Shown here: in pieces, positions 1 to 63,722 of the stretch
Position numbering within the stretch: the first letter of the stretch is position 1
Layout: the number at the start of each line of letters is the position of its first letter
NCBI GenBank assembly: GCA_937128475.1
Contig: CAKZML010000025.1
Location: forward strand, 1-63,722
Source: an uncultured Chromatiales bacterium
Lineage (GTDB): Bacteria; Pseudomonadota; Gammaproteobacteria; Steroidobacterales; BM003
Direction of reading: 5' to 3'
DNA length: 63,722 nt
Notes under the pieces: generated by a model
What the model saw: only the letters and a program-made list of their open reading frames with translations
Told to the model about the DNA's origin: nothing
The model's database searches: none
Translations under genes and position numbers: made by a program

Positions 1-504
1 AACCGCCTTTCACTCTCCTCTCTTTCTCTCGCTGCTGCCGCAACCCTGGTCGCTATACCCATGGCTGTCCAGGCAGATGCTACCGGTTCTCTGAGCGTAT
101 CTGCCCAGGTCGCACCGGTTTGCGAGATTGTCACAACTGCACCGGTCGCCTTCGGAACGCTTGATCCGACAATCGATAACGATACCGCCGGTTCGGTAAC
201 CTGGCAGTGCACAACCGGCACCACCACCGAGATTCTGCTCAATGGTGGCGCTCAGGGTGCAACAGACGGAACTGCTCGCCAGATGTCTGACGGCGGAACA
301 AATTTCTTGCCATACCAGTTGTTCACGGACTTTGGGCGCACTAATGAATGGCTGAATACCTCCACCAACGGTGTTTCGGTGACCGGTGTGGGTTACCTGG
401 GTGGGGATACGGTAAGTGTGTACGGACGAGTTGCGCAGGCAGATGCTGCCGCAGCTGTTAATACGAGCTACACCGATACCGTCACCGTAACCATCATCTT
501 CTAG
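1..504 (+). CDS. Spore-coat-U (SCPU) domain pilin of a Csu/sigma-type chaperone-usher pilus; 5' end is off-window
   Basis: The frame is open from base 1 (NRLSLSSLSLAAAATLVAIPMAVQA looks like a signal peptide). The mature part has a Cys pair and a T/S/G-rich beta pattern ending TVTVTIIF. Chaperone and usher genes follow directly. Confidence 0.75.
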   Translation, partial: NRLSLSSLSLAAAATLVAIPMAVQADATGSLSVSAQVAPVCEIVTTAPVAFGTLDPTIDNDTAGSVTWQCTTGTTTEILLNGGAQGATDGTARQMSDGGTNFLPYQLFTDFGRTNEWLNTSTNGVSVTGVGYLGGDTVSVYGRVAQADAAAAVNTSYTDTVTVTIIF

Positions 505-505
505 G

Positions 506-1258
506 ATGATTTCGCAGAAACAATCCAGGGGAGCGGCTTTTGCCGCTCCCTGTTTGTTTTTGGCCCTGCTGTTGAGCAGCGGTTTCGCCAATGCTGCCGC
601 TGTGGATGTAAACCCTGTTCGGGTGGATTTGACTCGCACCGGGGTGTCAGCAGAGCTACGCATACGAAATGAAGACAGCACCCCTGTCTCCATGGATGTG
701 GTCGCGATGCAGTGGACGCAAAGCGACCTTGGAGAAGACCGACTCGTTGCTAGCGATGAGATCCTCGCTGTCCCACCAATTTTTACGGTTCAGCCTGGTG
801 AAGAGCAGATAGTGCGAGTGGCCATGCTGGGTAAAACGAATCCGGACGCGGAACGGACTTTCCGCTTGCTGATTACCGAGTTGGCGCCCCCTGAGGGAAC
901 CCAGGGCTCGGGCGTCACGATGCGCATGCAGATCAGCATGCCGGTATTTGTTGCGCCCCAGGCAGGCTCGGCAGCGCCAGATATTCAGGTGCAGTCGGTA
1001 CAAAGGACAGAGCAGGGAAGCTACGTGAGCTTGCGCAATGATGGCAACGGCCACGTGAAACTCCAGTCGGTTACGATTACCGGCAGCGCTGGGACGTTTC
1101 CAGGACAGGGGCAGAAACCCGCTGGCCAGGCCCGCTACATCCTTCCGGGCGCCACCGTTGGGATCATGATTCCCGGCGAGGTGGGCGTGCCCCAGCGTGT
1201 AGACATTACCTCCGACAGGGACGGGAGTTGGGGCCATGACGTGGTCTACTCCGAATAA
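506..1258 (+). CDS. Periplasmic pilus chaperone (PapD/CsuC-like)
   Basis: Signal peptide (LLSSGFANA/AAVD) and PapD-like strands (VNPVRVDL, RIRNEDSTPV, FRLLITELAPP). It starts 2 nt after the pilin stop. Confidence 0.8.
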   Translation: MISQKQSRGAAFAAPCLFLALLLSSGFANAAAVDVNPVRVDLTRTGVSAELRIRNEDSTPVSMDVVAMQWTQSDLGEDRLVASDEILAVPPIFTVQPGEEQIVRVAMLGKTNPDAERTFRLLITELAPPEGTQGSGVTMRMQISMPVFVAPQAGSAAPDIQVQSVQRTEQGSYVSLRNDGNGHVKLQSVTITGSAGTFPGQGQKPAGQARYILPGATVGIMIPGEVGVPQRVDITSDRDGSWGHDVVYSE

Positions 1259-3866
1259 GGGACTAAAAGCCCTGTTATTAATGGCGGCGCTTGGGTGCAG
1301 CCAGATAGCACACTGTGATGAGCCTTCCCAGGCTAATGCCCAGGCCAGCCTGGTCTCTGACGATTTGGCTGCCCTGGACGAAACTGCCAGCGTCTGGGCC
1401 AACAGGTTTGCCAACGGGACGGGCGATGCGGGGCTAAACACCGAATCTGCCAGCGATTCAGTATCCGTGCATTTTGGATCGTCGACGAGGCCGCGTGGAG
1501 GCCTCCCTGTCATTACGGACGAAGACGTTTCCCCGAAAGAAATAGCCGACGCAGCCAAGTCCCAAGGCGCTGAGGCAGCTCCCAGAGATGATCAGTTGTT
1601 GTTGCTGGACATGACCGTCAATGGCACCAATCGAGGATCGGTGCTGATGTTGGTGGATGCCAGCGGAGCGCTTTACGCTGAGGAAGCAACCCTGGCGGAG
1701 TGGGGAGTGGCCCGGCCATTTCCACCGGCAGTCAGTCATGCTGGCCGCAAGTTCCACGCTTTCGACGCCTTGCCCGGTGTGCTTACCCAGGTGAACACCC
1801 GGACCATGAGTGGATCTGCCCGAATTCCCCCCGAGTACCTGAACGGCATTACCCGTTCCATGTCCTGGAATTCCTACATTGAGCCCGATGCTGATATGGG
1901 CGCATTCCTGGATTACAGTCTTGGATACGCTGATGACCCGGGTCTTGCTGCCCGCCAGTTATCCGGACTTTTCAGTCCCACGGTTTTTACGCCCCGCGGG
2001 AACCTGTCCACTGAACTCCTGTATCGCGATCTGAACGGGCCTTTGGGGCAGGATAGTGAGCCTTTTACGAGGCTTGAGACCACCTGGACCAGCGACTTTC
2101 CTGGCAGCTTGAGCAGCCTTCGGGTTGGCGATGCCTTGACGCCTTCAAGCAGCTGGTCGCGCTCCTTGAGGTTCGGCGGCATTCAGCTGGCGACAAACTT
2201 CGCTACCCAGCCAAGCTTGATTACCTTTCCCCAGCCTTCCATATCCGGGAGCGCCGTCGTTCCGACAGCGCTGGATATATTTGTTAACGGCAGCCTGCGT
2301 TCCAGCCAGGACGTGCCGGACGGCACGTTTCGTATAGACGACATCCCGGTAGTTACCGGCGCCGGTCAGATACAGGTGGTGACGCGAGATTTGATGGGTC
2401 GCGAGCAACTTGTCGTCCAGGATTTCTATACCTCAAACAAACTGTTGCGGCCGGGGTTGTCGGATTATTCCGTGAGCATTGGTGCGCTCAGAGAGAACTA
2501 TGGGCTGAGGAGTAACGATTACTCCGACATGCTGGTTTCAGGCACGCTGAGACGAGGCCTGAGTGACAACTTCACCGTCGAGGGCCGCCTTGACGCCACC
2601 GGAGACGTGCAGGTTGCCAGCGGCGCCGCAACCTACAGCATGACGCGCCTTGGCGTTTTGTCTTCCGCCCTGGCTGTCAGCAACAAGCAGCGCACCGGCG
2701 CGCTGTGGCAGGTGGGGCATCAATACCAGGGACGGGAATTTCGCTTTGACCTGAGATTGCAGGGAACAAGCAAAGAGTTTACCCAGCCAGGTATTGATCT
2801 GCCCAACGCTTTCCCGCGTATACAGAGCCTGGTGTCCGCGGGTACCAGTGTTGGCGGTTATGGATCGCTTGGCATGTCGTTTATCGACGAGCGTTTTCAC
2901 AATCCCGACATGGATCGCAAGGTGGTTTCTCTGAACTATTCGAGAACCCTCCCCAGCGACTTGTCCTTGAATGTAAGCGGTAGCTATATCAAGCAGGACA
3001 ACAGTGAGATGCAGGCCAGCCTTGTGCTGATGAAGTATTTTGGCGGCCGCCGAAGCGCATCCACGAATATGCAGCGATCCGGCGGCTCTAATAGCTTGCG
3101 GGTTGAGTATCGTGAAGATGCGCCCACCGGTCCGGGATTCGGCTATCGTGCCGCCGCGTTCGCTGGCGAAAGTAACGAGTTTGAGGCGGAATCTACATGG
3201 AACACGAATTACAACCGACTCCAGGCGGAAGTGCGAAGTCGGGATGGAAAAACCGGCTTGCGCGCCCAGGCTGATGGTTCGGTTGCGTGGATGGGAGGCG
3301 ACGTCTATGCCAATCGCGAAATCAAGGACGGTTTCGCGGTGGTGGATACCGGCGGTTACGAAGGGGTCAGCATTTACCTTGAGAACAGGGAGATGGGCGT
3401 GACCGACAGCAATGGCAGGCTGATGATCCCCGGCTTGCTGCCTTACCAGGCGAATCGGATCAGTATGAATTCTGGAGATTTACCCCTTACCGCTGCGGTG
3501 AACACGACAAATGTAGCGGTGGCGCCCTATTATCGTTCGGGGTTACTGCTGGAGTTTGATGTCACGGACACCCGGGGAGCACTGTTGACCCTGAACTGGC
3601 CGGACGGGACCCCGGTGACGGAAGGCTCCGAGGCACAGGTTCTGGGTCGGGACGAGGTATTTCCTGTGGGCCGCAATGGCAGGCTCTATTTGCAGGGCGT
3701 GTCCCCCATGACCCAGGTGCTGGTCAGCAACAGCGACTGGCAATGCCGGCTAAATATTGATGTTCAACCGGGCATTAAGGGAGACGGGATTCCAAATCTG
3801 GGTGTCTTTGTGTGCGTAAAAGAAATTTACATACAACCGCTTGATAAAGTGGATAAGGCCGAATGA
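1236..3866 (+). CDS. Outer-membrane fimbrial usher (CsuD-like)
   Basis: 876 aa with a signal peptide, and the size and position typical of an usher. It overlaps the chaperone by 23 nt, and the start could be slightly downstream. Confidence 0.8.
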   Translation: MTWSTPNKGLKALLLMAALGCSQIAHCDEPSQANAQASLVSDDLAALDETASVWANRFANGTGDAGLNTESASDSVSVHFGSSTRPRGGLPVITDEDVSPKEIADAAKSQGAEAAPRDDQLLLLDMTVNGTNRGSVLMLVDASGALYAEEATLAEWGVARPFPPAVSHAGRKFHAFDALPGVLTQVNTRTMSGSARIPPEYLNGITRSMSWNSYIEPDADMGAFLDYSLGYADDPGLAARQLSGLFSPTVFTPRGNLSTELLYRDLNGPLGQDSEPFTRLETTWTSDFPGSLSSLRVGDALTPSSSWSRSLRFGGIQLATNFATQPSLITFPQPSISGSAVVPTALDIFVNGSLRSSQDVPDGTFRIDDIPVVTGAGQIQVVTRDLMGREQLVVQDFYTSNKLLRPGLSDYSVSIGALRENYGLRSNDYSDMLVSGTLRRGLSDNFTVEGRLDATGDVQVASGAATYSMTRLGVLSSALAVSNKQRTGALWQVGHQYQGREFRFDLRLQGTSKEFTQPGIDLPNAFPRIQSLVSAGTSVGGYGSLGMSFIDERFHNPDMDRKVVSLNYSRTLPSDLSLNVSGSYIKQDNSEMQASLVLMKYFGGRRSASTNMQRSGGSNSLRVEYREDAPTGPGFGYRAAAFAGESNEFEAESTWNTNYNRLQAEVRSRDGKTGLRAQADGSVAWMGGDVYANREIKDGFAVVDTGGYEGVSIYLENREMGVTDSNGRLMIPGLLPYQANRISMNSGDLPLTAAVNTTNVAVAPYYRSGLLLEFDVTDTRGALLTLNWPDGTPVTEGSEAQVLGRDEVFPVGRNGRLYLQGVSPMTQVLVSNSDWQCRLNIDVQPGIKGDGIPNLGVFVCVKEIYIQPLDKVDKAE

Positions 3867-3905
3867 CGCGTTGCTTAACTACCCAATGGTATTCTCTGTA
3901 ATCAC

Positions 3906-4400
3906 ATGATGACTAAATGGCGAACAACAGCAAAGGCAGCCAGGTCGCCGGGGGCGATCTGGAGCAGTATCTTTTTCTTGATGCTGCTTTCGCCTGTGGC
4001 TCAGGCGGCGACGTGTAGGTTTACCGTTCAGCCGGTGGATTTTGGTCTTTACAATCCCGGAGCTGCCGCCTCCCTGGACGTGACCGGAAGCGTGGATGTC
4101 CGCTGCACCGGGAACGCTGGATCATTTGTATTGACCATATCCCAAAGCAGCAGTGGCGGGTTTGCCCCACGTCGGATGGTCTCTGGTCCCTATCTCCTGG
4201 AATACAACTTGTATGCCGATCCGGCCCGGCAACTGATCTGGGGTGATGGAACGGGAGGCACTGTCGTGAATTCTGGTGAGAAAACCTCATCAGGCCGACC
4301 GGTATCATTTTCGTTTCCCATCTACGGGCGGATATTTCCCAGGCAAAGTGTGGGAGAGGGCTTGTATACCGATACGCTGCTGGTCACCTCTATCTACTAG
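3906..4400 (+). CDS. SCPU-domain protein in the terminal (CsuE-like tip/adhesin) position
   Basis: Signal peptide ending VAQA/ATCRF, a Cys pair (ATCRF...VRCTG) and an SCPU-like beta pattern. It is the last gene of the pilus operon. Confidence 0.7.
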   Translation: MMTKWRTTAKAARSPGAIWSSIFFLMLLSPVAQAATCRFTVQPVDFGLYNPGAAASLDVTGSVDVRCTGNAGSFVLTISQSSSGGFAPRRMVSGPYLLEYNLYADPARQLIWGDGTGGTVVNSGEKTSSGRPVSFSFPIYGRIFPRQSVGEGLYTDTLLVTSIY

Positions 4401-4604
4401 TCATCACTAAAATCCAGCTCCTGTGGACGTGACTGTCCGATCTATAGCAAAGAAATTTTTGCTCGAAATAGGAGCCTTTGAGCGCGATTTGTGATATTTC
4501 TCCCAAATCGGAAAATTCGACGTATTTGTTGGATTTTGTGGATTTAATAGACGAAAAACCGGCATCTCCAGAAAACCCGGTTTCCCGTTGAGTTTGGAAA
4601 AATT

Positions 4605-5168
4605 ATGACTGATGAAAAACTTTATACAACTCAACAAGTTGCCGATCTTGTGGGTGTCTCGAGCAGAACAATTCAATTATGGGCGGCCGCTGACGTCATC
4701 AAGGCCTGGAAGACCCCTGGCGGACATCGGAGGTTTCCTGAGGCGGAAGTGCAGCGCCTTCAGCGGGAATTGGGAAGCGAATCTTCCGGGGGCCGTCACA
4801 CCATCCTGGTGGTGGAGGACGAGCCGGATTTGCAGATGCTCTATCGCCTGAGTATTGAAAGCTGGAATTTGCCTGTGGACGTGGTAACGGCCCAGGACGG
4901 GTATGAAGGCTTGCTCCAAATAGGGCTGCACAAGCCCCAGGTTGTCATCCTGGACTTGATGATGCCCAAGACTGATGGCTTTCGAGTCCTGGAAGTACTG
5001 GGGTCCTCCGGTGAGTTGGAAGATTCCCTTGTTATGGCCGTGTCGGCGATGTCTGAAGAGGAAATCAGAGACAGGGGCGGGATACCTGCCTCAATCACCG
5101 TTTATCCCAAGCCAATTCCGTTTGGGGCCATTCGGGAGCGTGTCACGGAGCATTTGAGAGACTTGTAA
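4605..5168 (+). CDS. Response regulator with an N-terminal excisionase/MerR-type HTH and a C-terminal receiver domain
   Basis: YTTQQVADLVGVSSRTIQLWAAADVIKAWKTPGGHRRF is HTH_17-like. This is followed by ILVVEDEPD...VVILDLMMPKTDG, the receiver acidic pocket and phospho-Asp context. Confidence 0.75.
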   Translation: MTDEKLYTTQQVADLVGVSSRTIQLWAAADVIKAWKTPGGHRRFPEAEVQRLQRELGSESSGGRHTILVVEDEPDLQMLYRLSIESWNLPVDVVTAQDGYEGLLQIGLHKPQVVILDLMMPKTDGFRVLEVLGSSGELEDSLVMAVSAMSEEEIRDRGGIPASITVYPKPIPFGAIRERVTEHLRDL

Positions 5169-5326
5169 TAAAACCCGGGAACCCAGGCTCCCGCAGAGAT
5201 GGCTTTCTGCCTTTACCTCACTTGCTCCAGATCTGGATGATTGTTCAGAGACGACCCCTGGTGAAGCCACCTCAGTGAGCCTGTGGTTCTCCGAAAATCA
5301 AAAGACAGATTTCTTCTAGTCCGATT

Positions 5327-6727
5327 TCATCGCAAGCTCGGCTTCCAGGCACGTCGTCCAAACAGACTGGATGCTCCCCTGAGCATGTAGGTCAGTTTTG
5401 TCCCCAGGGTCAAGCGGCTTGCATAGACAGTCTCTCCCAGTGCGATCTCATCTTCGGTAGCCTCGCTATCCATGTCGAGCAATGCGGGGCCAATCAAACC
5501 GGCTGGGGCAACCTTGTGGCCGACTGCGCTTGAATTAGCCAGTGGCGGCCGCACGCCGACAAGGCAAAGATGCCCGGTGATGACCGGGAATAAACCTGGC
5601 AGGTTCCGCAAGACCGGAATGTTGGTATTCCATACCCAGCGGGTGAACGTGCCTGCGCCGTCGTCCCGGTTGCCAACCTGGCGGCTGCTCACCAGTGGCT
5701 GACTGGGGTGATTGATGAAGGCCAGGATTGCCGCGATCGGCCAAAGCGGGGCTGAAATCATCAGTAGAAAAACAGCCAATATGCGATCCCAGAAACTTGT
5801 CGCCGACGCTCCATCAGCAGGCTTTTGCATGGAGGTCAGGAGAAAATCGTCAGGAATCTCGGTGATGGTATCGATATCCACCCGTATTAACCGGTTCCCG
5901 GCAACGATGGCATTGCGTATTTCCACGTCCTTGCCAACGTATGTGCCAGGCATGACAACACAATTTTCCAGGCTGGCGCCCTCATCGACATAGGAGTGTT
6001 CAGCGATAACGACGCTCCCTTTAATCTCTACGCCCTTGCCAACTTGCGCGGCGAGACCGATGAATGCTTTACCGTTGTTTACCCGGGCCCCGTGATCCAC
6101 GCTCTGGCGGGCGGCGGTGATGCCCGTTTCACCGGTACGTCCAGGGAGCTTTGTGCCCTGTAAAGTTTCATCCATGGTAGCCATGTTGGCGGCATGAAAA
6201 TTCTTTAAAGACCTTAATGAGAATAAACCGATATCGCCAAGTTCGACGTCGTTTGGCCCGGACTCCAGTGCGCGCCAGTCGGCGCCGTGGCTCCACTTGC
6301 CTTGCACAAAACATATGCCCGCGTCCTGGCCGTTGATGGTGCCGGACACGCACTCACCGCCGGTTTCGACAGCCGCCTTCAGGAACTGGCTTACACAGCG
6401 TCCTCGCACAACGTCTCCGCGAATTATCAGAGCAGGTCCCTCATGATGGGCACGTCGAAGCGCACTTTCCGGACGCATTTCGCCCCTGGAAAGAAGGTGT
6501 TCGAGTTCCAGGCCCCAGCGACCACCCTTGCGGATTTTTTTCTCAAACAATTCCGTGTGGACCGATACAACCAGTGCTTGTTTGAAGCCGGCTTCGGCCA
6601 AATCTTCCAGGGTGTATTCGATTACCGAGCGGCCGGCGATCTCAAGCAGAGCAGGGCAGCTTGTCTGGTCCAGCGGCTCTAGCTCTTTTCCGAGTCGGTC
6701 GGCGAGAACGATAACTTTAATATCCAT
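5327..6727 (-). CDS. Three-part protein: nucleotidyltransferase-like N-terminus, left-handed beta-helix repeats, then a TM segment plus a degenerate bacterial-sugar-transferase (PGT)-like C-terminus
   Basis: The N-terminus (VLADRLGKELEPLD..PALLEIAGRSVIEYTLEDLAEAG) resembles sugar-1-P nucleotidyltransferases but lacks the GxGxR loop. Hexapeptide-like repeats occur at VGKGVEIKGSVVIAEHSYVDEGASLENCVVMPGTYVGKDVEIRNAIV. The C-terminus (DRILAVFLLMISAPLWPIAAIL...LCLVGVRPP) is PGT-like but has no DE dyad. Confidence 0.6.
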   Translation of the reverse strand: MDIKVIVLADRLGKELEPLDQTSCPALLEIAGRSVIEYTLEDLAEAGFKQALVVSVHTELFEKKIRKGGRWGLELEHLLSRGEMRPESALRRAHHEGPALIIRGDVVRGRCVSQFLKAAVETGGECVSGTINGQDAGICFVQGKWSHGADWRALESGPNDVELGDIGLFSLRSLKNFHAANMATMDETLQGTKLPGRTGETGITAARQSVDHGARVNNGKAFIGLAAQVGKGVEIKGSVVIAEHSYVDEGASLENCVVMPGTYVGKDVEIRNAIVAGNRLIRVDIDTITEIPDDFLLTSMQKPADGASATSFWDRILAVFLLMISAPLWPIAAILAFINHPSQPLVSSRQVGNRDDGAGTFTRWVWNTNIPVLRNLPGLFPVITGHLCLVGVRPPLANSSAVGHKVAPAGLIGPALLDMDSEATEDEIALGETVYASRLTLGTKLTYMLRGASSLFGRRAWKPSLR

Positions 6728-6741
6728 GACAGATGGAGCTC

Positions 6742-8784
6742 CTAGTAAGCGCCCGTGCCCTTAAAAACGGCGGGCAGGGTTTTGAGCAATAATTTGATGT
6801 CAGTCCACACGGACTGGGTATGCATGTAATCCACGTCCAGTTCGACTTGCTGGTCGAAGGGTATGGTTGAGCGTCCGGAGACCTGCCAGATACAGGTAAT
6901 ACCAGGTTTGACATGCAGTCTTCTGCGGTCACTGAGTGAGTATTCCGCCACTTCAGAAGGCACAGGCGGGCGCGGCCCGACCAGTGACATGTCGCCGTTC
7001 AGGACGTTCCACAACTGGGGCAGTTCATCAATTGATGCGCGACGGATGAATTTTCCGATACGGGTGATCCTGGGGTCGTCTTTCATCTTGAATATCACGC
7101 CGCCCTGCATCTCGTTCTGTGCCATCAAGGCTGCCTTTCGGGCTTCCGCATCCTGGTACATGGAGCGAAACTTCCACATCTTGAAGGGCTCTCCGCCGGC
7201 GCCAATGCGGGTCTGATTGAAGAAAATTCCCCCGGGTGATTCCAGCTTGATTGCCAGGCACAACAACAGCAGGAACGGAGAGAGCAACAAGATGGCCACT
7301 GCGGCAGCCATGAAGTCCATGGTTCGCTTGATGGCCGCTCCGGTCGCGTAAAACACCCGGCGAAAGATTCTCTTGGCTGCGGCCGAAACCTTTCGTCCGG
7401 CGCGATTTCTTTCCAGGGCTGACTGGACGATCTCAGGGGTAAGCAGGTCAGGATCGTTGTAGCGATAGGCACGATAAAGGAACAAGGGATTGCCCACCAC
7501 ATATCGTTTCCATAAACGACGTGGCTCCATGGCGATGCGCCACACCCACTCCATGCCAATCTCTCGTACCCATTGGGGGGCCCGCCGGACACGTCCCGAG
7601 TAATAGTCGAACAGACCGCCCACGCCCATGCGCAGTGGCGGGTTCAGTTCGCCTGCATGTCGGGCCAGCCAGCGCTCCTGGTGAGGGGCGCCCATGGCGA
7701 CACAAAGAATGTCTGCGCCGGAATTGTTTATGTCGCTGATGATGTCGCTGCTTTGCTCTTCGTTGAAATACCCGTGATGAGTGCCTGCGATGACCAGGCC
7801 TGGATAACGGGCGACCATCGCCTCGGCCGCTGCCTGGGCAATTTCAGGCCTCGCGCCCAGCAAATAAATGGAGGTTCCGTTTTCGGCAGCACGCTGGCAC
7901 AGCCGTGGGAACATATCGGTGCCGTTGAGGTTGGCCCGCAGTCGCAGTTTCTTCATGCGGCAGGCAACGTGAATGCCTATGCCGTCAGGAAGCACCCTAT
8001 CCGACTGCTGAAGAATTTCCCTGTAGTCGGCGTGGATGAAGGCCAGGTTCAAGCAGTCCGCATTCACGAAAGACATCGTGGCTGGACGATCACCCCTGGC
8101 TCGTTGGAACACCCAGTCCAGGGCCTCGTCCATTTCGGTATTGCGAAGGGTCAGGCCCAGCAGTTTGAAATTGTCGGGGCTGACGTAATTCGAATTGCTG
8201 GCAAACAGTCCGCTCAAGACAGAGCGGATCGTCAGCGTCAGGCCCGAGCTCGCGCTGGACTGGTGAACGTAGTCCCGATCGATTTCTGTTTCTGATTCGT
8301 AGGCCAGGTTGAGTTTCTTTCGCAAACTGTAAGCAGAGAACAGACCGGGCTTCACCGACAGCAGTACCGGGTCAACTCCGGTGTTGCGGGCTTCTCGAGC
8401 GGAGAGTGCCCGGGGGCCGGCCAGGCTGACAGAGCCGCCAATCAGATTAAACAGGCTCGCCAGTCGTCGCCCGTAAAAATCTCCGGCGAACATAAACAGG
8501 GTGAAGGGTTCCCCCTGAATTCCCAGGCGGTCAGCCCGGCTGAAAATACGACCTGTCTGGAATGCCGCGATGACTCCACGCACCAGCATGAAAGGCCAGG
8601 TAACCGCCAGCAGAGCCAAGCCGACCAATAGGTCCAGTCCGCGGCTCAACACGACCTGCAGGCCGGGTTTCATGCGATTGTAGCGGCGACGAATCCGGTC
8701 CTTCAGAGAACGGTCGCGCAGGGGCAGCCGTTGCTCATCTATCTGTTTCGTCTGATTCTGAGATGTTTTTTTCATCTTGGTCAT
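6742..8784 (-). CDS. Fusion of a degenerate PGT-like module, a WecB/TagA/CpsF-family glycosyltransferase and an intact polyprenyl-phosphate sugar phosphotransferase (priming enzyme)
   Basis: The C-terminus has the full Bac_transf motifs (FKMWKFRSM, DPRIT, IDELPQLWNVLNGDMSLVGPRPP, WQVSGRS). The middle has the WecB/TagA pattern (VNADCLN...LPDGIGI...YLLGA...GVGGLFDY). The start is set at the ATG at 8784 (MTKMKK) because a sigma-54 promoter motif lies inside the longer ORF call that runs to 8961. Confidence 0.8.
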   Translation of the reverse strand: MTKMKKTSQNQTKQIDEQRLPLRDRSLKDRIRRRYNRMKPGLQVVLSRGLDLLVGLALLAVTWPFMLVRGVIAAFQTGRIFSRADRLGIQGEPFTLFMFAGDFYGRRLASLFNLIGGSVSLAGPRALSAREARNTGVDPVLLSVKPGLFSAYSLRKKLNLAYESETEIDRDYVHQSSASSGLTLTIRSVLSGLFASNSNYVSPDNFKLLGLTLRNTEMDEALDWVFQRARGDRPATMSFVNADCLNLAFIHADYREILQQSDRVLPDGIGIHVACRMKKLRLRANLNGTDMFPRLCQRAAENGTSIYLLGARPEIAQAAAEAMVARYPGLVIAGTHHGYFNEEQSSDIISDINNSGADILCVAMGAPHQERWLARHAGELNPPLRMGVGGLFDYYSGRVRRAPQWVREIGMEWVWRIAMEPRRLWKRYVVGNPLFLYRAYRYNDPDLLTPEIVQSALERNRAGRKVSAAAKRIFRRVFYATGAAIKRTMDFMAAAVAILLLSPFLLLLCLAIKLESPGGIFFNQTRIGAGGEPFKMWKFRSMYQDAEARKAALMAQNEMQGGVIFKMKDDPRITRIGKFIRRASIDELPQLWNVLNGDMSLVGPRPPVPSEVAEYSLSDRRRLHVKPGITCIWQVSGRSTIPFDQQVELDVDYMHTQSVWTDIKLLLKTLPAVFKGTGAY

Positions 8785-8829
8785 GGCCGGGTCTTGGGAT
8801 TCCACAGTGCTGTTTCCTGTGCTTAGTAC

Positions 8830-8845
8830 AGCAAGACCCGTGCCA
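8830..8845 (-). promoter_or_regulatory. Sigma-54 -24/-12 promoter motif
   Basis: The minus strand reads TGGCAC-GGGTC-TTGCT with GG-N10-GC spacing, about 45 nt upstream of the ATG at 8784. Confidence 0.75.
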
Positions 8846-8975
8846 GCTTCGGAAATCGGCGTGAATGTGGTTTTTCCCCGCAGGATGGCAACGCTGGCGG
8901 CAAAGTGATTTGCATTCTGCGTCTGGGACGCGGGAAACTCCCGGGAACCTCGGAATTCCACAGATTTCCCTATTT

Positions 8976-8991
8976 TGGCACAGAACTTGAT
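8976..8991 (+). promoter_or_regulatory. Sigma-54-like motif with an imperfect -12 element
   Basis: TGGCAC-AGAAC-TTGAT has correct spacing, but -12 is GA rather than GC. It lies about 25 nt upstream of the ATG at 9016. Confidence 0.3.
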
Positions 8992-9015
8992 AGTGGAGGT
9001 ACAGGTAAGGAGTTT

Positions 9016-10395
9016 ATGGAAGCCAAATATTTCATTTTTATGGGCGCCACACTGGTATTCATACCGGTGGCGTCGTGGTTTGGAATCCGCTACAGATGGG
9101 CGGAGCGGGCGATTGTGGCCGCCGCATTCTTCTCCACCAGTTACCTGATCGATATCAACCTGGTGTCCATGGAGCTGTACCGGGGCGATACCCGGGGCTT
9201 TGAATTCGGGGTCACCGACTGGATGATCATTTCTCTGATCATCATCATGATCCGGTCGCCCCGCTGGCAGAATCGCACCCTGGAATTATTCCCTCCAAAC
9301 GCGGCGCCCATCATGATGTACATGGGAGTCGCCTTGCTTTCCGCCGTTACGGCTTACGTGGGAATCTACTCCGGGTTCGGCCTGTTCAAGCTTGTGCGGG
9401 CGATCGCCGTGTACTGGGTGGCCTACAATTATCTGCGCAACGAGGAGGACCTGGAGTTCTTCCTGTGGATACTCGCGGCGATTGTTTTCATGGAGTTCAT
9501 TCTCACACTGAAACAACGCGCTACCGGGATATACCGGGCCCAGGGCAGTACCCCTCATTCCAATACCCTCGCCCTGTACATCAACATGATAAATATGATC
9601 TTCATGTCATTTGTGATGAATGACGGTCGCAAGCACTGGAGACGATACGTATACCTGGCGGTGCTGGGCATGGGCACCCTGATCGTCCTGGCAACCTTCT
9701 CTCGCGGAGCGCTGGTGATGATGGTGGGTTGCTATGGGCTGGTAATTGGAATATCCCTTGCGCGTACTCCGAAGGCGAGGAAGTTCCTCATGGTGGGCAT
9801 CATGATGTTGGCTGCCATACCTGTGGCAGCAGTCGTGCTGCCATCGATTGTTCACCGCTTCCTCACCGCGCCTGTTGATGCGGAGGAAAGCCGGCACCAG
9901 GCGAATGAGGCCGCCTATGCCATGGCGAACAATCATATATTCGGGGTTGGGATTAATAATTACTCTCACGTCATTAACGAAACCGCCTACTCGCGATTCA
10001 TCCCGTTCGAGGGTGATCGCGGAATTGTCCACAACATATACCTGTTGCACGCCTGTGAGATGGGCTGGCTGGGCATGCTGGTCTTCCTGGTGATGATAGG
10101 CAATGGCATGTGGTTGGGAATTCGGCAGTTGTTTAGTCGAACCGATGATCCGCCTTCCTGGATGGCCCTGGGGATTGTTATCGGCATGCTTTCGCTGTGG
10201 ATTCAGTCCTTGCTGGAATGGGCGTTCCGCCAGACCTATCTGACCGTCGAGTATTTCATGCTGGCAGGTTTTCTCGCAGCCATGCCCCGGGTCGTGGCGG
10301 CCACTCGCAAGCAGAAACGCAAACGGTTAATAGCCACACTTTTGCTGGCCCAGGCGGCTCAAGCCCCGCGGCCCGTGGCGCCGGCCTCTACCTGA
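9016..10395 (+). CDS. O-antigen ligase/polymerase family (Wzy-like) membrane protein
   Basis: Polytopic membrane protein with a Wzy_C-like segment (TFSRGALVMMVGCYGLV). The start is at the ATG at 9016, preceded by AGGTAAGGAG. Confidence 0.7.
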   Translation: MEAKYFIFMGATLVFIPVASWFGIRYRWAERAIVAAAFFSTSYLIDINLVSMELYRGDTRGFEFGVTDWMIISLIIIMIRSPRWQNRTLELFPPNAAPIMMYMGVALLSAVTAYVGIYSGFGLFKLVRAIAVYWVAYNYLRNEEDLEFFLWILAAIVFMEFILTLKQRATGIYRAQGSTPHSNTLALYINMINMIFMSFVMNDGRKHWRRYVYLAVLGMGTLIVLATFSRGALVMMVGCYGLVIGISLARTPKARKFLMVGIMMLAAIPVAAVVLPSIVHRFLTAPVDAEESRHQANEAAYAMANNHIFGVGINNYSHVINETAYSRFIPFEGDRGIVHNIYLLHACEMGWLGMLVFLVMIGNGMWLGIRQLFSRTDDPPSWMALGIVIGMLSLWIQSLLEWAFRQTYLTVEYFMLAGFLAAMPRVVAATRKQKRKRLIATLLLAQAAQAPRPVAPAST

Positions 10396-10401
10396 GTTTT
10401 C

Positions 10402-12384
10402 CTACTGCAGGGATTTTCCTGGTGGCAGCCACACTTGTACTCGACCGCTATCCGGGAACTGGAATTCATGGGCCAGAATCAGCCCGGGCATGCCGGTATT
10501 CAGGCTCGGAAGTAACTCCGGGTTGAAGCGTTCCAGGTAGTCCTCATACAGCACCAGGGCAGATCCGCTGGCCAGGGTGGCCTGGACCAAATCCCCAGGG
10601 TTGTCGGTCCATGGCCGGGGTTCAGCCCGTCGCCCTGCCCAGAATGCACTGGCAGTCACATACCCGTATCCGTCACCGCTGAGGGCCACCTCCGCAGGCA
10701 TGTGAGTCTTCAGCCATTCACCGACCTGCCTGTGATAGCCGCGGGTTTTCATGGAATGACTGGCAAGCAGGGGCAGGACCACGAGCAGGCTGATCAACAT
10801 GGCCGCAGTGGGGGCGCGTCGCAGGGAGTCGCTTCGTGACGGGCTGAAGACGGCGTTTAGCCAGCGCCCGGCAGGCATTAATGCAGCGGCCGAGAATACG
10901 ATGGCTCCGATCAGGGTGGGAAACAGCATCCGCGGTTCCAGTTGCATGAACGGGTAAAACAGCAACGGCCATGCGCTAAACAGCAACAATGGCCAGGCTG
11001 GATCTCTCCCGGATTCTCTACGCGGATAGACAAGGGGCAGCAGCAAGGCTATGAGGAAAAATGGCGAAAGGATCATTCCAGGAAGGCGCTCGGCGGTGTA
11101 GCGCAGGTTTCGGATCCAGCGCTGCAGGGCTGGCTCTGGGGGTTGCGCAGGCATTTCGGCCAGGCCATAGGTTTCACGGGCTGCCGCTTGTGGGTCCAGC
11201 ATTTCCACGTGCTGTCGACCCAGGTTAGTGCTCTTTCTGAGTAATCCGTGGTCCTGCCAGATCATTTCGTTAGCCGCCGCGTAAGCGACGATAATCGCCA
11301 GGCAAATCAAGCCAACCTTGATACAGGCTGGTCCCAGGTCGGCGATCCGGTCTCGGCCCAGGTAAAGACCGGTGAGCATGGCAAATCCGGCGAAGACGAT
11401 GGCCTCGTTGCGAACCAGTATCCAGCCAGCCAACCCCAGTCCTGCTGCAATAATTGCGAGCAAGTTGCGTGGTCTGTTCCAAAGGGTGCAGATGCCCCAT
11501 AACGCCAATACGGCGCAACACAGGTAAAAAGTTTCCGCATATCCGTTTACAGAATATTCAACCAGCCTGGGGTGCAAGGCGGCGATGATTCCCGCGATCC
11601 GGGCCGCGGTGTAGCCGTAGAGTCGCCGGGTGAGGTCGAAGACGATGGCAACCAGTAGCAAGCCGGGTACCAGGCTGGCGAGTACCAGTGCGGCGTATTG
11701 GCCAAGTCCTGCGGCCACCAGTCCCGCCTGCCAGAAATCAAACAAGCTGTGCCAAAAAGAGTCCGCCACACTGGCCTGGCCATGACCGATAAACCAGGCA
11801 ACCCAGGAATAGTTAATTGCGTCGCCATAGGCAACCGGTGCGGCCCAGACAAACCAAAGTCTTGCGAGCAGGCCCAGGGCCAGGATGCCTGACAACCACT
11901 TCCAGGCACCTTCAGGCAATTCTGTGCCTGGCAACGCCTCACGCGCCTGCTGCTGGCGAGCATCCTTGAATACCCAGATCCGATAACTCAGGAAGTTGAT
12001 GGCCACTGCGCTGATGACACTGCACAGCCGGGCGGCGTTAAGCAGGGCCAGGGAGGGCATCTCGGCGACCAGGGGAAGGTAGCGCATCATGAATAAGAAG
12101 ACTGCTGTGCTAAGAGCCATGCCCAGCGCCGTAGCCAGTATGAACCTGCCTGCCACCCGGGGTCCCTGGGACTGACCGCTGAAGGACCAGCGGGAGTTAA
12201 GTAAATAGGAATTCGCTGCTGCGGCCGAAAAGGCTGCCACAGCGATCAATGCCAACTGCGTCGTGGTTGAAGGCTGGAGCAGGAAGAACAGCGCATTGGT
12301 AATGCCAAAGTCGATGACAGTGTTGAGGATGCCAACGATGCCGAATCGTGCCGCGCTTAGACGAATGGGTTGGGCGTTTTGCAT
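10402..12384 (-). CDS. GtrA-like domain fused to a GT-C (ArnT/PMT, GT39-like) glycosyltransferase
   Basis: The N-terminal ~130 aa match the GtrA pattern (FGIVGILNTVIDFGITNALFFLL...YRIWVF). This is followed by about 10 TM segments and a C-terminal soluble domain, as in ArnT/PMT_2 enzymes. Confidence 0.65.
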   Translation of the reverse strand: MQNAQPIRLSAARFGIVGILNTVIDFGITNALFFLLQPSTTTQLALIAVAAFSAAAANSYLLNSRWSFSGQSQGPRVAGRFILATALGMALSTAVFLFMMRYLPLVAEMPSLALLNAARLCSVISAVAINFLSYRIWVFKDARQQQAREALPGTELPEGAWKWLSGILALGLLARLWFVWAAPVAYGDAINYSWVAWFIGHGQASVADSFWHSLFDFWQAGLVAAGLGQYAALVLASLVPGLLLVAIVFDLTRRLYGYTAARIAGIIAALHPRLVEYSVNGYAETFYLCCAVLALWGICTLWNRPRNLLAIIAAGLGLAGWILVRNEAIVFAGFAMLTGLYLGRDRIADLGPACIKVGLICLAIIVAYAAANEMIWQDHGLLRKSTNLGRQHVEMLDPQAAARETYGLAEMPAQPPEPALQRWIRNLRYTAERLPGMILSPFFLIALLLPLVYPRRESGRDPAWPLLLFSAWPLLFYPFMQLEPRMLFPTLIGAIVFSAAALMPAGRWLNAVFSPSRSDSLRRAPTAAMLISLLVVLPLLASHSMKTRGYHRQVGEWLKTHMPAEVALSGDGYGYVTASAFWAGRRAEPRPWTDNPGDLVQATLASGSALVLYEDYLERFNPELLPSLNTGMPGLILAHEFQFPDSGRVQVWLPPGKSLQ

Positions 12385-12388
12385 GGGT

Positions 12389-14158
12389 CTACTCTAACGC
12401 GAGACTGGCTTCGCGGGCGCCGGATTCTTCGGAATTGCGTTTGAAAAAACCGGTGTTGTGTTGTCTTATCCTGAGAATGGCGAACGCCATCCGGGCGCTG
12501 TCACGCAGCGGTCGCAGTTTGGATCCTGCAACTTCATGCCATTGAATGGGCACCTCGGTAATAGCGTAACCAAGTAACTGGGCGCGATAAAGCACCTCGA
12601 CATCGAACGCCCAGCCCTGCTCGGTCAGGTTGTTGAACAAGTGCCTGGCAACGTCCTGTCGGAATCCTTTGAAGCCACACTGGGTATCCCCCACGCCGGG
12701 CACCGCGAAAAAGTTCACCAGCCGGTAAAATACCATTCCCAGCAGTTGGCGCAGGGCGCGGCGATTTCTCTCCAACTCCGGCGCCTTGAGGATTCTTGAT
12801 CCCACCGCAACTTCAGATCCGGACTCGAGAACCGGCAGTAATTTATCGATTTCCTGGGCCGGGGTTGAGCCGTCTGCGTCACTGAATATGATGTATCGCC
12901 CCCGGGCTTCCTGGATGCCTCGCATCACCGCAGAGCCCTTGCCGGAATTTTGCTCCAGCCGTATCGCCTTGATATGTGAATCTTTGGCCTGTTCTGCCAG
13001 GACGATATTCATGGTGTTGTCCGTGGAGCCATCGTCTACCACGATGATTTCCCAGAGGTACCTTTTGTCGGCCAGGTGCCGTTGAACCTCCCCCAGGTAG
13101 CGGGGCAGGCGCTGTTCTTCCTGGTAGGCAGGGATAACTATGGAGAGCTTTAACGGTGCCCGTTCAACTTCCGGGGTTGCCGGCCAGCCACCCCTGGGCC
13201 TTTGTGAGCCGAGTATGCGGCTGACAATCGTGTGCTGGAACAGGTCGGAGACCCGTAATTTGTAACGCGAAAGGTAGAGCAGCCCCAGCCCTGCCAGGGT
13301 TGTCAGTCTACAAAACATGAAAGTGCTCAGCAGCAGCATGGCCGTATCCGACAGGCCGCTAGTGAAAAGCAGCAGGGCGGGCAATTGGACTATGCCCAGC
13401 CCAAGCGGCAGCCCGGGTCGATGGGTCACCAGCGCCACGGCCAGCCAGAGGCCCATTGCCGCATTAGTGGGTAGCATTCCGTTGCTTGCCCAGGCAAATA
13501 CCATGGCTTCGACCGCCCACAGGAAAACGGTTGTAAAGCAAGTGGCCAGGTAACCCCGTGGTTTGACGGTACGTTGTTTAAGCGTCTTGTGGCCCCAGAG
13601 CAGTGTGCCGATGCCGACTATCAGCGCGACAACTGCCGCCAGGGTGTGGCCGTCTACTGACAGCCATAGTGTTGTCGCCAACATGGCGCTGGCAGGGAAC
13701 GAGGCGGCCTGGATATCTTGCCAACTCGATGCCAGGGCTCTGTCCTGTCCGGTTTCCCGCATTTGGAATGCTGTCTGGAATCTGCGGGAGGGCAGCAGAG
13801 GGCTGATCCAGCGTACCAGTTGAAAAATGAACTCGAATGATATGCCCTGGTGCAGCGAAAGCTTTGTACCAAAAAATACTTTCCGACGGAAACCATTCAG
13901 CAGCAAGGGCAGTACCGCCAGCATGATGAGCCCGGGCAGCGCCCGGTCAGGTGCCAGTTGGAAGAGTGTCGCGTTGGTCAAATGAGCAAGAAACAGCCAC
14001 AGGGCCAGGCCTGCTCCGGCGAGCATGACCGTGGCAACTGCCAACCCACCGGAAGTTTGGTGTTGTGGAGGTGTGCGGCGTGCTGAAGTCACTGAGTAGT
14101 CATCCCCTTGTCTTTGTCGAAATCCTTCTTGATTTCGACTTCGGTGGTCACTTTGCAA
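12389..14158 (-). CDS. Flippase-like (LPG_synthase_TM/UPF0104-type) membrane domain fused to a GT2 polyprenyl-phosphate hexosyltransferase (GtrB/ArnC/DPG-synthase-like)
   Basis: The C-terminus reads LSIVIPAYQEE...IIVVDDGSTDNT...NSGKGSAVMRGI...IIFSDADGS...AVGSR (GT2 DXD type). The N-terminal ~330 aa are polytopic. The start is uncertain: TTG at 14158, or an in-frame ATG at 14026. Confidence 0.7.
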   Translation of the reverse strand: MQSDHRSRNQEGFRQRQGDDYSVTSARRTPPQHQTSGGLAVATVMLAGAGLALWLFLAHLTNATLFQLAPDRALPGLIMLAVLPLLLNGFRRKVFFGTKLSLHQGISFEFIFQLVRWISPLLPSRRFQTAFQMRETGQDRALASSWQDIQAASFPASAMLATTLWLSVDGHTLAAVVALIVGIGTLLWGHKTLKQRTVKPRGYLATCFTTVFLWAVEAMVFAWASNGMLPTNAAMGLWLAVALVTHRPGLPLGLGIVQLPALLLFTSGLSDTAMLLLSTFMFCRLTTLAGLGLLYLSRYKLRVSDLFQHTIVSRILGSQRPRGGWPATPEVERAPLKLSIVIPAYQEEQRLPRYLGEVQRHLADKRYLWEIIVVDDGSTDNTMNIVLAEQAKDSHIKAIRLEQNSGKGSAVMRGIQEARGRYIIFSDADGSTPAQEIDKLLPVLESGSEVAVGSRILKAPELERNRRALRQLLGMVFYRLVNFFAVPGVGDTQCGFKGFRQDVARHLFNNLTEQGWAFDVEVLYRAQLLGYAITEVPIQWHEVAGSKLRPLRDSARMAFAILRIRQHNTGFFKRNSEESGAREASLALE

Positions 14159-14251
14159 ATCATTTTGCAGTTGGCCGCCTGCTATAAGGCCGTTCCTGTG
14201 GTGCAGATTGCTAGCACAGCCGGGCTGTTAGACAGGCCATCTACAGGTAAC

Positions 14252-14267
14252 AGCAAGCATCATGCCA
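14252..14267 (-). promoter_or_regulatory. Sigma-54 -24/-12 promoter motif
   Basis: The minus strand reads TGGCAT-GATGC-TTGCT with GG-N10-GC spacing, upstream of the 14158 operon. Confidence 0.7.
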
Positions 14268-14300
14268 TAAATGAGAACTATCGCCGCCTCTGCTCAAAGT

Positions 14301-14316
14301 TGGCCCGGGACTTGCA
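14301..14316 (+). promoter_or_regulatory. Sigma-54 -24/-12 promoter motif
   Basis: TGGCCC-GGGAC-TTGCA with GG-N10-GC spacing, about 85 nt upstream of the ATG at 14401. Confidence 0.65.
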
Positions 14317-14400
14317 TTTCATTACCTCGAACGGCGCGACTGGGTTGAATTCAGTTCGCCACACATGTCGAGACGGCGCACTGCCGGGAGCAGAGTTTTA

Positions 14401-15279
14401 ATGGGTAAGGACGTGAAAAAAGTCAGTATTGTGATGCGGTCGTATAACGACGTGGGTGTCATTCGCCAGACCCTTCAGGCAGTAAAGTCCCAGACCTTCA
14501 AGGACTTTGATCTGTGGAATTTTGATTCGACCTCAAATGATGGAACCCTTGAGATTATTCGGGAATACAACGTTCCGGAGTGTATCAAGCTAAATGACAG
14601 CGCCAACTACAATCCGGGTCGGATACTTAACGAGGCGGTGGCCGCCTGTACCGGCGAAATCATTGTTTTTATTAATTCTGATGCGACGCCGACCTCGAGT
14701 ACCTGGCTGGAGGACTTGATCAAGCCCTTCAATGACCCTGAGGTAGGCACGGTGTATGGACGCCAGGTGGCGAGGCCCGATTGTCGCAGTCTGTTTGTTA
14801 AAGATACTGAGCGTGCTTTCGGCGACGGCAAGGTTGCCAACTCCTGGGTGCACTTTTTCTCCATGGCGAATTCAGCCATCCGCAGAGACCTGGTGGAGAC
14901 GGTTCCCTTCGAGACCCGCATTCAATATTCCGAGGATATCGAGTGGAGTTACCGGGTGAAGCGCATGGGCAAGAAAGTGGTCTATGTCCCAAGCGCCGAG
15001 GCCATGCACTCACACAACTATACGATCAAGCAGTCGTACAAGCGTCACTTTGGCGAAGGTATGGCTGATTCATGGATATTCCGTAGAGGTGAGGTTAACT
15101 CCTCTTTGCTGCGATATTTTCTGGCCCCTGCCGTTATGGAAATTTTCCGGGACATGGTTTGGGGTATAAGGACAGGCTCTGTGGATGCCTTGATTCACAG
15201 CGTTCCACTGCGAGTCACCCAGAAATGGGCTCGCTGGCGTGGTTACGCCCAGGGCAGGAGGGTTTATGGAGCAGGTTAA
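14401..15279 (+). CDS. GT2-family glycosyltransferase
   Basis: VSIVMRSYND...SQTFKDFDLWNFDSTSNDGT...FINSDATP has the GT-A DXD pattern. The start is taken at the ATG at 14401. Confidence 0.75.
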   Translation: MGKDVKKVSIVMRSYNDVGVIRQTLQAVKSQTFKDFDLWNFDSTSNDGTLEIIREYNVPECIKLNDSANYNPGRILNEAVAACTGEIIVFINSDATPTSSTWLEDLIKPFNDPEVGTVYGRQVARPDCRSLFVKDTERAFGDGKVANSWVHFFSMANSAIRRDLVETVPFETRIQYSEDIEWSYRVKRMGKKVVYVPSAEAMHSHNYTIKQSYKRHFGEGMADSWIFRRGEVNSSLLRYFLAPAVMEIFRDMVWGIRTGSVDALIHSVPLRVTQKWARWRGYAQGRRVYGAG

Positions 15280-16417
15280 TAGAACAGTGTTCACGCTGGG
15301 GAGGCAGCCGGGAGCGGAAGATCGCATTCGGCATGACCAGGAAATTGTCACCCGGGCGGTGGAAAAAGCAGTTCCCGAGAAGCAGATGAAGGGGCTGATT
15401 CTTGCCGGAGGTTATGGTCGCAGAGAAGGCGGCTATCGCAAACATGGCGAAAAGTATTTTCCGATGAATGACTACGACTATTTCATCGTCATCGATGGCA
15501 GTAAGGAAGAGTGCCTGGCATTCCATGAAAAGCTTGTTCACCTTGGGCATGAATTAACCCGGGAAGTAGGCGTGGAAGTAGATTTCTTTGTACTGCGCCA
15601 TGCGGAACTGCCACGCCTTGAATACTCCCTCATGTATGCCGAGCTCAAGTGGGGGCACGTGGTGTTACTGGGTGATCCACTGGTTCTTGCGGATATGGCT
15701 CCCATGCCCCTTGAAGGCCTGGACTTGTCAGAGTTTTCTCGATTGTTGATGAACCGGGGCTCGCTTTTATTGTTGAACAGTGCGGCGCTTGGAAAGAATG
15801 AGGTGAAAGGTTTTGAAGCACGCGAAGAGTTTGCGCGCTACCTGGACAAAGCGATTGTGGCCTGCGCGGATGTGCGACTGGCGGTTGCCGGTACTTACAA
15901 TACCTCTGTGCTTGTCAGACAAGAAAAGCTGGCCGAATTAACCTGGGAAGGCGATCAGGAATTCAGGGAGGACTTTCACAGGGCGATGGATTCACGTTAC
16001 GGACCCGAGGCCATCCTGATTCCCGAGGGTCAGGAACGGGCTGTACTGGATCGGGTTGTGGGGCAATGGCTCCAGGCACTGTCCCACCTGGAGACCGCTC
16101 GCCTTGGGAGTGCCCCAGTTTGGTCGAGCTATGCGATGCCCCGGGTCAGCAAAGGCCAGGGAAGAAAAGGCCTGTTGGGAATATTCAGAAACCTGTTGGT
16201 CAATATTCGTGATTTTGGTTTAAAGGAATCACTGAAGAATATTGGTTGGATACGACGCTATCCCCGTGAGCGCTTGTTGTCGGTATTGCCCGGGTTGCTG
16301 AACCCTGCACTGGAAGTTCCGCTTGATGCCCAAGCCAAGGCATTGGCGGTGGGCGGCGCCCAGGAAAGAGATGTTTTGATAAAGCGATACCTGGAGCTTT
16401 GGGGACGTTATTCCTGA
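15266..16417 (+). CDS. Uncharacterised protein with an N-terminal Pol-beta-type nucleotidyltransferase-fold signature
   Basis: LILAGGYGRREGG(x14)NDYDYFIVI...VEVDFFVL matches the hG[GS]...DxD...D signature. AGGAGG precedes the ATG at 15266, and the gene overlaps the upstream GT2 by 14 nt. Confidence 0.5.
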   Translation: MEQVNRTVFTLGRQPGAEDRIRHDQEIVTRAVEKAVPEKQMKGLILAGGYGRREGGYRKHGEKYFPMNDYDYFIVIDGSKEECLAFHEKLVHLGHELTREVGVEVDFFVLRHAELPRLEYSLMYAELKWGHVVLLGDPLVLADMAPMPLEGLDLSEFSRLLMNRGSLLLLNSAALGKNEVKGFEAREEFARYLDKAIVACADVRLAVAGTYNTSVLVRQEKLAELTWEGDQEFREDFHRAMDSRYGPEAILIPEGQERAVLDRVVGQWLQALSHLETARLGSAPVWSSYAMPRVSKGQGRKGLLGIFRNLLVNIRDFGLKESLKNIGWIRRYPRERLLSVLPGLLNPALEVPLDAQAKALAVGGAQERDVLIKRYLELWGRYS

Positions 16418-18570
16418 TTGCCCTGTACCGCCGGCCATCCGGTGACGGCATGCTCATCCGACAGAAGAGACAGGGCAACACCTGTTATCGCCACCTCCGC
16501 AATGGTGGGTTCGCTCATCGGCGGCAGTAAATTGCTGTCGGTGTAGCGGCGCAGAGCCGGGTAGGAAGAGAACCTTTCAACACCTTCAGATTCGGGCCAG
16601 TAGGACTGGTTAACAGCGCGAGTGCTGGGCCAGGTGCCGGGCAGCTGATAGTGGGGGCCGTTAACAGGAATACCCGCCAATGCTTTGCCTGTCGGGCTGT
16701 ATTGAGACAGCTTGGACAAGGGATGTTCGGGGCTGCGCGCTCCGGTCCCGGTGATGTAGGACAACCCCTGGGGATTGCTTCCCAACTGGACTGATGCACT
16801 TTCCCAGGCCAGGTCCCGATAGCGTGTATCTCCGGTCAGTTGATAAGCCTGTAGAAGTGGCAGCACCGCCCGGGTGGAATGGGCGAAGTTGCCCCAGCCG
16901 GTGAGTTCTATCCTCGGGTGCATGGCTGCCCGGAATGGATGTGCATCGGCCATTCTCAGGCGCCAGTCGGCCCCGGCAATCAGTGTCCGGCGGGCGTGGG
17001 TAATGTGATCAGGATTGCGCTGTGCCGAAACACTCATCAGGTAGGCCCAGATAGCCGCCATGCCCTGGTCCTTGAATGAGACCATGCCCGTGGGATCGAG
17101 TTTTACTTTATCTATACGACTCTCGTATTCCCGTAGATACCTGGCATCCCCGGTTGTTCTGAACAGTTCTGCGGCAGCCCAGGTAATGGCGTCCTCAACC
17201 GACTTGTCAGGGTATTCACCCGCGGAGATGCCGGCCGGGTTTCGATAGACTTGGCCCGCTGCCGGCCATACCGGGTGGGTGTCCAGGTAGGTCCAGGCTG
17301 CCCTTGCGGCTTCCAGTACCTGCCGTGATCGTTCCGGGCGCCATGGGGCAATTAACCTGGCGTGACTTGCGGCCATTGCCGCAAACACCGCAGTGGCCTG
17401 AGTGGTTTTCTCGAATATAAATCTTGGCCGCTCGACCTGGCCTGGTAATCCCTCGTCCCAGCGCTGGCTGGCGATTCGCCAATACACTCCGCCGTCTGAG
17501 TCCTGCATGGAAAGCGCCCAGTCCATGCCCCATTCAAGTTCATCAAGGATGTCGGGAATGCCATTGCCACTTTCCGGGATGCCCAGGTCGCCGTCCCTGA
17601 AATTCCGGGGTGCGAGGTCCAGGCCGGTGCTGACGGCGAACCAGACCGGTGCCGCATTGGTCATGTATTGCCCGTAGTCTCCGGCATCGAACCAGCCCCG
17701 ACGAATGGCTTTGAACTGACCGGCTTTTTCGCCGTGGCCCAGGGGCGAGGTACCTACCGAGGCATGAAAAATACCATTCAAGCTATCAGGTATGCCTGCT
17801 TCGCGTTGATGAGGCGGATCTGCCCAGGGAGTGGAAATCGCCGTTCCGTTTCGCGAGTGATAGAACACCCGGAGTACTTTGCGAGCTATCGGGGCATAGA
17901 CATGCTCAGCGATGAGAAATGGGTCTGAACGGCCGAGCCCCGGGACCTTTAAGCGATAAGCGCCGGGTGCGGTCAGGGCAGTGAAATCTGCCTGGTAAAC
18001 GTCATTGCCGCTCCAGGGATCGGCTGCTGAGCGCAGCTTGAGAGGACCACGGAAGACTTCTTTTCCTTGAGAATTCACGACTTGAAATTCTCTGCTGCTC
18101 ACGGGCAACGGGCCTGCGGTGCCTAGCCAGCCTCCAGCAAAAGCAATCTTCGGAGCTGCCGGTACATACCCGGTTTGATTGACCTGCAAATAGGGTGTGA
18201 GTTGGTTCTCGTACAGTCGAAACTCGACGTCCTGGTCGGCCACATGCAGCCGGTAACTGCCGGTAATTGTCAGAGGGGAGGCAAGTCGCAGGTGCAGGCG
18301 GTCCTCGGTGACGGCATTGTGGCGCTTGTCCAGGCCCACTGCCTGGCGATCACTGCCTGCTTTAAGTATTTTCAGCGAGTTTCCCGCTTCATCCTGCAGT
18401 CGATATTCCTCTACGGAACGACAGCAGGTCCGGTGATCCAGCCCTGGCACGAGCAGTGTGACCGAGTACTCGGAGACAGTCAGCACCCTCACGGACCTCG
18501 CCCCGGTGCTGGCCGAGCAGGGCATCAGCAGGCACAGCCACAGCAGTACAGGTCTGATGGGGGAGGGCAT
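16408..18570 (-). CDS. Secreted glycoside hydrolase family 9-like enzyme with an N-terminal Ig-like domain
   Basis: Signal peptide plus GH9-type motifs (WFDAGDYGQY, LSYITGTGARSPEHP, C-terminal YTDS...SEPTIAEVA). Its 3' end overlaps the convergent CDS by 10 nt. Confidence 0.65.
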   Translation of the reverse strand: MPSPIRPVLLWLCLLMPCSASTGARSVRVLTVSEYSVTLLVPGLDHRTCCRSVEEYRLQDEAGNSLKILKAGSDRQAVGLDKRHNAVTEDRLHLRLASPLTITGSYRLHVADQDVEFRLYENQLTPYLQVNQTGYVPAAPKIAFAGGWLGTAGPLPVSSREFQVVNSQGKEVFRGPLKLRSAADPWSGNDVYQADFTALTAPGAYRLKVPGLGRSDPFLIAEHVYAPIARKVLRVFYHSRNGTAISTPWADPPHQREAGIPDSLNGIFHASVGTSPLGHGEKAGQFKAIRRGWFDAGDYGQYMTNAAPVWFAVSTGLDLAPRNFRDGDLGIPESGNGIPDILDELEWGMDWALSMQDSDGGVYWRIASQRWDEGLPGQVERPRFIFEKTTQATAVFAAMAASHARLIAPWRPERSRQVLEAARAAWTYLDTHPVWPAAGQVYRNPAGISAGEYPDKSVEDAITWAAAELFRTTGDARYLREYESRIDKVKLDPTGMVSFKDQGMAAIWAYLMSVSAQRNPDHITHARRTLIAGADWRLRMADAHPFRAAMHPRIELTGWGNFAHSTRAVLPLLQAYQLTGDTRYRDLAWESASVQLGSNPQGLSYITGTGARSPEHPLSKLSQYSPTGKALAGIPVNGPHYQLPGTWPSTRAVNQSYWPESEGVERFSSYPALRRYTDSNLLPPMSEPTIAEVAITGVALSLLSDEHAVTGWPAVQGNQE

Positions 18571-18578
18571 GAGGCGCG

Positions 18579-19628
18579 CTAGTTCGTCAGGGTCCTGCCT
18601 ACCAGCATACCGGTCCAGATGGTCTGCATGGTTGGCAGTATGTAATCCATCATGCGCGACCAGGTCGCCAGTCCCTTGGGCGGAATGTAAATGATATCCC
18701 CTGGCTGAAGCGCGACATCCTGGGCCTTGCCCCGAAGCACATCCTCGAAGTTGGAAACGATAAGGGTGGGGTTCTGCAGGGTGCCGCGAACAATGTGCAC
18801 GCGAGTGATATCCGCATCCTTGGTAAAGCCCTCCGCCATTGCCATGGTGCGCGACATCGGCATGTTCTCCCGGTAGGCAAAGGCCATGGGCTCAGCGATC
18901 TCACCCAGTATGTACACTTCCTGGGAAAGGCCAGAGGGAATGTAGACGAAGTCTCCGGGGAATAGTTCGATGTCGAAACGCATGTCACCGTCTCGCACCA
19001 GGGCGATAAAATTAACCGGCAGCACTTTCCCGTTGCGAGAAATGAATGCGTTAGTCAGGTCGGCAAGCTCTACCGTGGTGGCTCGGAACTGTCCCTTGTT
19101 AAGACCGCCGGCGCGAGCAATCGCCTCGGTGATGGTCACGTTTGTCTCAAGTGGGTAAACACCTGGGGAGACGACCTCACCAAAAATAGTGAATTCGATG
19201 CTCTTGAATTCCAGCACCATTACCGACACCTGGGGCTCAAATACGAACTCTGACAGGCGCTGTGTCAGAACTGCAGTAAATTCTTCCGGGGTCAGCCCCT
19301 CGGCTTTCACCGACCCCACCAGGGGTAATGAGATGTGTCCATTTGGGCCCACGGGGATACTGTTCAGGGAAAGATCCGGCTCGTCGTAAACCAGGATCGA
19401 AAGCACGTCGCCCCGACCCAGGGTGAAGTCGGGTTCCATATTCGCAAGCATCTCAGTAAGGCTGGCCAGTTCCTGCTCGACAGTCAGGGAACGGGCCTTG
19501 ATCAGCGCAGCCGATTGCATAGCATTCTGCTGCTCGCCGGAGGTGACAACGGGGGATGGTTTCGGCGGAGCGCCCGCGCAACCGGACAGAAATGCCACCA
19601 TGACCATTAATGAAAATAGCTTATGCAA
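18579..19628 (-). CDS. wza: Polysaccharide export outer-membrane lipoprotein (Wza/OPX family)
   Basis: Lipobox (FLSGC), Poly_export motif (GRGDVLSILVYDEPDLS) and SLBB-like repeats. Confidence 0.8.
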   Translation of the reverse strand: MHKLFSLMVMVAFLSGCAGAPPKPSPVVTSGEQQNAMQSAALIKARSLTVEQELASLTEMLANMEPDFTLGRGDVLSILVYDEPDLSLNSIPVGPNGHISLPLVGSVKAEGLTPEEFTAVLTQRLSEFVFEPQVSVMVLEFKSIEFTIFGEVVSPGVYPLETNVTITEAIARAGGLNKGQFRATTVELADLTNAFISRNGKVLPVNFIALVRDGDMRFDIELFPGDFVYIPSGLSQEVYILGEIAEPMAFAYRENMPMSRTMAMAEGFTKDADITRVHIVRGTLQNPTLIVSNFEDVLRGKAQDVALQPGDIIYIPPKGLATWSRMMDYILPTMQTIWTGMLVGRTLTN

Positions 19629-21864
19629 GATCGTTATCCTGTTGCGATGTATCCACTGACTTCCTGGACCTCAGGCCCTTTAATGCTGCCGCCAGGGGGC
19701 GTCCGTCTTCAAGTCGCTCTTCCGGTACGTCCACGATGACTGCGCCCAGTATTTTCACATTACGTGACTTGAGAAGGGCAAGCATGTCCTCGGTTTCCTT
19801 GCGCCTGGTCTCGCCGCTGCGGGCAACGATGACGGCCTTGCCGACAATCGCCGCAAATTCCAGGGCGGTTTCGTCCTCGTCCACCGGTGGCAGTTCGTAA
19901 ATCGTCTTTTCCGGTGCCAGCACTAACTGCTCATGCAGGGAGCGCATGCCCTGGCTGCCCAGGCACAGGATGTCACGCCGTGAGTTTGTCAGCAGGCCTT
20001 TACTCAGCATACGCAATTCGTGGACCTTCGTGTCCTGCACGCAATCGGCAAGCTTGGAACGCTGGTAAACAACGTCGACCAGGCCGGGAGCCGCGGTGTG
20101 ATCTTTTTCGCGACCAACATCTCCGTCCACGATCAGGCAGGGCTGGCTCTTGATGGCCAGGGTTGCGCCCAGGTTGTAGGCGACAACGGATCTTCCCTGG
20201 TTACTCCTGGGGCTGATGATGACGATAGATGAGAAATCCTCATGGTTCAGTAGGTTGTTCACAAATCTTCGGTACGCCCTGGCCATGTTTGAAGACGGCT
20301 GATTTTCATCGATAAGCGGATGACCGGTGATTGGTAACTCCAGACTGATCTCTACCTCAGCCAGTTCGGCCAGTTCCCGTCGCTCACGAATTTTTGGGTC
20401 CGCGACTTCCAATACCAGGGCCAGGAAAATACCGCTGCCAATGCCAAGAATAATGCCGACCATGACTAGCAGGCGACGCCCGGAGGACGAAGGCCGGTCT
20501 GGCGGCCGCGCGGTTTCCACTACGCCAAAGGGGGGTTCACTGGTTGTGGCTGCCACACGGGCCTCCTGAGCCTTGGCCGCAAGGCTGTTTTCCAGCTGCC
20601 GTGCCGCATCGCGCTCTGCCGTGAGTACCATGAATTCCTTTTCCCTGGCGTTCAGGTAGGAAAGCTTCTCGTCCATTTCAGCGATAGATCGGGCCAGGCC
20701 TGCTCCTGTGCCTTCAGCCAAGCCGAGACGGTCATTGAGGTCATGCAGCATCAGGCGCATATCCAGGCGCAGTTGATTGGCGCTCACAGTGTCCTCGGGA
20801 GCCGAATCAATGCCGTGCTCCTTGATGACCTTCTCCAGTGCATCGACTTCACGCTGCAGTTTCATAACCTTGGGATTGGATTCGGTGTAACGACTGCGGG
20901 CCTGTTCCAGCTCCAGTCGGTATTCCTCCAGCTTGCGTCCCAGGGGATTGCGGAACAGCTGGCTGAACACCAGGGTGTCTGGTTCCTGTTCGATTGCCAC
21001 CAGCAGTTCTTTCTTGACGATCTTGAGGGCGTCAATTTCGGACAGTTGGGTGGCATGCTCCGCTTGCAGGCGAGAAAGGTCTATAAGACGAGCCTTGATT
21101 TCCTCTTCGATATTGGAGATGTGAAATTCCTGCTGGAAGGCAAGCACCCGGGTGTCCGCCTCCTTGACTCTTTCACGGGCATCGGCCAGCTGCGAGCTGT
21201 AGCGGTCGAAATCTTCCTGGGCCTGCTCTGATCGAATCTGGCGAGTCTTCTGGATGAACACCTGGGCCAGGTTGTTGACGATGGTGGCGGCAACCCGGGG
21301 ATCGTCCCAGGTGACCTTGAGATTCAAGACATTGGAGTTCTTCGCAATCGATACGTCGATGGCCACGGCAAGTGTAGTGAGCTTCGTGTCCACGCCCGAC
21401 ATGTCCAGGGTCTGTTGCAGGGAGCTCGGCAATTTAAGCGTGTCCAGCATGGTTGCCAGGTTGTACTCGGGGGGCTGGTAGGGGCGGCCTCCGCCCACGC
21501 TCAGTTCTTCCACGTCCTGGCGCATGATCAGGGTGGTGATCGCATCCCACTTGGGTGTGACCAGGGTCAAGGCCACTGCAAGAGAGGTGAACAGGAAGCC
21601 AAGGAAGGTCAGGGCCACCACCTTCCGGCGGATCCAGACGCCCTTGATCAGTCGGTTCGGTGACAGTTTGGCCGGGATGCCTCGACTGGCTTCCGGTTCG
21701 TCCCGCAACAGCTTTGCGAGTTCAGCAGAATTGAATCCCTCGTTGGCCGTCGGCGCCGTTTCGCCATGGGCTGGCGTCCAGGCTGGGGCGTTCTGGGAGG
21801 GGTGTTCAGGCGAATTTAGCGGTTTTTCACTCATTGCCTGGATAGTAAGCAGAAATCGGGCCAA
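19621..21864 (-). CDS. Polysaccharide co-polymerase (Wzz/GumC-type) with a long coiled coil and a C-terminal BY-kinase-like domain that has a degenerate Walker A
   Basis: Two TM segments flank a periplasmic coiled-coil region. The C-terminal domain reads IVIISPRSNQGRSVV...LIVDGDVGRE...VIVARSGET, with no Tyr-rich tail. Confidence 0.7.
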   Translation of the reverse strand: MARFLLTIQAMSEKPLNSPEHPSQNAPAWTPAHGETAPTANEGFNSAELAKLLRDEPEASRGIPAKLSPNRLIKGVWIRRKVVALTFLGFLFTSLAVALTLVTPKWDAITTLIMRQDVEELSVGGGRPYQPPEYNLATMLDTLKLPSSLQQTLDMSGVDTKLTTLAVAIDVSIAKNSNVLNLKVTWDDPRVAATIVNNLAQVFIQKTRQIRSEQAQEDFDRYSSQLADARERVKEADTRVLAFQQEFHISNIEEEIKARLIDLSRLQAEHATQLSEIDALKIVKKELLVAIEQEPDTLVFSQLFRNPLGRKLEEYRLELEQARSRYTESNPKVMKLQREVDALEKVIKEHGIDSAPEDTVSANQLRLDMRLMLHDLNDRLGLAEGTGAGLARSIAEMDEKLSYLNAREKEFMVLTAERDAARQLENSLAAKAQEARVAATTSEPPFGVVETARPPDRPSSSGRRLLVMVGIILGIGSGIFLALVLEVADPKIRERRELAELAEVEISLELPITGHPLIDENQPSSNMARAYRRFVNNLLNHEDFSSIVIISPRSNQGRSVVAYNLGATLAIKSQPCLIVDGDVGREKDHTAAPGLVDVVYQRSKLADCVQDTKVHELRMLSKGLLTNSRRDILCLGSQGMRSLHEQLVLAPEKTIYELPPVDEDETALEFAAIVGKAVIVARSGETRRKETEDMLALLKSRNVKILGAVIVDVPEERLEDGRPLAAALKGLRSRKSVDTSQQDNDLA

Positions 21865-22088
21865 CTTTCATAATTTTAGATAGAAAACCAATAATTACCT
21901 GATTGTACAAGAAAAATGGATCATCGATGTGGGATGGATTTACTGATTGGCATTTTGCAAACGCTGTGCGGCGATCACTGCATATCGCAACATCTGGATT
22001 CCCCTGGCATCGGAACTGCAGCGGCCGCCCAGGGGGGTAAATACGCAGGCGCCAATCCTGGTCGACAGTCGAGGGGCTGTCTGGCCCC

Positions 22089-22418
22089 CTAGGGCAAATT
22101 ATTCATCAGGAAATGGATTGATTTTGGCAACGGCGGCACCTTGATACGTTTCACCTGTCGGGACTGAGAGTCGTGGATGGGGACCGCAGCCACTTCCAGG
22201 TAACTGGTGCCGGCGCCAAAAGACATTTCCATTTCTATCGGTGTAGCTCCCACGTAGACGCCATCGATGAATATCCAGGCCGAGGTCGGTGAGGAGGTAA
22301 TCTCGATAACCGCCATGGTGCTCCCATCGTCTCCCGCGTAGGAGTCCTGCTGGCTGGCCCATTGACTGGCGCAGCCGGACAGGCCCATTAACAGCAGGCT
22401 GTAGAGGAGATGTCTCAC
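22089..22418 (-). CDS. Small PEGA-domain lipoprotein
   Basis: A GTG start overlaps the upstream TGA (GTGA). Lipobox LMGLSGC and a PEGA-like strand, ITSSPTSAWIFIDGVYVGATP. Confidence 0.6.
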   Translation of the reverse strand: MRHLLYSLLLMGLSGCASQWASQQDSYAGDDGSTMAVIEITSSPTSAWIFIDGVYVGATPIEMEMSFGAGTSYLEVAAVPIHDSQSRQVKRIKVPPLPKSIHFLMNNLP

Positions 22419-23554
22419 GATTTTACCGCCAGGTGCAGTGTATCCAGTACCTGGGATGCCGAGGCTTCCCATGAGAACCCGGAGGCACGCTGTTTGCCGG
22501 CCTGGCGGAGCGCTGCATAGACTTCGGGATCATCGAGTACCTTCCGAATGCTGGAGGCGATTGAACGGGGGTCATTTGGGTCGAACAGCAGTCCGGCATC
22601 ACCCAGGACCTCGGGGATGCTGGATGCATCAGAGGCACAAACCGGTGTCCCGGACATCATAGATTCCAACAAGGGAATGCCGAAGCCCTCAAACAGGGAA
22701 GGGAATACAAAAAGATCTGCGCCGGCATACAGTTCAGGCAGCATCTCATTGGAGACGAAGCCGGTGAATTTCACATCTTTGGTCAGGCCAAGTTTCTCGA
22801 CGGTTTCTTCAATAAATTCGGCGCCGTTCCAACGGCTTCCCGCCAGCACTAACTGGTGGGGAATGCCCTCGGCCTTGAGAATCGCGAAGGCCTTGAGCAG
22901 TCCAACGTGGTTTTTTCCCGGGTGCTCCAGGCGGGCAACGTACAGCAGGTAGGGGGTGCTGGCGCCGTAGCTGTCTTTCACCAGGGCAGCGGCTTTTACC
23001 CTGTCCTTGCCGATAAAGCGCAGATGATCAAAACCGTTGGCTATGACCCGAATTTTCTCCGGGTCTACCATGGCATGGGACACCAGGTCCTGTCGGGTAG
23101 CGTTGCTCACTGAGATCACGCTGGTAAGCCGGCGCATGAAGCGCGGAAGCAGGTTGCAGACGTAGTACATCCGAAATCGATCGTACTTTCCTTTCACGTG
23201 TAATTGGGAAAGGTCATGCACCGTTCCGACGCTGGGCACGGGATACCACCAGCCCAGGCGCCGGTTTCCGGCGGGCAGGAAAACGCATTCACAGCGATGA
23301 CGCTTGAGCATCACCGGCAGTGCGATAAGGTGCCAGAGAATGCTGAAGACAGGCTTTTCCATCCAGTCGGGTGTGGTCACCAGTTCCAGTCGTGGATTGG
23401 TTAGCTGCAAATCTTCTACGGCAGAGCGCGGACAAAAAACCACGAAACTGTCTTTGTCGCTCATCAGCGGCAGGCGCTTGATGATGTTAATCAGGTATTG
23501 TCCGATCCCTGACTTGCCCGCATCGCCTGCGAATGCCGATATGCCTATCCTCAC
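22415..23554 (-). CDS. GT4-family (GT-B) glycosyltransferase
   Basis: C-terminal E(x7)E-type motif region (FVFPSLFEGFGIPLLESMMSGTPVCASDASSIPEV). Confidence 0.8.
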   Translation of the reverse strand: MRIGISAFAGDAGKSGIGQYLINIIKRLPLMSDKDSFVVFCPRSAVEDLQLTNPRLELVTTPDWMEKPVFSILWHLIALPVMLKRHRCECVFLPAGNRRLGWWYPVPSVGTVHDLSQLHVKGKYDRFRMYYVCNLLPRFMRRLTSVISVSNATRQDLVSHAMVDPEKIRVIANGFDHLRFIGKDRVKAAALVKDSYGASTPYLLYVARLEHPGKNHVGLLKAFAILKAEGIPHQLVLAGSRWNGAEFIEETVEKLGLTKDVKFTGFVSNEMLPELYAGADLFVFPSLFEGFGIPLLESMMSGTPVCASDASSIPEVLGDAGLLFDPNDPRSIASSIRKVLDDPEVYAALRQAGKQRASGFSWEASASQVLDTLHLAVKS

Positions 23555-24687
23555 AGGACTGACTCCAGAGATTGAATGAGGTTCTTGAGGAACATGTTGT
23601 GCTTGAATCTGTCTTTGGCCAACTCGGCAGCTGATTGACCAAGGCTGATGGCCATCTCTTTGTTGCTAAGTAATTTATCAATCGCCGCTGCATAGGCCTT
23701 GATGTTTCCGGGCTCCACCAGCAATCCGCTTACATTGTCTTCCAGCCAGTCCGGAATTCCCCCGGTGCGGAAGCCAATTACCGCTCTGCCCCGGGCCATG
23801 GATTCAGGGCCGACCATGCCGAAGGGTTCTGGCCAGCGGGACGGGACCACCGAGAAAAGCGCCTTGGCGTAGTAGGGCTCCAGGGCTTCATGGGCCACCC
23901 AGCCGGCGAAGCTCACTTTGTCGTCTATGCCCAGCTGCCTGGCCAACTTACGGCAGGCGTCCAAATGGTTGCCGGTACCCACGATGGTGGTGTGCCATGG
24001 CTTGTCCACCAGTGCCAGGGCGCGCAGCAGAAGGTCTACGCCCTTGCCACGAATGATTTGACCGACATAGAGAATTTCCGGCTCGCTCACAGGCGGCAGG
24101 GCCTTGACGGTTTCCAGCACTCTTGGGATCGGATGGATGACATCAATGTCAGCCTCCGGGTAGCCGTTGATGACCATTTGTCCCTTCATCCACTGGCTGT
24201 TTACCACGAAGCGACGAATTCCACGGTTGGCATCCATAAGTTTGCGCTGGCTACCCAGTCCGCGAAGTTTCACGGGTAATCCGCCCTTGTCTCCCTTCTG
24301 AATGAAGCAACCATGGGTAATACAGTTGATGCCAGTGGCGAGCTCGCACGGCTTGTTGCCAAGCGGAAAATATTTGTGGCGACGCAGACAGGTAAGGTCA
24401 TGGTCGTGAACCATTCGGACAGAGGGGCGTTTGCTTGCCAGCAGGGAGGTCTTTTCCGGGTCATTCAGTTTATGAATCAGGATCACGTCAGGCTGGAATT
24501 TCGCCAGGATGGACATGTTTGAGGATGCCAGGTCGAAGTGCTGCAGGAAATGTGGCGACACGTCGCCTCCACCGTACAGCAACGCCTGTGAAATGCCTTC
24601 CTCGGCGAATCCCCTGGCCGTATCAAACAGGATCTGTTCGATGCCACCAACGAAATTTGCATTCTGGTTTACGTGAAGAACTTTCAA
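23551..24687 (-). CDS. GT4-family (GT-B) glycosyltransferase
   Basis: SVVPSRWPEPFGMVGPESMARGRAVIGFRTGGIPDW. It overlaps its neighbour by 4 nt. Confidence 0.8.
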   Translation of the reverse strand: MKVLHVNQNANFVGGIEQILFDTARGFAEEGISQALLYGGGDVSPHFLQHFDLASSNMSILAKFQPDVILIHKLNDPEKTSLLASKRPSVRMVHDHDLTCLRRHKYFPLGNKPCELATGINCITHGCFIQKGDKGGLPVKLRGLGSQRKLMDANRGIRRFVVNSQWMKGQMVINGYPEADIDVIHPIPRVLETVKALPPVSEPEILYVGQIIRGKGVDLLLRALALVDKPWHTTIVGTGNHLDACRKLARQLGIDDKVSFAGWVAHEALEPYYAKALFSVVPSRWPEPFGMVGPESMARGRAVIGFRTGGIPDWLEDNVSGLLVEPGNIKAYAAAIDKLLSNKEMAISLGQSAAELAKDRFKHNMFLKNLIQSLESVL

Positions 24688-24688
24688 C

Positions 24689-25987
24689 TCACCGTGCTCC
24701 CGTGACCAGCTCTTGATAGAGGCTTTCGAGCTTGCGTGCGATCACCTTCCAGTCAAATTCAATTCTGGCACGGGTTTGTCCTGCCTGGGCCAGATTGTGG
24801 GATTGGATACGCGAAACTAACAGTAGTCCCACCTTGGTTGCCAGTTCCTTGGTATTCCCGGTTTCGAACAATAAGGCGTCGCTGCCGTCCACTACGAAGC
24901 CAGGTATGCCGCCAACTCTTGAGGCTACCACCGGCAGTCCGGCGGCCCAGGCTTCCAGGATGACGATTCCAAAAGGCTCATGCATGGAGGGCAGGCAAAA
25001 TAAGCTTGCGGCCTTGTAGGCGTCCAGCAGCTCGGGGTCATCCGGGGCCAATCCCGGAATGATGGTTACTTTTTCTTCCAGACCCAACTCGCTAATGGTT
25101 TGTTCAATCGCTTTGAGGTACTCCGGACGGGTTACCGGGCCAATCAGGACCAGATGTGACCGGGGTTCATGCTCAGAAATTTCTGGTAATGCCTTGATCA
25201 GTGTCAGTTGATCTTTCTGTGGGTCAATGCGGCTGACGCAAAGAATAATTTTGGCATCGTTGCTCAAGCCGTGACGCTGGCGGAATCGAGCCCCGTCCCC
25301 GGACTTGAAGCGAGCGCTGTCCACACCATTGGGCATGAACTCCACGCGTTTTCCGGGCAATTGTTTTTTTGCCGCTTCATACTCGCTACGACCAACACAG
25401 AGTATCGCTGAAGCGTCTTCGAGCACTCGTCGGGAGCCGAAAATGGCGCCGAAGATACGGCCCCATTCGAACTTACCCTCGATAGGTGTCAGCAATGACT
25501 CGGCCTCGGAGCTGGGTACATCGAACACCCCGCCATGCAGGCTGATGACGTAGGGTATCCGGCGCAGTTTAGCTACGCTGCGCACGATTCCGCCCAGTCG
25601 TTTTCCGGTATGGGCGTGCAGCAAATCAACGCCGGGTTCGAACAGTAATCCTGCGAAAAGTGACAGCGACAGCAGATTGCCTCCCTTACGATCCATGTCG
25701 GCTTTTTGATCCGCGGAAAGGCCAAGGAAAGGGTAGTTGTACGAAAAGCGCTTTACCTGCACGCCAAGAATGTTTTCCTTCTTTTGGCTGGACAGGGCCA
25801 AAGAGGTAAATACTGACGCCTGGTGGCCCATGTCCTTGAGTGCCCGGCTGGATTCCAGGATCATGCACTCGGTGCCTCCCCAGGCTTCTTTCACAAAACG
25901 CCTGGGAACCTGGATGGTTTTCAGCGTGCGTGGTTTCCTTGTGGCATTGGAGCTTCGCAATGGCACGGCGTGTTGAGTACGGCCCAT
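24689..25987 (-). CDS. GT4-family (GT-B) glycosyltransferase
   Basis: FCLPSMHEPFGIVILEAWAAGLPVVASRVGGIPGFV. Its start overlaps the upstream stop (TAATG). Confidence 0.8.
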   Translation of the reverse strand: MGRTQHAVPLRSSNATRKPRTLKTIQVPRRFVKEAWGGTECMILESSRALKDMGHQASVFTSLALSSQKKENILGVQVKRFSYNYPFLGLSADQKADMDRKGGNLLSLSLFAGLLFEPGVDLLHAHTGKRLGGIVRSVAKLRRIPYVISLHGGVFDVPSSEAESLLTPIEGKFEWGRIFGAIFGSRRVLEDASAILCVGRSEYEAAKKQLPGKRVEFMPNGVDSARFKSGDGARFRQRHGLSNDAKIILCVSRIDPQKDQLTLIKALPEISEHEPRSHLVLIGPVTRPEYLKAIEQTISELGLEEKVTIIPGLAPDDPELLDAYKAASLFCLPSMHEPFGIVILEAWAAGLPVVASRVGGIPGFVVDGSDALLFETGNTKELATKVGLLLVSRIQSHNLAQAGQTRARIEFDWKVIARKLESLYQELVTGAR

Positions 25988-26619
25988 TATTGCGTCCCGG
26001 AAGAAGGTTGTTCGCTGGGTTTACGTTGTCCGGTGACCCGGGCGGGAACGCCCAGGGCAATGCTGTAGGGGGGGATGTCTTTGGTTACCACGGCGCCTGC
26101 GCCGATAATCGATCCCTTGCCAATCGTGACCCCTTGCAAGATGGTGCAGTTCAGACCTATCCAGACATCGTCCTCAATGACCACTGGGTCACAGTAGATT
26201 CCCTGGGAGCTCATCGGCACATCAGTGCGTGTGGCCACATGGGAGATGCTGTTTATGGTGGTGTGAGCGGCGATCAGCACGTCATTTCCGATAGTGACAT
26301 CGCCGTTCCCATAAATCAGACAATGGGGGCCAAGCCAGCAACGCTCTCCCAAACTGATTCGGCCCTGGTTGGCGTTCAGTACGGTGTATTCCTTGATCGA
26401 GGTGTCCTCACCCAATGTCACACCGGGCTTGGCCGAGGTGTTGGCCCTGAGGATGGCTCCATGTTCGATTTGGGCCCGCGCACCTATGCGGATCAACGAG
26501 GGTGATTCCAGGCGTGCGCCGCGGGCGATACGGGCCCCGGATCCCAGGCTATCCAGGCGCATGCCAAGGTACCCGTGGCGCAGTGCATGGAGGCCTTTCT
26601 TGATCTTTGCCAGGCTCAC
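25987..26619 (-). CDS. Hexapeptide-repeat (LbH) O-acetyltransferase
   Basis: Repeated [LIV]G-x4 hexapeptides (IGNDVLIAAHTTI...IEDDVWIGLNCTILQGVTIGKGSIIGAGAVV). Confidence 0.8.
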   Translation of the reverse strand: MSLAKIKKGLHALRHGYLGMRLDSLGSGARIARGARLESPSLIRIGARAQIEHGAILRANTSAKPGVTLGEDTSIKEYTVLNANQGRISLGERCWLGPHCLIYGNGDVTIGNDVLIAAHTTINSISHVATRTDVPMSSQGIYCDPVVIEDDVWIGLNCTILQGVTIGKGSIIGAGAVVTKDIPPYSIALGVPARVTGQRKPSEQPSSGTQ

Positions 26620-28151
26620 AGTTCAACTCCCTGGTCGGGGCGGCGACTCCCCGTCATGCTGCCCAGCGCACTGATAATTTGCTGACGCTCTTCACGGTGC
26701 AGGGTGACCAGGAAATAGCCGACCAGATACAAAAGTCCAAGAATCATGCACTGACCGATCAGTCCCAACAGGGATTCGGGCGGTGCGTAATGCAGGAATA
26801 CCCAGGTCAGGCCGAGCATTGGCAGTAGCGGTGGCAGGGTGCGGGCGATGACGCCGACCAGGAATTGACCGAAGCTGACGCCGGCGTGTTTGCAGGCGCT
26901 GGGAAGTATGACACCGGTTTCAATGATCAGCGCCGCGCTCAGAGAGCCGATGGCAGCGCCGAGCAGACCGATTCGGGGCAGCAGGATGAGGGTAATCACC
27001 AGGTTGATCGTGGCGCTCATGCCCATGGCACTGGCGACAAAGCGGTGTTTGCCGGTCATGCCCAGGACATTGGCGGCATTGAGTTGCAGCACGCTGCACC
27101 CGACGGCGACAGCGAGGGTCTGCAATACCGGAACGGCATCCTCGAAACCAGCGCCCAGCCACAGCGTCAGCAGCGGGTCAGCGTAGATGGCAATCAGTAC
27201 CAGCATGGGCATGGCCAGGGCCATCAAGTAGCGGGTGCCGTTGGTGAGCACTTGCTGCACAGTGTTGGATGATCCGGCTCCATGGGCCTGGGAAATCATC
27301 GGCATCAGTGCATTGGAAAACTGTTTGTTCAGTAACAACGCGTACTCTGCGATCTTGGCCGCCACCGCGTAAATAGCAACTGCCGACAGTGGCATCATGG
27401 CCTTGATCAAAATCGGGTCCATACGCATGATCAACAGCACGGCGGCGTTGGCGACAAATGCCCAGCCGGAGAATGCCAGCAAGTCTCTTGAGTCCCGCAG
27501 GCCCTTGAAGCTTAAGGTCAGTTTCAGGCCGTCCAGCTTGCGATAGGAAAGCCATACCAGCATTCCAAGACCCATGCTCATGCCGATGGCCTGGGCGATA
27601 GGCAGTCCGGCCAGTCCGCTGCCATTGATCAGGAACAGTGCGGACAAACTGGTGTAGGACAGGGTCATGATGATCTCTGCCAGGTTGCTCAGGAACATGT
27701 TGCCGGAGCCAGTCAGGGCGGCGCGAAACAGGCTCAGTGGGAAACCCAGTGCCACCATCAGGCCTACCATCACGCAAAGGATCCGGAAGTCTTCTCTCCC
27801 GGTGATGCCATCGGTGCTGGTTGCATCGTAGGTCCCGAATGCATAGATGCTGACTATCACCAGGGCAACGCCGCCTACACTCAGATAGCAGGTCAGCAGG
27901 GTGGAGATGACTCGGTTTCTTCCCTCAATGTCTCCCCTGGCAGTGTGTTCGGCGACGTACTTCACCGCGGCAGTGGCCAGGCCGAAGTCCATCAGGCCCA
28001 ACATGCCTGAGACGGCCAGTGCCAGCGCCCACAATCCATAGTCTTCCATGCCGACCCGCTCGATGATGAACGGCGTCAGCATGAACACTGCAATGATGGC
28101 TACCACGAAGCGGCCATAACTGGAGGCGATATTGATTGCCCAACGCTTCAT
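26616..28151 (-). CDS. wzx: Wzx-type oligosaccharide flippase (MOP superfamily)
   Basis: 511 aa with about 12-14 TM segments and an N-terminal pattern typical of polysaccharide biosynthesis flippases. Confidence 0.75.
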   Translation of the reverse strand: MKRWAINIASSYGRFVVAIIAVFMLTPFIIERVGMEDYGLWALALAVSGMLGLMDFGLATAAVKYVAEHTARGDIEGRNRVISTLLTCYLSVGGVALVIVSIYAFGTYDATSTDGITGREDFRILCVMVGLMVALGFPLSLFRAALTGSGNMFLSNLAEIIMTLSYTSLSALFLINGSGLAGLPIAQAIGMSMGLGMLVWLSYRKLDGLKLTLSFKGLRDSRDLLAFSGWAFVANAAVLLIMRMDPILIKAMMPLSAVAIYAVAAKIAEYALLLNKQFSNALMPMISQAHGAGSSNTVQQVLTNGTRYLMALAMPMLVLIAIYADPLLTLWLGAGFEDAVPVLQTLAVAVGCSVLQLNAANVLGMTGKHRFVASAMGMSATINLVITLILLPRIGLLGAAIGSLSAALIIETGVILPSACKHAGVSFGQFLVGVIARTLPPLLPMLGLTWVFLHYAPPESLLGLIGQCMILGLLYLVGYFLVTLHREERQQIISALGSMTGSRRPDQGVEL

Positions 28152-28168
28152 GTAAATATTCCGGTGCC

Positions 28169-29323
28169 TCAGGCGCCAGCTTCGGTCGTCATAATGTTGA
28201 AGACATCAGTAATGCAGGTCGGATTGCCAGGAGGGGGTACGTTGGACAGCAAAGAGGCGTCCGAGTCATGGTGATCCGGGTGATAGCCGTGCATGCCTGT
28301 GATCGGCTTGGTGCCCATGTGGCTGGGCAGGATGATCGTTCCCGCATCCAACAGGTAAATCATTTCTCCGTACTGGTCGCCTTCGAAGTCGCAACCGAGG
28401 GATACCAGCTCTTCTTTGCTTAGTATCTTTCCTTCCGGGCAGGCTTCCAGTGTTTTACGGATAGCTGCCTCAGATTCTGGGTTGTTGAACCAGAATCGGG
28501 CCATGGTAGAGTCGTACGTCGCAAGGTAGTCTCCTCCGAATTTATAAGGAAGCTCCTCGATTTTGCTCATGATGTCCACGTGCTTGGTGACAGTTGCCAT
28601 TCCGTGGTCGGAACAGACAAACAAACGAACTTCGTCGTAGTTTTCCCGGGCCGTGGCAAGCAGCTGTTGCATGCGTGGTTCGTACCAGGAAAGCTTTTCA
28701 TCAACCTTCTTGCTGTTTTTTCCAACCATGTGCAGAAGACTGTCCATGTCCGCCATGTACAGGAAGGCGAACTTGATATCACCCTGCTTGATGTCGGATT
28801 CGAGATGTTCAAGGTTGGCGCTTTCAGATTCGCGCCAGTTGGAAACGCTGTACGGGACTCCGGCAGTTTCCAGACGCTCAAAGATGTTTGCGCCACTGTT
28901 CATACCGCCAGCCTTGAACAGGTCTCGCTTTTCACAGTAGTCGAACTTGTCGATGTGCTTGAAAGGAATGTTGTAGAGCTGGAAATACCCTGTATAGCCA
29001 AACCATTTTGCCAGGTACTTGCTCAACTTCGAGCGGACTCTTCCCTTATCGAAAATGGACGAGGGCAGCAGTTTGAACCAGCGCAAGTGGTGAAAGGGGC
29101 GTTCCGCACCCGCCTTGTAAAAGAATGACCAGTGTTTGTGATCACGAGGCTGAAGCCCGGTCAGGATCGATGGTACACAGGCTGATGAAAACCCGAACAC
29201 CGAGCGCAGCGGCTGGCGATAAGTGAGTTCTTCCTCCATGAAGGAGCGGCCTTTCAGTACTTCCCAGCCGAGGGCATCAATAAAGGTGACGATGGAAAGC
29301 TGACGTGGTGACGAGCCTGACAT
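28169..29323 (-). CDS. Cytoplasmic alkaline-phosphatase-superfamily protein (type I phosphodiesterase / nucleotide pyrophosphatase-like)
   Basis: FIDALGWE...SACVPSILTG...CSDHGM...GMHGYHP matches the metal-ligand pattern of the AlkP superfamily. No signal peptide. Confidence 0.6.
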   Translation of the reverse strand: MSGSSPRQLSIVTFIDALGWEVLKGRSFMEEELTYRQPLRSVFGFSSACVPSILTGLQPRDHKHWSFFYKAGAERPFHHLRWFKLLPSSIFDKGRVRSKLSKYLAKWFGYTGYFQLYNIPFKHIDKFDYCEKRDLFKAGGMNSGANIFERLETAGVPYSVSNWRESESANLEHLESDIKQGDIKFAFLYMADMDSLLHMVGKNSKKVDEKLSWYEPRMQQLLATARENYDEVRLFVCSDHGMATVTKHVDIMSKIEELPYKFGGDYLATYDSTMARFWFNNPESEAAIRKTLEACPEGKILSKEELVSLGCDFEGDQYGEMIYLLDAGTIILPSHMGTKPITGMHGYHPDHHDSDASLLSNVPPPGNPTCITDVFNIMTTEAGA

Positions 29324-29346
29324 AATTTGATCTCCGTGAGAGCCTG

Positions 29347-29697
29347 TTAGGCTACCGTACTCTGGTTCAGGTGGTTAACTGCGGACGTTTTGTCGGCGAA
29401 CACTTCAAAGATGTGGTGCAGGCGGGTCAGTTCCACCAGGGCCCGTACCTGGGGCTGCAAGCCGAACAGGGCGGCATCACCATCCGCGTTGCGCGCAGCC
29501 TTATAGGCTGATACCAGGACGGATAATCCGCTGGAGTCGACGAAGTCCACTCTACTCATGTCGAGAGCGATCAATTTGCAGCCGCTATCCACGATGTCCC
29601 GGATGGCATGGCGATACTCGCCAGCGTCGGACATGGTCAATCTTTGGGGAAGGCCAATCACTTCAACGGCCCCGTGTTCTTCTCTGGTTATATTCAT
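29347..29697 (-). CDS. STAS-domain anti-sigma-factor-antagonist-like protein (SpoIIAA/SypA-like)
   Basis: LDMSRVDFVDSSGLSVLVSAYK carries the conserved phosphorylatable Ser context. The start is set at the ATG at 29697 (MNITREE). Confidence 0.8.
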   Translation of the reverse strand: MNITREEHGAVEVIGLPQRLTMSDAGEYRHAIRDIVDSGCKLIALDMSRVDFVDSSGLSVLVSAYKAARNADGDAALFGLQPQVRALVELTRLHHIFEVFADKTSAVNHLNQSTVA

Positions 29698-29763
29698 GTG
29701 TAATCTCCAGGTTGTCCACAAGTTGGTAATTTCTGGCTTGTTGCCTTGCCGCTTGTTTATTAA

Positions 29764-29779
29764 AGCAAGCAGTGTGCCA
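29764..29779 (-). promoter_or_regulatory. Sigma-54 -24/-12 promoter motif
   Basis: The minus strand reads TGGCAC-ACTGC-TTGCT, about 65 nt upstream of the STAS ATG. An AT-rich tract lies immediately upstream. Confidence 0.75.
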
Positions 29780-29896
29780 GTTTATACAAAATAAATAAAA
29801 ACAATAGGTTATGATTTTACTGTGAGCATCCAAAAGCCAATATGCAACGCCTACAGCAGGTTGGTTCAAAATCGTAATGTAATCATCAAGGTTGGC

Positions 29897-30304
29897 TTAT
29901 TGCTGAATGCGTTTTGACATGCAGAGGACGTTGGAAGAACCGGTTCGGGTCATGGATAGATCGTCCATCCAGGCGCGTATGATTGCGAGACCGCGTCCTC
30001 TTTCGCTATAGGGATCAGGCAGTTCGTCGCTGTTTGAGCAAGGTTCCCTGATTTCGGGTTCCCGACCCTCGTCAATGATCTCAATTTTAACTTGCTGGTT
30101 TTCTTCCCAGGCGCTCATCGTGACATTGCCTACCTGGCCCTCGTAGGCGTGCTCAATACTATTATTGATCGCCTCAACGACGCAGGTCTTGACCTTGAAG
30201 GCCTCAGTCTGGTCCAGTCCGAAACTGATGCAGGCTCGCTCGATCCAGTCCCCGGCCCTGGGGATATCGGCAGCCTCTAATTTGACAAGCATCATTTTCT
30301 TCAT
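29897..30304 (-). CDS. RsbW/SpoIIAB-like serine kinase (HATPase_c-type anti-sigma regulatory factor)
   Basis: EAINNSIEHAY...ERGRGLAIIRAWMDDL is the Bergerat-fold N and G boxes in a 135-aa protein. Confidence 0.75.
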   Translation of the reverse strand: MKKMMLVKLEAADIPRAGDWIERACISFGLDQTEAFKVKTCVVEAINNSIEHAYEGQVGNVTMSAWEENQQVKIEIIDEGREPEIREPCSNSDELPDPYSERGRGLAIIRAWMDDLSMTRTGSSNVLCMSKRIQQ

Positions 30305-31617
30305 TGTATTTCGGCCATTTTGCCCGACTTTGATGCGATGCGCTCAAGCCCCAACATGGACAAATCGTCCTCCATGGTTTCGCTTCCTGTCCAGTCCACG
30401 ACGTAGGATTCCAGGTTTTCCAGCCAATCCTGCAGCGGCAATTCGCGTTGTGTCACGGCCCGTCGGGAAAGAGATAGGAAGCCCAGTTGTTCTCCATTCT
30501 TATTCTCGGCTTCTATAGCACCGTCAGAGTACAGAAACAGACGGTCTCCGGGTTCCATGGAGAAATTCACGCTTTCGTAGCGGGAAAATTCCATGAGTCC
30601 CACCGGCAAACCGCCCTTGCCCAGGCGCTTTGCGGCGCCGCCGGGGGTAATGATCAGCGGATGTGGGTGCCCGGCCTGGCATAATTGTCCCTCGCCAGTC
30701 TTGCTGTTAAGGACGCCGTACACCATGGTGAAGTACTGGTCGCACTCCTCGTCGCTTTTGAAGTATTCGTTCAGTCGTTCCACGACCGTGTGGGCCGGGG
30801 ATGGTTTGCCGTTGGTGGTAAGAATTACCTTGGCTGCATTTGCAGAGAAGAGCAGGCGTGCCACAGAGAAGCTGTTCAGTGCAGCGACCACGCCGTGTCC
30901 GACAACATCCACATGGAAGAAGCCGATATCGCCTTCCTCGTTTAGCGGGATGCAGCCGAATACATCGCCTGCCAGATCTTCTGCGGTTCTCGCGATATGC
31001 CCCAGTCTGAATTCCCCAAGCACGCTGTTCTTGGGCGGCAGCATACGGGTTTGAAGTTTCGCTGCACTGGCCAGGTTATCCTTGATCCTGGATCCAGATT
31101 TCTCGCTGGCCTCCAGTTGCGCTCGCAAATCATTGTTAGAGCTTTCAAGCTTTGTCCTGCTTTTCAAGGCCCGCTTGCCTGCCGTTACCCGCGCGTTGAT
31201 CTCCTCGGCCATGTAGGGCTTGGTCAGGAAGTCATCAGCGCCCTCGCTCAGCCCCTTTGCCAGGTGTTGCTGCCGGTCTTCGCCGGTGACCAGGATAAAG
31301 TACACATCTGCGCCGTATGCGGTCTCGCGCAGTGCCTTGCACAATTCCAGTCCGCTCATGCCTGGCATATACCAGTCACTAATGATGATTCCCGGGTTGT
31401 AACGCTTTGCCATCTCAAGGGCTTCTTCGCCGTCAGAGGCGTAGATAGTAGTTAGTCCCAGGCGCTGCATTAGGAGCACCATCCTGAGTCGCTCTGACTC
31501 ATTGTCATCGACGATCAATATCATTTGATCGGCAGTGTTTTCGGTGTCGCGAAATACGTCTTTGGTCATCATGTTTGAACGACTGCTCATATAAAGTGTT
31601 TTGTTCCAAGTTGTCAC
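30301..31617 (-). CDS. Response regulator with a receiver domain plus a PP2C/SpoIIE phosphatase domain (RsbU-like)
   Basis: ILIVDDNESE...IIISDWYMPGMSG is the receiver. FFHVDVVGHGVVAA...LFLYSDGAIEA is PP2C. The start is uncertain: GTG at 31617, or an ATG at 31590. Confidence 0.8.
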   Translation of the reverse strand: MTTWNKTLYMSSRSNMMTKDVFRDTENTADQMILIVDDNESERLRMVLLMQRLGLTTIYASDGEEALEMAKRYNPGIIISDWYMPGMSGLELCKALRETAYGADVYFILVTGEDRQQHLAKGLSEGADDFLTKPYMAEEINARVTAGKRALKSRTKLESSNNDLRAQLEASEKSGSRIKDNLASAAKLQTRMLPPKNSVLGEFRLGHIARTAEDLAGDVFGCIPLNEEGDIGFFHVDVVGHGVVAALNSFSVARLLFSANAAKVILTTNGKPSPAHTVVERLNEYFKSDEECDQYFTMVYGVLNSKTGEGQLCQAGHPHPLIITPGGAAKRLGKGGLPVGLMEFSRYESVNFSMEPGDRLFLYSDGAIEAENKNGEQLGFLSLSRRAVTQRELPLQDWLENLESYVVDWTGSETMEDDLSMLGLERIASKSGKMAEIQ

Positions 31618-31655
31618 GGTTAAGTAACAATCAAATATCTACATGTGTGGTACTA

Positions 31656-31671
31656 AGCAAAAGCCGTGCCA
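31656..31671 (-). promoter_or_regulatory. Sigma-54 -24/-12 promoter motif
   Basis: The minus strand reads TGGCAC-GGCTT-TTGCT, just upstream of the REC-PP2C gene. Confidence 0.75.
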
Positions 31672-31824
31672 ACCGACAGAACTGCTTGGTTTTGCGATTC
31701 CGCGGCCTGAGACAGTGGTTGGAATCGCATTTTGCGACTTTGGCCTTGTCGTTTTGCCACTATTGATGAGTAATGCTCCCTCCCTCCTGCCCATAGTGTT
31801 GTCCCCGCGCGGGGTTCCGGCTTT

Positions 31825-31840
31825 TGGCACACAACTTGCT
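31825..31840 (+). promoter_or_regulatory. Sigma-54 -24/-12 promoter motif
   Basis: TGGCAC-ACAAC-TTGCT, divergent from the motif at 31656-31671 and upstream of the small ORF and hybrid kinase genes. Confidence 0.75.
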
Positions 31841-31919
31841 GGCATTGCAGGTAGTGTCAAAACAGGGGCTGATATAACGTGATTCGATCGCCAATCTTCC
31901 AGAGCCAGGGCAGGCTGGG

Positions 31920-32279
31920 GTGTGCAGTGATGTGCCATCGTTGCAACCTGGAGCGCCGGCAGTGAGTATCCGCCGCTACCTGCTCGGATTAGCCGTCATC
32001 CTCCTGTTCGGTGGATTGGCCGTGATTAATTCTACCCAGAACAGTCAGGAAAGCTATCTCGTTCGCCAGGAGGCGTTGATGAATCAGGGCGAGTTATTTC
32101 TGCAGGTCCCGGTAGTGGCCTTGAGTGAAAATGTCGATGAGTTATTACAGTTTGAGACAAGGAAGAGCAACTTTGATGCCTGGCTCTCAAAGCCATTAAA
32201 TGCACAGGAACTGATAAACATCATAGAGAAATGGCGCCATCTCAAACACAGTTTTGTGGTGAGGCGCCTGGTTTCGTGA
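31920..32279 (+). CDS. Small single-TM protein whose C-terminus resembles the last third of a receiver domain (possible remnant)
   Basis: The likely start is the GTG at 31962 (MSIRRYLLGLAVILLFGGLAVIN, a TM segment). The tail VPVVALSEN...FDAWLSKPLNAQELINIIEKW parallels IPIIALTAH...[21 protein letters not shown] in the adjacent kinase. Confidence 0.4.
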   Translation: MCSDVPSLQPGAPAVSIRRYLLGLAVILLFGGLAVINSTQNSQESYLVRQEALMNQGELFLQVPVVALSENVDELLQFETRKSNFDAWLSKPLNAQELINIIEKWRHLKHSFVVRRLVS

Positions 32280-32441
32280 CTTTCGGGATTGCTGAGGCAT
32301 TGACTGCAAACTGAATTATTCACACCAGATGTAGATAAATAGGGTTGAGTTGGGTGGACCAAAAATTAGCTAAGACGGCCCGCGGCGAATCAGGTTTCGA
32401 TTCCCCGGGGCTGTGGTTTTTCGAATTGGCGGAGGTAAGCC

Positions 32442-35306
32442 GTGAGCGATGAAAATGGCCTGGTAGTTTGTGACGAATTGTTATCGATTGTTCTATCGGT
32501 GCAGCGAGAATTTATAGTGTCGCAAGATGCCGTTAGCGCCATACGCATGTTGAACCAGGCGGTGACATCCATCACGGGCAGTTCTGCTGCGTTTTTATGC
32601 CATCTGGAAGATGACTCCGAAGGCCTGACTCGTTTGAAGCTTTTTGATGCTGTTCACGGGACATCGGACAGCCGATCACTCGGTAGAAAATTAGGTTTTT
32701 ACAGTGCCGGCCTGCCGTTGACGGACATACCGTTGCCAGTCACTGAAGTACTGAAATCCGGGATTATCAAGTATCTGAATGATCCCGAAGAAATACGTGC
32801 GGCAGGGCTGATGCCGGGCATAGAGGAGTGTCAGTCCTGGGCCGCGATTCCCCTGGCGCCGGGTGGAAACACAATTGGCGTAATGATTATTGCCGACAAG
32901 CAAGGTGGCTACGACACTGAGATGCTTGAAAAGCTAAGGCCGCTTTTTCGGGTGGCAGGTCATTTTCTGCTGGCCTACCGGGAGCGAGAGGAGAGTTATC
33001 AAGTTGAGAAATCCCACGCTTTCTACAGGAATCTTTATGACTCGCTGCTGGAGCACTCTCTAGATTGCATAGTGAGCATGACATCTGACGGCAACGTCGT
33101 GGAGTGGAATCCGGCGGCAGAAGCGACATTCGGCTGGACCAGGGACGAGGTGATGGGTAGGACATTGTCCGAAATGATCGTTCCGCACGGGATGAGAAAA
33201 GCACACGGTGATGGCCTTGCTAAATACCTGGAGACCGGCGAAGGCCCCGTGATCGACCAGCGAATTGAGGTTCCTGCGTTGCGCAAGGATGGTGTCGAGA
33301 TTCCCGTTGAGTTAGCCATTATGGCTTCTCAGTTGGATAAAGGCGTGTTGTTTACGGCGCACATCCGGGATGTCACCGCGGCACGCGCGTTTAAGAATGC
33401 CATCCAGGAAGCAAGAGATGCGGCCGAGGCATCCAACAAGGCCAAGACTAATTTTGTGGCCACAGTCAGCCATGAAATCCGGACCCCGATCAACGCAATC
33501 ATGGGTGCAATGGGATTGCTCGAGTCATTGGATCTCGATAGCCGTAATCGAGCGATTCTGAATACCGCAAAGCATTCCGCGGAGGCATTGTTGAGCCTGG
33601 TGAATGACGTTCTGGATTTTGCCCGGATTGAGTCAGGAAAGCTGGATATTGAATTGGCCCCGGTCCGATTAAGCGAGATGTGTGACGGGGTTACCCAGTT
33701 ATTTACAAACCGCGCCCAGTCTGGCGGGACGAAGTTGGCAAGCGTTATTCACCAGGGGCTTAATGGTGAACTCTTGCTCGACTCGGGCAAGCTCAGGCAG
33801 GTTCTTCTTAACCTGGTCGGCAATGCTGTCAAGTTTAGTGAGAAGGGCTCCGTGAGACTGGATGTCGGGTTAGAAAACGGTATGTTGAAGTTCGAGATCA
33901 GGGATACGGGAGTAGGAATTTCTGAGTCCGATCAGAAGGAGCTTTTCAAAGAGTTTGTGCAAGTTGGTACCCGGCGCGTGAGTGGGGGGACTGGACTTGG
34001 GTTAAATATTTCCAGGCGGTTGGTTGAATTCATGGGTGGCAAGATTGGGGTGGCCAGCGTCCCCGGCGGGGGAAGCAACTTCTGGTTTACCCTGCCGTTT
34101 GATTCCGAAGCCAGCCAGGACCCCGGTATTGAAGCCGAAGGCAAGACAATACTGCTTATTAACGAGGGCAATTTTTACATCCGTGCGATAGCGGACCAGT
34201 TGCGGGCCCTGGGTATCAATGTAAGGGTGGCGCGAGATTTTTCGCGTGCCAGGGAAATGCTTTATCAAGGCAGCCCGGTGAGCCTGGTCGTATTGCCGCT
34301 TGAGGAAGGCTCAGGGGATTATTCGATTGACGCTGTCCGGGCTATTACTCGGGTTTGCCAAGAGGCGCATATACCGGCACTGGCCATGTCGGAAAAGGCC
34401 AATGCCACGGACGAGTTGCTGGGTCACAGTATTGGTGTAGCGGCGATAATAGACGCGCCACTATTGCACGAAGATATCAAAGCCATCATTTCCAGCGCGG
34501 ACTCTGGCCCCCAGGATGTTGAGAAAACCTGGTCAATGCGTATGGACGTGAGTGCCCCTGGTAAGAAGTTCATTCGCGTATTGTTGGCTGAAGACAGCCA
34601 GGCTAATAGCCTGGTGATGTCAGAACTGCTTCGTCGCGCCGGCTATGAGGTGGATGTGGTTGGTGACGGGAAAGAGGCTGTAACCGCGGTGAAAACACTT
34701 CCCTATGACGTGGTTTTGATGGACGTGGATATGCCCATAATGGACGGGCTGGACGCCACTCGTGCAATCCGCAAACTGGGTGGTGAGATGGCGAAAATTC
34801 CTATCATCGCACTGACTGCGCATGTGGTAACCGGGTTTAAGGAGGTCGTGCTGAAAAGTGGCATGGACGATTACCTGAGCAAGCCTGTGGATAATAAGTT
34901 GATGAATCAAATGATTGATTTATGGGCATCAAAACGCAAGGAGGGCATGGCTCCCCCTGACAATGATGGCCTGGTAGACGACAGTGTTCTCCAGCAACTT
35001 GCGATAGACACTTCTGAAGAAATGGTACCCCAGATGCTCAAGGTCTTTATCAATGAGTTGACGATGCGCAGTGAGCGTATTGCGGACGCGATAAAGCACC
35101 GGGATTTATCTGCTCTTGCCAAGGAGGCCCATGCGCTGAAGAGCAGTTCAGCGACTTTCGGCGCGGCGGCGATTGCCGAGCATGCCCGCAAGATGGATGA
35201 TGCCGCCAGGGAGGGTAGGGAGGAGCTCGCGCTGAAAAGCGCCAAGCTAGTTCTTAGCTTGATTGAGCCCACGGTAAATAGCTTGAACTCGCGTATCGAA
35301 GGCTGA
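32442..35306 (+). CDS. Soluble hybrid sensor histidine kinase: GAF, PAS, HisKA, HATPase_c, degenerate receiver, receiver, Hpt
   Basis: H-box [13 protein letters not shown]-boxes ([18 protein letters not shown]), true receiver (VLLAEDSQ...[13 protein letters not shown]...LSKP) and Hpt ([13 protein letters not shown]). No TM segments. GTG start preceded by GGAGG. Confidence 0.85.
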
Positions 35307-35673
35307 CTTGCTGATGCTATTGTTACCCGAGCCAGAAGATTGGCTGGTTAACGTGGGTTTCGATCTTGGTGAGTTATGAGTGATGCGCCCATGCGTTTGG
35401 CATTAATCGTATAAGATAGTGATTCTCAGGCGGTGGCTTTCAGGGCCTATCTCGAAAGGGATGGCGCCCCGGCAGATAGCTTGAACTCGCGTATCGAAGG
35501 CTGACTTGCTGATACTATTGTTACCCGAGCCAGAAGATTGGCTGGTTAACGTGGCTTTCGATCTTGGTGAGTTATGAGTGAAGCGCCGATGCGATCGGTA
35601 CTAATCGTAGAAGATAGTGATTCCCAGGCTGCGGCTTTCAGGGCCTATCTGGAAAGGGATGGCACAACGGTAG
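35278..35673 (+). repeat. Tandem duplication, 2 x 198 bp, spanning the kinase 3' end, the intergenic region and the regulator 5' end
   Basis: Unit 1 is 35278-35475 and unit 2 is 35476-35673. By eye I count about 17 mismatches, only 2 of them in the first ~98 nt. Unit 1 holds a decayed copy of the regulator start (ATG at 35376, MSDAPMRLALIV, stop). Confidence 0.9.
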
Positions 35674-36992
35674 ATCGCGTTTCCAGTGGCGAGGAAGCGT
35701 TGAATTACCTTGCCTGCAAGCTGCCGCAGGCTTTGTTGCTGGATCTCGAATTGCCAGGGATAAAAGGCATGGATGTCCTGAATCATGTCGTCAGGGAAGG
35801 GCTGCCGGTCCCCGTTATTGTCGTTACTGACCACAGTTCTACCGATGTGGTGGTCCAGGCCATGAAATCTGGCGCCTTCGATTTTCTCACCAAGCCGTTT
35901 CGCGCTGATCGCCTGAGGGTCACCCTGCAGAACGCCATTCGCCAGGAAGAACTTTCCGGCCTGGTAGACAGCTATAAAGAATTTGAACGGGAACGGTTTC
36001 ACGGGTTCATCGGCGCATCGGCGCAAATGCAGGCCCTGTATCGGATCATTGAGAACGTGTCCAGTTCCAAGGCCAGTGTCTTCATCAAGGGTGAAAGTGG
36101 CACGGGTAAAGAGTTGTGCGCCGAAGCCATTCACAGGGAAAGCCCGAGGCATGGTGGTCCTTTTATCCCTGTGAATTGTGCAGCCATTCCTCGGGAGCTA
36201 ATGGAGAGCGAGATATTCGGTCACGTTAAGGGTGCGTTTACCGGGGCGGTCAGGGCCCGGGATGGGGCGGCGACCCAGGCGGACGGCGGCACCTTGTTCC
36301 TGGACGAAGTCTGCGAGATGGACATGGACCTGCAGAGCAAGTTGCTGCGGTTCATCCAGACCGGGACGTTTCAGAAGGTCGGCGACAGCAAGCCCACAAC
36401 AGTGGATGTGCGTTTTGTCTGCGCGACCAACAAGGACCCATTAGTTGAGATTGCCAAGGGCCGATTCCGGGAAGACCTGTACTACCGCCTGCATGTGATT
36501 CCCGTGTCATTGCCGCCTTTGCGTGAGCGCGATGATGATCAGCTGCTGATTGCCCGTAACTTCCTGAAGCGTTATTCAGCGGAGGAAGGCAAGGACTTTG
36601 CTAGTTTCACACGCGAGGCGGAAGCCGTGCTGGCCAGCTATTCGTGGCCAGGAAATATTCGGGAGCTACAGAACCTGATCCGTCACACGGTGGTTCTGAA
36701 CAAGGGCGATGAGGTTACCCCGCAGATGCTTCCGTCTCCCTTGGCGGAGATGGCCGCTGCCATCCGGGCGGGGCAACCGCAAGAGCTTGCTGACCAATCC
36801 GAATCGGCACAGCGTGTTGTGCCGGCAGAGAGCGGCGATAGCGACCTGATCCGGCCCTTGTGGGAAGTCGAGCGAGACACGATTGAACGGGCTATCAGCC
36901 TGTGTGAAGACAATATTCCCAAGGCGGCCGCCTTGCTGGGTATCAGCGCCTCCACCATCTATCGGAAAAGAAAGAGCTGGGGCATCGAGTAA
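35574..36992 (+). CDS. Sigma-54-dependent enhancer-binding response regulator (NtrC/SypG-type: REC, AAA+, Fis-type HTH)
   Basis: Receiver (LLLDLELPG), Walker A GESGTGKE, the GAFTGA loop (KGAFTGAV) and a C-terminal HTH (AAALLGISASTIYRK). Confidence 0.9.
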   Translation: MSEAPMRSVLIVEDSDSQAAAFRAYLERDGTTVDRVSSGEEALNYLACKLPQALLLDLELPGIKGMDVLNHVVREGLPVPVIVVTDHSSTDVVVQAMKSGAFDFLTKPFRADRLRVTLQNAIRQEELSGLVDSYKEFERERFHGFIGASAQMQALYRIIENVSSSKASVFIKGESGTGKELCAEAIHRESPRHGGPFIPVNCAAIPRELMESEIFGHVKGAFTGAVRARDGAATQADGGTLFLDEVCEMDMDLQSKLLRFIQTGTFQKVGDSKPTTVDVRFVCATNKDPLVEIAKGRFREDLYYRLHVIPVSLPPLRERDDDQLLIARNFLKRYSAEEGKDFASFTREAEAVLASYSWPGNIRELQNLIRHTVVLNKGDEVTPQMLPSPLAEMAAAIRAGQPQELADQSESAQRVVPAESGDSDLIRPLWEVERDTIERAISLCEDNIPKAAALLGISASTIYRKRKSWGIE

Positions 36993-37022
36993 GTCTCTCG
37001 ACACCCCAGCTCTGGTTCTCGT

Positions 37023-38537
37023 TTACCACTTCCACTTGTCAGGCGTATTGTTCTTGATGGCGTTCAAATTTGGACGCATGTACCAATCCTGCTTGGTAGA
37101 ACCATTGGATTTTATGAACTCGACGAACTCAGGGTAGGCCTCGCCCAGGTCGATGTACTCGATGGGGGTGAGCCAATCCTCCGGCATGATCATTGCGTAG
37201 GGATAGTTTGATGCGTCCCGGTAACCCGACAGCCCGTCCGCGGTATTGCGTGAAAGAGGATGAACGGCAGGATTGCCATCCAGGTGGATCTCGTACTTTG
37301 TGTTGTAGACGTAAAGGTACGGATCGTAAGGCGCGGCAGGCATTTGCGACACGTTCATCGGGCTGTTTAATGTCACGTGGAAGGTGAAGCGGTGACCGTC
37401 GATAATCGCCTGGTCGCGCTCGGTGTTGACAAAGTTTCGGCCCGGATCGACCCACAAGGTAGCGGTGTGTTCAAAAACACTCAGATTGAGAGGGCCGGTG
37501 AGGTTTATGGTTCTCGGGTAGCCGCTTGCCGGGACTGCGCTGCCTGGGGCGTAAAGGTTTAGCACACCTGATCCGGAAGTGGATCCGGGCAGGTTTATTC
37601 TCAGGAACCAGTCGTGATCAAAGCCTCCGCCGCGGGCCACCAGGTAGCCCACGCCGCCTATCCCCACGACCTTGTTTGCATTGTTCAGTTCAAGGTACAC
37701 ACGGTAGCCGACAGTGAGGTCATTAAAGTCGTAATCGCCCGGGTTTGGGAACTGGTCCTCGTAGGTCACCATGTAATACTTGTCCACCGCGGGAAGGTAG
37801 ATGGTGCTGGAGGGAAGCAATTCAATCGCGCTGGTTTGAATGACCAATGGTGCTTCGGCCTGGCCGGCCTGGATGCCATCCAGGTAGGCTGCGTCGGAGG
37901 CCGTGACTATGGCAACGTCTTCGAAACCATTTGTGTAGTCATAAAATGCTTCCGGATCTCCCAGGGCGACGTTGGTGACCATAAGGGTCACTAGCAGTCG
38001 CACAGAACTGGCGCCAGACAGGCTCTGCGGCACTTCAACTCTCAAGGTGGCGTCAAAGTCTGAGCCGTAGATATCGGAACTCGTATTGGAGGTGATTCGG
38101 CTGGAGCCGCTATCGCCAATCAGGGTGTATTTCATGCTCCGGGCCGTGCTCGTGCCCTCGGCCACCGAGGCCTGGGTGCGGGTGCTGAATTCTGTGAATT
38201 CATAGGTCACTCCGGAAATGACGGCGACCACCTTGGCGCTTTTGACCGTGATTCCCTGGGAGCTGGCTTTTTCAGTGCCGTTGGCGGCCTCATTCACATC
38301 CACCGCGAATACCAGCCCGCTGCCGTTGTTCTGGCGTAGCCACTCGACGGTGGCGGCCGTGGGATTGGGTTGTTTGCTACCGTTGGCGGCACTGAACAAG
38401 TTGATAGTGCCGGTTCCCGAAGTAACCACATCTTTGAGTTTGGTCGACATATAGGTCTGGGCCTGGGCGGGCAATGCAATAGTCATCGCAACCAGAGTCA
38501 GCCCTGTGCTGATTGCCAGGGTCTTGAAAATGTTCAT
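37023..38537 (-). CDS. Secreted LruC-domain (DUF4842-type) protein
   Basis: Signal peptide (ALPAQA/QT), the hallmark FPNPGDYDFNDLTVGYRV motif and a C-terminal PYDPYLYV...EIHL...YPYAMIMPEDW...AYPEF pattern. Confidence 0.65.
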   Translation of the reverse strand: MNIFKTLAISTGLTLVAMTIALPAQAQTYMSTKLKDVVTSGTGTINLFSAANGSKQPNPTAATVEWLRQNNGSGLVFAVDVNEAANGTEKASSQGITVKSAKVVAVISGVTYEFTEFSTRTQASVAEGTSTARSMKYTLIGDSGSSRITSNTSSDIYGSDFDATLRVEVPQSLSGASSVRLLVTLMVTNVALGDPEAFYDYTNGFEDVAIVTASDAAYLDGIQAGQAEAPLVIQTSAIELLPSSTIYLPAVDKYYMVTYEDQFPNPGDYDFNDLTVGYRVYLELNNANKVVGIGGVGYLVARGGGFDHDWFLRINLPGSTSGSGVLNLYAPGSAVPASGYPRTINLTGPLNLSVFEHTATLWVDPGRNFVNTERDQAIIDGHRFTFHVTLNSPMNVSQMPAAPYDPYLYVYNTKYEIHLDGNPAVHPLSRNTADGLSGYRDASNYPYAMIMPEDWLTPIEYIDLGEAYPEFVEFIKSNGSTKQDWYMRPNLNAIKNNTPDKWKW

Positions 38538-38998
38538 AACAGGAACTCCCCAAATACGATGTCGTCAGAGCTTGAATCAGAAAATACTTCGTAAAAGAGA
38601 CTGGTCTCGGCCAGCGGTACATGGACCGGTATAGAGAAATTGTCCGACGGCGAAACTTCACCCAGGAACAGGACTTGCTGGCCTGCGCCGGTTAACGGAT
38701 CAGGGCTGTCGGAGCCGGTGATCTTTACAAAAATCCGGGTTCCAACAAATCCGTTGTTGGTGACAATTGCAGGCACCGGAACGCTGGGCGTGGCGGGTTC
38801 AAAATTCTCGAACTTGGCGGTGCTGGGCACAGGGTTCTGACATAGCGAGTTCACGTTGGTATTTGAGCATTCATTATCGACCGGAGGTGGGATGACTACG
38901 GTATCTTCCGAGCCTCCTCCTCCGCCACAGGCGCTTAGCGCAAGCAGGGCGGCGGTAATAAAGATGACCCGTGTGGGTGTGTTGGGCAGGGTATTCAC
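38534..38998 (-). CDS. Small lipoprotein of unknown function, translationally coupled to the LruC-domain gene
   Basis: Lipobox LALSAC followed by a GGGGS linker, with a 4-nt overlap with the downstream gene. Confidence 0.6.
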   Translation of the reverse strand: MNTLPNTPTRVIFITAALLALSACGGGGGSEDTVVIPPPVDNECSNTNVNSLCQNPVPSTAKFENFEPATPSVPVPAIVTNNGFVGTRIFVKITGSDSPDPLTGAGQQVLFLGEVSPSDNFSIPVHVPLAETSLFYEVFSDSSSDDIVFGEFLL

Positions 38999-39036
38999 GG
39001 CTTTCCTCCGGTGAAATTTCCAATACTGATTGACTA

Positions 39037-39052
39037 AGCAATATCCGGGCCA
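39037..39052 (-). promoter_or_regulatory. Sigma-54 -24/-12 promoter motif
   Basis: The minus strand reads TGGCCC-GGATA-TTGCT with GG-N10-GC spacing, about 40 nt upstream of the ATG at 38998. Confidence 0.65.
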
Positions 39053-39368
39053 ATATTTTGATCTGCCGTGCTAACCCATGATTTTGGTGGGTTTTCTCCC
39101 GCATCAGAATCTGGGATGCAGCCCGGTCGTATTTTGCCGGGGATTTTGCCGGGCAATTTTCGCAATTTGCGAATCGCTATGTGAGAAGCCTGCTGTCATG
39201 CCGGGAATGAATCCGCAGTCTCCGGGGGTGTCGGGCGCGGATGAATTGTTGATTTTCCACGCCAACACAGACAATCTGAGGCGGGTATCCGGGGTTTCCG
39301 GGGTTTCCGGGAGATCGGTCGCGACCCCAGGCAGGAGCGTGGCGTTACAAGGGAGTGTAGGAATAATA

Positions 39369-40559
39369 GTGAGAGTCAAGGCAAGGGCGAAAGCAGGCAT
39401 CCTGGTCTTGTGGGCAAGCATGTCCCTGGCTGGTGAACCGGATCTTGTGGAGGAGGGTGCAGCCCTTGCTCCTGCTGTCGCTGAAACCTCCCAGGCCGAG
39501 CCAACCACCGAGCCAACCACCGAGCCAACCACCGAGCCAACCACCGAGCCAAACGCCGAGCCAAACGCCGAGCCAAACGCCGAGCCAAACGCCGAGCCAA
39601 ACGCCGAGCCAAACGCCGAGCAGCGGCCGAATCCGTGTGACGAGCTAAATGCAGAGAATGATCCCTGGCTGGACCGGGCCCAGGATCGGGTATACATGAC
39701 TGCCTGCAATTCTGCCGCTTGGTTTGATGGGTTTTTTGGGGACAAGCGCTACGACGCGGCGAGTCGTGAAACCTTCGGCAGACTTGGCGTGACTGCGCTG
39801 TGGGACGAAAGAGACGGTTGGGACCAGAAAATCAGGCTGCGGGCTCGGTATGCCCTGCCAAGATTACGAAACCGGGGCGAGTTGATCCTGGGGCGGGGTG
39901 ATGAAGATGAGTTCATAGACGGGCGTGAAGGATCCCAATTCGATTCTCTCCCCAGTACCTTTAACACCTCGAATGACGACTCTTTGCTAGTGGGCCTGGG
40001 GTACGGCAAGGGCGGGATGGAACGTGGTTTTCGTTTCAGTGTCGGCGCCAGGCTTAATTTTCCCGTGAATACTTATGTGAAGGCCAGTTACCGGCGCGCC
40101 TTTGCCATGGGTGAAAAGAACTTGTTACGCCTCCGCCCGGTCACTTACTGGAAGCGGGACGAGGGTTTTGGCGCGAGTATGAATATCGATCTTGACCACC
40201 TGATAGGTGACAACCTGATGTTGCGGTTTGGCAATTGGGGCAATGTTTCTGAATCGCTAGACGTTGAGGGCTTGGCATGGTCCTCTGCCTTGACCTTGTT
40301 CCAGGGATTTTCGGATCGGCGGGCGCTGACTTACAAGACCTTCGTCCTGGGGGAAACCGAGGCGGATGTTCAAGTTCAGAATTACGGCTTTGAATTACGC
40401 TACCGCCAGCGAGTACTGCGAAAGTGGCTGTTTATGGAGGTCGCATCCTCCGTGACCTGGCCCCGGGAATTACTGGAAGAGACTCGCAAGACTAATTGGG
40501 GTGTAAGCATTGGGTTGGAAATGTATTTCGGCCCGATTCCGGATGACGCGATTCGTTAG
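39369..40559 (+). CDS. Secreted, probably outer-membrane beta-rich protein with an (EPTT)4(EPNA)6 linker; family not recognised
   Basis: A GTG at 39369 preceded by AGGAATAATA gives MRVKARAKAGILVLWASMSLA as a signal peptide. Alternating aromatic/hydrophobic beta-like segments run to ...GLEMYFGP. The ORF-track start at 39078 looks like a spurious extension. Confidence 0.55.
   Translation: MRVKARAKAGILVLWASMSLAGEPDLVEEGAALAPAVAETSQAEPTTEPTTEPTTEPTTEPNAEPNAEPNAEPNAEPNAEPNAEQRPNPCDELNAENDPWLDRAQDRVYMTACNSAAWFDGFFGDKRYDAASRETFGRLGVTALWDERDGWDQKIRLRARYALPRLRNRGELILGRGDEDEFIDGREGSQFDSLPSTFNTSNDDSLLVGLGYGKGGMERGFRFSVGARLNFPVNTYVKASYRRAFAMGEKNLLRLRPVTYWKRDEGFGASMNIDLDHLIGDNLMLRFGNWGNVSESLDVEGLAWSSALTLFQGFSDRRALTYKTFVLGETEADVQVQNYGFELRYRQRVLRKWLFMEVASSVTWPRELLEETRKTNWGVSIGLEMYFGPIPDDAIR
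39498..39617 (+). repeat. Perfect in-frame 12-bp tandem repeat: 4 x GAGCCAACCACC followed by 6 x GAGCCAAACGCC
   Basis: Read directly from the sequence. The two unit types differ at 2 positions, and units are identical within each type. Confidence 0.95.
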
Positions 40560-40569
40560 CGTTTCATCG

Positions 40570-40870
40570 GAGAATGATGTCATCCCGTACCCCCTGAGCC
40601 TCCCCTGGCCGCTCTACCGGTCACCGCTTATCTTGCGCTTCCCCTGGAATACCGGTCACCGGAGGTTCCGGCCGAGGAACCGCTGTCCAGGGTGTTGCCA
40701 CTGGCTGGCTGTGCGCCAATTAGCACTGCCGCCGGCACCCCGGCGATTTCCCTCCCGGCCGGACTGAGCGACCAGGGCCTGTCCCTAACCGTACAGGTAT
40801 CGGCCCCAATGGGACGGGAGAACCGGCTGATGCAACTGGCCTGCCAGTTGGAAGAATCGCGTCCGTGGCC
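40570..40870 (+). pseudogene. Remnant of an amidase-family gene (C-terminal fragment, frame-disrupted)
   Basis: One frame gives ...AGTPAISLPAGLSDQGLSLTVQVSAPMGRENRLMQLACQLEE, the typical amidase-signature-family C-terminus. An upstream piece (FPWNTGH) is in another frame, and no intact N-terminal ~400 aa is present. Confidence 0.4.
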
Positions 40871-41021
40871 GTATTTGTTGCCCCGGATTAAACCCCTGTC
40901 GGGCCAGGGACAGGGCCGGACTGAGGCAGGCGAAAGGCCCCGGTCAGGGCAATTCTACCGGTACTTTGGAGCGAGTCCGGCTGATTAAGCTATAATGGTC
41001 GGCTAGCCCAGGGCCCGTTAT

Positions 41022-43265
41022 ATGACCGCTATTTCCATTCCTACTCCCTCGACCGAACTTTTCGGCTACCAGAAATACTGGGCCGAGTGCTTTGGTGAGG
41101 CGCCTTTCCTGCCGATGAGTCGAGAGGAAATGGACACCCTTGGCTGGGATTCCTGCGACATTATCATTGTTACCGGCGATGCCTATGTGGATCACCCGTC
41201 CTTCGGGATGGCCATTGTTGGTCGCCTGCTGGAGGCCCAGGGCTTCCGGGTGGGTATCATCGCCCAGCCAGACTGGCACTCGGCCGATCCCTTTAAGGTG
41301 CTGGGTAAACCGAACCTGTTTTTCGGCGTAGCCGCCGGCAACATGGATTCGATGATTAACCGCTACACCGCAGAACGAAAGCCCCGCTCTGATGATGCCT
41401 ATACGGCCGGTGGGCTGGGCGGCAGTCGGCCGGATCGTTGCTCCCTGGTTTACAGCCAGCGGTGCAAGGAAGCCTGGCCGGATGTGCCGGTGGTGTTGGG
41501 TGGCATCGAGGCGTCCCTGCGTCGAATTGCCCATTACGACTACTGGCAGGACAGCGTGCGCCGATCCATCCTGATGGATGCGACCGCTGATCTGCTGCTG
41601 TATGGCAATGCCGAGAGGGCAGTGGTTGAGGTTGCCCACCGACTGGCCCGTGGTGAGGAGATTTCCAAGATCACCGATATTCGAGGCACTGCATTTGTTC
41701 GCAAGGACACGCCCAGGGAATGGTGGGAAATTGATTCAACCCGGATAGACAGGCCGGGCAAAATTGATCGCATTGTTAATCCCTACGTGAACGTTCGCGA
41801 AATGGACGCCTGTGAAAAGCAGCGCCGTGATGACGCCCTGTACGGGGTTCCTGGAGAGGATTCAGGCGCGCAGGCACTGCAGTTCAATCCTCACCCCCGG
41901 CGAGATCGCGACCGGACCGTGATTCGTCTGCCGTCCTTTGAAAAAGTGCGTAATGATGCGGTCTTGTATGCCCATGCCAACCGGGTTCTGCACATGGAGA
42001 CCAATCCGGGGAACGCCCGGGCGCTGGTGCAGAAGCATGGTGATGTGGACCTGTGGATGAATGCGCCGCCCATTCCCCTGTCTACCGAGGAAATGGATTA
42101 CGTTTTTGGTCTTCCCTATGCCCGGGTCCCGCACCCGGCGTACGAGGGAAAGAAAATTCCTGCCTACGAGATGATTCGCTTCTCGGTGAATATCATGCGT
42201 GGCTGTTTCGGCGGCTGCACATTCTGCTCTATCACCGAGCACGAAGGGCGGATCATCCAGAACCGTTCCGAGGAGTCCATTCTCAATGAGGTCAAGCAGA
42301 TCCGGGACAAAGTCCCCGGGTTTACCGGGGTTATATCCGACCTGGGTGGCCCTACGGCCAATATGTACCGGATTGCCTGCAAGAGTAAGGAAATCGAGGC
42401 CGCCTGCCGCAAGCCCAGTTGCGTCTACCCGGGAATCTGCCCGAACCTGAATACCGATCACTCGGCCCTGACCCAGTTGTATCGCAAGACCCGGGAATTG
42501 CCGGGCGTTAAGAAAGTCCTGATTGCTTCGGGGCTTCGTTATGACCTGGCGGTGGAAGACCCCGAATACGTGAAGGAACTGGTGACCCATCATGTTGGCG
42601 GTTATTTAAAAATCGCCCCGGAACATACCGAGAACGGTCCGTTGTCCAAGATGATGAAACCGGGCATAGGCACCTACGACCGTTTCAAGAAGTTGTTCGA
42701 GAAATACTCGAAAGAGGCGGGCAAAGAGCAGTACCTGATTCCGTACTTCATCGCCGCCCATCCGGGTACCACCGACGAAGACATGATCAATCTTGGATTG
42801 TGGCTGAAGAAGAACAACTTCAGGGCTGACCAGGTCCAGGCGTTTTATCCTTCTCCCATGGCCACCGCTACCGCCATGTATCACTCGGGCAAGAATCCGT
42901 TGCGCAAGGTGGGTTACAAGAGCGATGGTGTGGAGCCGGTAAAGGATCCCGAGCAGCGTAAACTGCACAAGGCCCTGCTGCGTTATCACGATCCCAATAA
43001 CTGGGAGTTGATCCGCGAGGCCCTGCGTAAAATGGGGCGTGCCGACTTGATTGGTGATGGCGATCGCCACCTGGTCCCCGCGACCCAACCGGATGCCGGT
43101 CGTGACTATCGGGCGCCTCGCAGGAAAAATTCAGAACAGGCTCACCAGAAACGCACGGGTAAACAGAAGATTCTTACCCAGCACACGGGTCTTCCCCCGC
43201 GGGATGACGGTGGCAGAAAACCTGCCCGGTCCACCAGGGGTAAACCAGGGGGCAAGCGTAAATAA
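41022..43265 (+). CDS. ygiQ: YgiQ-family (UPF0313) radical SAM protein
   Basis: The N-terminus ([56 protein letters not shown]) and the CxxxCxxC site ([11 protein letters not shown]) are characteristic, and the tail is basic. Confidence 0.85.
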
Positions 43266-43288
43266 CGTTTGGATCTGGAAGAAAAGGT

Positions 43289-43325
43289 AAAAGCCGGTGA
43301 GGGAAACCTCACCGGCTTTTTATTT
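43289..43325. terminator. Bidirectional rho-independent terminator between convergent ygiQ and bkdB
   Basis: A 14-bp perfect stem, AAAAGCCGGTGAGG / GAAA loop / CCTCACCGGCTTTT, flanked by A and T runs. Confidence 0.85.
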
Positions 43326-43329
43326 GCCT

Positions 43330-44562
43330 TTAGTTTTCGTCAACAAAGATGCTGGCCGGATGCTCAAGCATGTTCTTGAGTTCCTGCACCATTGCCGCGG
43401 CATCGTAGCCGTCGACGAAGCGGTGATCGAAGGAGGTGGACAGGTTCATGATCCTGCGCACGGTGATGGCGCCATTAAGCACTACCGGCCGTTCTACCGC
43501 CTTGTTCACGCCGATGATACCCAGTTCCGGGGCATTGATAATCGGGGTGGACGCGATGCCTCCCAATTTACCCAGGCTGGTGATCGTAATCGTCGAACCG
43601 GTCAGTTCCGCCTTGCTGGCCGTGCCTTCTTTCGCGGCCTCGGAAACCCGGCGCATTTCGCTGGCGGCGCCCCATAAGGACAGGGCTTCCACGTGTTTCA
43701 CAACGGGAACCTTCAGGCCGTCCGGTGTCTGGGTCGCGACGCCCACATGCACCGCCTGGTGACGCACGATCACGCCGCGCTCCTCGTCGTAAAGCGCGTT
43801 GCACTGGGGAAAGCTCTTGAGGACCCGGGCCAGGGCCAGGGCAAGAAAGGGCAGGTACGTCAGGTTGGGTTTGTCCGCATCCTTACGTCCGTTCAGGTGT
43901 TTGCGCAGGGCTTCCAGTTCGGTGACATCCACTTCTTCAACGTAGGAGAAGTGAGGAATGTTTCGCTTGGCTTCGGCCATGCGCTTGGCGATCACCCTGC
44001 GTATGCCGATGACCTTGATTTCCTCGATGCCTGTGGCCTGTTGCCGCGAGGCCGGTGCCGGGGCGGTCGGGCGTGCGTGACCCGCTGCGAAGGCGTCGAA
44101 GTCTTCACGTGAAATACGACCCTTGGCGCCTGATCCGGGCACCACAGACAGGTCGATACCGGCCTCTCGTGCGCGACGGCGGATTGCCGGCGAGGCCAGG
44201 GCCTTTTCACCAGCATCGCGTTCCACGGCAGGGGCCGGGGCAACCGCCGCTGCCACAACCGGAGCAGGCGCTTCAGCTTGCTTGTCTTCGGCTGGAGTGG
44301 TCTCCGCCGGGACGGCGTCTGCATCGGTATCGAATACGATCAATTCGGATCCCACCGCGACCATGTCGCCGGCTTCGCCATTCAGTGCAGTAATCCGTCC
44401 GCCTACCGGGGAGGGAATTTCCACCGCGGCCTTGTCGGTCATCATGTCCACGATGATCTGGTCTTCGGCCACCACATCACCGACTTTGACATGCCACTCG
44501 CCGATTTCCGCTTCTACAGTGCCTTCACCCAGGTCCGGCAGCTTGAAAACATAGGTACTCAT
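43330..44562 (-). CDS. bkdB: Branched-chain 2-oxoacid dehydrogenase E2 (dihydrolipoamide acyltransferase)
   Basis: Lipoyl domain (FKLPDLGEGTVEAEI...MTDKA), an Ala/Pro linker and the catalytic DHRxxDG motif (FDHRFVDG). The start is set at the ATG at 44562. Confidence 0.85.
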   Translation of the reverse strand: MSTYVFKLPDLGEGTVEAEIGEWHVKVGDVVAEDQIIVDMMTDKAAVEIPSPVGGRITALNGEAGDMVAVGSELIVFDTDADAVPAETTPAEDKQAEAPAPVVAAAVAPAPAVERDAGEKALASPAIRRRAREAGIDLSVVPGSGAKGRISREDFDAFAAGHARPTAPAPASRQQATGIEEIKVIGIRRVIAKRMAEAKRNIPHFSYVEEVDVTELEALRKHLNGRKDADKPNLTYLPFLALALARVLKSFPQCNALYDEERGVIVRHQAVHVGVATQTPDGLKVPVVKHVEALSLWGAASEMRRVSEAAKEGTASKAELTGSTITITSLGKLGGIASTPIINAPELGIIGVNKAVERPVVLNGAITVRRIMNLSTSFDHRFVDGYDAAAMVQELKNMLEHPASIFVDEN

Positions 44563-44563
44563 A

Positions 44564-45577
44564 TCAAGCCTCCAGAACGGCGCGTAGAGCGTTGATGATG
44601 CGTTTCTGACCGGGGAAGTATTCCCACTCAAATGCATGAGGGTAAGGCGTATCCCAACCGGTCACGCGCTGGATTGGAGCTTCCAGGTGCCAGAAGCATT
44701 CTTCCTGGACCGTTGCTGAGAGCTCGGCACCGTAGCCGCCAAATCGGGTGGCCTCGTGCACGATCACGCAGCGTCCGGTTTTTTGCACTGAGGCGCGCAG
44801 GGTGGCGACATCCAGCGGCGCCATGCTGCGGACATCAATAATCTCTGCATCAATACCGCTCTTCTCGGCGGCAGCTTCTGCCACGTGCACCATGGTTCCG
44901 TAGGTGATGATTGTGGCGGCATTACCCGGGCGCACGATCTCTGCCTTGCCGATGGGTACTGTGTAATGCCCCTCGGGCACCTCGCCCTTGGCGTGAGTGC
45001 TCCAGGGCCTGGCCGGCTTGTCCGGGTCGCCATCAAACGGACCGTTGTAGATGCGCTTGGGTTCAAAGAACACTACCGGGTCGTCATCCTCGATGGCGCT
45101 GAGCAGCATGCCCTTGGCGTCGTAGGGGTTAGACGGCATGACCACCTTGATACCGCTGACATGGGTGAATATGCCCTCGGGACTCTGGGAGTGAGTCTGG
45201 CCTCCACGAATACCGCCGCCGCAGGGAGTGCGGATGGTAATCGGTGCGTAGAAGTCGCCTGCACTGCGATGACGCAGGCGGGCAAGTTCGGAAACAATCT
45301 GGTCGAACGCCGGGTAGATGTAGTCGGCAAACTGGATTTCTACCACCGGTCGCAGACCGTTTACGCCCATGCCGATTGCCGTGGCGACAATGCCGCCCTC
45401 GGCGATAGGGGCGTCCAGCACCCGGTGCTCACCATGCTTTCTCTGGAGTCCCTCGGTGCAGCGGAATACGCCGCCGAAGTAGCCAATGTCCTCGCCCATC
45501 AGCACGACCGTGGGGTCCTTGCTCAGGGCGATATCCATGGCGGAGTTAAGGGCCTGGATCATATTCATCTGTGCCAT
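44564..45577 (-). CDS. bkdA2: Branched-chain 2-oxoacid dehydrogenase E1 beta subunit
   Basis: Transketolase-like pyrimidine-binding and C-terminal domains, positioned between E1 alpha and E2. Confidence 0.85.
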   Translation of the reverse strand: MAQMNMIQALNSAMDIALSKDPTVVLMGEDIGYFGGVFRCTEGLQRKHGEHRVLDAPIAEGGIVATAIGMGVNGLRPVVEIQFADYIYPAFDQIVSELARLRHRSAGDFYAPITIRTPCGGGIRGGQTHSQSPEGIFTHVSGIKVVMPSNPYDAKGMLLSAIEDDDPVVFFEPKRIYNGPFDGDPDKPARPWSTHAKGEVPEGHYTVPIGKAEIVRPGNAATIITYGTMVHVAEAAAEKSGIDAEIIDVRSMAPLDVATLRASVQKTGRCVIVHEATRFGGYGAELSATVQEECFWHLEAPIQRVTGWDTPYPHAFEWEYFPGQKRIINALRAVLEA

Positions 45578-45579
45578 GA

Positions 45580-46818
45580 CTACTTGTCTCCCTCGGCGAG
45601 CATTTGTTCGCGTTGCTTCTTCAGGTGCTCTGGCATTTCCTTGAAGACATCTTCAAACATATTGCTTGGATCCAGGCTGGGGCCCTCGGTCATGGTTCCG
45701 TAGGTGATTGCCTCTTTCCAGCTTTCCAGCGCGTGTTTCTCCAGTTCTTTTTCCAGGGCCTCGTGCTGTTTTTCGCTCCATTCGCCCAACTGGATAAGGT
45801 GCTGCTTCAGGCGCGTGATGGGATCTCCCAGCGGCCACGCTTCGAATTCGTCCTTGGGACGATATCGCGACGGATCATCGCTGGTGGAGTGAGCCGAGGC
45901 GCGATAGGTCACGTGCTCGATGAGAGTCGGACCAGCGCCTGTCCTGGCGCGTTCGGCTGCCCACGCGGTAACCGCGTAAACCGCCAGGAAGTCGTTGCCG
46001 TCTACCCGGATGCCAGGGATGCCGTAGCCCAGGCCGCGAGCGGCGAAGGGTACGCGTGTGCCGCCGGCAAATGCCTGGAAGGTCGAAATTGCCCACTGGT
46101 TATTCACCACGTTGAGGATCACCGGTGCCTGGTAAACCGAGGCGAAGGTCAGGGCATGGTGGAAATCAGGCTCCGCCGTGCTGCCGTCTCCAATCCAGGT
46201 TGCCGCCAGGTTGTCCTCGCCTTTCATGGCCGAAGCCATGGCCCAGCCAACTGCCTGGGGATACTGGGTGGTCAGGTTTCCCGAGATGGAAAACAGGTTG
46301 CCTTCCTTGCTGTGATACATGATGGGCATTTGCCGCCCTTTACACATATCCCGAGTGTTGGACAGGCACTGGCACATCAGGTCCACCAGCTTGCGCCCAC
46401 GGGCAACCTGCAGTCCCTGGTTCCGGTAGGACGGGAATAGCATGTCTCCCGGAAGCAATGCCATGGTCTGGGCTACTGCGACAGCTTCCTCACCCGTGCA
46501 CTTCACGTAGAAGGAAATCTTGCCCTGCCGCTGCACTCTCTGCATGCGCTCGTCGAACGCCCGGGTGAGCATCATGTGGCGTAGGCCAACCTGCAGCACC
46601 TCGGGTTCCAGGTGTGGGTTCCATGGACCGGTGGTTTTACCGTCATCCTTCAGAACTCGAACCATGCTGTGGGCAAGGTCCGTCATATCCATGGCGTGAG
46701 TGTTCACGTCCGGTCGCATGACCTCGCCCGGCTGGGAGATCTGGAGGTAACTGAAATCCGGTTTATCCCCCGGCCTGGCCGGCGGATGCGGAATGTGCAA
46801 ACGGGATTTTTGAATCAT
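45580..46818 (-). CDS. bkdA1: Branched-chain 2-oxoacid dehydrogenase E1 alpha subunit
   Basis: Close in pattern to Pseudomonas BkdA1 as I recall it (RPG..DFSYL, GRQMPIMYHS, ISGNLTTQYPQAVGWAMASA, WIGDGSTAE, VILNVVNNQWAIST). Confidence 0.85.
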   Translation of the reverse strand: MIQKSRLHIPHPPARPGDKPDFSYLQISQPGEVMRPDVNTHAMDMTDLAHSMVRVLKDDGKTTGPWNPHLEPEVLQVGLRHMMLTRAFDERMQRVQRQGKISFYVKCTGEEAVAVAQTMALLPGDMLFPSYRNQGLQVARGRKLVDLMCQCLSNTRDMCKGRQMPIMYHSKEGNLFSISGNLTTQYPQAVGWAMASAMKGEDNLAATWIGDGSTAEPDFHHALTFASVYQAPVILNVVNNQWAISTFQAFAGGTRVPFAARGLGYGIPGIRVDGNDFLAVYAVTAWAAERARTGAGPTLIEHVTYRASAHSTSDDPSRYRPKDEFEAWPLGDPITRLKQHLIQLGEWSEKQHEALEKELEKHALESWKEAITYGTMTEGPSLDPSNMFEDVFKEMPEHLKKQREQMLAEGDK

Positions 46819-47214
46819 GTTTGGCTCAACCTTCTACTTAGTTCTGGAGGCGGGTCTGAAAGCCCGAACCCTCCAAGCGTGGTGGCATATTTTACATGGC
46901 TGGGAAAAATGGTGTGTGCTGGTGGTCGCGATTTTGAATTTTTGACCCTGAAGCATAGGTTTTGCACTGCGTTCGGAAAAACTATTGCGATGCAGCAAAT
47001 GTGTTCACTGAGGAGGATTGCGCAGTGTTTTTGACCTGCCCTGTGAATTCAGGCCTATACTAGGAGTCCTCTGGATAAGTTTAATGGCACAACCCAAGGG
47101 GTGGCCGGATGCCTTGGCATTATCAATTACAGCGTTTCTTGAGCATCGCCATGTATTTTGCCGTGGCGGGGTTGCTGCTATATCCCGGCCTGGTTCTCGT
47201 GCAGGCGGACCTGA

Positions 47215-47730
47215 TTAATTCGCGGATCCTGTTCCCGGCAGTGATTGTGGCATTTCTGTTTTCTTCGCCACCGAGGTGGATGCGGCAGTAATTAAATTGA
47301 TGTTTCCGGTTTCATCCAGATTGATCGACATCACACTCGACGAACGCATCATTTCCAACTGACCCGACGCAACACCAAAGTCAAACATCAATTCCTGGTC
47401 GCTGACCGGGGGTATTGAGTGTCGTCTTTCGTTGTTGCGGAATCGTCGTCGGTTGCTGCTGGACCAGGCGGCGATGATGATGAAAATAAGGGTGATACTG
47501 ACGATGTACCATCGCAGCACAAATACCAGTCCCTGCCAGCCACCATCCACGATCATGGATTCGTAGGCGATATCCAGACCGGCCCACCATGCCAGCAAGC
47601 TGATCAGCGGCGTCCAGAGATAGGCATACAGCGACCACATGAGAGCGGTGAACGCTGCCTCCTTCCTGCGCCTGCTTCGGGACAGCAAGTGAGGAACATC
47701 GATAATTGGGGGTTGTGATGAATTAACCAT
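47215..47730 (-). CDS. pgaD: PNAG biosynthesis protein PgaD
   Basis: Two TM segments followed by a basic stretch (NRRRFRNNERRH), located immediately after pgaC. The start is set at the ATG at 47730. Confidence 0.7.
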   Translation of the reverse strand: MVNSSQPPIIDVPHLLSRSRRRKEAAFTALMWSLYAYLWTPLISLLAWWAGLDIAYESMIVDGGWQGLVFVLRWYIVSITLIFIIIAAWSSSNRRRFRNNERRHSIPPVSDQELMFDFGVASGQLEMMRSSSVMSINLDETGNINLITAASTSVAKKTEMPQSLPGTGSAN

Positions 47731-47740
47731 TGCCTCGCGC

Positions 47741-49003
47741 CTACTTAATCCGGATGCCGCGATCCGGACTTGTCCAGATAGCGCGGGTGCCCCGGGGCTT
47801 GCGTAAGGCCTTTGGAAGGGCGACAAGGGTGGCAGCAGTCTGGATGGTCCAATAGACCATGGGGTACCAGATCATCCAGTAGTAATAACGCCCAAGGCGG
47901 GGTTCGTAACGGCTGTCGATGGCCAGTGAGATGCCGAACTGGAGCAGGCAGGTGGCGCCCAGCACCACGCCCGCCCAGCCGGGCAGGAAGGCCGCGCCGC
48001 GCAGTACAGGCGGGAGCTCGATGAACAGGCCCACGGTCGCTACCAGGAAAATAAGCGCGATCAAGTGTGCCCAGGCGGTACTCACCACGAGTTCCAGGAC
48101 CACCAGCCAGATTCGGCGTTTCTTCCAGTTCATTAAAGACGGCCAGTAGCGCAGGAAAACCTCCAGGCCGCCCTGGGCCCAGCGCAGGCGCTGGCGCCAC
48201 AGGCCCTTGAGTGTTTCCGGCATCAGGATCCAGCATAGGGCGTTGGGTTCGTAGCGAATATCCCAGTGGTTGGACTGTAGTCGCCAGCTGATATCGATGT
48301 CCTCGGTGATCATGTTCAGATCCCAGTAGCCGACTTTTTGCAGGGCGGATTTGCGAAAGGCCGCCACCACGCCGGACACGGTGAAGACGCGCCCATAGAT
48401 TCTCTGGGCCCGCTTGATCATGCCAATAATCGAGGAGAACTCACCGACCTGGATTTTGCCCAGCAGGGAGCTTCGATTTCGAATTCGCGGGTTGCCGGTC
48501 ACTGCGCCCACCCGTGGACCGTCGTTGAAGTGACGAACAATCCATCGAGTGGCATGTTTGTCCAGCAGGGCGTCCCCGTCCAGGCAGACCAGGATTTCGT
48601 GGCGTGAGGCCAGGGCGCCCATGCGCAGACCCATAGCCTTGCCCTGGTTTTGATCAAAGTGGATGACTCGCACCCGGGGTTCGGCGGCGGCGATTTCGTC
48701 GAGAATTTCCCCGGTGCTATCCCCGCTGCAGTCGTTGATCGCAATGATCTCGAACTCGGGGTAATCCTGCTCAAGCAGCGCCTGCACTGTTTCCCGGGCG
48801 TTATCGCCCTCGTTATGACAAGGCACCAGGTAGGTCACCGGTGGGGTTTTCTTCAGTTCCGGCGGATTATCGTAGCGGCGGTGATCTGAATTTTCCCGGT
48901 AATAAAAGTAGTACACCGCACCGATCATCCACACGTAGGTCATGAACAGTGGGTAATAAAAGGCAAATTCCAGCAGGCCCTCGACCACGCCTTCAATGCT
49001 CAT
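47741..49003 (-). CDS. pgaC: Poly-beta-1,6-N-acetylglucosamine synthase (GT2)
   Basis: Processive GT2 motifs (VPCHNEG, NDCSGD, LDGDA, TEDID, RQRLRWAQGG) and flanking TM segments. Confidence 0.9.
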   Translation of the reverse strand: MSIEGVVEGLLEFAFYYPLFMTYVWMIGAVYYFYYRENSDHRRYDNPPELKKTPPVTYLVPCHNEGDNARETVQALLEQDYPEFEIIAINDCSGDSTGEILDEIAAAEPRVRVIHFDQNQGKAMGLRMGALASRHEILVCLDGDALLDKHATRWIVRHFNDGPRVGAVTGNPRIRNRSSLLGKIQVGEFSSIIGMIKRAQRIYGRVFTVSGVVAAFRKSALQKVGYWDLNMITEDIDISWRLQSNHWDIRYEPNALCWILMPETLKGLWRQRLRWAQGGLEVFLRYWPSLMNWKKRRIWLVVLELVVSTAWAHLIALIFLVATVGLFIELPPVLRGAAFLPGWAGVVLGATCLLQFGISLAIDSRYEPRLGRYYYWMIWYPMVYWTIQTAATLVALPKALRKPRGTRAIWTSPDRGIRIK

Positions 49004-50931
49004 GGCTGGCTCCTTGCGGGGAACTCAGCCACAGATATGCCCTGGCGCAGTTCTGCCTGGTCAGGGTGATTTTTAAGGAAGTCGTCCGGGTAGTAGGCCA
49101 GATTTCTGATGCCCAGTGATTGCAGCAATCTGAAGGTGTTTTTCAATTCCAGCGACGGTACCTGGCGTTTGTTTCGCCAGTCCATAGTCTGAAGTTGGAA
49201 TATGGTTCTTGATGCGCCGTTGCCGTGAGCCAGGGCGCGTTCTGCCAACTCATGATAGTAGCGTTTCGCCTCCCCGGGGTTGTCGATGTTTTCCAGGTAG
49301 GGCATCGCCATGACCGTGACGAAATCATAGTGGCCGAGGAACCGGGTGTAGTCCTGGGCAAGCAGGCGAGCCCCGTCTGTTCCAGACAGGGCCGGGGAAA
49401 ACATGTTGCGCGAGGTTTTCATACCTGCCTGGTAGTTGCCGACAAGCTTGGCCAGCTGATCGGTAAATTCCAACAGGGTGAGGGTCTTCAGAGTCGCCCA
49501 GCGCTGGGCGACCCGGGGGTTGCTTTTCAACCTCAGCAGGTCGGGAGCTTCGCCGTACAGGTCCTGGTATGCCCTGATGCCGTCGGGGCTGGCGTCTTCC
49601 AGTTCGTTGAGTCGACCATCGTCGTGAAAATGCAGTCCATCAAAACGCGCGTGGCGGGCCAGGTCTTCATAAATGCCCGTGATTACCGCCCTGGCGTCAG
49701 GATTGAAAGGGGAAAGCCTGGGTTCTGCATTGGTATCCAGGGTCTCGCCTTTGGCGCCTGCCTGCAGTACCCGCCATGCAGGGTCGATAGTATCGCCGGT
49801 GAAACTGAGGATTGGCATCCAGGCGTATACCCGCACGCCGGCCCGGGTTTTCAGTTGCCAGGCCGCCCGGTTAAACAGGTCCGAGCGCATGGGGAGATAA
49901 CGATTGGGGAAATACAGGGCTTCCGCGCCCCCATCTCCATCCAGGTCGGAAAATGCCTGGAGGAAGACATGACTGATTTGTAACTGGTGGATGCGCTCCA
50001 CGAGCACGCCCAGGTTGCGTTCCTGCTGAGCCGGGTCCGGGTCGTAAACGTAATCCAGGTCAATCTGGGCGGCCCGGACCAGGGGCGGGGCAGGGGGCCT
50101 TAACAGCATGGTCGCCAGTTCCCGGATGCCGGGGTTGTTGTTGATCAGGTGTCGGTGCAGGACGGTGCTGCCGGGCTGGTTGCCAAAATTCGGTTCCAGG
50201 GTCAGCGACCAGGGCATGCCGCTTTGCCGGGCAAGTTCAACGGTGATCTTGTTGTGGGCGCCGTAGGGCCAGGTCATTACCCTGGGGGCGCGCCCGGTGT
50301 GGCTGGCGATGATTTTCGAGCTGGTCTGCAGATCGGTGATGATTCGATTCGTATAGTCTTCACGACTCTCGTATTTGCCGTCGCTATAGAGCAGGGACAC
50401 TGCGGCGGGCTGGGTGTTGCCCTGGGGGTTGGCCATAATTCCCTGGTGCATTGCATGGCTGTGGGAGGCAAACTCCACCAGGCCCGAGTCCTGCATTTCC
50501 CGAATTTGTTCCCAGCTTACGAAGTCCGAGCGACTTCGTTGTTGCCCGGCATAGTCGATGGTCTTCTCACCGTCGACCCAATCGGTGACCAGGCTTGAAA
50601 CGGCCGGGTAGTTGAACAGCTTGAGCAGCGGGTAGACGCGGGTGTACGTGCTGATCAGGCCATCGTCAAAACTCAGCAGCACCGGGTTTGCCGGCAAGGC
50701 GTCTCCGCCGTTATTCGCTGCGACCACCTGGTCCATGCTTACCGGGTGGAAGTCGTTGTCCCGAAGCCAGCGAAAGTGCTCGACCAGGGCGCTGGTGGTG
50801 ACGGCCATGCTGTCCTGGCCCTGTTCGTCTGTGACATCGTGGTAGGTGATGACATGTAACGGCCCGGACTGCGCCATTACGAGTCCGGATGAAAGCAGCA
50901 TCAGGATGCCAAGAAGGTAACGCTTGATCAC
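49000..50931 (-). CDS. pgaB: PNAG N-deacetylase/hydrolase lipoprotein-type PgaB
   Basis: An N-terminal CE4 deacetylase pattern (LSFDDG...SHSH) plus a C-terminal GH-like domain, positioned between pgaA and pgaC. Confidence 0.85.
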   Translation of the reverse strand: MIKRYLLGILMLLSSGLVMAQSGPLHVITYHDVTDEQGQDSMAVTTSALVEHFRWLRDNDFHPVSMDQVVAANNGGDALPANPVLLSFDDGLISTYTRVYPLLKLFNYPAVSSLVTDWVDGEKTIDYAGQQRSRSDFVSWEQIREMQDSGLVEFASHSHAMHQGIMANPQGNTQPAAVSLLYSDGKYESREDYTNRIITDLQTSSKIIASHTGRAPRVMTWPYGAHNKITVELARQSGMPWSLTLEPNFGNQPGSTVLHRHLINNNPGIRELATMLLRPPAPPLVRAAQIDLDYVYDPDPAQQERNLGVLVERIHQLQISHVFLQAFSDLDGDGGAEALYFPNRYLPMRSDLFNRAAWQLKTRAGVRVYAWMPILSFTGDTIDPAWRVLQAGAKGETLDTNAEPRLSPFNPDARAVITGIYEDLARHARFDGLHFHDDGRLNELEDASPDGIRAYQDLYGEAPDLLRLKSNPRVAQRWATLKTLTLLEFTDQLAKLVGNYQAGMKTSRNMFSPALSGTDGARLLAQDYTRFLGHYDFVTVMAMPYLENIDNPGEAKRYYHELAERALAHGNGASRTIFQLQTMDWRNKRQVPSLELKNTFRLLQSLGIRNLAYYPDDFLKNHPDQAELRQGISVAEFPARSQP

Positions 50932-53420
50932 AGGCGCCCCTCCAGTCCAAGCAACAGTGTATTGCTGGTTTCCATTCCACCGTCATAGGCATGCCGGCCG
51001 CGCCGGGCGCCCAGGTTGAGTGACCAACTGTCGTTGAAGCGCATACCGAATTCGTATTCCAGGCTCCAGATGGGATTGCTTCCGTAACCGTCCTGGTAAT
51101 AGCTGCCGACCTGGGGGTGCAGTCGATGGTAAAGGCCGCGATCGGCGCCCCTGAAAACGATCCAGCGCATGTCCGCGCCGACTGTCAGGGAACGATCGCT
51201 GGATGGATTGTAGTAACTGGCCAGCTCTTCAGAGTTGCTGGAAAAATAAGCCGATCCGGTGCCGTCCAGTTTGAACCAGGTATTGTTCACCACCCTTTGC
51301 CGGCCGTAGACCGACAAGCCGCGACGTCGGTTTCCGTCATCGAAGCTGGCCAGGGTAAGGGTGCTTCCCAGGGACAGGGATTCGTTGGCGTTGTACCTGG
51401 CTCGAAATGCCACCTGGTCGCTGCTCACATCATTGAGATCAGCCCGCAGGGGCGTCTCGTAACTGTTCAGTTCGCCGCTGGCACCCACCGTCCACAGGTC
51501 TGTGATGCGCCAGTTTAGTTCGGCGTGCAGACCCGCGTCGCCGCCCCAGCGTCGGGCGCTTACCTCGGTGCGGGCGTTCCAGCCTGGTCGTCTGTATTCG
51601 GCGCCTGCTGCGATGCGCGAGCGTTGACCATCGCCTTCCGGGAATTGGGCAAAGCTGTCGAAAGTGTGGGCATAGAAACGGAACCAGTCATATTTCGGCG
51701 GTGTATACCACCAGCCCTGCAGGGTGTATTGCCGGCTGCCGAAAGTATCGCCGGTACTGTCACCGGTAGAGGCTTGAACCACCAACTGGCTTTTCTCGTG
51801 GAGACTCCAGGTCCGGGCCAGCTGCCTCACCGGCCGGCTTCCAGGATAGTCTTTCTGGAGGTTTTTAATCGCCCCGGCGGCTGCCGGGTAGTCCTGGCGG
51901 GCAAGCTGTGCGCGGGTCCAGCCGGCCCGAGCCCCCAGGTGTTCCGGGTACATGGTAAGAATTTGCTGATACTGGGCCAGTGCCTTGTCTGGCCAGCCTC
52001 GCCACAGGTATATGGACGCCAGTTCCTGTCGGGCATCCACGTTATTGGGTGCCTCGCGGGTTATTGCTTCCAGTTCCGCCTGGGCCTGGTCCAGTTGGTC
52101 TGCGTAAGAGCGGGCGAGAATCGAACGCAGGCGGGCGCTCATGTAGAGGTTGCCTGCCTGGTCGGTTCCCTGCTGGCCTGGGGATTGCCTGGCCTGCAGG
52201 GCGTCGGCGTAGGCGATGGCCTGGTCCAGTTGTCCTGATTCCAGTAGTCCGTAAAAGTATTCCGCCTGGTAATCCAGGTTGTCCGGTTCGGCGGCGAGGC
52301 ACTCTGTCAGCAGGAGCAGGGCGGTGTCAGTCTGGCCATTGGCCAGGTAGGCCCGGGCGGCGGCGAAGCGAATATTACCAGCCGGCTGCATGCCCTCGGC
52401 GGTCAGTAATTCGTATTCGGCCACCGCTTCGGCATCATGCCCCGCGTCTACCAGGGCGACCAGGCGGTCGGTACGCAGGCGCCTGTAAAGCGGTGTGCCG
52501 GGCGGGACGGTGGCGATATGCTTATCCAGTGTGGTCAGGGCCTTTTCACTGTTCGCTGATTCGCTGCCAGGTGCGGAGTAAGTTCGAGCGGCGCTGCGAA
52601 TCGACAGTGCAAGCTGGTCGCCCTTGAGGTTGTCCATCTCTTCCTGGCTGAGAATGCCGGGGTGTTGGCTAGCCAGTTCCAGGGCGAATTCCGGGAGCAT
52701 CATTTCGCGTAGCAGCAGGGCCTTTTCACGCAGTACTTTTTGCGAGGCGGGGTCCAGGGCAAGCAAGGCATCGTAAATGACCAGGCGCTGAACAGTCTTG
52801 CCCTGACTCTTGAGTATGTAGGCGTGAACCTCGAGAGCGGGAGCGGAATTTCGCTGGGACTCAGGGAGGTTTCCCAATTCCGTAATGGCTTCTTCGTAGC
52901 GCTTGCCATCCGCCAGAGTCATCGCAAGGCCAAGCCGGGCATCAAGGTTATCCGGCTGTCGGTTGAGGGCCCCGTGATACCAGCGGACGGCGTTATCAAA
53001 TTCTTTCAGGTTACGGTATGCCTTGGCCACCGTGGTGATCACCCGTATGGGGTCGCTGGCCAGGTTCAGCTGGGACCCATTGTCCACAACCTGTTGATCC
53101 CTGTTGGCCCAGGCGAGGACCAGGGTTTCGTCTATCAACAACGATCTGGCCTGGGGGTACTCAAGGCGCAGACGGTGCAACTGATCAAGTGCTTCGCTGA
53201 ACTGTCCGGATCGGGCGGCAAGAATCGCCGATTCATGTTCTTGCTGAAAGGCTGCTGGTTGGCTGGCGATAGCCGGGTAGCAGATGCACAAAAGTCCCAG
53301 CAAACCGCCGGAGATCTGCCCGGCGATTCTGCGCCGAAGAGTCTGGGCAAGGCCAGAAACCCGGGTGCGAAACCGGGCCTTTCTGCCTACCTTGGGGTGG
53401 CTTAACGATAAGTTATTCAT
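50928..53420 (-). CDS. pgaA: PNAG export porin with a TPR domain
   Basis: 830 aa with N-terminal TPR-like repeats and a C-terminal beta-barrel; first gene of the pga operon. Confidence 0.85.
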   Translation of the reverse strand: MNNLSLSHPKVGRKARFRTRVSGLAQTLRRRIAGQISGGLLGLLCICYPAIASQPAAFQQEHESAILAARSGQFSEALDQLHRLRLEYPQARSLLIDETLVLAWANRDQQVVDNGSQLNLASDPIRVITTVAKAYRNLKEFDNAVRWYHGALNRQPDNLDARLGLAMTLADGKRYEEAITELGNLPESQRNSAPALEVHAYILKSQGKTVQRLVIYDALLALDPASQKVLREKALLLREMMLPEFALELASQHPGILSQEEMDNLKGDQLALSIRSAARTYSAPGSESANSEKALTTLDKHIATVPPGTPLYRRLRTDRLVALVDAGHDAEAVAEYELLTAEGMQPAGNIRFAAARAYLANGQTDTALLLLTECLAAEPDNLDYQAEYFYGLLESGQLDQAIAYADALQARQSPGQQGTDQAGNLYMSARLRSILARSYADQLDQAQAELEAITREAPNNVDARQELASIYLWRGWPDKALAQYQQILTMYPEHLGARAGWTRAQLARQDYPAAAGAIKNLQKDYPGSRPVRQLARTWSLHEKSQLVVQASTGDSTGDTFGSRQYTLQGWWYTPPKYDWFRFYAHTFDSFAQFPEGDGQRSRIAAGAEYRRPGWNARTEVSARRWGGDAGLHAELNWRITDLWTVGASGELNSYETPLRADLNDVSSDQVAFRARYNANESLSLGSTLTLASFDDGNRRRGLSVYGRQRVVNNTWFKLDGTGSAYFSSNSEELASYYNPSSDRSLTVGADMRWIVFRGADRGLYHRLHPQVGSYYQDGYGSNPIWSLEYEFGMRFNDSWSLNLGARRGRHAYDGGMETSNTLLLGLEGRL

Positions 53421-53686
53421 GTGATTCGAAATGCTGAAAATTCGCCTGAATGCCAGTTACCGCTGAAATTTACATTGATTCCATCCGAAAAACCCCGAAC
53501 CCGGTCACAGTCCGGTGATTTCTGTAGGATTTTTGCTGTTTTTAGCGCCGGTGGAGAAGCGCCTCGGGGGGCGAAAAAGAGCAGTTTTCGCCTCGCCTAC
53601 GTACCCGTCCGTATGGTTCGGTATGATTGCTGGCCGTATCATTTCCGATTTATGCAATCAGACTTACCCGTTATTCAGAGGTTTTT

Positions 53687-55786
53687 ATGAAACGTCTTGC
53701 TGCTTTTTCAACTTTTTTCCTGGTCCTGGCCGTTGTCCTGACGGCATGTGCGACACGCCAGGAAGACCCCTATATGTGGCTAGAAGAGGTTGAAGGCGAA
53801 AAGAGTCTTCAGTGGGTTGAAACCGAGAACGCTCGCAGCAAGGTAATCCTGGAAGGCCAGCCAGAGTTCCAGGCCATGTACCAGGAAGCCCGCGAAGTCC
53901 TCAACTCCAGCGAACGAATTCCCCTGGTAAGCATTCAAGGTGACTACGTCTACAACCACTGGCAGGACAAAGAGCACGTGCGGGGCCTGTGGCGCCGGGC
54001 CAGCCTGGCCAGTTTCGGTTCAGGGGAGCCCCAGTGGGAGGTGCTGCTGGATGTGGATGCCCTGGCCGAGAGCGAGGGGGAAAACTGGATTTTCTCAGGC
54101 GCCTATCCCTGCCTGTCGCCGGAGTACAAGCTGTGCATGGTAGCCCTGTCACGGGGTGGCAAGGATGCGACGGTTTACCGGGAATTCTCGGTTGAGGACA
54201 AGGCATTTGTGGACGGGGGCTTCACGCTGCCCGAGGCTAAGAGCCGTCTTGCCTGGGAAGATGAGAACACCCTGCTGGTGGCCACCGACTGGGGTCCTGG
54301 CAGCCTGACAGAATCGGGTTATCCGCGGATTTACAAGCGCTGGATAAGGGGTGGTGATATTGCGGATGCCGGCGAAGTTTTCACCAGTCCGGAGTCCGAT
54401 GTAAGTCCGTTCGTGAGCGTCCTGCGAGACGGTGACCACCGGTTTACCCTCATCAATCGGGCAGTAACGTTTTTTGAGAGCGAGTTTTTCTTGTTGGAAG
54501 AGCAGGGGTTGAGGCAGATACCCCTGCCGTTGCATGCAGCAGTAGCGGGCATGCTGAAGGGGGAATTGGTTGTGCGGGTAGACGAGGACTGGTCCCATGA
54601 TGGCCAGACCTTTGCCCAGGGATCGGTGGTCACCATCGATCCGGCCGATTTCTCGACGGAGCTGGTGTATCAGCCGGCCCGGGGCGAGGCGGTCAGCGAG
54701 GTGATGCTGGGGGACAAGATGGTTCACCTGCAGATCCTGGACAACGTGATCGGGCGCGCCCGGCAACTGGAAAAGATAGACGGCGACTGGGTTGCGCGTA
54801 CCCTGGACCTGCCTGATAACGGCGTGGTGACCCTGGTTTCTGTGAGCGGCGACGATGACAGCCTGCTCGTGAGTTTTGAGAGCCTGACCGTTCCCGACAG
54901 TCTGTACCTGGCCAGCCCTGATGGGAGCCTGGAGCAGGCGTACTCGCTGCCGGCGTTCTACGATGCCTCGGACGTGGAAGTTTCCCAGCGATTCGCGATC
55001 AGCAAGGATGGAACCCGGGTTCCCTATTTCGTGATGGGTCGCAAGGACGTGCTGGCCAATGGCAACGCGCCCACCATCCAGTACGGATATGGCGGTTTCC
55101 TGGTTCCAATTTTGCCCGAATACTATGACGAGAATGCACGGCCCCAACATGGCGCCCTGGCCGGTCGCATGTGGGTGGCTCGCGGTGGTGTGCTGGTGCT
55201 CTCCAATATTCGTGGTGGCGGTGAATACGGTCCGGCCTGGCACCAGGCAGCCCTGAAAGAAAACCGGCACCTGGCTTACGAAGATTTCTTCGCCATCGGT
55301 GAAGCCCTGGTTGAGACTGGCGTGACCACGCCGGAGAAACTCGGCGCTATCGGTCGCTCTAACGGTGGGTTGCTGATGGGTGCAGTGCTAACCCAGCGCC
55401 CAGACTTGTATGCGGCCATCGATTGCGGTGTGCCGTTGCTGGATATGCTGCGCTATCACCGGCTGCTGGCCGGTGCCAGCTGGATGGGTGAATACGGCAA
55501 TCCGGACGTACCTGTCGAGCGTGCCTACCTTGAGACTTATTCGCCCTACCAGGCACTGAAGCCGGGAGTGAAGTACCCTGAGGTGCTGTTCTATACCTCT
55601 ACCAAGGATGACCGGGTGCATCCGGGGCACGCCAGGAAAATGGCTGCCAGGATGCGTGAGTACGGCAACAGTTTCTTGATGTACGAAAACATGGAAGGTG
55701 GTCATGGCGGGGCGGCCAACCAGGACCAGCTGGCCTACCGTGCAGCGCTGGAATACGCCTATTTCAGCTTGAAATTGATGAAATAA
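53687..55786 (+). CDS. Prolyl oligopeptidase family (S9A) serine peptidase, lipoprotein-type signal
   Basis: Lipobox VLTAC, the N-terminal DPYMWLE motif, the catalytic GRSNGG, and a C-terminal D...H (DDRVHPGHARK). The start is set at the ATG at 53687. Confidence 0.85.
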   Translation: MKRLAAFSTFFLVLAVVLTACATRQEDPYMWLEEVEGEKSLQWVETENARSKVILEGQPEFQAMYQEAREVLNSSERIPLVSIQGDYVYNHWQDKEHVRGLWRRASLASFGSGEPQWEVLLDVDALAESEGENWIFSGAYPCLSPEYKLCMVALSRGGKDATVYREFSVEDKAFVDGGFTLPEAKSRLAWEDENTLLVATDWGPGSLTESGYPRIYKRWIRGGDIADAGEVFTSPESDVSPFVSVLRDGDHRFTLINRAVTFFESEFFLLEEQGLRQIPLPLHAAVAGMLKGELVVRVDEDWSHDGQTFAQGSVVTIDPADFSTELVYQPARGEAVSEVMLGDKMVHLQILDNVIGRARQLEKIDGDWVARTLDLPDNGVVTLVSVSGDDDSLLVSFESLTVPDSLYLASPDGSLEQAYSLPAFYDASDVEVSQRFAISKDGTRVPYFVMGRKDVLANGNAPTIQYGYGGFLVPILPEYYDENARPQHGALAGRMWVARGGVLVLSNIRGGGEYGPAWHQAALKENRHLAYEDFFAIGEALVETGVTTPEKLGAIGRSNGGLLMGAVLTQRPDLYAAIDCGVPLLDMLRYHRLLAGASWMGEYGNPDVPVERAYLETYSPYQALKPGVKYPEVLFYTSTKDDRVHPGHARKMAARMREYGNSFLMYENMEGGHGGAANQDQLAYRAALEYAYFSLKLMK

Positions 55787-55801
55787 TGCATTGGGTGAAA
55801 C

Positions 55802-55828
55802 GGGCAAGAGCTGATTTCGCTCTTGTCC
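55802..55828 (+). terminator. Stem-loop after the peptidase gene (possible terminator; no U-tract)
   Basis: GGGCAAGAGC / TGATTTC / GCTCTTGTCC forms a 10-bp stem with one G-U pair. Confidence 0.3.
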
Positions 55829-55882
55829 GGGCTGTCCGAAGAGCTGACTGAAAACGAATAACCAGAGACTGGAGAAAGTGCT

Positions 55883-57760
55883 TTGCTGAAGCGACTGTGG
55901 AAAAAAGCGAGCTTGCTGTGCCTGCTCGCCCTGGTTTGGGTGTCTCCGACTGCGTTGGCGCAGACCTACCGCTACGAGACAAGTGAACGTCTGGTGGTGA
56001 TTGGTGATTCCCACGGCGCATTTGACAGTTATTCAGCACTACTGGCCGAGGTCGGGCTCGTCGACGGCAAACTGAAATGGTCCGGTGGGAAAGCAAACCT
56101 TGTGAGCCTGGGGGACTTTCTGGATCGCGGTGCGGATTCACGCAAGATAATGGACCTGCTGATGCGTCTGCAGAAAGAGGCGGCCAAGAGCGGCGGTAAG
56201 GTGCATGTGTTGCTGGGCAATCATGAGCTCATGAACCTGACTGGTGATCTTCGTAATGTCAGCCCCCAGGAATTTCTTTCCTACCAGGACATGGAAGATC
56301 CAAAAGAACGACTGGCTGTGCGCGAGTACTTTGACCAGAATCCGGAAGAGCGTCGGGACTCGGATTTTGACCAGCTTTATCCCCCGGGTTTCTTCGGTCA
56401 CCGCAAGGCTTTCTCCAGCGAAGGCAAATATGGAAAGTGGTTGCGTACGCTGCCGTTCCTGATTGTTATCAACGACAAGGCTTTCACTCATGGTGGACTG
56501 CCCAGGTTGGTGGCGGAGCAGGGGCTGGAAGGCACCAATCGGTCCATGGCCGAGGCAATTTCCCAGTACGACGAGTTGTGGGCGGTGGTCAGCAAAGATA
56601 TCGGCCTGGTGTTGCCCGCGACATTCAGGCAGCGCCCACGGCTGTCTGAGGCGTCCACCCTTCCGGAAGCTGAAAAATTCAGAAAGCTTTACTGGAAGCC
56701 ACTGTTTTCTCCTGAGGGCCCTTTGTGGGCGCGTGAAGACAGTATGTGTTTGCCTGTGACGGTGGAGGGAACCCTGGACGCATCTCTTGCGGCCCTGGGT
56801 GCCAGCCAGTTGGTTGTGGGGCATACGGTTACCTTTAACAAGCACATTTCCAGTCGACTGAACGGCAAGGTCATCATGATCGATACCGGAATGCTGAACA
56901 GCGTGTATACCGGGGGTATTGCTTCGGCACTGGTGGTGGAGAAGGGTGTGAATTCGGCCTTCTACCTTGGGCAGGGTGGTGGACACAAGATATTACCTTT
57001 GCCCCGGCAGGTGGGTTCCAGGCCCGCCTCCATGAGTGATGATGAGCTCGAGGTGTTTTTGAGTGAAGCGGAAATCGTGCTCGCTGAATACCTGGGTAAG
57101 GGAATTACCAAGCCAAAAAAAGTGATCCTTGAGCGGGACGGTATCCAGTTGCAGGCCATCTTTAAGGACGTAAGATTTAAAGAACAACGTATGGGCAACA
57201 CCATCGTTGAATTCGCTGATCACTGGCGTAACGAAGTCGCCGCCTACAAGCTCGATCGACTTATGGGCCTGGAAGCTGTTCCGGTTACCGTGGAGCGCGA
57301 GGTGGAGGGCAAGCGAGGCTCATTGCAGTTCTGGGTTCACGGGTTGATGAACTGGAGAACTGTCTCCGAGGCGGGCAAGGCACCGGGGAACTGGTGCGAA
57401 ATGCTTCCCCAGTACCAGGTTCTGAAGGTATTCGATGCGCTGGTTCACAACCTGGATCGGACCCAGGAGAACCTGGCATTTGAAAAATCTGACTGGAAGT
57501 TGATCCTTATCGACCATTCCCGAGCCTTTGCAGCAAGGCCAAGAATTCTCGACAAAATTGAGTCTGAGTACCTGGTGGTGACACCTGCCATGGCGAAACG
57601 CCTGGAGGCCCTGACAGAGGAGTCGGTGCTGGCCGCCACAAGGCCATACCTTAACTTGAGTCAGGTGCGTACCCTTATGGCCAGGCGCGATATTCTTTTG
57701 CGTGACTACCTGGCTGAGGTCCCGGGATCGACTGAGCCGGAAACCTCCGGCGACCACTGA
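55883..57760 (+). CDS. Signal-peptide-bearing fusion of a PPP-family (Shelph/ApaH-like) metallophosphatase and a C-terminal PI3/PI4-kinase-like (PI4K type II / SCO1664-like) domain, copy 1
   Basis: Signal MLKRLWKKASLLCLLALVWVSPTALA/Q. Phosphatase motifs GDSHG, GDFLDRG, GNHE, THGG, VGHT. Kinase-like motifs AIFKD, NEVAAYKLDRLMGLEAVPVT, HNLDRTQEN, LIDHSRAF. TTG start preceded by GGAGA. Confidence 0.7.
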   Translation: MLKRLWKKASLLCLLALVWVSPTALAQTYRYETSERLVVIGDSHGAFDSYSALLAEVGLVDGKLKWSGGKANLVSLGDFLDRGADSRKIMDLLMRLQKEAAKSGGKVHVLLGNHELMNLTGDLRNVSPQEFLSYQDMEDPKERLAVREYFDQNPEERRDSDFDQLYPPGFFGHRKAFSSEGKYGKWLRTLPFLIVINDKAFTHGGLPRLVAEQGLEGTNRSMAEAISQYDELWAVVSKDIGLVLPATFRQRPRLSEASTLPEAEKFRKLYWKPLFSPEGPLWAREDSMCLPVTVEGTLDASLAALGASQLVVGHTVTFNKHISSRLNGKVIMIDTGMLNSVYTGGIASALVVEKGVNSAFYLGQGGGHKILPLPRQVGSRPASMSDDELEVFLSEAEIVLAEYLGKGITKPKKVILERDGIQLQAIFKDVRFKEQRMGNTIVEFADHWRNEVAAYKLDRLMGLEAVPVTVEREVEGKRGSLQFWVHGLMNWRTVSEAGKAPGNWCEMLPQYQVLKVFDALVHNLDRTQENLAFEKSDWKLILIDHSRAFAARPRILDKIESEYLVVTPAMAKRLEALTEESVLAATRPYLNLSQVRTLMARRDILLRDYLAEVPGSTEPETSGDH

Positions 57761-57774
57761 CAAACTTCGTAAGC

Positions 57775-59112
57775 TTATCTGCCCGGTTCCGGTGCGCTCT
57801 GGAATTCCGGTCGCTCCGCTTTCCGGGCATATTCCCTGCCGGCGGATATGGCGATGGCGACCATCACTAACGCCAGGATTGCGTCAAAGACCAGGAACTG
57901 ACGATGTCCCCAGCCGAGCAAGTCTGCGCCAATGAATACGGTACCCGCCGCCACCAGGTCTCCGCAACGGAAGAAAAACGTATCGATTGCGGTCTTGGCC
58001 TCATATTTTGCTTCCCTGCTTGCGGGTAGCAACAGCGCATTTCTGCAGGTGTTGAGTAGCGAATAGTCGAGGCTCTTGATGGCGATGACACCCCACTTCA
58101 TGACTATCAGTGCCGGTATTGCAGCCATACCCACAAAGGAAATTGCGAAGATCAAAGGCGGTATGGCTACTGCGACCTTGACCCCAAAAGTGATGATGAT
58201 CCGGGAAACGAGAAGCAGTTGAATGCCGCTGCTGAAGATCGTTATCCATGAGAAAAGATCACCCATGAATGCGGCGATCATGGCCTGTCTCTCGCCTTCG
58301 GGTAGCGTCATGGAAAGCTGCACGACGTAATCTGACATTACGTACTCACCGGTAGTGGTGATCCAGTTGAGCATCACCACCAGGGTGGCCAGGCTCAGCA
58401 GGTACCTGTCTTGTAATACCAGTCCGAGACCGCCCAGGGCCTTGGTCATGATATTGTCGGCACGGCTGATTTGCTTTGCCCTGGCTCTGGCGGGGACAGC
58501 GTTGCCGGCAAATCGGCTCAGGGGTAGAGAGGCAAGGAACAGCCCGGCCGATAACATCATGAGGCCGCCGGCCCCCAGCCATGGGTACAGGAATTTGGCA
58601 ATCTGGGCGCCCAGCAAGCCGCCTACCGAAATGCCGAAGGCAATGATGGCAAACAATCGCTGTCCCGCTCTTACGCTGAACAGGTCCGTGGCGTAGGCCC
58701 AGAATTGAGAGGTGACCATTACACCCACGGCCCCGGCGTACACATAAAAAGCGAAGCCTACATTCAGGCCGATATTTTCCAGGGCATAGAAAATAAGCAG
58801 GCCCATTGCCAGCAGGAAATACACGCGCTGTATCAACAGAGATTTTCTCTGCATACGGAACAGCATGCCGTACAAGGGCAGCAGGAGAATGAGAACCAGC
58901 GCCTGTGCCCCTGTAGCGTATGTGCGCAGGGCCGCGTCGCCTTCGGTGAGGATCAGGGCCTCGCGAACCGGCTTGAGAAGGTAGTACGCCAACATGATTA
59001 CGGTGGCGTTAAGAAGCAGCCACGCGATCACCCGGCCTTCGCCTGGGCGAATTCGGGTAAACAAAGAAAGCAGTCGTTCGAATGGCGATAATCGAAGAGA
59101 TTCTTGGGTCAT
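57775..59112 (-). CDS. TLC (ATP:ADP antiporter, AAA family)-like 12-TM transporter, copy 1
   Basis: The N-terminus (FERLLSLFTRIRPGEGRVIAWLLLNATVIMLAYYLLKPVREALIL) fits the TLC-family N-terminal pattern as I recall it. Polytopic, and convergent with copy 1 of the fusion gene. Confidence 0.5.
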   Translation of the reverse strand: MTQESLRLSPFERLLSLFTRIRPGEGRVIAWLLLNATVIMLAYYLLKPVREALILTEGDAALRTYATGAQALVLILLLPLYGMLFRMQRKSLLIQRVYFLLAMGLLIFYALENIGLNVGFAFYVYAGAVGVMVTSQFWAYATDLFSVRAGQRLFAIIAFGISVGGLLGAQIAKFLYPWLGAGGLMMLSAGLFLASLPLSRFAGNAVPARARAKQISRADNIMTKALGGLGLVLQDRYLLSLATLVVMLNWITTTGEYVMSDYVVQLSMTLPEGERQAMIAAFMGDLFSWITIFSSGIQLLLVSRIIITFGVKVAVAIPPLIFAISFVGMAAIPALIVMKWGVIAIKSLDYSLLNTCRNALLLPASREAKYEAKTAIDTFFFRCGDLVAAGTVFIGADLLGWGHRQFLVFDAILALVMVAIAISAGREYARKAERPEFQSAPEPGR

Positions 59113-59294
59113 GTTTTGTATTTTTTAGTGAGCGCTTTCAGCATGGTGAGATAAATCCTAGCAGTTTCAAAAAATAAATGCCCAAGCCCTAATCAGAAAA
59201 ATCGGACAATAAATATTTAGAAAAATTAATGAAATCGACCTAGACTCATAGGCAGTCGTAAATTATTAACGGATTTGTGTCGACTTAACCGGCC

Positions 59295-61220
59295 TTGGAG
59301 GGTGCAGTCATTTCACTCTTAACCAGATTCTATTTCCTCGTCTTTTTCCTGGTGCCGGTCTTGGTGCCGGATGTGAGTTGGTCTGCTGAACCGGTGGAGA
59401 CGGTTCAGGTTGAAGATGAACTGGTGCAACCGACCCAGGCTGAAGAGAAGAAAACGTATAGATACAGCGATGTGGAAAAGGTCGTTGTGATTGGAGACAT
59501 CCACGGTGCCCACCAGTCCCTTGTCAAAGTACTCAAAAAGTCTGGCTTACTCGATGAGGATGCCAAGTGGGCCGGAGGCAAGACTCACCTGGTGAGTCTT
59601 GGTGATCTCCTGGACAGGGGGGCCGAGTCCAGGAAGATCATGGATCTGCTGATGTCTCTACAGGAGCAGGCCAGGGCCGCGGGTGGACGGGTCCACGTCC
59701 TGATGGGTAATCATGAGCTCATGAATATGAGCGCCGATACCGAGTATGTGAGTGCCGCCGAATTCTCTTCCTACCGGGATCTTGAGACGCCCGAGGTAAG
59801 GGAGGCTGAACAGTTACGTTACGAAACCCTGTTGCCGGAACAGCGGACAAAAACGTTTGATCAAAAATATCCCCCCGGGTTTTTTGGTCACCAATTGGCA
59901 ATGTCGGAAACGGGTGCCTACGGCGCGTGGTTACGCAGCCTGCCCTACATGATCGTAATTAACGACATGGCCCTGGTGCATGGTGGCTTGCCTCAAATGG
60001 TGGCGGATCTGGGCCTGGAAGGTACCAATCAGAAGCTGGATGACATGTTCCGCGCGTACGAGACAAGCTGGAATGCCCTGGTCCAGGCCAAGGGGCTAGA
60101 GGGTTATGCCAGCTACAATGAGAAATTTGATATCGCCATGGCGCTTCCTGAAGAGGAGGGTGCAGGATTTCTCGCCGCTGCGCATGCGGAACTATTCTCT
60201 CCGGATGGCCCTTTGTGGTCCCGGGAGGATTCCGTATGCATCCCGTTGACCGTGGAAGATATTCTCGATGCAGCGTTGACCAGGTTGGGCGTAAATCGGG
60301 TGGTGGTTGGTCATACGGTGACCCCGGATAACCTGATCACAACTCGCTTCGAGGGCCGGGTGGTCATGGTGGATACCGGAATGCTCTCAAGTGTTTACCA
60401 AGGAGGCAGAGGCTCGGCCCTGGTTGTTGAGGGCGGAAATCTCAGTGCCATCTATGAAGATCATGACCTCTCCAGCGCTGTGCTGGAAATGCCCCGTCGC
60501 GTGGGTGATCGTCCCGGTGGCTTGACAGACGATGAACTCGAGCAGTTCCTCATGACAGCAAAGATTGTGAAAGTGTCTGATGTGGGCCACGGAGTCACCC
60601 ACCCCCTTCGAGTTGACCTTGAGAAGGATGGGATCGCGTTAAGCGCAGTATTCAAAGACGTGAACTTCAAGGAAGTCCGCAAGGGTCGAAGAATCGAGGC
60701 CATGGGTGATCGCTGGAATCACGAGGTTGCCGCCTACGGCCTGGATCGCTTGCTTGATCTGAGGCTGGTGCCGGTAACGGTCCCGAGGGTTGTTGATGGA
60801 AAAGAAGGCTCGCTTCAGTACTGGGTGGATGGCCTGGTCAATCAGATCGATATGCAAGAGCAGGGACTGGCTCCAGGTGACTGGTGTTCGAGGGTTTCCC
60901 AGCATGAACTGCTCAGGGTCTTCGATGCCCTAATCTACAACCAGGATCGAACCCAGCAGAATCACACTTACGACCCGCGCTATTGGAGAATGGTCTTGAT
61001 CGACCACTCCCGTTCTTTTGAGACCTCCAGCAACTTCCCGGAGAGCATAAGGAAGAGTCCGCACCTGGTGGTGCGCCCGGCGGTGGCGAAAAGACTGGCC
61101 ACATTAACCGAAAATAATGTGAAAATCGCAACTCGCGGTTACCTCAAGCCGGTCCAGGTCAGAAAGATACTTATCAGGCGGGACAAGTTGCTGAAATCCT
61201 ACCAGGCTGCTGATCAGTAA
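59295..61220 (+). CDS. PPP-phosphatase / PI3-PI4-kinase-like fusion, copy 2 (paralogue of 55883-57760)
   Basis: Same motif set: GDIHG, GDLLDRG, GNHE, VHGG, VGHT; AVFKD, HEVAAYGLDRLLDLRLVPVT, YNQDRTQQN, LIDHSRSF. The N-terminus is hydrophobic, ending SWSA/EP. The start codon is uncertain (TTG at 59295). Confidence 0.7.
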   Translation: MEGAVISLLTRFYFLVFFLVPVLVPDVSWSAEPVETVQVEDELVQPTQAEEKKTYRYSDVEKVVVIGDIHGAHQSLVKVLKKSGLLDEDAKWAGGKTHLVSLGDLLDRGAESRKIMDLLMSLQEQARAAGGRVHVLMGNHELMNMSADTEYVSAAEFSSYRDLETPEVREAEQLRYETLLPEQRTKTFDQKYPPGFFGHQLAMSETGAYGAWLRSLPYMIVINDMALVHGGLPQMVADLGLEGTNQKLDDMFRAYETSWNALVQAKGLEGYASYNEKFDIAMALPEEEGAGFLAAAHAELFSPDGPLWSREDSVCIPLTVEDILDAALTRLGVNRVVVGHTVTPDNLITTRFEGRVVMVDTGMLSSVYQGGRGSALVVEGGNLSAIYEDHDLSSAVLEMPRRVGDRPGGLTDDELEQFLMTAKIVKVSDVGHGVTHPLRVDLEKDGIALSAVFKDVNFKEVRKGRRIEAMGDRWNHEVAAYGLDRLLDLRLVPVTVPRVVDGKEGSLQYWVDGLVNQIDMQEQGLAPGDWCSRVSQHELLRVFDALIYNQDRTQQNHTYDPRYWRMVLIDHSRSFETSSNFPESIRKSPHLVVRPAVAKRLATLTENNVKIATRGYLKPVQVRKILIRRDKLLKSYQAADQ

Positions 61221-61269
61221 GACTCTTTGGCGTCGTTTAATCGGGTGTCGTTTCGGGTGACGGGTTCGA

Positions 61270-62883
61270 CTAGTCTTCGATGATCAGCCTGAATGTCTGG
61301 CTGGTGAACAGCCCGTCGTAATCCGTTGCGATGACGCGTATTACCAGTTCTTCCCGGTGTCCCATGGGGGGCGTTGCTTCAATCACGTGCCTGCGCTTGT
61401 CCAGGCGCACCCAGGCCGGTAGCGAGGAGCCGCAGTGCAGCTCGGCGCGTATGGTCAGCACCTCTCCGGCATCATCGTCCAGGAAGGCATTGGGTGGAAT
61501 GACATGATGAGTGCATCGGCCCGAGCAAATGGTGGCGTCTGGGATTTGCTCTCCGACAAACGGAGCGGAGTTGAATTCTGGCAAGGCAATGCGCTGGGCA
61601 TAAGATTTGCCAATGAACAAAGACACCACCAGCATACATGTGGCCAACACGATATTAACGATTATGAATTCATTGTGGCCCCATCTTAGAAATTCAACGC
61701 CGATCAGCACGGTGAATGCGGAGAGCAGGTCGCCGGCGCGGAAAAACAGTGTGTCGATCGCCGTTTTCCCTTCGTATTTCACTGTTCTTGAAGTGGGAAG
61801 GAGCAGCGCGTTTCGGCAAGTGTTGAGTAGCGAGTAATCCAGGCTCTTCACTGCAATGACTGCCCACCGCGTCACGGCCAGAAGTGGCAGCAAACCCATA
61901 GCCATATAGCTGACGACGAAAATCGCCGGGGAGACCGCCAGCGCCACCCTGATTCCAAACTTGATGATGATCCTGGAGACAAAAAGCAGTTGAAAGACTG
62001 CGCTCAGCAAGGTCACCCAGAACATGACCCCTGCCTGAAATTTACCTATCCAGATTTCCCGGTCTACCGCCGGCATCGCCATGGAGGCGTCCTTGATGAA
62101 ATCGTTCAGAATGAACTCGCCGGTAGCACCCGACCAGTTCAGCAGCACCACCAGGGCAGCGATGGAAATCAGGTAGCGGTCCTTCAATACCAGGGCGAGG
62201 CCGCCGAACATTTTCTGGACGGTGTCCGCCTGGGTCTCCAGCGGCGGCGGGCGGCTCTCTATGGGTACCGAATCATTGGACAGCTTTGACAGGGGCAGTG
62301 TCGATAGAAACACAAAAGCTGCGACAATAAGCAATCCATCCGCGCCGACAAGATCGAGTAGATGTCGGGCCAGGATTGTCCCGAACAGAGCGCCCAGGCT
62401 GACTCCCATTCCAATTACCGCGAACAGGCGTTGCCCGGTTTTCGGGTTTAACAAGTCGGTTGCGAATGCCCAGAACTGGGATGTCACCATTACTGCCATG
62501 ATCCCGGTCCAGATAAACAGGACGAAACCGATATGGAAGCCCATCTGGTGTGCGATGAAAAACGGAATGAGGCTGAATGCGAGGATAAAGTTGATTCGCT
62601 GAATCAGCAGGGACTTGTCTTGCAAGCGAAAAAGCATCCCGTAAAGAGGCAGGATAAAAATTAGCAGCGCCGCCTGGATGCCAGATGCATAGCTTCGTAG
62701 CGCGGCCGACCCTTCGGTAAGGATGAAGGTTTCCCTGGTTGTTCGAACCAGGTAATACGCGCACATAAGCAGGAAAGCATGTAGCAGAAGCCAGGCCACG
62801 CTTCTGCCTTCACCCGGACGAATCGTGGTGAACAGGCTAATGAATTTTTCGAACGATGTGAGTTCGGATCTATTTACTAGCAC
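61270..62883 (-). CDS. TLC-like transporter, copy 2, with a C-terminal ~96-aa cadherin-like (dystroglycan-type/He_PIG-like) domain
   Basis: Paralogous to 57775-59112 along the membrane part. The extra tail FLDDDAGEVLTIRAELHCGSSLPAWVRLD...VIRVIATDYDGLFTSQTFRLII is cadherin-like. The start is set at the GTG at 62883, preceded by AAGGGAG. Confidence 0.5.
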   Translation of the reverse strand: MLVNRSELTSFEKFISLFTTIRPGEGRSVAWLLLHAFLLMCAYYLVRTTRETFILTEGSAALRSYASGIQAALLIFILPLYGMLFRLQDKSLLIQRINFILAFSLIPFFIAHQMGFHIGFVLFIWTGIMAVMVTSQFWAFATDLLNPKTGQRLFAVIGMGVSLGALFGTILARHLLDLVGADGLLIVAAFVFLSTLPLSKLSNDSVPIESRPPPLETQADTVQKMFGGLALVLKDRYLISIAALVVLLNWSGATGEFILNDFIKDASMAMPAVDREIWIGKFQAGVMFWVTLLSAVFQLLFVSRIIIKFGIRVALAVSPAIFVVSYMAMGLLPLLAVTRWAVIAVKSLDYSLLNTCRNALLLPTSRTVKYEGKTAIDTLFFRAGDLLSAFTVLIGVEFLRWGHNEFIIVNIVLATCMLVVSLFIGKSYAQRIALPEFNSAPFVGEQIPDATICSGRCTHHVIPPNAFLDDDAGEVLTIRAELHCGSSLPAWVRLDKRRHVIEATPPMGHREELVIRVIATDYDGLFTSQTFRLIIED

Positions 62884-63318
62884 GTAGCTCCCTTTGACCC
62901 AAAATCCGCCCTGCGCGCCGGATAGACAGTGTCTGGATGTGCCCATCCTGGGCGTTGTTCAGTGCGCGTTCTTCTCGCGGGGAAAAGGCGCGTTCTTGAG
63001 GTAACCATACTTTATAACTCGAATTCCGCAATAGCCTTCTTAAATTAGTCAGGTAGCCTCAATAAAAAGGAGATTCCATGGCCGTAAAAGGCGTTCTCCA
63101 GTTCGAGTTTTTCTTTGGCCTCCCTGCGTCGAAAAAGTTCCTGAGTACGATGAATAGTGTTTGATTTAGTCATGAAGTTGGGTCCTTTGCTGGAATTGCG
63201 TAGCGGTCTGGCTATACTGGATGGCAAGCACAGCAAATTATTTGCTGCTGCGGTGGGTGTTTTGGCGTGAGTTTCACGGTCAGAACTTTCCATTAATTCC
63301 ACATAGCAGGTAGAAAAA

Positions 63319-63722
63319 ATGTCGAAAGAACTTACCGCACTTGAGCGCGCGTTCAAGAATGCCGAACGCGAATTTGTCAGGGTTTCTCAAAAGACCTTGA
63401 AGTCTCTGGACAGGGAGTCAAAGAAGGTAGCCCGCGATCTGCAGCGCGCCAAGACCCGTGCAGAGCGTTATAAAAACGATGTCATGAAGAAATCAGAGAA
63501 GCTCGCCAAGACTTCTGCTGCAAGTGCCAAGAGGCAGTTGCGCTCCCAGATCAACAAGCTGGACAAGGCTTTGAATGAAGCCATGGATGAAGTCGAAGCC
63601 CATAGAATTAACCTGGCTCCTTTGCGGGCCCAGTTGAAGAATGCTCGGGCTTTTGCCATGAGAGCCACTCACCTGAGCAAGGCTGTCAGCAAGAAAGAGA
63701 AGGAACTGGATAAGAAGGCAGG
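63319..63722 (+). CDS. Lys/Arg/Ala-rich coiled-coil protein (AlgP/H1-like or phasin-like N-terminus); 3' end is off-window
   Basis: ATG at 63319, with the frame open to the window end and a heptad-like charged sequence (MSKELTALERAFKNAEREF...KRQLRSQINKLDKALNEAMDEV). It is absent from the ORF track because there is no stop in the window. Confidence 0.45.
   Translation, partial: MSKELTALERAFKNAEREFVRVSQKTLKSLDRESKKVARDLQRAKTRAERYKNDVMKKSEKLAKTSAASAKRQLRSQINKLDKALNEAMDEVEAHRINLAPLRAQLKNARAFAMRATHLSKAVSKKEKELDKKA

Follow-up and report, generated by a model that had tools for sequence, protein, structure and literature searches.

The locus analyzed here resembles the syp and scv systems of Vibrio. 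In V. fischeri, SypE sets the phosphorylation state of SypA. Four syp operons, as well as the bmp/bal matrix genes, are under the control of the activator SypG and sigma-54 (PMC10441365), and at qrr1 SypG is able to act via LuxO boxes (PMC10162802). The scv genes are driven by ScvE (PMC8941931). Divergent loci that resemble syp/scv and are controlled by a sigma-54 activator are widespread, occurring in 28 genera and eight orders, including the Chromatiales (PMC8941931), so that the novelty of the present locus is below what the initial annotation implied.

The biofilm-polysaccharide cluster, found in a window of 63,722 nucleotides (the whole stretch of DNA that was analyzed), is a divergent variant of the Vibrio syp/scv system and not a new type of system. 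It had been likened to V. fischeri syp, and in overall logic the likeness holds. It fails in two respects: the single SypE of V. fischeri is here split into a REC-PP2C protein and a separate RsbW-like kinase, and the enhancer is LuxO-like, whereas V. fischeri syp uses the SE motif. The GtrA/GT-C, GH9, NTase-like and LruC genes, previously regarded as non-syp cargo, are indeed missing from V. fischeri syp, but in loci of this type they make up a conserved core, being present in every relative sampled. In the syp-like loci of Agarivorans and Aliagarivorans, an LruC gene likewise adjoins the activator gene.

Organization of the locus

The 34 kb between 5.3 and 39 kb probably make up an exopolysaccharide locus of the syp/scv type, carried by an uncultured gammaproteobacterium that is probably a member of the Chromatiales (Table 1). 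The locus would comprise eight, or probably nine, short transcription units, each led by its own sigma-54 (-24/-12) promoter. The earlier reading of the genes (GAFTGA activator, Hpt hybrid kinase, STAS, kinase/phosphatase, GtrA/GT-C, GH9 and LruC) agrees with Pfam and NCBIfam; for the 392-aa protein, Pfam and PDB searches gave zero matches. The activator, which has a Walker A motif and GAFTGA at residue 220, is the sole enhancer-binding protein encoded in the window, from which rpoN is absent. No sigma-70 promoters or terminators are predicted in the interval between the kinase and activator genes. The STAS protein carries a DSSG serine.

Table 1. Genes, putative sigma-54 promoters and candidate enhancer boxes of the locus, by position in the window
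Feature	Position	Strand	Sequence	Remarks
WecG + Bac_transf operon	5327-8784	-		Pfam, PDB; WecG + Bac_transf fusion, priming transferase (6742-8784), NTP-transferase/hexapeptide protein (5327-6727); WecG/Bac_transf + NTP-transferase pair present in L166, L167, L168
Promoter, WecG/Bac_transf - NTP-transferase operon	8830-8845	-	TGGCACGGGTCTTGCT	17.9 bits; ATG at 8784; kept in L167 (TGGCACACGTCTTGCT) and L168 (TGGCACAGCTCTTGCT)
LuxO-like box between divergent wecG and wzy promoters	8910-8922	.	TTGCATTCTGCGT	Same location in L168 (TCGCAAATTGCCA) and L167 (TCGCAATCTGCCA)
Promoter of wzy, non-canonical -12	8976-8991	+	TGGCACAGAACTTGAT	12.1 bits; ATG at 9017
Wzy_C (O-antigen ligase/polymerase-like) gene	9017-10395	+		Pfam; equivalent position in L167, L168
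GT2 - GtrA/GT-C operon	10402-14158	-		Pfam; GT2 with unique N-terminal half (12389-14158), GtrA + GT-C/PMT_2 fusion (10402-12384); pair kept in L166-L171
Inverted repeat, candidate enhancer	14154-14169	.	TGCAAA-N4-TTTGCA	Read from sequence; ~140 bp upstream of 14301 promoter
Promoter, GT2 - GtrA/GT-C operon	14252-14267	-	TGGCATGATGCTTGCT	17.0 bits; in five of five lineages
Promoter, GT2 - 392-aa (NTase-like motif) operon	14301-14316	+	TGGCCCGGGACTTGCA	14.9 bits
GT2 - 392-aa operon	14401-16417	+		Pfam; GT2 (14401-15279), 392-aa protein with GG...DxD NTase-like motif (15239-16417); pair kept in all relatives
Wzz-like (19621-21834), Wza-type exporter (18579-19628), GH9 hydrolase (16408-18570)	16408-21834	-		Pfam; order unchanged in L169-L171
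Candidate ninth promoter	21848-21863	-	TGGCCCGATTTCTGCT	13 nt ahead of Wzz-like gene ATG (21834)
Two LuxO-like boxes, 30 bp apart	21948-21990	.	TGGCATTTTGCAA (21948-21960), CTGCATATCGCAA (21978-21990)	Upstream of candidate promoter
STAS-led operon	22089-29721	-		Pfam; STAS, type I phosphodiesterase, flippase, hexapeptide acetyltransferase, three GT4, PEGA lipoprotein; order identical in L169-L171
Promoter, STAS-led structural operon	29764-29779	-	TGGCACACTGCTTGCT	17.3 bits; kept in L081/L082, L084/L170, L171
Degenerate box, minus strand	29835-29847	.	TTGCATATTGGCT	6.4 bits; 56-68 bp upstream of STAS promoter; counterparts in L170, L171 (TTGCATTCTGCA[TC]) at equal distance
Partner-switch enzymes	29897-31617	-		Pfam, NCBIfam; REC + PP2C phosphatase (30301-31617), RsbW-like serine kinase (29897-30304)
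Promoter, REC-PP2C - RsbW-like kinase operon	31656-31671	-	TGGCACGGCTTTTGCT	17.9 bits; kept in L081/L082, L084/L085
Perfect palindrome, candidate enhancer common to two divergent regulatory promoters	31725-31737	.	TCGCATTTTGCGA	Equivalents in L081/L082 (TCGCATTATGCGA) and L084/L085 (TTGCAAATTGCAA)
Promoter, kinase-activator operon	31825-31840	+	TGGCACACAACTTGCT	17.3 bits; kept in L081/L082, L084/L085
119-aa remnant of second hybrid kinase	31920-32279	+		In-frame internal deletion; residues 15-55 and 62-119 correspond to 1-41 and 606-663 of sister's 663-aa HisKA-HATPase-REC protein
GAF-PAS-HisKA-HATPase-REC-Hpt hybrid sensor kinase, SypF-like	32442-35306	+		Pfam, NCBIfam
REC - sigma-54 AAA+ (GAFTGA) - HTH_8 activator, LuxO/SypG family	35574-36992	+		Pfam
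Lipoprotein - LruC operon	37023-38998	-		Pfam, TIGR04456, N-termini; 154-aa lipoprotein (LSAC lipobox), 504-aa secreted LruC/DUF4842 protein; pair adjoins activator in L081-L083
Promoter, lipoprotein - LruC operon	39037-39052	-	TGGCCCGGATATTGCT	14.6 bits; kept in L081/L082, in L083 as TGGCCTGCGAATTGCT
Perfect palindrome	39160-39172	.	TCGCAATTTGCGA	~110 bp upstream of LruC-operon promoter; identical in L081/L082

Sigma-54 promoters

All eight 16-mers initially reported exist letter for letter, with matching coordinates and strands, each intergenic and in the right orientation; the tally of seven plus one is the correct one, not the six plus one given in the title of the initial annotation. These eight stand, but a probable ninth, 21848-21863(-), had been overlooked. 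The claim that TGGCAC-N5-TTGCW should by chance be far rarer than once per 64 kb is borne out, with four exact matches in the window versus 0.10 expected and no shuffle of 100 reaching this number. The looser TGGC-N7-TTGCW occurs 10 times versus 1.97 expected, a count again reached in none of 100 shuffles. A position weight matrix (PWM) of the Barrios type, made by hand after the Barrios consensus rather than taken from a curated matrix, yields eight matches of at least 14.5 bits (0.82 expected; maximum four among 300 Markov simulations) and five of at least 16.9 bits (0.10 expected). On both strands, the top eight scores are all situated in non-coding DNA, which makes up 7.07% of the window, and seven of them have a same-strand gene start 39-94 nt downstream. 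Matches in coding sequence (7283, 11657 and 61889) all score lower, and the flanking pilus, pga and housekeeping parts of the window contain zero motifs of at least 14.5 bits. The remaining high-scoring site, 40831(-), is without a downstream gene and has lost the GG in the sister genome, and is therefore probably a chance match.

Motifs of the -24/-12 type are found at equivalent operon starts in up to four further lineages, at 45-72% protein identity: L166/L169 (64-72%), L167 (58%), L168/L170/L084/L085 (46-67%) and the MAG CP070833.1 (L171 and L083; 45-67%). The motifs persist at the same operon starts even though spacers and flanking DNA differ between lineages, which makes it very probable that they are genuine sigma-54 promoters. 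Even promoter-specific deviations persist, TGGCCCG...TTGCA of the second GT2 operon in five lineages and TTGAT/TTGGT of wzy in three. The wzy promoter ranks only 14th by PWM and lies 26 nt before the start of the gene; its counterparts in L167 (TGGCACGGAACTTGAT) and L168 (TGGCACGGAACTTGGT) retain the odd -12 and the spacer, with 25-26 nt to the start codon. An extra acyltransferase gene in three lineages carries a sigma-54 promoter of its own. The promoter layout is not invariant, since a good motif is missing ahead of STAS in lineage B (L169) and ahead of wecG in L166.

Relatives have an intact AAA_22 gene that is deleted in the window, and the candidate ninth promoter is derived from the 3' end of its coding sequence; in these relatives, the identical 16-mer is coding sequence. 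Transcripts from this promoter would have a leader of about 3 nt. When window and sister are aligned, the motif stands out as a conserved island, and so do both boxes upstream of it, within a gap otherwise roughly 80% identical.

Enhancer boxes

A palindrome resembling the LuxO box, T[CT]GCA-N3-TGC[AG]A, occurs 55-125 bp upstream of most sigma-54 motifs. Of its 26 matches in 207 kb of pooled sequence, 17 are located in promoter-upstream zones (-20 to -200, 2.35% of the total) versus 0.6 expected, a contrast whose independence is overstated as the pooled sequences are related. The published LuxO consensus, with up to two mismatches, has four matches in the window, all non-coding and adjoining sigma-54 motifs; this number is not above chance (4.75 expected), and it is the placement alone that stands out. 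Among upstream k-mers, TTTTGC, TTGCGA, TTTGCG and CAAATTG have the highest enrichment.

The boxes are clear at 8.9, 21.9, 31.7 and 39.2 kb and weaker at 29.8 kb. The inverted repeat at 14.15 kb, which has a counterpart in the equivalent place in L169 (TCGCAAATTGCAA), is downstream of one of two adjacent promoters; its spacing is unlike that of the other boxes, making its assignment as an enhancer weaker. An SE-like sequence (TTCTCACATAGCGA, 39174-39187) adjoins the palindrome at 39.2 kb.

Regulatory model and alternatives

From the observed motifs, their enrichment and conservation, the association of boxes with promoters and the protein families, we infer the use of sigma-54, the activator that binds the boxes, a phosphorelay and a partner switch. 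The resulting model, of a syp/scv-type locus with its own sigma-54 promoter for each unit and one local activator, seems likely as a whole. The activator, a member of the LuxO/SypG family, would accept phosphate on its receiver from the Hpt domain of the cytoplasmic GAF-PAS hybrid kinase. It would assemble at the palindromic boxes, a single one often being common to two divergent promoters, and remodel closed sigma-54 holoenzyme complexes. This would jointly switch on the structural genes, the secreted LruC protein and lipoprotein, the partner-switch module and the kinase-activator operon, whose own sigma-54 promoter suggests positive autoregulation and thus positive feedback. The STAS protein may constitute a second, post-transcriptional layer, the RsbW-like kinase and REC-PP2C phosphatase presumably setting phosphorylation of its DSSG serine in analogy with the action of SypE on SypA.

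That the local activator controls the cluster promoters is a well-supported deduction from sequence, since the boxes are tied to the promoters and the window encodes a single LuxO/SypG-family activator; in this sense, the initial proposal of one local regulator is upheld. CP070833.1 points to such a regulon operating in trans: its polysaccharide locus retains promoters and boxes, with the activator-LruC pair 780 kb distant. It is unlikely, albeit worth considering, that the promoters are real but depend on one or more activators encoded elsewhere, or in subsets on different activators, the local protein having only a partial role, for example at the LruC operon and at the operon that encodes it. 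Such an arrangement would fit the two perfect palindromes, which are found only at the regulatory region and the LruC promoter, whereas boxes at the structural promoters are degenerate or spaced differently. It would also fit CP070833.1, in which the activator stays with LruC and not with the polysaccharide genes. Furthermore, one promoter can serve two activators in V. fischeri (PMC10162802). However, in several lineages box-like sequences precede the structural promoters and their distances are conserved, lineages A and D keep activator and structural genes co-located, the window encodes only one activator, and no second close paralogue from CP070833.1 is among the best 120 hits.

The local activator could also be the true LuxO of the lineage, operating in a quorum-sensing phosphorelay (Hpt to LuxO) that wires cell density straight to the matrix genes, bypassing Qrr small RNAs. 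LuxO is its highest-scoring family model (NF041946) and its best PDB match (5ep0), and the enhancer boxes are LuxO-like. In CP070833.1, a stand-alone Hpt protein ahead of the activator resembles a LuxU/LuxO pair, and an Rfam scan of the window returned zero Qrr or other RNA families. This identity is nevertheless improbable: the score of 628 bits is below the LuxO equivalog cut-off of 800 and similar to that of Vibrionaceae SypG-context proteins (644-657 bits), sensing falls to a cytoplasmic GAF-PAS kinase rather than to an autoinducer receptor, and the window is without autoinducer synthase or receptor. The tree leaves the orthology of the activator undecided.

That the motifs match by chance, or owe their conservation to something other than sigma-54, for example to binding by another protein, is highly implausible and close to refuted by the present results: the good-scoring motif at 40831 is evidently due to chance and the one at 21848 overlaps coding sequence in relatives, but the motifs are enriched 10- to 50-fold relative to shuffles, are intergenic and correctly oriented 39-94 nt from start codons, keep the -24 GG and -12 GC across lineages while spacers vary, and are recognized by the same PWM that detects sites at the operon starts of bona fide Vibrionaceae syp loci.

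Gene Content and Promoter Motifs

The window is one entire MAG contig of 63,722 bp. Judged from its sequence, its matrix locus belongs to the known syp/scv kind as a divergent variant. Annotation of the window's ORFs with Pfam and NCBIfam confirms the gene content that the initial annotation had read. The only enhancer-binding protein in the window is the activator, which has a Walker A motif as well as GAFTGA at residue 220. A DSSG serine is present in the STAS protein, whose gene is the first after the 29764 promoter. An Rfam search of the window returned no RNA family, and the 392-aa protein has no database match, a search of solved structures (PDB) being equally empty.

Predicted genes, sigma-54 motifs, enhancer boxes and other features of the window
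Feature	Position	Strand	Remarks
Csu-type chaperone-usher pilus operon	61-5168	+	SCPU, PapD-like chaperone, usher, SCPU
WecG + Bac_transf fusion, NTP-transferase/hexapeptide protein	5327-8784	-	Pfam/NCBIfam
Sigma-54 motif	8830	-
Sigma-54 motif	8976	+	wzy
Wzy_C	9017-10395	+	Pfam/NCBIfam
GT2, GtrA + GT-C fusion	10402-14158	-	Pfam/NCBIfam
Sigma-54 motif	14252	-
Sigma-54 motif	14301	+
GT2, 392-aa protein	14401-16417	+	392-aa protein with GG...DxD NTase-like motif
Wzz-like protein, Wza-type exporter, GH9 hydrolase	16408-21834	-	Pfam/NCBIfam
Candidate ninth sigma-54 motif	21848-21863	-	TGGCCCGATTTCTGCT, ahead of the Wzz-like gene
Gap	21864-22089		225 bp
STAS, type I phosphodiesterase, flippase, acetyltransferase, three GT4, PEGA lipoprotein	22089-29721	-
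Sigma-54 motif	29764	-	STAS
REC-PP2C phosphatase, RsbW-like kinase	29897-31617	-	Pfam/NCBIfam
Sigma-54 motif	31656	-
LuxO-type box	31725		TCGCATTTTGCGA, perfect palindrome between the divergent regulatory promoters
Sigma-54 motif	31825	+
Kinase remnant, GAF-PAS-HisKA-HATPase-REC-Hpt kinase, REC-AAA+-HTH activator	31920-36992	+
Kinase remnant (119-aa ORF)	31920-32279	+
Tandem duplication	35269-35664		198 bp, 91% identity
Activator	35574-36992	+
Lipoprotein, secreted LruC-domain protein	37023-38998	-
Sigma-54 motif	39037	-
LuxO-type box	39160		TCGCAATTTGCGA, perfect palindrome upstream of the LruC operon
Segment missing in both sister contigs	40611-40783		about 170 bp
Rejected sigma-54-like site	40831-40846	-	TGGCAGGCCAGTTGCA, 15.5 bits
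pgaABCD operon	47215-53420	-	PgaA barrel/TPR, PgaB deacetylase/GHL13, PgaC synthase, PgaD

All eight 16-mers quoted in the initial annotation are present in the window, at the positions and on the strands that it gave. Its title counted six motifs plus a weaker one and its text seven plus one, and it is the latter number that agrees with the eight existing sites. The motif TGGCAC-N5-TTGCW had been described as very rare by chance, and so it is: 0.10 occurrences are expected in the window and four exact ones are observed. For the looser TGGC-N7-TTGCW, ten occurrences stand against 1.97 expected. With a PWM written by ourselves from a Barrios-type consensus, and therefore an approximation of our own rather than a curated matrix, eight sites score at least 14.5 bits where 0.82 are expected, the maximum in 300 Markov simulations being four. 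The PWM scan, which had been proposed as a check, does not spread its best scores through coding sequence: the top eight on both strands all lie within the non-coding 7.07% of the window, and seven of them are located 39-94 nt 5' of a same-strand start codon. The flanking pilus, pga and housekeeping genes have nothing comparable ahead of them. As a positive control, the same PWM recovered sites at operon boundaries of Vibrionaceae syp loci. As in syp/scv loci, the operons thus appear to be preceded by -24/-12 promoters, the eight motifs being enriched, intergenic, correctly oriented and conserved in relatives, and they are very likely real sigma-54 promoters.

Other sites were considered and rejected. 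Those at 22005(+), 11657(-), 7283(-) and 61889(-) are wrongly oriented or coding. The site at 40831 is intergenic, yet has no same-strand downstream gene, and can be ascribed to chance: it is part of the palindrome CAACTGGC..GCCAGTTG, and the sister genome has TCGCAG for TGGCAG, with loss of the GG. A TATAAT for the radical-SAM gene is found near this site, and the segment missing in both sister contigs lies between the 493-aa ORF and this same gene.

Conservation in Related Loci

Related loci were gathered via homologues of the activator, the WecG fusion and the Wzz-like protein, and they represent five lineages. Lineage A consists of the window and the sister contig, which share 88-96% DNA identity; in the left part of the locus this value is 95%, too close for footprinting. 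At the protein level, identities are 64-72% for lineage B (L166/L169), 58% for lineage C (L167), 46-67% for lineage D (L168, L170, L084, L085) and 45-67% for lineage E, a complete MAG (CP070833.1) with loci at 0.34 Mb (L171) and 1.12 Mb (L083). A scan of a genome collection with the activator yielded only relatives at 51-60% identity, mostly without the locus, and provided the Vibrionaceae controls and Shewanella. A metagenome scan with the GT2 protein gave only the sister contig and otherwise generic GT2 matches, the N-terminal half of this protein being lineage-specific. Among the named relatives of one protein of the locus are Methylococcaceae, Thiotrichaceae and Ca. Thiodiazotropha.

Gene order is nearly identical across the five lineages, and therefore the GtrA/GT-C, GH9, phosphodiesterase and 392-aa genes belong to the core of this locus type. 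What had been called non-syp cargo is indeed extra relative to V. fischeri syp, but being conserved in relatives it is not cargo.

A -24/-12 motif is found at each equivalent operon start covered by the fetched DNA, with two exceptions. Both GT2 promoters are found in all five lineages, the STAS promoter in A, D and E, the wecG and wzy promoters in A, C and D, the two regulatory promoters in A and D, and the LruC promoter in A and E; an extra acyltransferase gene in C, D and E has a promoter of its own. Throughout, the GG and GC are constant while spacers and flanks vary. Certain departures from consensus are themselves maintained: the second GT2 operon keeps a TGGCCCG...TTGCA variant in five lineages, and the wzy promoter reads TGGCAC-RGAAC-TTG[AG]T in three lineages, each time 25-26 nt from the start codon. 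Since both deviation and spacing are kept, the 8976(+) motif, previously listed as weaker, is a conserved site without the -12 GC. The first exception is lineage B, which has no good motif ahead of STAS. The second is L166 of the same lineage, where wzy is lost and just a TGGCAC remnant adjoining a TATAAT precedes wecG (L166 9881-10001); this hints that the promoter was swapped or that the GtrA/GT-C operon is read through.

A Candidate Ninth Promoter

In lineages B, D and E, an AAA_22 gene is located between the PEGA and Wzz-like genes. In the window and the sister it is deleted and replaced by the gap upstream of the Wzz-like gene, the last ~30 nt of the gene surviving. The gap region contains two LuxO-like boxes 30 bp apart and an AT-rich tract with an IHF-like AATCAGGTAATTA. 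The adjoining sigma-54-like 16-mer is the residual 3' end of AAA_22 and encodes ...SWPDSCLLSG in lineages D and E. In the window-sister alignment, boxes, tract and 16-mer stand out as conserved islands in DNA that is otherwise about 80% identical. The 16-mer is a probable ninth sigma-54 promoter, missed in the initial annotation, with a predicted transcription start ~3 nt ahead of the ATG. The AAA_22 and PEGA proteins of the relatives gave no match in the fetched loci L001-L080, which include Vibrionaceae syp.

Candidate Enhancer Boxes and the Local Activator

Two published sites can be compared with the window, that of LuxO, TTGCAWWWTGCAA, and that of SypG (SE), TTCTCANNNTGMDWN, both as given in PMC10162802. 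The V. fischeri SE can be discarded as the enhancer here: it is not enriched (15 matches vs 9.1 expected) and is near a promoter only in the 39.16-kb region. In its place, LuxO-type palindromes are found. Matches to the LuxO consensus with at most two mismatches number four in the window, no more than chance, and all four are non-coding and beside sigma-54 motifs. At positions equivalent to the two perfect palindromes, relatives have TCGCATTATGCGA or TTGCAAATTGCAA, and degenerate boxes occur at fixed distances 5' of the STAS promoter and the wecG/wzy pair. In the window and seven relatives (207 kb), 17 of the 26 matches to T[CT]GCA-N3-TGC[AG]A with at most one mismatch fall in the zones from -20 to -200, which make up 2.35% of the DNA and should hold 0.6; the nominal p-value is too optimistic because the pooled sequences are related. 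Unbiased k-mer enrichment upstream returned TTTTGC, TTGCGA, TTTGCG and CAAATTG. In the Grimontia syp locus L061, an exact SE lies ~70 bp upstream of a sigma-54 site.

In the 39078-39300 region, the box at 39160 would be covered by the 493-aa gene if this gene began at its longest ORF start (39078). In the sister the gene is called from a start ~200 nt further on, which makes an intergenic position of the box probable. The gene itself is served by no sigma-54 motif.

LuxO is also the best family of the activator (NF041946, 628 bits) and its best structure match (5ep0). This score is under the 800-bit equivalog cut-off, and Vibrionaceae proteins in a SypG context score similarly on the same model (644-657 bits). 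The EPS regulators PrsK-PrsR of PEP-CTERM/exosortase systems can be set aside: on the PrsR model (TIGR02915) the activator has 374.6 bits against a cut-off of 502.6, and the window contains no exosortase or PEP-CTERM genes. A neighbour-joining tree, poorly resolved and with star-like deep branches, groups the activator with uncultured sequences in a clade of their own, apart from that of Vibrionaceae SypG.

The polysaccharide locus of lineage E retains promoters and boxes while its Hpt-activator-LruC group is 780 kb away, which fits a trans-acting regulon. The core of the initial interpretation, in which one local enhancer-binding regulator controls the whole matrix locus, is supported, and control of the promoters by the locally encoded activator is likely, though we infer this link. 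No sigma-70 promoter or terminator was predicted at the kinase-activator junction, and therefore the activator would probably be made from the 31825 promoter, giving positive feedback. In L083, the LruC operon and a stand-alone Hpt protein of 161 aa accompany the activator. LruC neighbours the activator in lineages A and E, and lineage D keeps only a 96-aa remnant.

Comparison with Known Systems

In V. fischeri, SypG has sites at the four sigma-54 operons of the syp locus and drives the bmp and bal matrix genes as well (PMC10441365). The syp-like organisation that had been proposed holds for the logic and the domain set. In both systems the operons that make up a polysaccharide locus have their own sigma-54 promoters, preceded by an enhancer (both predicted in the window), a LuxO-family REC-AAA+-HTH activator adjoins an Hpt-bearing hybrid kinase, a STAS protein with a phosphorylatable serine leads an operon, and predicted RsbW-like kinase and PP2C phosphatase activities are placed under a receiver domain. 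Both have a Wza-type exporter, a Wzz-like protein, a flippase, a Wzy/ligase-like protein, an acetyltransferase, several GT4/GT2 and a Bac_transf priming enzyme. Co-regulation also appears to include matrix genes for secreted proteins or lipoproteins, namely bmp/bal in V. fischeri and the lipoprotein and LruC genes in the window. At the domain level the structural set of syp/scv is thus present, with 23-31% identity to Vibrionaceae Syp proteins where detectable. The activator is 52-55% identical to those within the Vibrionaceae syp loci L048, L057, L061 and L077, and the hybrid kinase 28-34% identical to kinases upstream of SypG in Vibrionaceae loci.

The likeness does not extend to SypE and the enhancer. 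SypE, which both phosphorylates and dephosphorylates SypA (PMC4517449), is a single protein in syp that combines an RsbW-like kinase, a receiver and a PP2C, whereas the window has a REC-PP2C protein (438 aa) and a separate HATPase_c_2 protein (135 aa), a split common to all relatives and Shewanella L074. The predicted enhancer is a LuxO-type palindrome instead of the V. fischeri SE. There are eight or nine promoters in the window and four in V. fischeri syp, and three divergent promoter pairs where syp runs in one direction. Such pairs are therefore not unique to the window's lineage, since a divergent sigma-54-like pair lies ~1 kb past the end of sypG in the Enterovibrio and Grimontia syp loci L048, L057 and L061, as at 12509(-) and 12878(+) in L048. 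No OmpA domain, as in the OmpA-like SypB, was found among the window's ORFs; SypB is missing from some scv loci and SypE from many (PMC8941931). Relative to V. fischeri syp, the window has as conserved extras GtrA/GT-C, a GT2 with a novel N-terminal half, GH9, a type I phosphodiesterase, the NTase-like protein, a PEGA lipoprotein and the fusion of WecG to the priming enzyme.

With Vibrio LuxO the window shares the closest protein family and solved structure, promoters of the sigma-54 type, a predicted Hpt domain upstream of a receiver, and nearly the same site, that at the qrr promoters being a 5-N3-5 palindrome with a TTGCA half-site. In the window the half-site is often TCGCA. The predicted targets differ, since all motifs precede protein-coding genes, here the matrix operons, and not Qrr small RNAs, and the LuxU/LuxPQ/CqsS context is absent.

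Liu et al. 2022 (PMC8941931) record scv-like loci from eight orders, Chromatiales among them, with 28 genera and 148 species; gene loss, fusion and rearrangement are frequent in scv/syp-like loci, and scv of V. parahaemolyticus is ScvE-dependent. Their survey searched with proteins (ScvC, ScvL, ScvO) and did not extend to a map of promoters or enhancers beyond Vibrio, and it does not contain the one-promoter-per-operon layout and LuxO-type boxes of the window. Two scv-positive genera, Agarivorans and Aliagarivorans, have an LruC homologue near the activator. In Shewanella atlantica and S. canadensis (L074, L075), STAS, RsbW-like kinase and REC-PP2C genes diverge from a hybrid kinase and a LuxO-family activator, as in the window, with TTGCAAAATGCAA and TCGCAAAATGCAA boxes and a sigma-54 motif between the arms. 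Identities to the window proteins are 30-53%, a single sigma-54 motif reaches at least 13 bits, and the 10-kb flanks hold no homologue of the window's polysaccharide proteins.

Implications

The general picture does not change, as earlier publications have described both the control of syp-like loci by sigma-54 and how widely, and in what mosaic fashion, these loci are distributed. What is added is that the syp/scv regulatory logic, worked out almost exclusively in Vibrionaceae, extends to relatives of the window and to its own uncultured lineage, which is probably of the Chromatiales, together with a testable map of nine candidate promoters and six candidate box regions. The comparison hints that, of the two recognition sites of the activator family, the LuxO-type box may predate the V. 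fischeri SE. For the question of how a single regulon sets the strength of its sigma-54 promoters, natural material is offered by the wzy promoter, which lacks the -12 GC, and by the weak -24 variants that are conserved. It could be imagined, although we hold it to be improbable, that these loci form an undescribed branch of LuxO-family-controlled matrix loci in uncultured gammaproteobacteria. A LuxU/LuxO-like phosphorelay would be wired via LuxO boxes to eight or nine sigma-54 promoters with no small-RNA intermediate, strength would be tuned operon by operon through conserved consensus departures, including a -12 element without GC, and in the window's lineage a new near-leaderless promoter would have been born from the 3' end of the deleted AAA_22.

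Other Features of the Contig

An in-frame deletion has left the 119-aa ORF as what remains of a hybrid kinase (HisKA-HATPase-REC, 663 aa) that the sister contig has intact; the N-terminal 41 and C-terminal 58 residues are retained, and ~1.7 kb is gone from the window. The tandem duplication covers the last part of the kinase gene and the first part of the activator gene. Its first copy contains a decayed activator pseudo-start with a stop codon; the sister is single-copy. The complete pgaABCD operon is a second matrix polysaccharide system in the window, without a sigma-54 motif. The pilus operon, followed by a small MerR-HTH + receiver protein, is a third surface/matrix system on the contig.

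Follow-up and report, generated by a model that had tools for sequence, protein, structure and literature searches.

Two tandem gene pairs between positions 55883 and 62946 of the window, the whole 63,722-nucleotide stretch of DNA that was analyzed, each join an exported phosphatase–kinase fusion protein (F) with a TLC/NTT-family transporter (T). The F/T pair may constitute a module that adds and removes phosphate outside the cytoplasm, fed with ATP by the dedicated transporter, a reading whose chances we put at about even. The trio of kinase, phosphatase, and transporter recurs in distant bacteria, suggesting an undescribed extracytoplasmic phosphorylation system with its own ATP supply. A literature search found no published description of a kinase–phosphatase/TLC-transporter system.

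The four ORFs are arranged as two convergent pairs, F1/T1 and F2/T2, with each fusion gene on the + strand and each transporter gene on the − strand, exactly as laid out in the preliminary description. F1 (55883–57760, + strand) encodes a putatively exported bifunctional protein of 625 residues, an assignment based on the ORF, a Metallophos match, signal-peptide features, an AF2 model, and Foldseek. T1 (57775–59112, − strand) encodes an inner-membrane transporter of 445 residues with about 12 transmembrane (TM) segments. F2 (59295–61220, + strand) is a paralogue of F1 with 641 residues and the same order of signal peptide, PPP phosphatase, and kinase. T2 (61270–62946, − strand) is a T1 paralogue of 558 residues that carries a C-terminal Ig-like He_PIG domain. 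The stop codons of the convergent genes are separated by 14 bp in F1/T1 and by 49 bp in F2/T2. The divergent T1 and F2 genes flank a 182-bp intergenic region (59113–59294), which is presumed to be a shared promoter region from the layout only, because a search of it for a σ70 consensus match found none. A PNAG biofilm operon adjoins the locus in this lineage.

The N terminus of F1 is predicted to be a Sec signal peptide spanning residues 1–26 (55883–55960, + strand; MLKRLWKKASLLCLLALVWVSPTALA, followed by Q, with cleavage between ALA and Q). It possesses an n-region with four basic residues, a hydrophobic core with a score of 3.08, and an A-L-A cleavage motif. The assignment is heuristic and draws on physico-chemical features. 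By this call, a basic n-region, a hydrophobic core, and a small-x-small cleavage site are present in all 30 members of the family. The pattern is thus kept in 30/30 relatives although the signal-peptide sequence itself is not conserved, which supports the earlier view of these N termini as signal-peptide-like, and they look cleavable. The mature protein contains exactly two cysteines in 29 of the 30 members. The two residues, C289 and C505, are invariant and located one in each domain, compatible with a disulfide in an exported protein. The related stand-alone kinases also bear signal peptides. Five separately encoded phosphatases were read at the N terminus, and four of them have one; in the exception, at locus L169, the gene call begins at the first PPP motif.

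The PPP-family phosphatase domain of F1 (residues ~29–365; 55967–56977, + strand) was delineated by motifs, a phmmer search against the PDB, and Foldseek. It contains the motifs GDSHG (41–45), GDFLDRG (77–83), GNHE (112–115), HGG (203–205), and GH (313–314). All five motifs (GDxHG, GDxxDRG, GNHE, HGG, and GH) had been reported as kept in both fusions; they are present in both and invariant in the 30-member family alignment. Pfam Metallophos matches F1 and F2 with E values of 3e-11 and 1.7e-13, respectively. The nearest solved relative of the domain is the cold-active protein-tyrosine phosphatase of Shewanella (PDB 2z72; phmmer E 3.2e-22). A Foldseek search with the F1 model (pLDDT 88.6, pTM 0.86) also places this enzyme at the top (E 5e-19, target-normalised TM 0.67), with Fam20 kinases next. 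The Shewanella phosphatase (PDB 1v73, 2z72) has a PPP fold and shares all PPP motifs with the F domain, but their sequence identity is just 22–23%. Judging by the PDB chain, it consists of one domain and has no kinase partner, whereas the F phosphatase is fused to a kinase.

The C-terminal region of F1 (residues ~378–612; 57014–57718, + strand) is a Fam20-like atypical kinase domain, as identified by profile searches against the PDB and a domain-only model. It is confidently modeled as a kinase fold (pLDDT 83–89), with a G-x-G-x-T-x-P loop at residues 405–411, K428, E451, D525/N530, and D544-H545. The K428, D525-R-x-x-x-N530, and I543-D544-H545 motifs are invariant in the 30-member alignment, and F2 retains all catalytic motifs, so the lysine, DRxxxN, and IDH motifs noted earlier in both fusions are a constant feature of the family. 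K428, E451, D525, N530, and D544 align with the ATP-binding and catalytic positions of Fam20 and are invariant or nearly so. The predicted kinase fold is accompanied by a conserved ATP-binding Lys, αC Glu, catalytic Asp/Asn pair, and metal-binding Asp.

Sequence profiles and predicted models indicate that the closest solved relatives of the kinase domain are the secretory-pathway kinases of the Fam20 family (PF06702), comprising the Golgi casein kinase Fam20C, Fam20A, and the xylosylkinase Fam20B, with type II PI4-kinases second. The F-family kinase profile matches Fam20A, Fam20C, and PI4K2B in the PDB with E values of 7.6e-9, 2.8e-6, and 0.03, respectively, and two independent profiles match Fam20A/B/C with E values from 1.4e-10 to 5e-4. 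In a fold search with the domain-only model, Fam20 structures fill ranks 1–23, and their TM scores are 0.63–0.68 when normalised to the query, compared with TM 0.45–0.56 for PI4KII; when normalised to the Fam20 target, the Fam20 scores fall to 0.40–0.49 because the bacterial domain has ~240 residues and Fam20 ~400. Fam20 and the F kinases have in common the motifs A-x-F-K, E-[IV]-AA-[FY]-x-LDR-[IL]-L...VP, and FD-x-L-I-x-N-x-DR, as well as a D-x-x-R-x-F metal-binding segment. Both are routed by an N-terminal signal into a secretory pathway, and both would work in a compartment that depends on imported ATP. However, the N-terminal segment and insertions specific to Fam20 are missing from the F domain, which, unlike Fam20, is joined to a phosphatase by fusion or gene linkage.

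Type II PI4-kinases (PI4K2A/B) have a catalytic loop and metal-binding Asp in common with the F domain and are matched by a profile of the stand-alone kinases with an E value of 4e-6, but Fam20 outscores them in all comparisons. Unlike the exported F proteins, PI4KII enzymes are palmitoylated lipid kinases of the cytosol. The initial assignment as a PI3/PI4-kinase-like domain thus holds for an atypical kinase, for which type II PI4K is a significant second relative, but the domain is closer to Fam20. It scores below the gathering thresholds of the Pfam families Fam20C, PI3_PI4_kinase, and HipA_2. The best bacterial member reaches 21.2 bits with Fam20C (threshold 26.8 bits), which gives no match to F1 or F2. 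PI3_PI4_kinase (PF00454) matches 14 of 20 stand-alone kinases, all below the gathering score, and F1 scores 14.8 bits against a threshold of 27.1. Fam20 kinases have been held to be specific to eukaryotes or Metazoa (PMC9758233).

T1 and T2 score 23.1 and 29.4 bits with Pfam TLC, above the gathering cut-off of 21, which is passed by all 20 T-family members tested. T2 additionally scores 33.9 bits with MFS_1 and 21.7 bits with He_PIG. T1 matches the NTT equivalog TIGR00769 with an E value of 3.6e-8 and a score of 32.8 bits, far below the cut-off of 387, as befits a very divergent family. When searched against 177,635 PDB sequence clusters, the T-family profile yields two matches only, both ADP,ATP carrier proteins of the NTT/TLC antiporters (TC 2.A.12; PF03219), 9j3n (E 1.9e-14) and 9j3j (E 1.6e-8). 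The proposed likeness to ATP:ADP antiporters, rather than to a non-nucleotide MFS family, is thereby upheld. Hydropathy is compatible with about 12 TM segments. The NTT/TLC signature motifs FW-x-FA...(K/R)(F/L)(Y/F) and KS-x-x-Y-x-L...P...K-x-AID align with the T family, but several acidic positions of the conserved C-terminal motif of NTTs are Asn. The He_PIG domain of T2 (residues 463–556; 61279–61560, − strand) has a Pfam E value of 2.7e-4, and E values down to 3e-9 in T2 orthologues, where the TLC plus He_PIG architecture recurs. By a manual reading of hydropathy, the domain might be cytoplasmic if the protein has 12 TM segments and its N terminus inside.

The gene pairing extends beyond this genome and across different architectures, but is clade-dependent and not universal. 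The transporter adjoins the fusion in 21 of the 27 closest loci, or 21 of 24 informative ones, as three of the six exceptions have no downstream sequence. Where a fusion locus is flanked by 3 kb or more of sequence on each side, a transporter is found near ~28% of the fusions, and 12 of 13 such transporter genes lie within 500 bp. In more distant lineages, Woeseiaceae for example, about 70% of the fusion loci lack a transporter within 6 kb. In Kangiellaceae, the transporter precedes the fusion and is co-directional with it. In distant phyla, the three functions are encoded by separate genes. All five split loci sampled contain a transporter with TLC, HEAT_2, and two cNMP_binding domains, then a kinase, and then a convergent phosphatase, and their flanking genes are unrelated from locus to locus. 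The hosts are free-living lineages of sediment and soil (Steroidobacteraceae, Woeseiaceae, Kangiellaceae, and Vicinamibacterales). The split-system transporter has the exact architecture of the NTT-HEAT-cNBD proteins described, along with NTT-HEAT fusions, in free-living bacteria by Major, Embley and Williams (2017), who mention neither a function, nor a kinase, nor the periplasm (PMC5381601). This type has more than 2,000 homologues; T1 and T2, in contrast, have neither HEAT nor cNBD domains. That NTT-HEAT-cNBD transporters have conserved kinase and phosphatase neighbors is a new observation.

In the proposed module, F1 and F2 would be exported by Sec into the periplasm, and possibly beyond. 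The Fam20-like domain would phosphorylate an envelope or secreted substrate, which may be a protein, a glycan, or a lipid, and the fused PPP domain, a relative of phosphotyrosine phosphatases, would remove the phosphate. A dedicated ATP transporter is proposed because the periplasm has no ATP-generating system. T would supply the kinase by sending ATP out of the cytoplasm in return for periplasmic ADP, possibly together with Pi, by analogy with the nucleotide carriers that serve Fam20C in the Golgi/ER lumen. In other lineages, the transporter has HEAT and cNMP-binding domains on its cytoplasmic side, or, in Steroidobacteraceae-type loci, genes for a Crp-type regulator and an adenylate cyclase lie next to the fusion; these features suggest that the supply may be gated by cyclic nucleotides. 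In the literature, the route of ATP into the periplasm is acknowledged as an unanswered question (PMC7432876). Several points count against the module. ATP in the periplasm would be lost through porins and broken down by periplasmic phosphatases and nucleotidases (PMC7432876), and the convergent F and T genes of the window are not co-transcribed. Unlike the NTTs of Chlamydiae, Rickettsiales, and plastids, the T family occurs in free-living hosts that make their own ATP, and its proposed direction, export, is opposite to the characterized one. PamNTT1, the best-characterized NTT, has a strong kinetic preference for ATP import, with 'negligible' export (PMC1951785), so that the bias would need to be reversed in this divergent clade.

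That import bias, and the fact that every characterized NTT is a nucleotide importer, would suit a locus for extracellular nucleotide scavenging, in which nucleotides, rather than phosphoproteins, are processed by an ApaH- or phosphodiesterase-like Metallophos domain and bound or interconverted by the kinase-like domain, and the TLC protein imports the products. The best sub-threshold NCBIfam matches of the N-domain include the dinucleoside tetraphosphatases ApaH and PrpE, and ApaH (9ojd) is among the fold-search matches. We regard this reading as unlikely: the domain is far nearer to the protein-tyrosine phosphatase (3e-22; Foldseek 5e-19) than to ApaH (4e-8), an extracellular kinase would still require a phosphate donor, and it leaves unexplained why the kinase domain has fully conserved catalytic residues and stays next to the transporter where the phosphatase is separately encoded. 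The PPP-type motifs of the N-domain, GDxxDRG and GNHE, weigh against cyclic-nucleotide handling, the least probable of the readings considered, in which a cNMP-gated transporter exports cAMP/cGMP, a class III-like Metallophos phosphodiesterase destroys the signal, and the kinase-like domain is regulatory or binding. The N-domain matches protein phosphatases, not the CpdA/Rv0805 types, in both sequence and fold searches, although a homologue is annotated as CpdA in one source. The cNMP_binding domains of the split-system transporter and the neighboring Crp-like regulator and adenylate cyclase genes would fit such handling, but a regulatory role explains the cNMP domains equally well, and the invariant kinase catalytic residues are not accounted for.

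Signal peptides cannot distinguish periplasmic from fully secreted proteins. F1 and F2 might therefore cross the outer membrane as effectors that act on another organism or on the matrix with ambient or host ATP, the TLC importer being merely co-inherited. Legionella effectors include Fam20 and PI4KII-like kinases (PMC9758233), and the adjoining PNAG operon would be in keeping with this reading. However, the hosts are free-living in sediment and soil, secretion-system genes do not recur in the neighborhoods, and the close transporter linkage in three architectures with unrelated flanks speaks for a functional tie; the effector reading is slightly less likely than scavenging. There is also a slim chance that the kinase-like domain does not act as a kinase: it could be a pseudokinase, catalyze a different ATP-dependent reaction, for example AMPylation or glutamylation, or simply dock substrates for the phosphatase. 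Atypical kinase folds often carry out non-kinase chemistry, and the strongest PDB sequence match, Fam20A, is a pseudokinase. Unlike Fam20A, the family retains the αC Glu (E451), Lys, catalytic Asp/Asn, and metal-binding Asp. Any other ATP-dependent activity would need extracytoplasmic ATP as well, leaving the logic of the ATP-supplying transporter unchanged.

F1 and F2 share 51% sequence identity over 595 residues, and T1 and T2 share 51% over 439 residues, slightly lower than the 55–60% first estimated by eye. The F1-T1-F2-T2 order is also found on independent contigs of relatives whose F1 orthologue is ~66% identical, ruling out an assembly artefact as the origin of the tandem. The whole F/T pair would have been duplicated long ago, with both copies still catalytically intact. 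F2 has orthologues of its own (P0016/18/24/28), with 56–59% identity.

The module comprises four open reading frames arranged as two convergent pairs. F1 (55883–57760, + strand, 625 aa) and F2 (59295–61220, + strand, 641 aa) are fusions of a signal peptide, a phosphatase domain and a kinase domain, and T1 (57775–59112, − strand, 445 aa) and T2 (61270–62946, − strand, 558 aa) encode transporters. An ORF search placed all four exactly where the preliminary description had them. The stop codons at the convergent junctions lie 14 bp (F1/T1) and 49 bp (F2/T2) apart, and the divergent T1 and F2 are separated by a 182-bp spacer. No sigma-70-like promoter was detected in the 8 kb from 55600 to 63722 (0 versus 4.5 ± 1.8 in shuffled sequences). 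Terminator-like sites number 7 versus 7.9 expected between 55.6 and 63.7 kb, and neither convergent junction has a convincing intrinsic terminator.

The two pairs are paralogous, as had been proposed, and their identity is slightly lower than had been estimated: 51% between F1 and F2 over 595 residues and 51% between T1 and T2 over 439 residues. Orthologues of F1 are 63–86% identical to F1 and about 48% to F2, and orthologues of F2 are 56–59% identical to F2 and 50–53% to F1. The Steroidobacteraceae-type fusions are about 43% identical to F1 and F2 alike. The full layout is kept in two related loci with an F1 at about 66% identity (L163 and L164), which contain pgaDCBA on the − strand, an S9 peptidase, F1, convergent T1, F2, and convergent T2 including its C-terminal He_PIG domain. 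The separate orthologue sets and the preserved layout indicate an ancient duplication of the entire pair that has been kept, and by their motifs both copies are still catalytically intact. In L003 (JAOTSW010000203.1), a Chromatiales-labelled estuarine metagenome-assembled genome, a T1 fragment 95% identical to T1 of the window adjoins an F2 orthologue, which makes a close relative of this genome the probable source of the window.

The N-terminal half of the fusions is, by its sequence, a PPP-type phosphatase. Pfam Metallophos (PF00149) matches F1 with 44.5 bits and F2 with 51.9 bits, both above the gathering cut-off of 21.5. The five PPP motifs, GDxHG, GDxxDRG, GNHE, HGG and GH, are all present in F1 and F2, are invariant in an alignment of 30 family members, and are also kept by the separately encoded phosphatases of split systems, in which transporter, kinase and phosphatase are three genes. 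The closest solved protein is the cold-active protein-tyrosine phosphatase of Shewanella (phmmer E 3.2e-22, Foldseek E 5e-19), with PP5, calcineurin and ApaH far behind (about 1e-8 to 1e-7). The substrates of this half are most probably phosphoproteins.

The kinase half required profiles and structure for its classification, since single-sequence Pfam and NCBIfam scans returned only sub-threshold matches to HipA_2, PI3_PI4_kinase and SCO1664. HipA_2 (PF20613) scored 21.0 and 16.8 bits versus a cut-off of 27, and the SCO1664 family (TIGR03843) 31.9 versus 172.4. The PI3_PI4_kinase threshold (PF00454, 27.1 bits) was reached neither by F1 (14.8) nor by P0297 (23.9), the one stand-alone kinase whose score was read among the 14 of 20 stand-alone members that match this model (best E 4.3e-7).

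AlphaFold2 predicts full-length F1 with a pLDDT of 88.6 and a pTM of 0.86, and residues 372–625 alone with a pLDDT of 83. After the phosphatase matches, the best PDB matches of the full-length model are Fam20C, Fam20A and Fam20B-type kinases. In the fold search with residues 372–625, Fam20 structures occupy ranks 1–23 with query-normalised TM scores of 0.63–0.68, followed by type II PI4-kinases (0.45–0.56) and then class III PI3K and PI4KIIIβ. A profile of the fusion kinase domain alone matches Fam20A (7.6e-9), human Fam20C (2.8e-6) and a Fam20B-type xylosylkinase (3.3e-6) in the PDB and, more weakly, C. elegans Fam20 (5e-4) and PI4K2B (0.03). With a second, independent profile, made from stand-alone homologues, Fam20A is found at 1.4e-10, other Fam20 proteins at 3e-7 to 2e-6 (up to 2.2e-6), and PI4K2A/B at about 4e-6. 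The preliminary description of the domain as a PI4K-like atypical kinase was thus right in kind, but the Fam20 kinases of the secretory pathway are nearer in both profiles and fold ranking.

The bacterial domain and Fam20 have the ATP-binding, catalytic and metal-binding residues in common. The aligned segments are the ATP-binding lysine strand A-x-F-K (K428), the αC helix E451-V-A-A-Y-x-L-D-R-L, the catalytic loop F-D-x-L-x-x-N-x-D525-R-x-x-x-N530, and the metal-binding segment I-D544-H-S-R-x-F. K428, E451, D525, N530 and D544 are invariant or at least 90% conserved among 30 members. The residue numbers of human Fam20C follow Xiao et al. 2013. A further likeness is the extracytoplasmic targeting signal predicted for the bacterial proteins by a heuristic score. 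The bacterial domain differs in its size, about 240 residues versus about 400 for Fam20 including the N-terminal segment and insertion domain, and its target-normalised TM scores are only 0.40–0.49. Pfam Fam20C (PF06702) does not match F1 or F2 at E ≤ 0.1; the best relative reaches 21.2 bits versus a gathering score of 26.8, one split-system kinase has an E of 2.6e-4, and the matches in three of 20 stand-alone members are all sub-threshold. Given the shorter length, the low target-normalised scores and the missed Pfam threshold, the domain is, by sequence comparison and predicted structure, not Fam20 in the strict sense and belongs to an unassigned family.

This family is large. An exhaustive profile search recovered 3,002 cluster representatives at E ≤ 1e-3 and 1,424 at E ≤ 1e-10, the clusters being defined at 50% identity. 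Its architectures include F1-like fusions (about 620 aa), a phosphatase with two kinase domains (P0242), and forms with long linkers; many stand-alone kinases of 250–310 aa retain the catalytic residues behind a predicted N-terminal signal peptide. Variant architectures are seen in P0242 (898 aa), P0356 (803 aa), P0291 and P0385. One variant has two tandem kinase-like domains after the phosphatase, the first with a degenerate catalytic loop (NASRSESD), and in others phosphatase and kinase are joined by a low-complexity, Pro/Ala-rich linker of 100–150 residues. A tblastn search of PLSDB plasmids with the kinase domain gave no match.

Export signals were assessed by scoring the N termini directly for physico-chemical features, a heuristic distinct from SignalP. 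A basic n-region, a hydrophobic core of 10–15 residues and a small-x-small site are found in 30 of 30 fusion-family members (ALA|Q in F1), and the signal sequences themselves are not conserved among them. The mature protein contains exactly two cysteines in 29 of the 30, the invariant C289 of the phosphatase domain and C505 of the kinase domain. This is the pattern expected of one conserved interdomain disulfide formed in an oxidising compartment.

Pfam TLC (PF03219) matches T1 with 23.1 bits and T2 with 29.4 bits, narrowly passing the gathering score of 21, and matches 20 of 20 family members (best E 1.4e-14). The model for NTP/NDP exchange transporters (TIGR00769, cut-off 387.2) gives 32.8 bits for T1 and no match for T2. 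A phmmer search of the PDB with T1 alone found nothing. A profile of 20 family members, run against 177,635 distinct PDB sequences, retrieved only 9j3n (1.9e-14) and 9j3j (1.6e-8), which are ADP,ATP carrier proteins, the latter being chloroplast NTT1; no generic MFS protein appeared at E ≤ 10. The TLC signature motifs align between the family and the ADP,ATP carriers, and relatives of T1 and T2 are already annotated as 'NTP/NDP exchange transporter' or 'AAA family ATP:ADP antiporter'. On these profile matches, motifs and annotations, T1 and T2 are divergent but genuine members of the NTT/TLC family.

Manual reading of the hydropathy of T1 and T2 gives 12 segments and a basic N terminus; automated segmentation is noisy. 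The cNMP-binding domains at the C terminus of relatives imply that this terminus is cytoplasmic. A MAFFT alignment of 42 transporter ORFs, whose starts were miscalled, contained too many gaps for a listing of conserved residues. T2 and its orthologues possess a C-terminal He_PIG Ig-like domain (window 61279–61560, − strand; also L098:3177-4826 and L164), which contains several cysteines. If the usual 12-TM, N-in topology of NTT proteins holds, this domain would be cytoplasmic, which is unusual for such a domain.

A scan of one genome per species yielded 80 fusion loci. Among the 27 closest (40–69% identity to F1), a T homologue lies immediately downstream and convergent in 21, and three of the six without T have no downstream sequence. 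The other 53 loci (34–40%; Woeseiaceae, Lysobacterales, Holophagae and others) contain T in only eight, including Kangiellaceae, in which the transporter is upstream of the fusion on the same strand. Of the 46 fusion loci flanked by 3 kb or more on each side, 13 contain a TLC-like gene as judged by local HMMs, within 500 bp in 12 of the 13.

The linkage extends to genomes in which the functions are encoded separately. For two stand-alone kinases, the contigs retrieved were only about 1 kb long. In a metagenome scan seeded with stand-alone kinases, the phosphatase is often a separate adjoining gene, and a distant TLC-like gene (23–28% identity to T1) is frequently nearby. Gene maps and Pfam matches define a recurring cassette: a TLC and HEAT protein of 850–1,245 aa, a co-oriented kinase of about 280 aa, and a convergent Metallophos gene. 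The longest of these transporters are composed of TLC, HEAT and two cNMP-binding domains. Homologues of the TLC-HEAT-cNBD protein number more than 2,000. In the reverse direction, five of these on long contigs, 54–75% identical to the query, were sampled, and the same cassette is present in all five amid surrounding genes that are unrelated between loci. The kinase profile finds their 280-aa genes at about 1e-47, and their Metallophos genes match the profile of the phosphatase domain at 1e-82 to 1e-90 and keep all five PPP motifs. Signal peptides are predicted for five of five kinases and, as signal-like N termini, for four of five phosphatases; the gene call of the fifth (L169) starts at the first motif.

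Chance adjacency is rejected, given the persistence of the triad with unrelated flanks and in three gene architectures. Fusion, fission, inversion of strand and complete replacement of the neighbours have not separated the three functions, which argues strongly for a functional unit; transporter, kinase and phosphatase are very probably linked in function.

Woeseiaceae-type loci without a transporter (L032–L078; for example L066:3861-4934 and L058:4736-5794) usually have, divergent and upstream of the fusion, the gene of a conserved, exported, Cys-rich protein (22 loci). This protein is about 357 aa long and has the invariant motifs N-T-D, C-C-H-N and P-Y-D-F-D. A CotH-like identity was considered and dropped, as neither Pfam nor a PDB profile search gave a match. 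DUF4956, SdiA-regulated-like and alpha/beta-hydrolase genes often accompany it. The protein may replace or complement the transporter in these loci.

In Steroidobacteraceae-type loci (L004, L007, L009, L013, L016, L017 and L025), the fusion has a divergently oriented Crp-family regulator (cNMP_binding and HTH_Crp_2) upstream, as well as a class III adenylate/guanylate cyclase with a fused TPR/BTAD repeat region. These neighbours recall the cNMP-binding domains on the split-system transporters. Together, the domains and neighbours point to regulation by cAMP or cGMP. Neither a Crp-type regulator nor a cyclase gene is found near the module in the window.

The domain identities, export signals, conservation of catalytic residues and conserved linkage are observations, whereas catalytic activity, ATP as cargo, its export and the substrate are inferred. 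In the simplest reading, the Fam20-like kinase and the phosphatase would form an extracytoplasmic module of phosphorylation and dephosphorylation, in which the TLC-family transporter would supply the kinase with ATP in exchange for ADP. The nucleotide supply of Fam20C in the secretory pathway is the analogue of this proposed route. The specific combination of ATP export and a periplasmic kinase has about an even chance of being correct. Counting against export, PamNTT1, the best-studied NTT, strongly favours ATP import (PMC1951785), and counting against the mechanism, ATP in the periplasm is prone to leak out and to be hydrolysed (PMC7432876). The majority of distant fusion loci, which have no adjoining transporter, are further counter-evidence.

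Four other explanations are less probable. The module might scavenge nucleotides, or export cyclic nucleotides and degrade them; the fusion might be a secreted effector; or its C-terminal half might be a pseudokinase. In a broader reading, many free-living Gram-negative bacteria would export ATP across the inner membrane through divergent, often cyclic-nucleotide-gated NTT/TLC proteins, powering a periplasmic Fam20-like kinase opposed by a PPP phosphatase in a true extracytoplasmic cycle of phospho-signalling or modification. This broader proposal is tentative, with the balance slightly against it.

The periplasm is, by the textbook account, free of ATP. If the broader reading is true, it would provide a mechanism for ATP entry into this compartment, a function for the NTT and NTT-HEAT-cNBD orphans of free-living bacteria, and prokaryotic relatives of the secretory-pathway kinases of eukaryotes, perhaps even their evolutionary origin. 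The module bears on all three subjects. A review of bacterial extracellular ATP describes the route of ATP across the inner membrane as unknown and Gram-negative bacteria as devoid of ATP/ADP translocase homologues (PMC7432876); against that stated absence, an ATP:ADP-carrier homologue is here genetically tied to an exported kinase. NTT-family genes, including NTT-HEAT-cNBD fusions, are widespread in free-living bacteria with no known role, and the survey that describes them mentions no kinases, neighbouring phosphatases or periplasm (PMC5381601). The conserved kinase and phosphatase neighbours supply a concrete, testable hypothesis for that role.

In a kinome survey, FAM20 forms a cluster restricted to eukaryotes or Metazoa (PMC9758233). 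That picture of a eukaryotic or metazoan invention changes with an exported family in bacteria, closest to Fam20 and comprising about 3,000 clusters (50% identity); a full-text literature search found no mention of bacterial or prokaryotic Fam20 homologues. Members of the family could serve as simple bacterial models for extracytoplasmic phosphorylation. The components are small, and either soluble or easily reconstituted. Each component comes from a known superfamily, and the system as a whole is without a described bacterial counterpart; the module of three functions is real and conserved, and apparently undescribed.

Directly upstream of the module lies a complete pgaABCD-type poly-N-acetylglucosamine operon (47215–53420, − strand), composed of PgaD (47215–47826), the GT2 protein PgaC (47741–49003), the deacetylase/GHL13 protein PgaB (49000–50931) and the TPR and barrel protein PgaA (50928–53420), all on the − strand. 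An S9 prolyl oligopeptidase gene (53627–55786, + strand) ends 96 bp before F1, with which it may share a transcript. A functional link of the module to the operon and the peptidase is unsupported, the synteny being confined to the lineage of the window: the order of pga genes and module is kept in L163 and L164 and absent in other clades. Further upstream are a sigma-54 response regulator (35574–36992), a DUF4842 protein (37023–38537), a 493-aa ORF without a Pfam match (39078–40559), a YgiQ-like radical SAM protein (41022–43265), and a branched-chain 2-oxoacid dehydrogenase E2/E1β/E1α operon (43330–46818, − strand). The longest ORF of the S9 peptidase begins too early; an internal methionine gives MKRLAAFSTFFLVLAVVLTAC, a lipoprotein-like signal with a lipobox. 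The peptidase gene is conserved beside F1 in L163 and L164.
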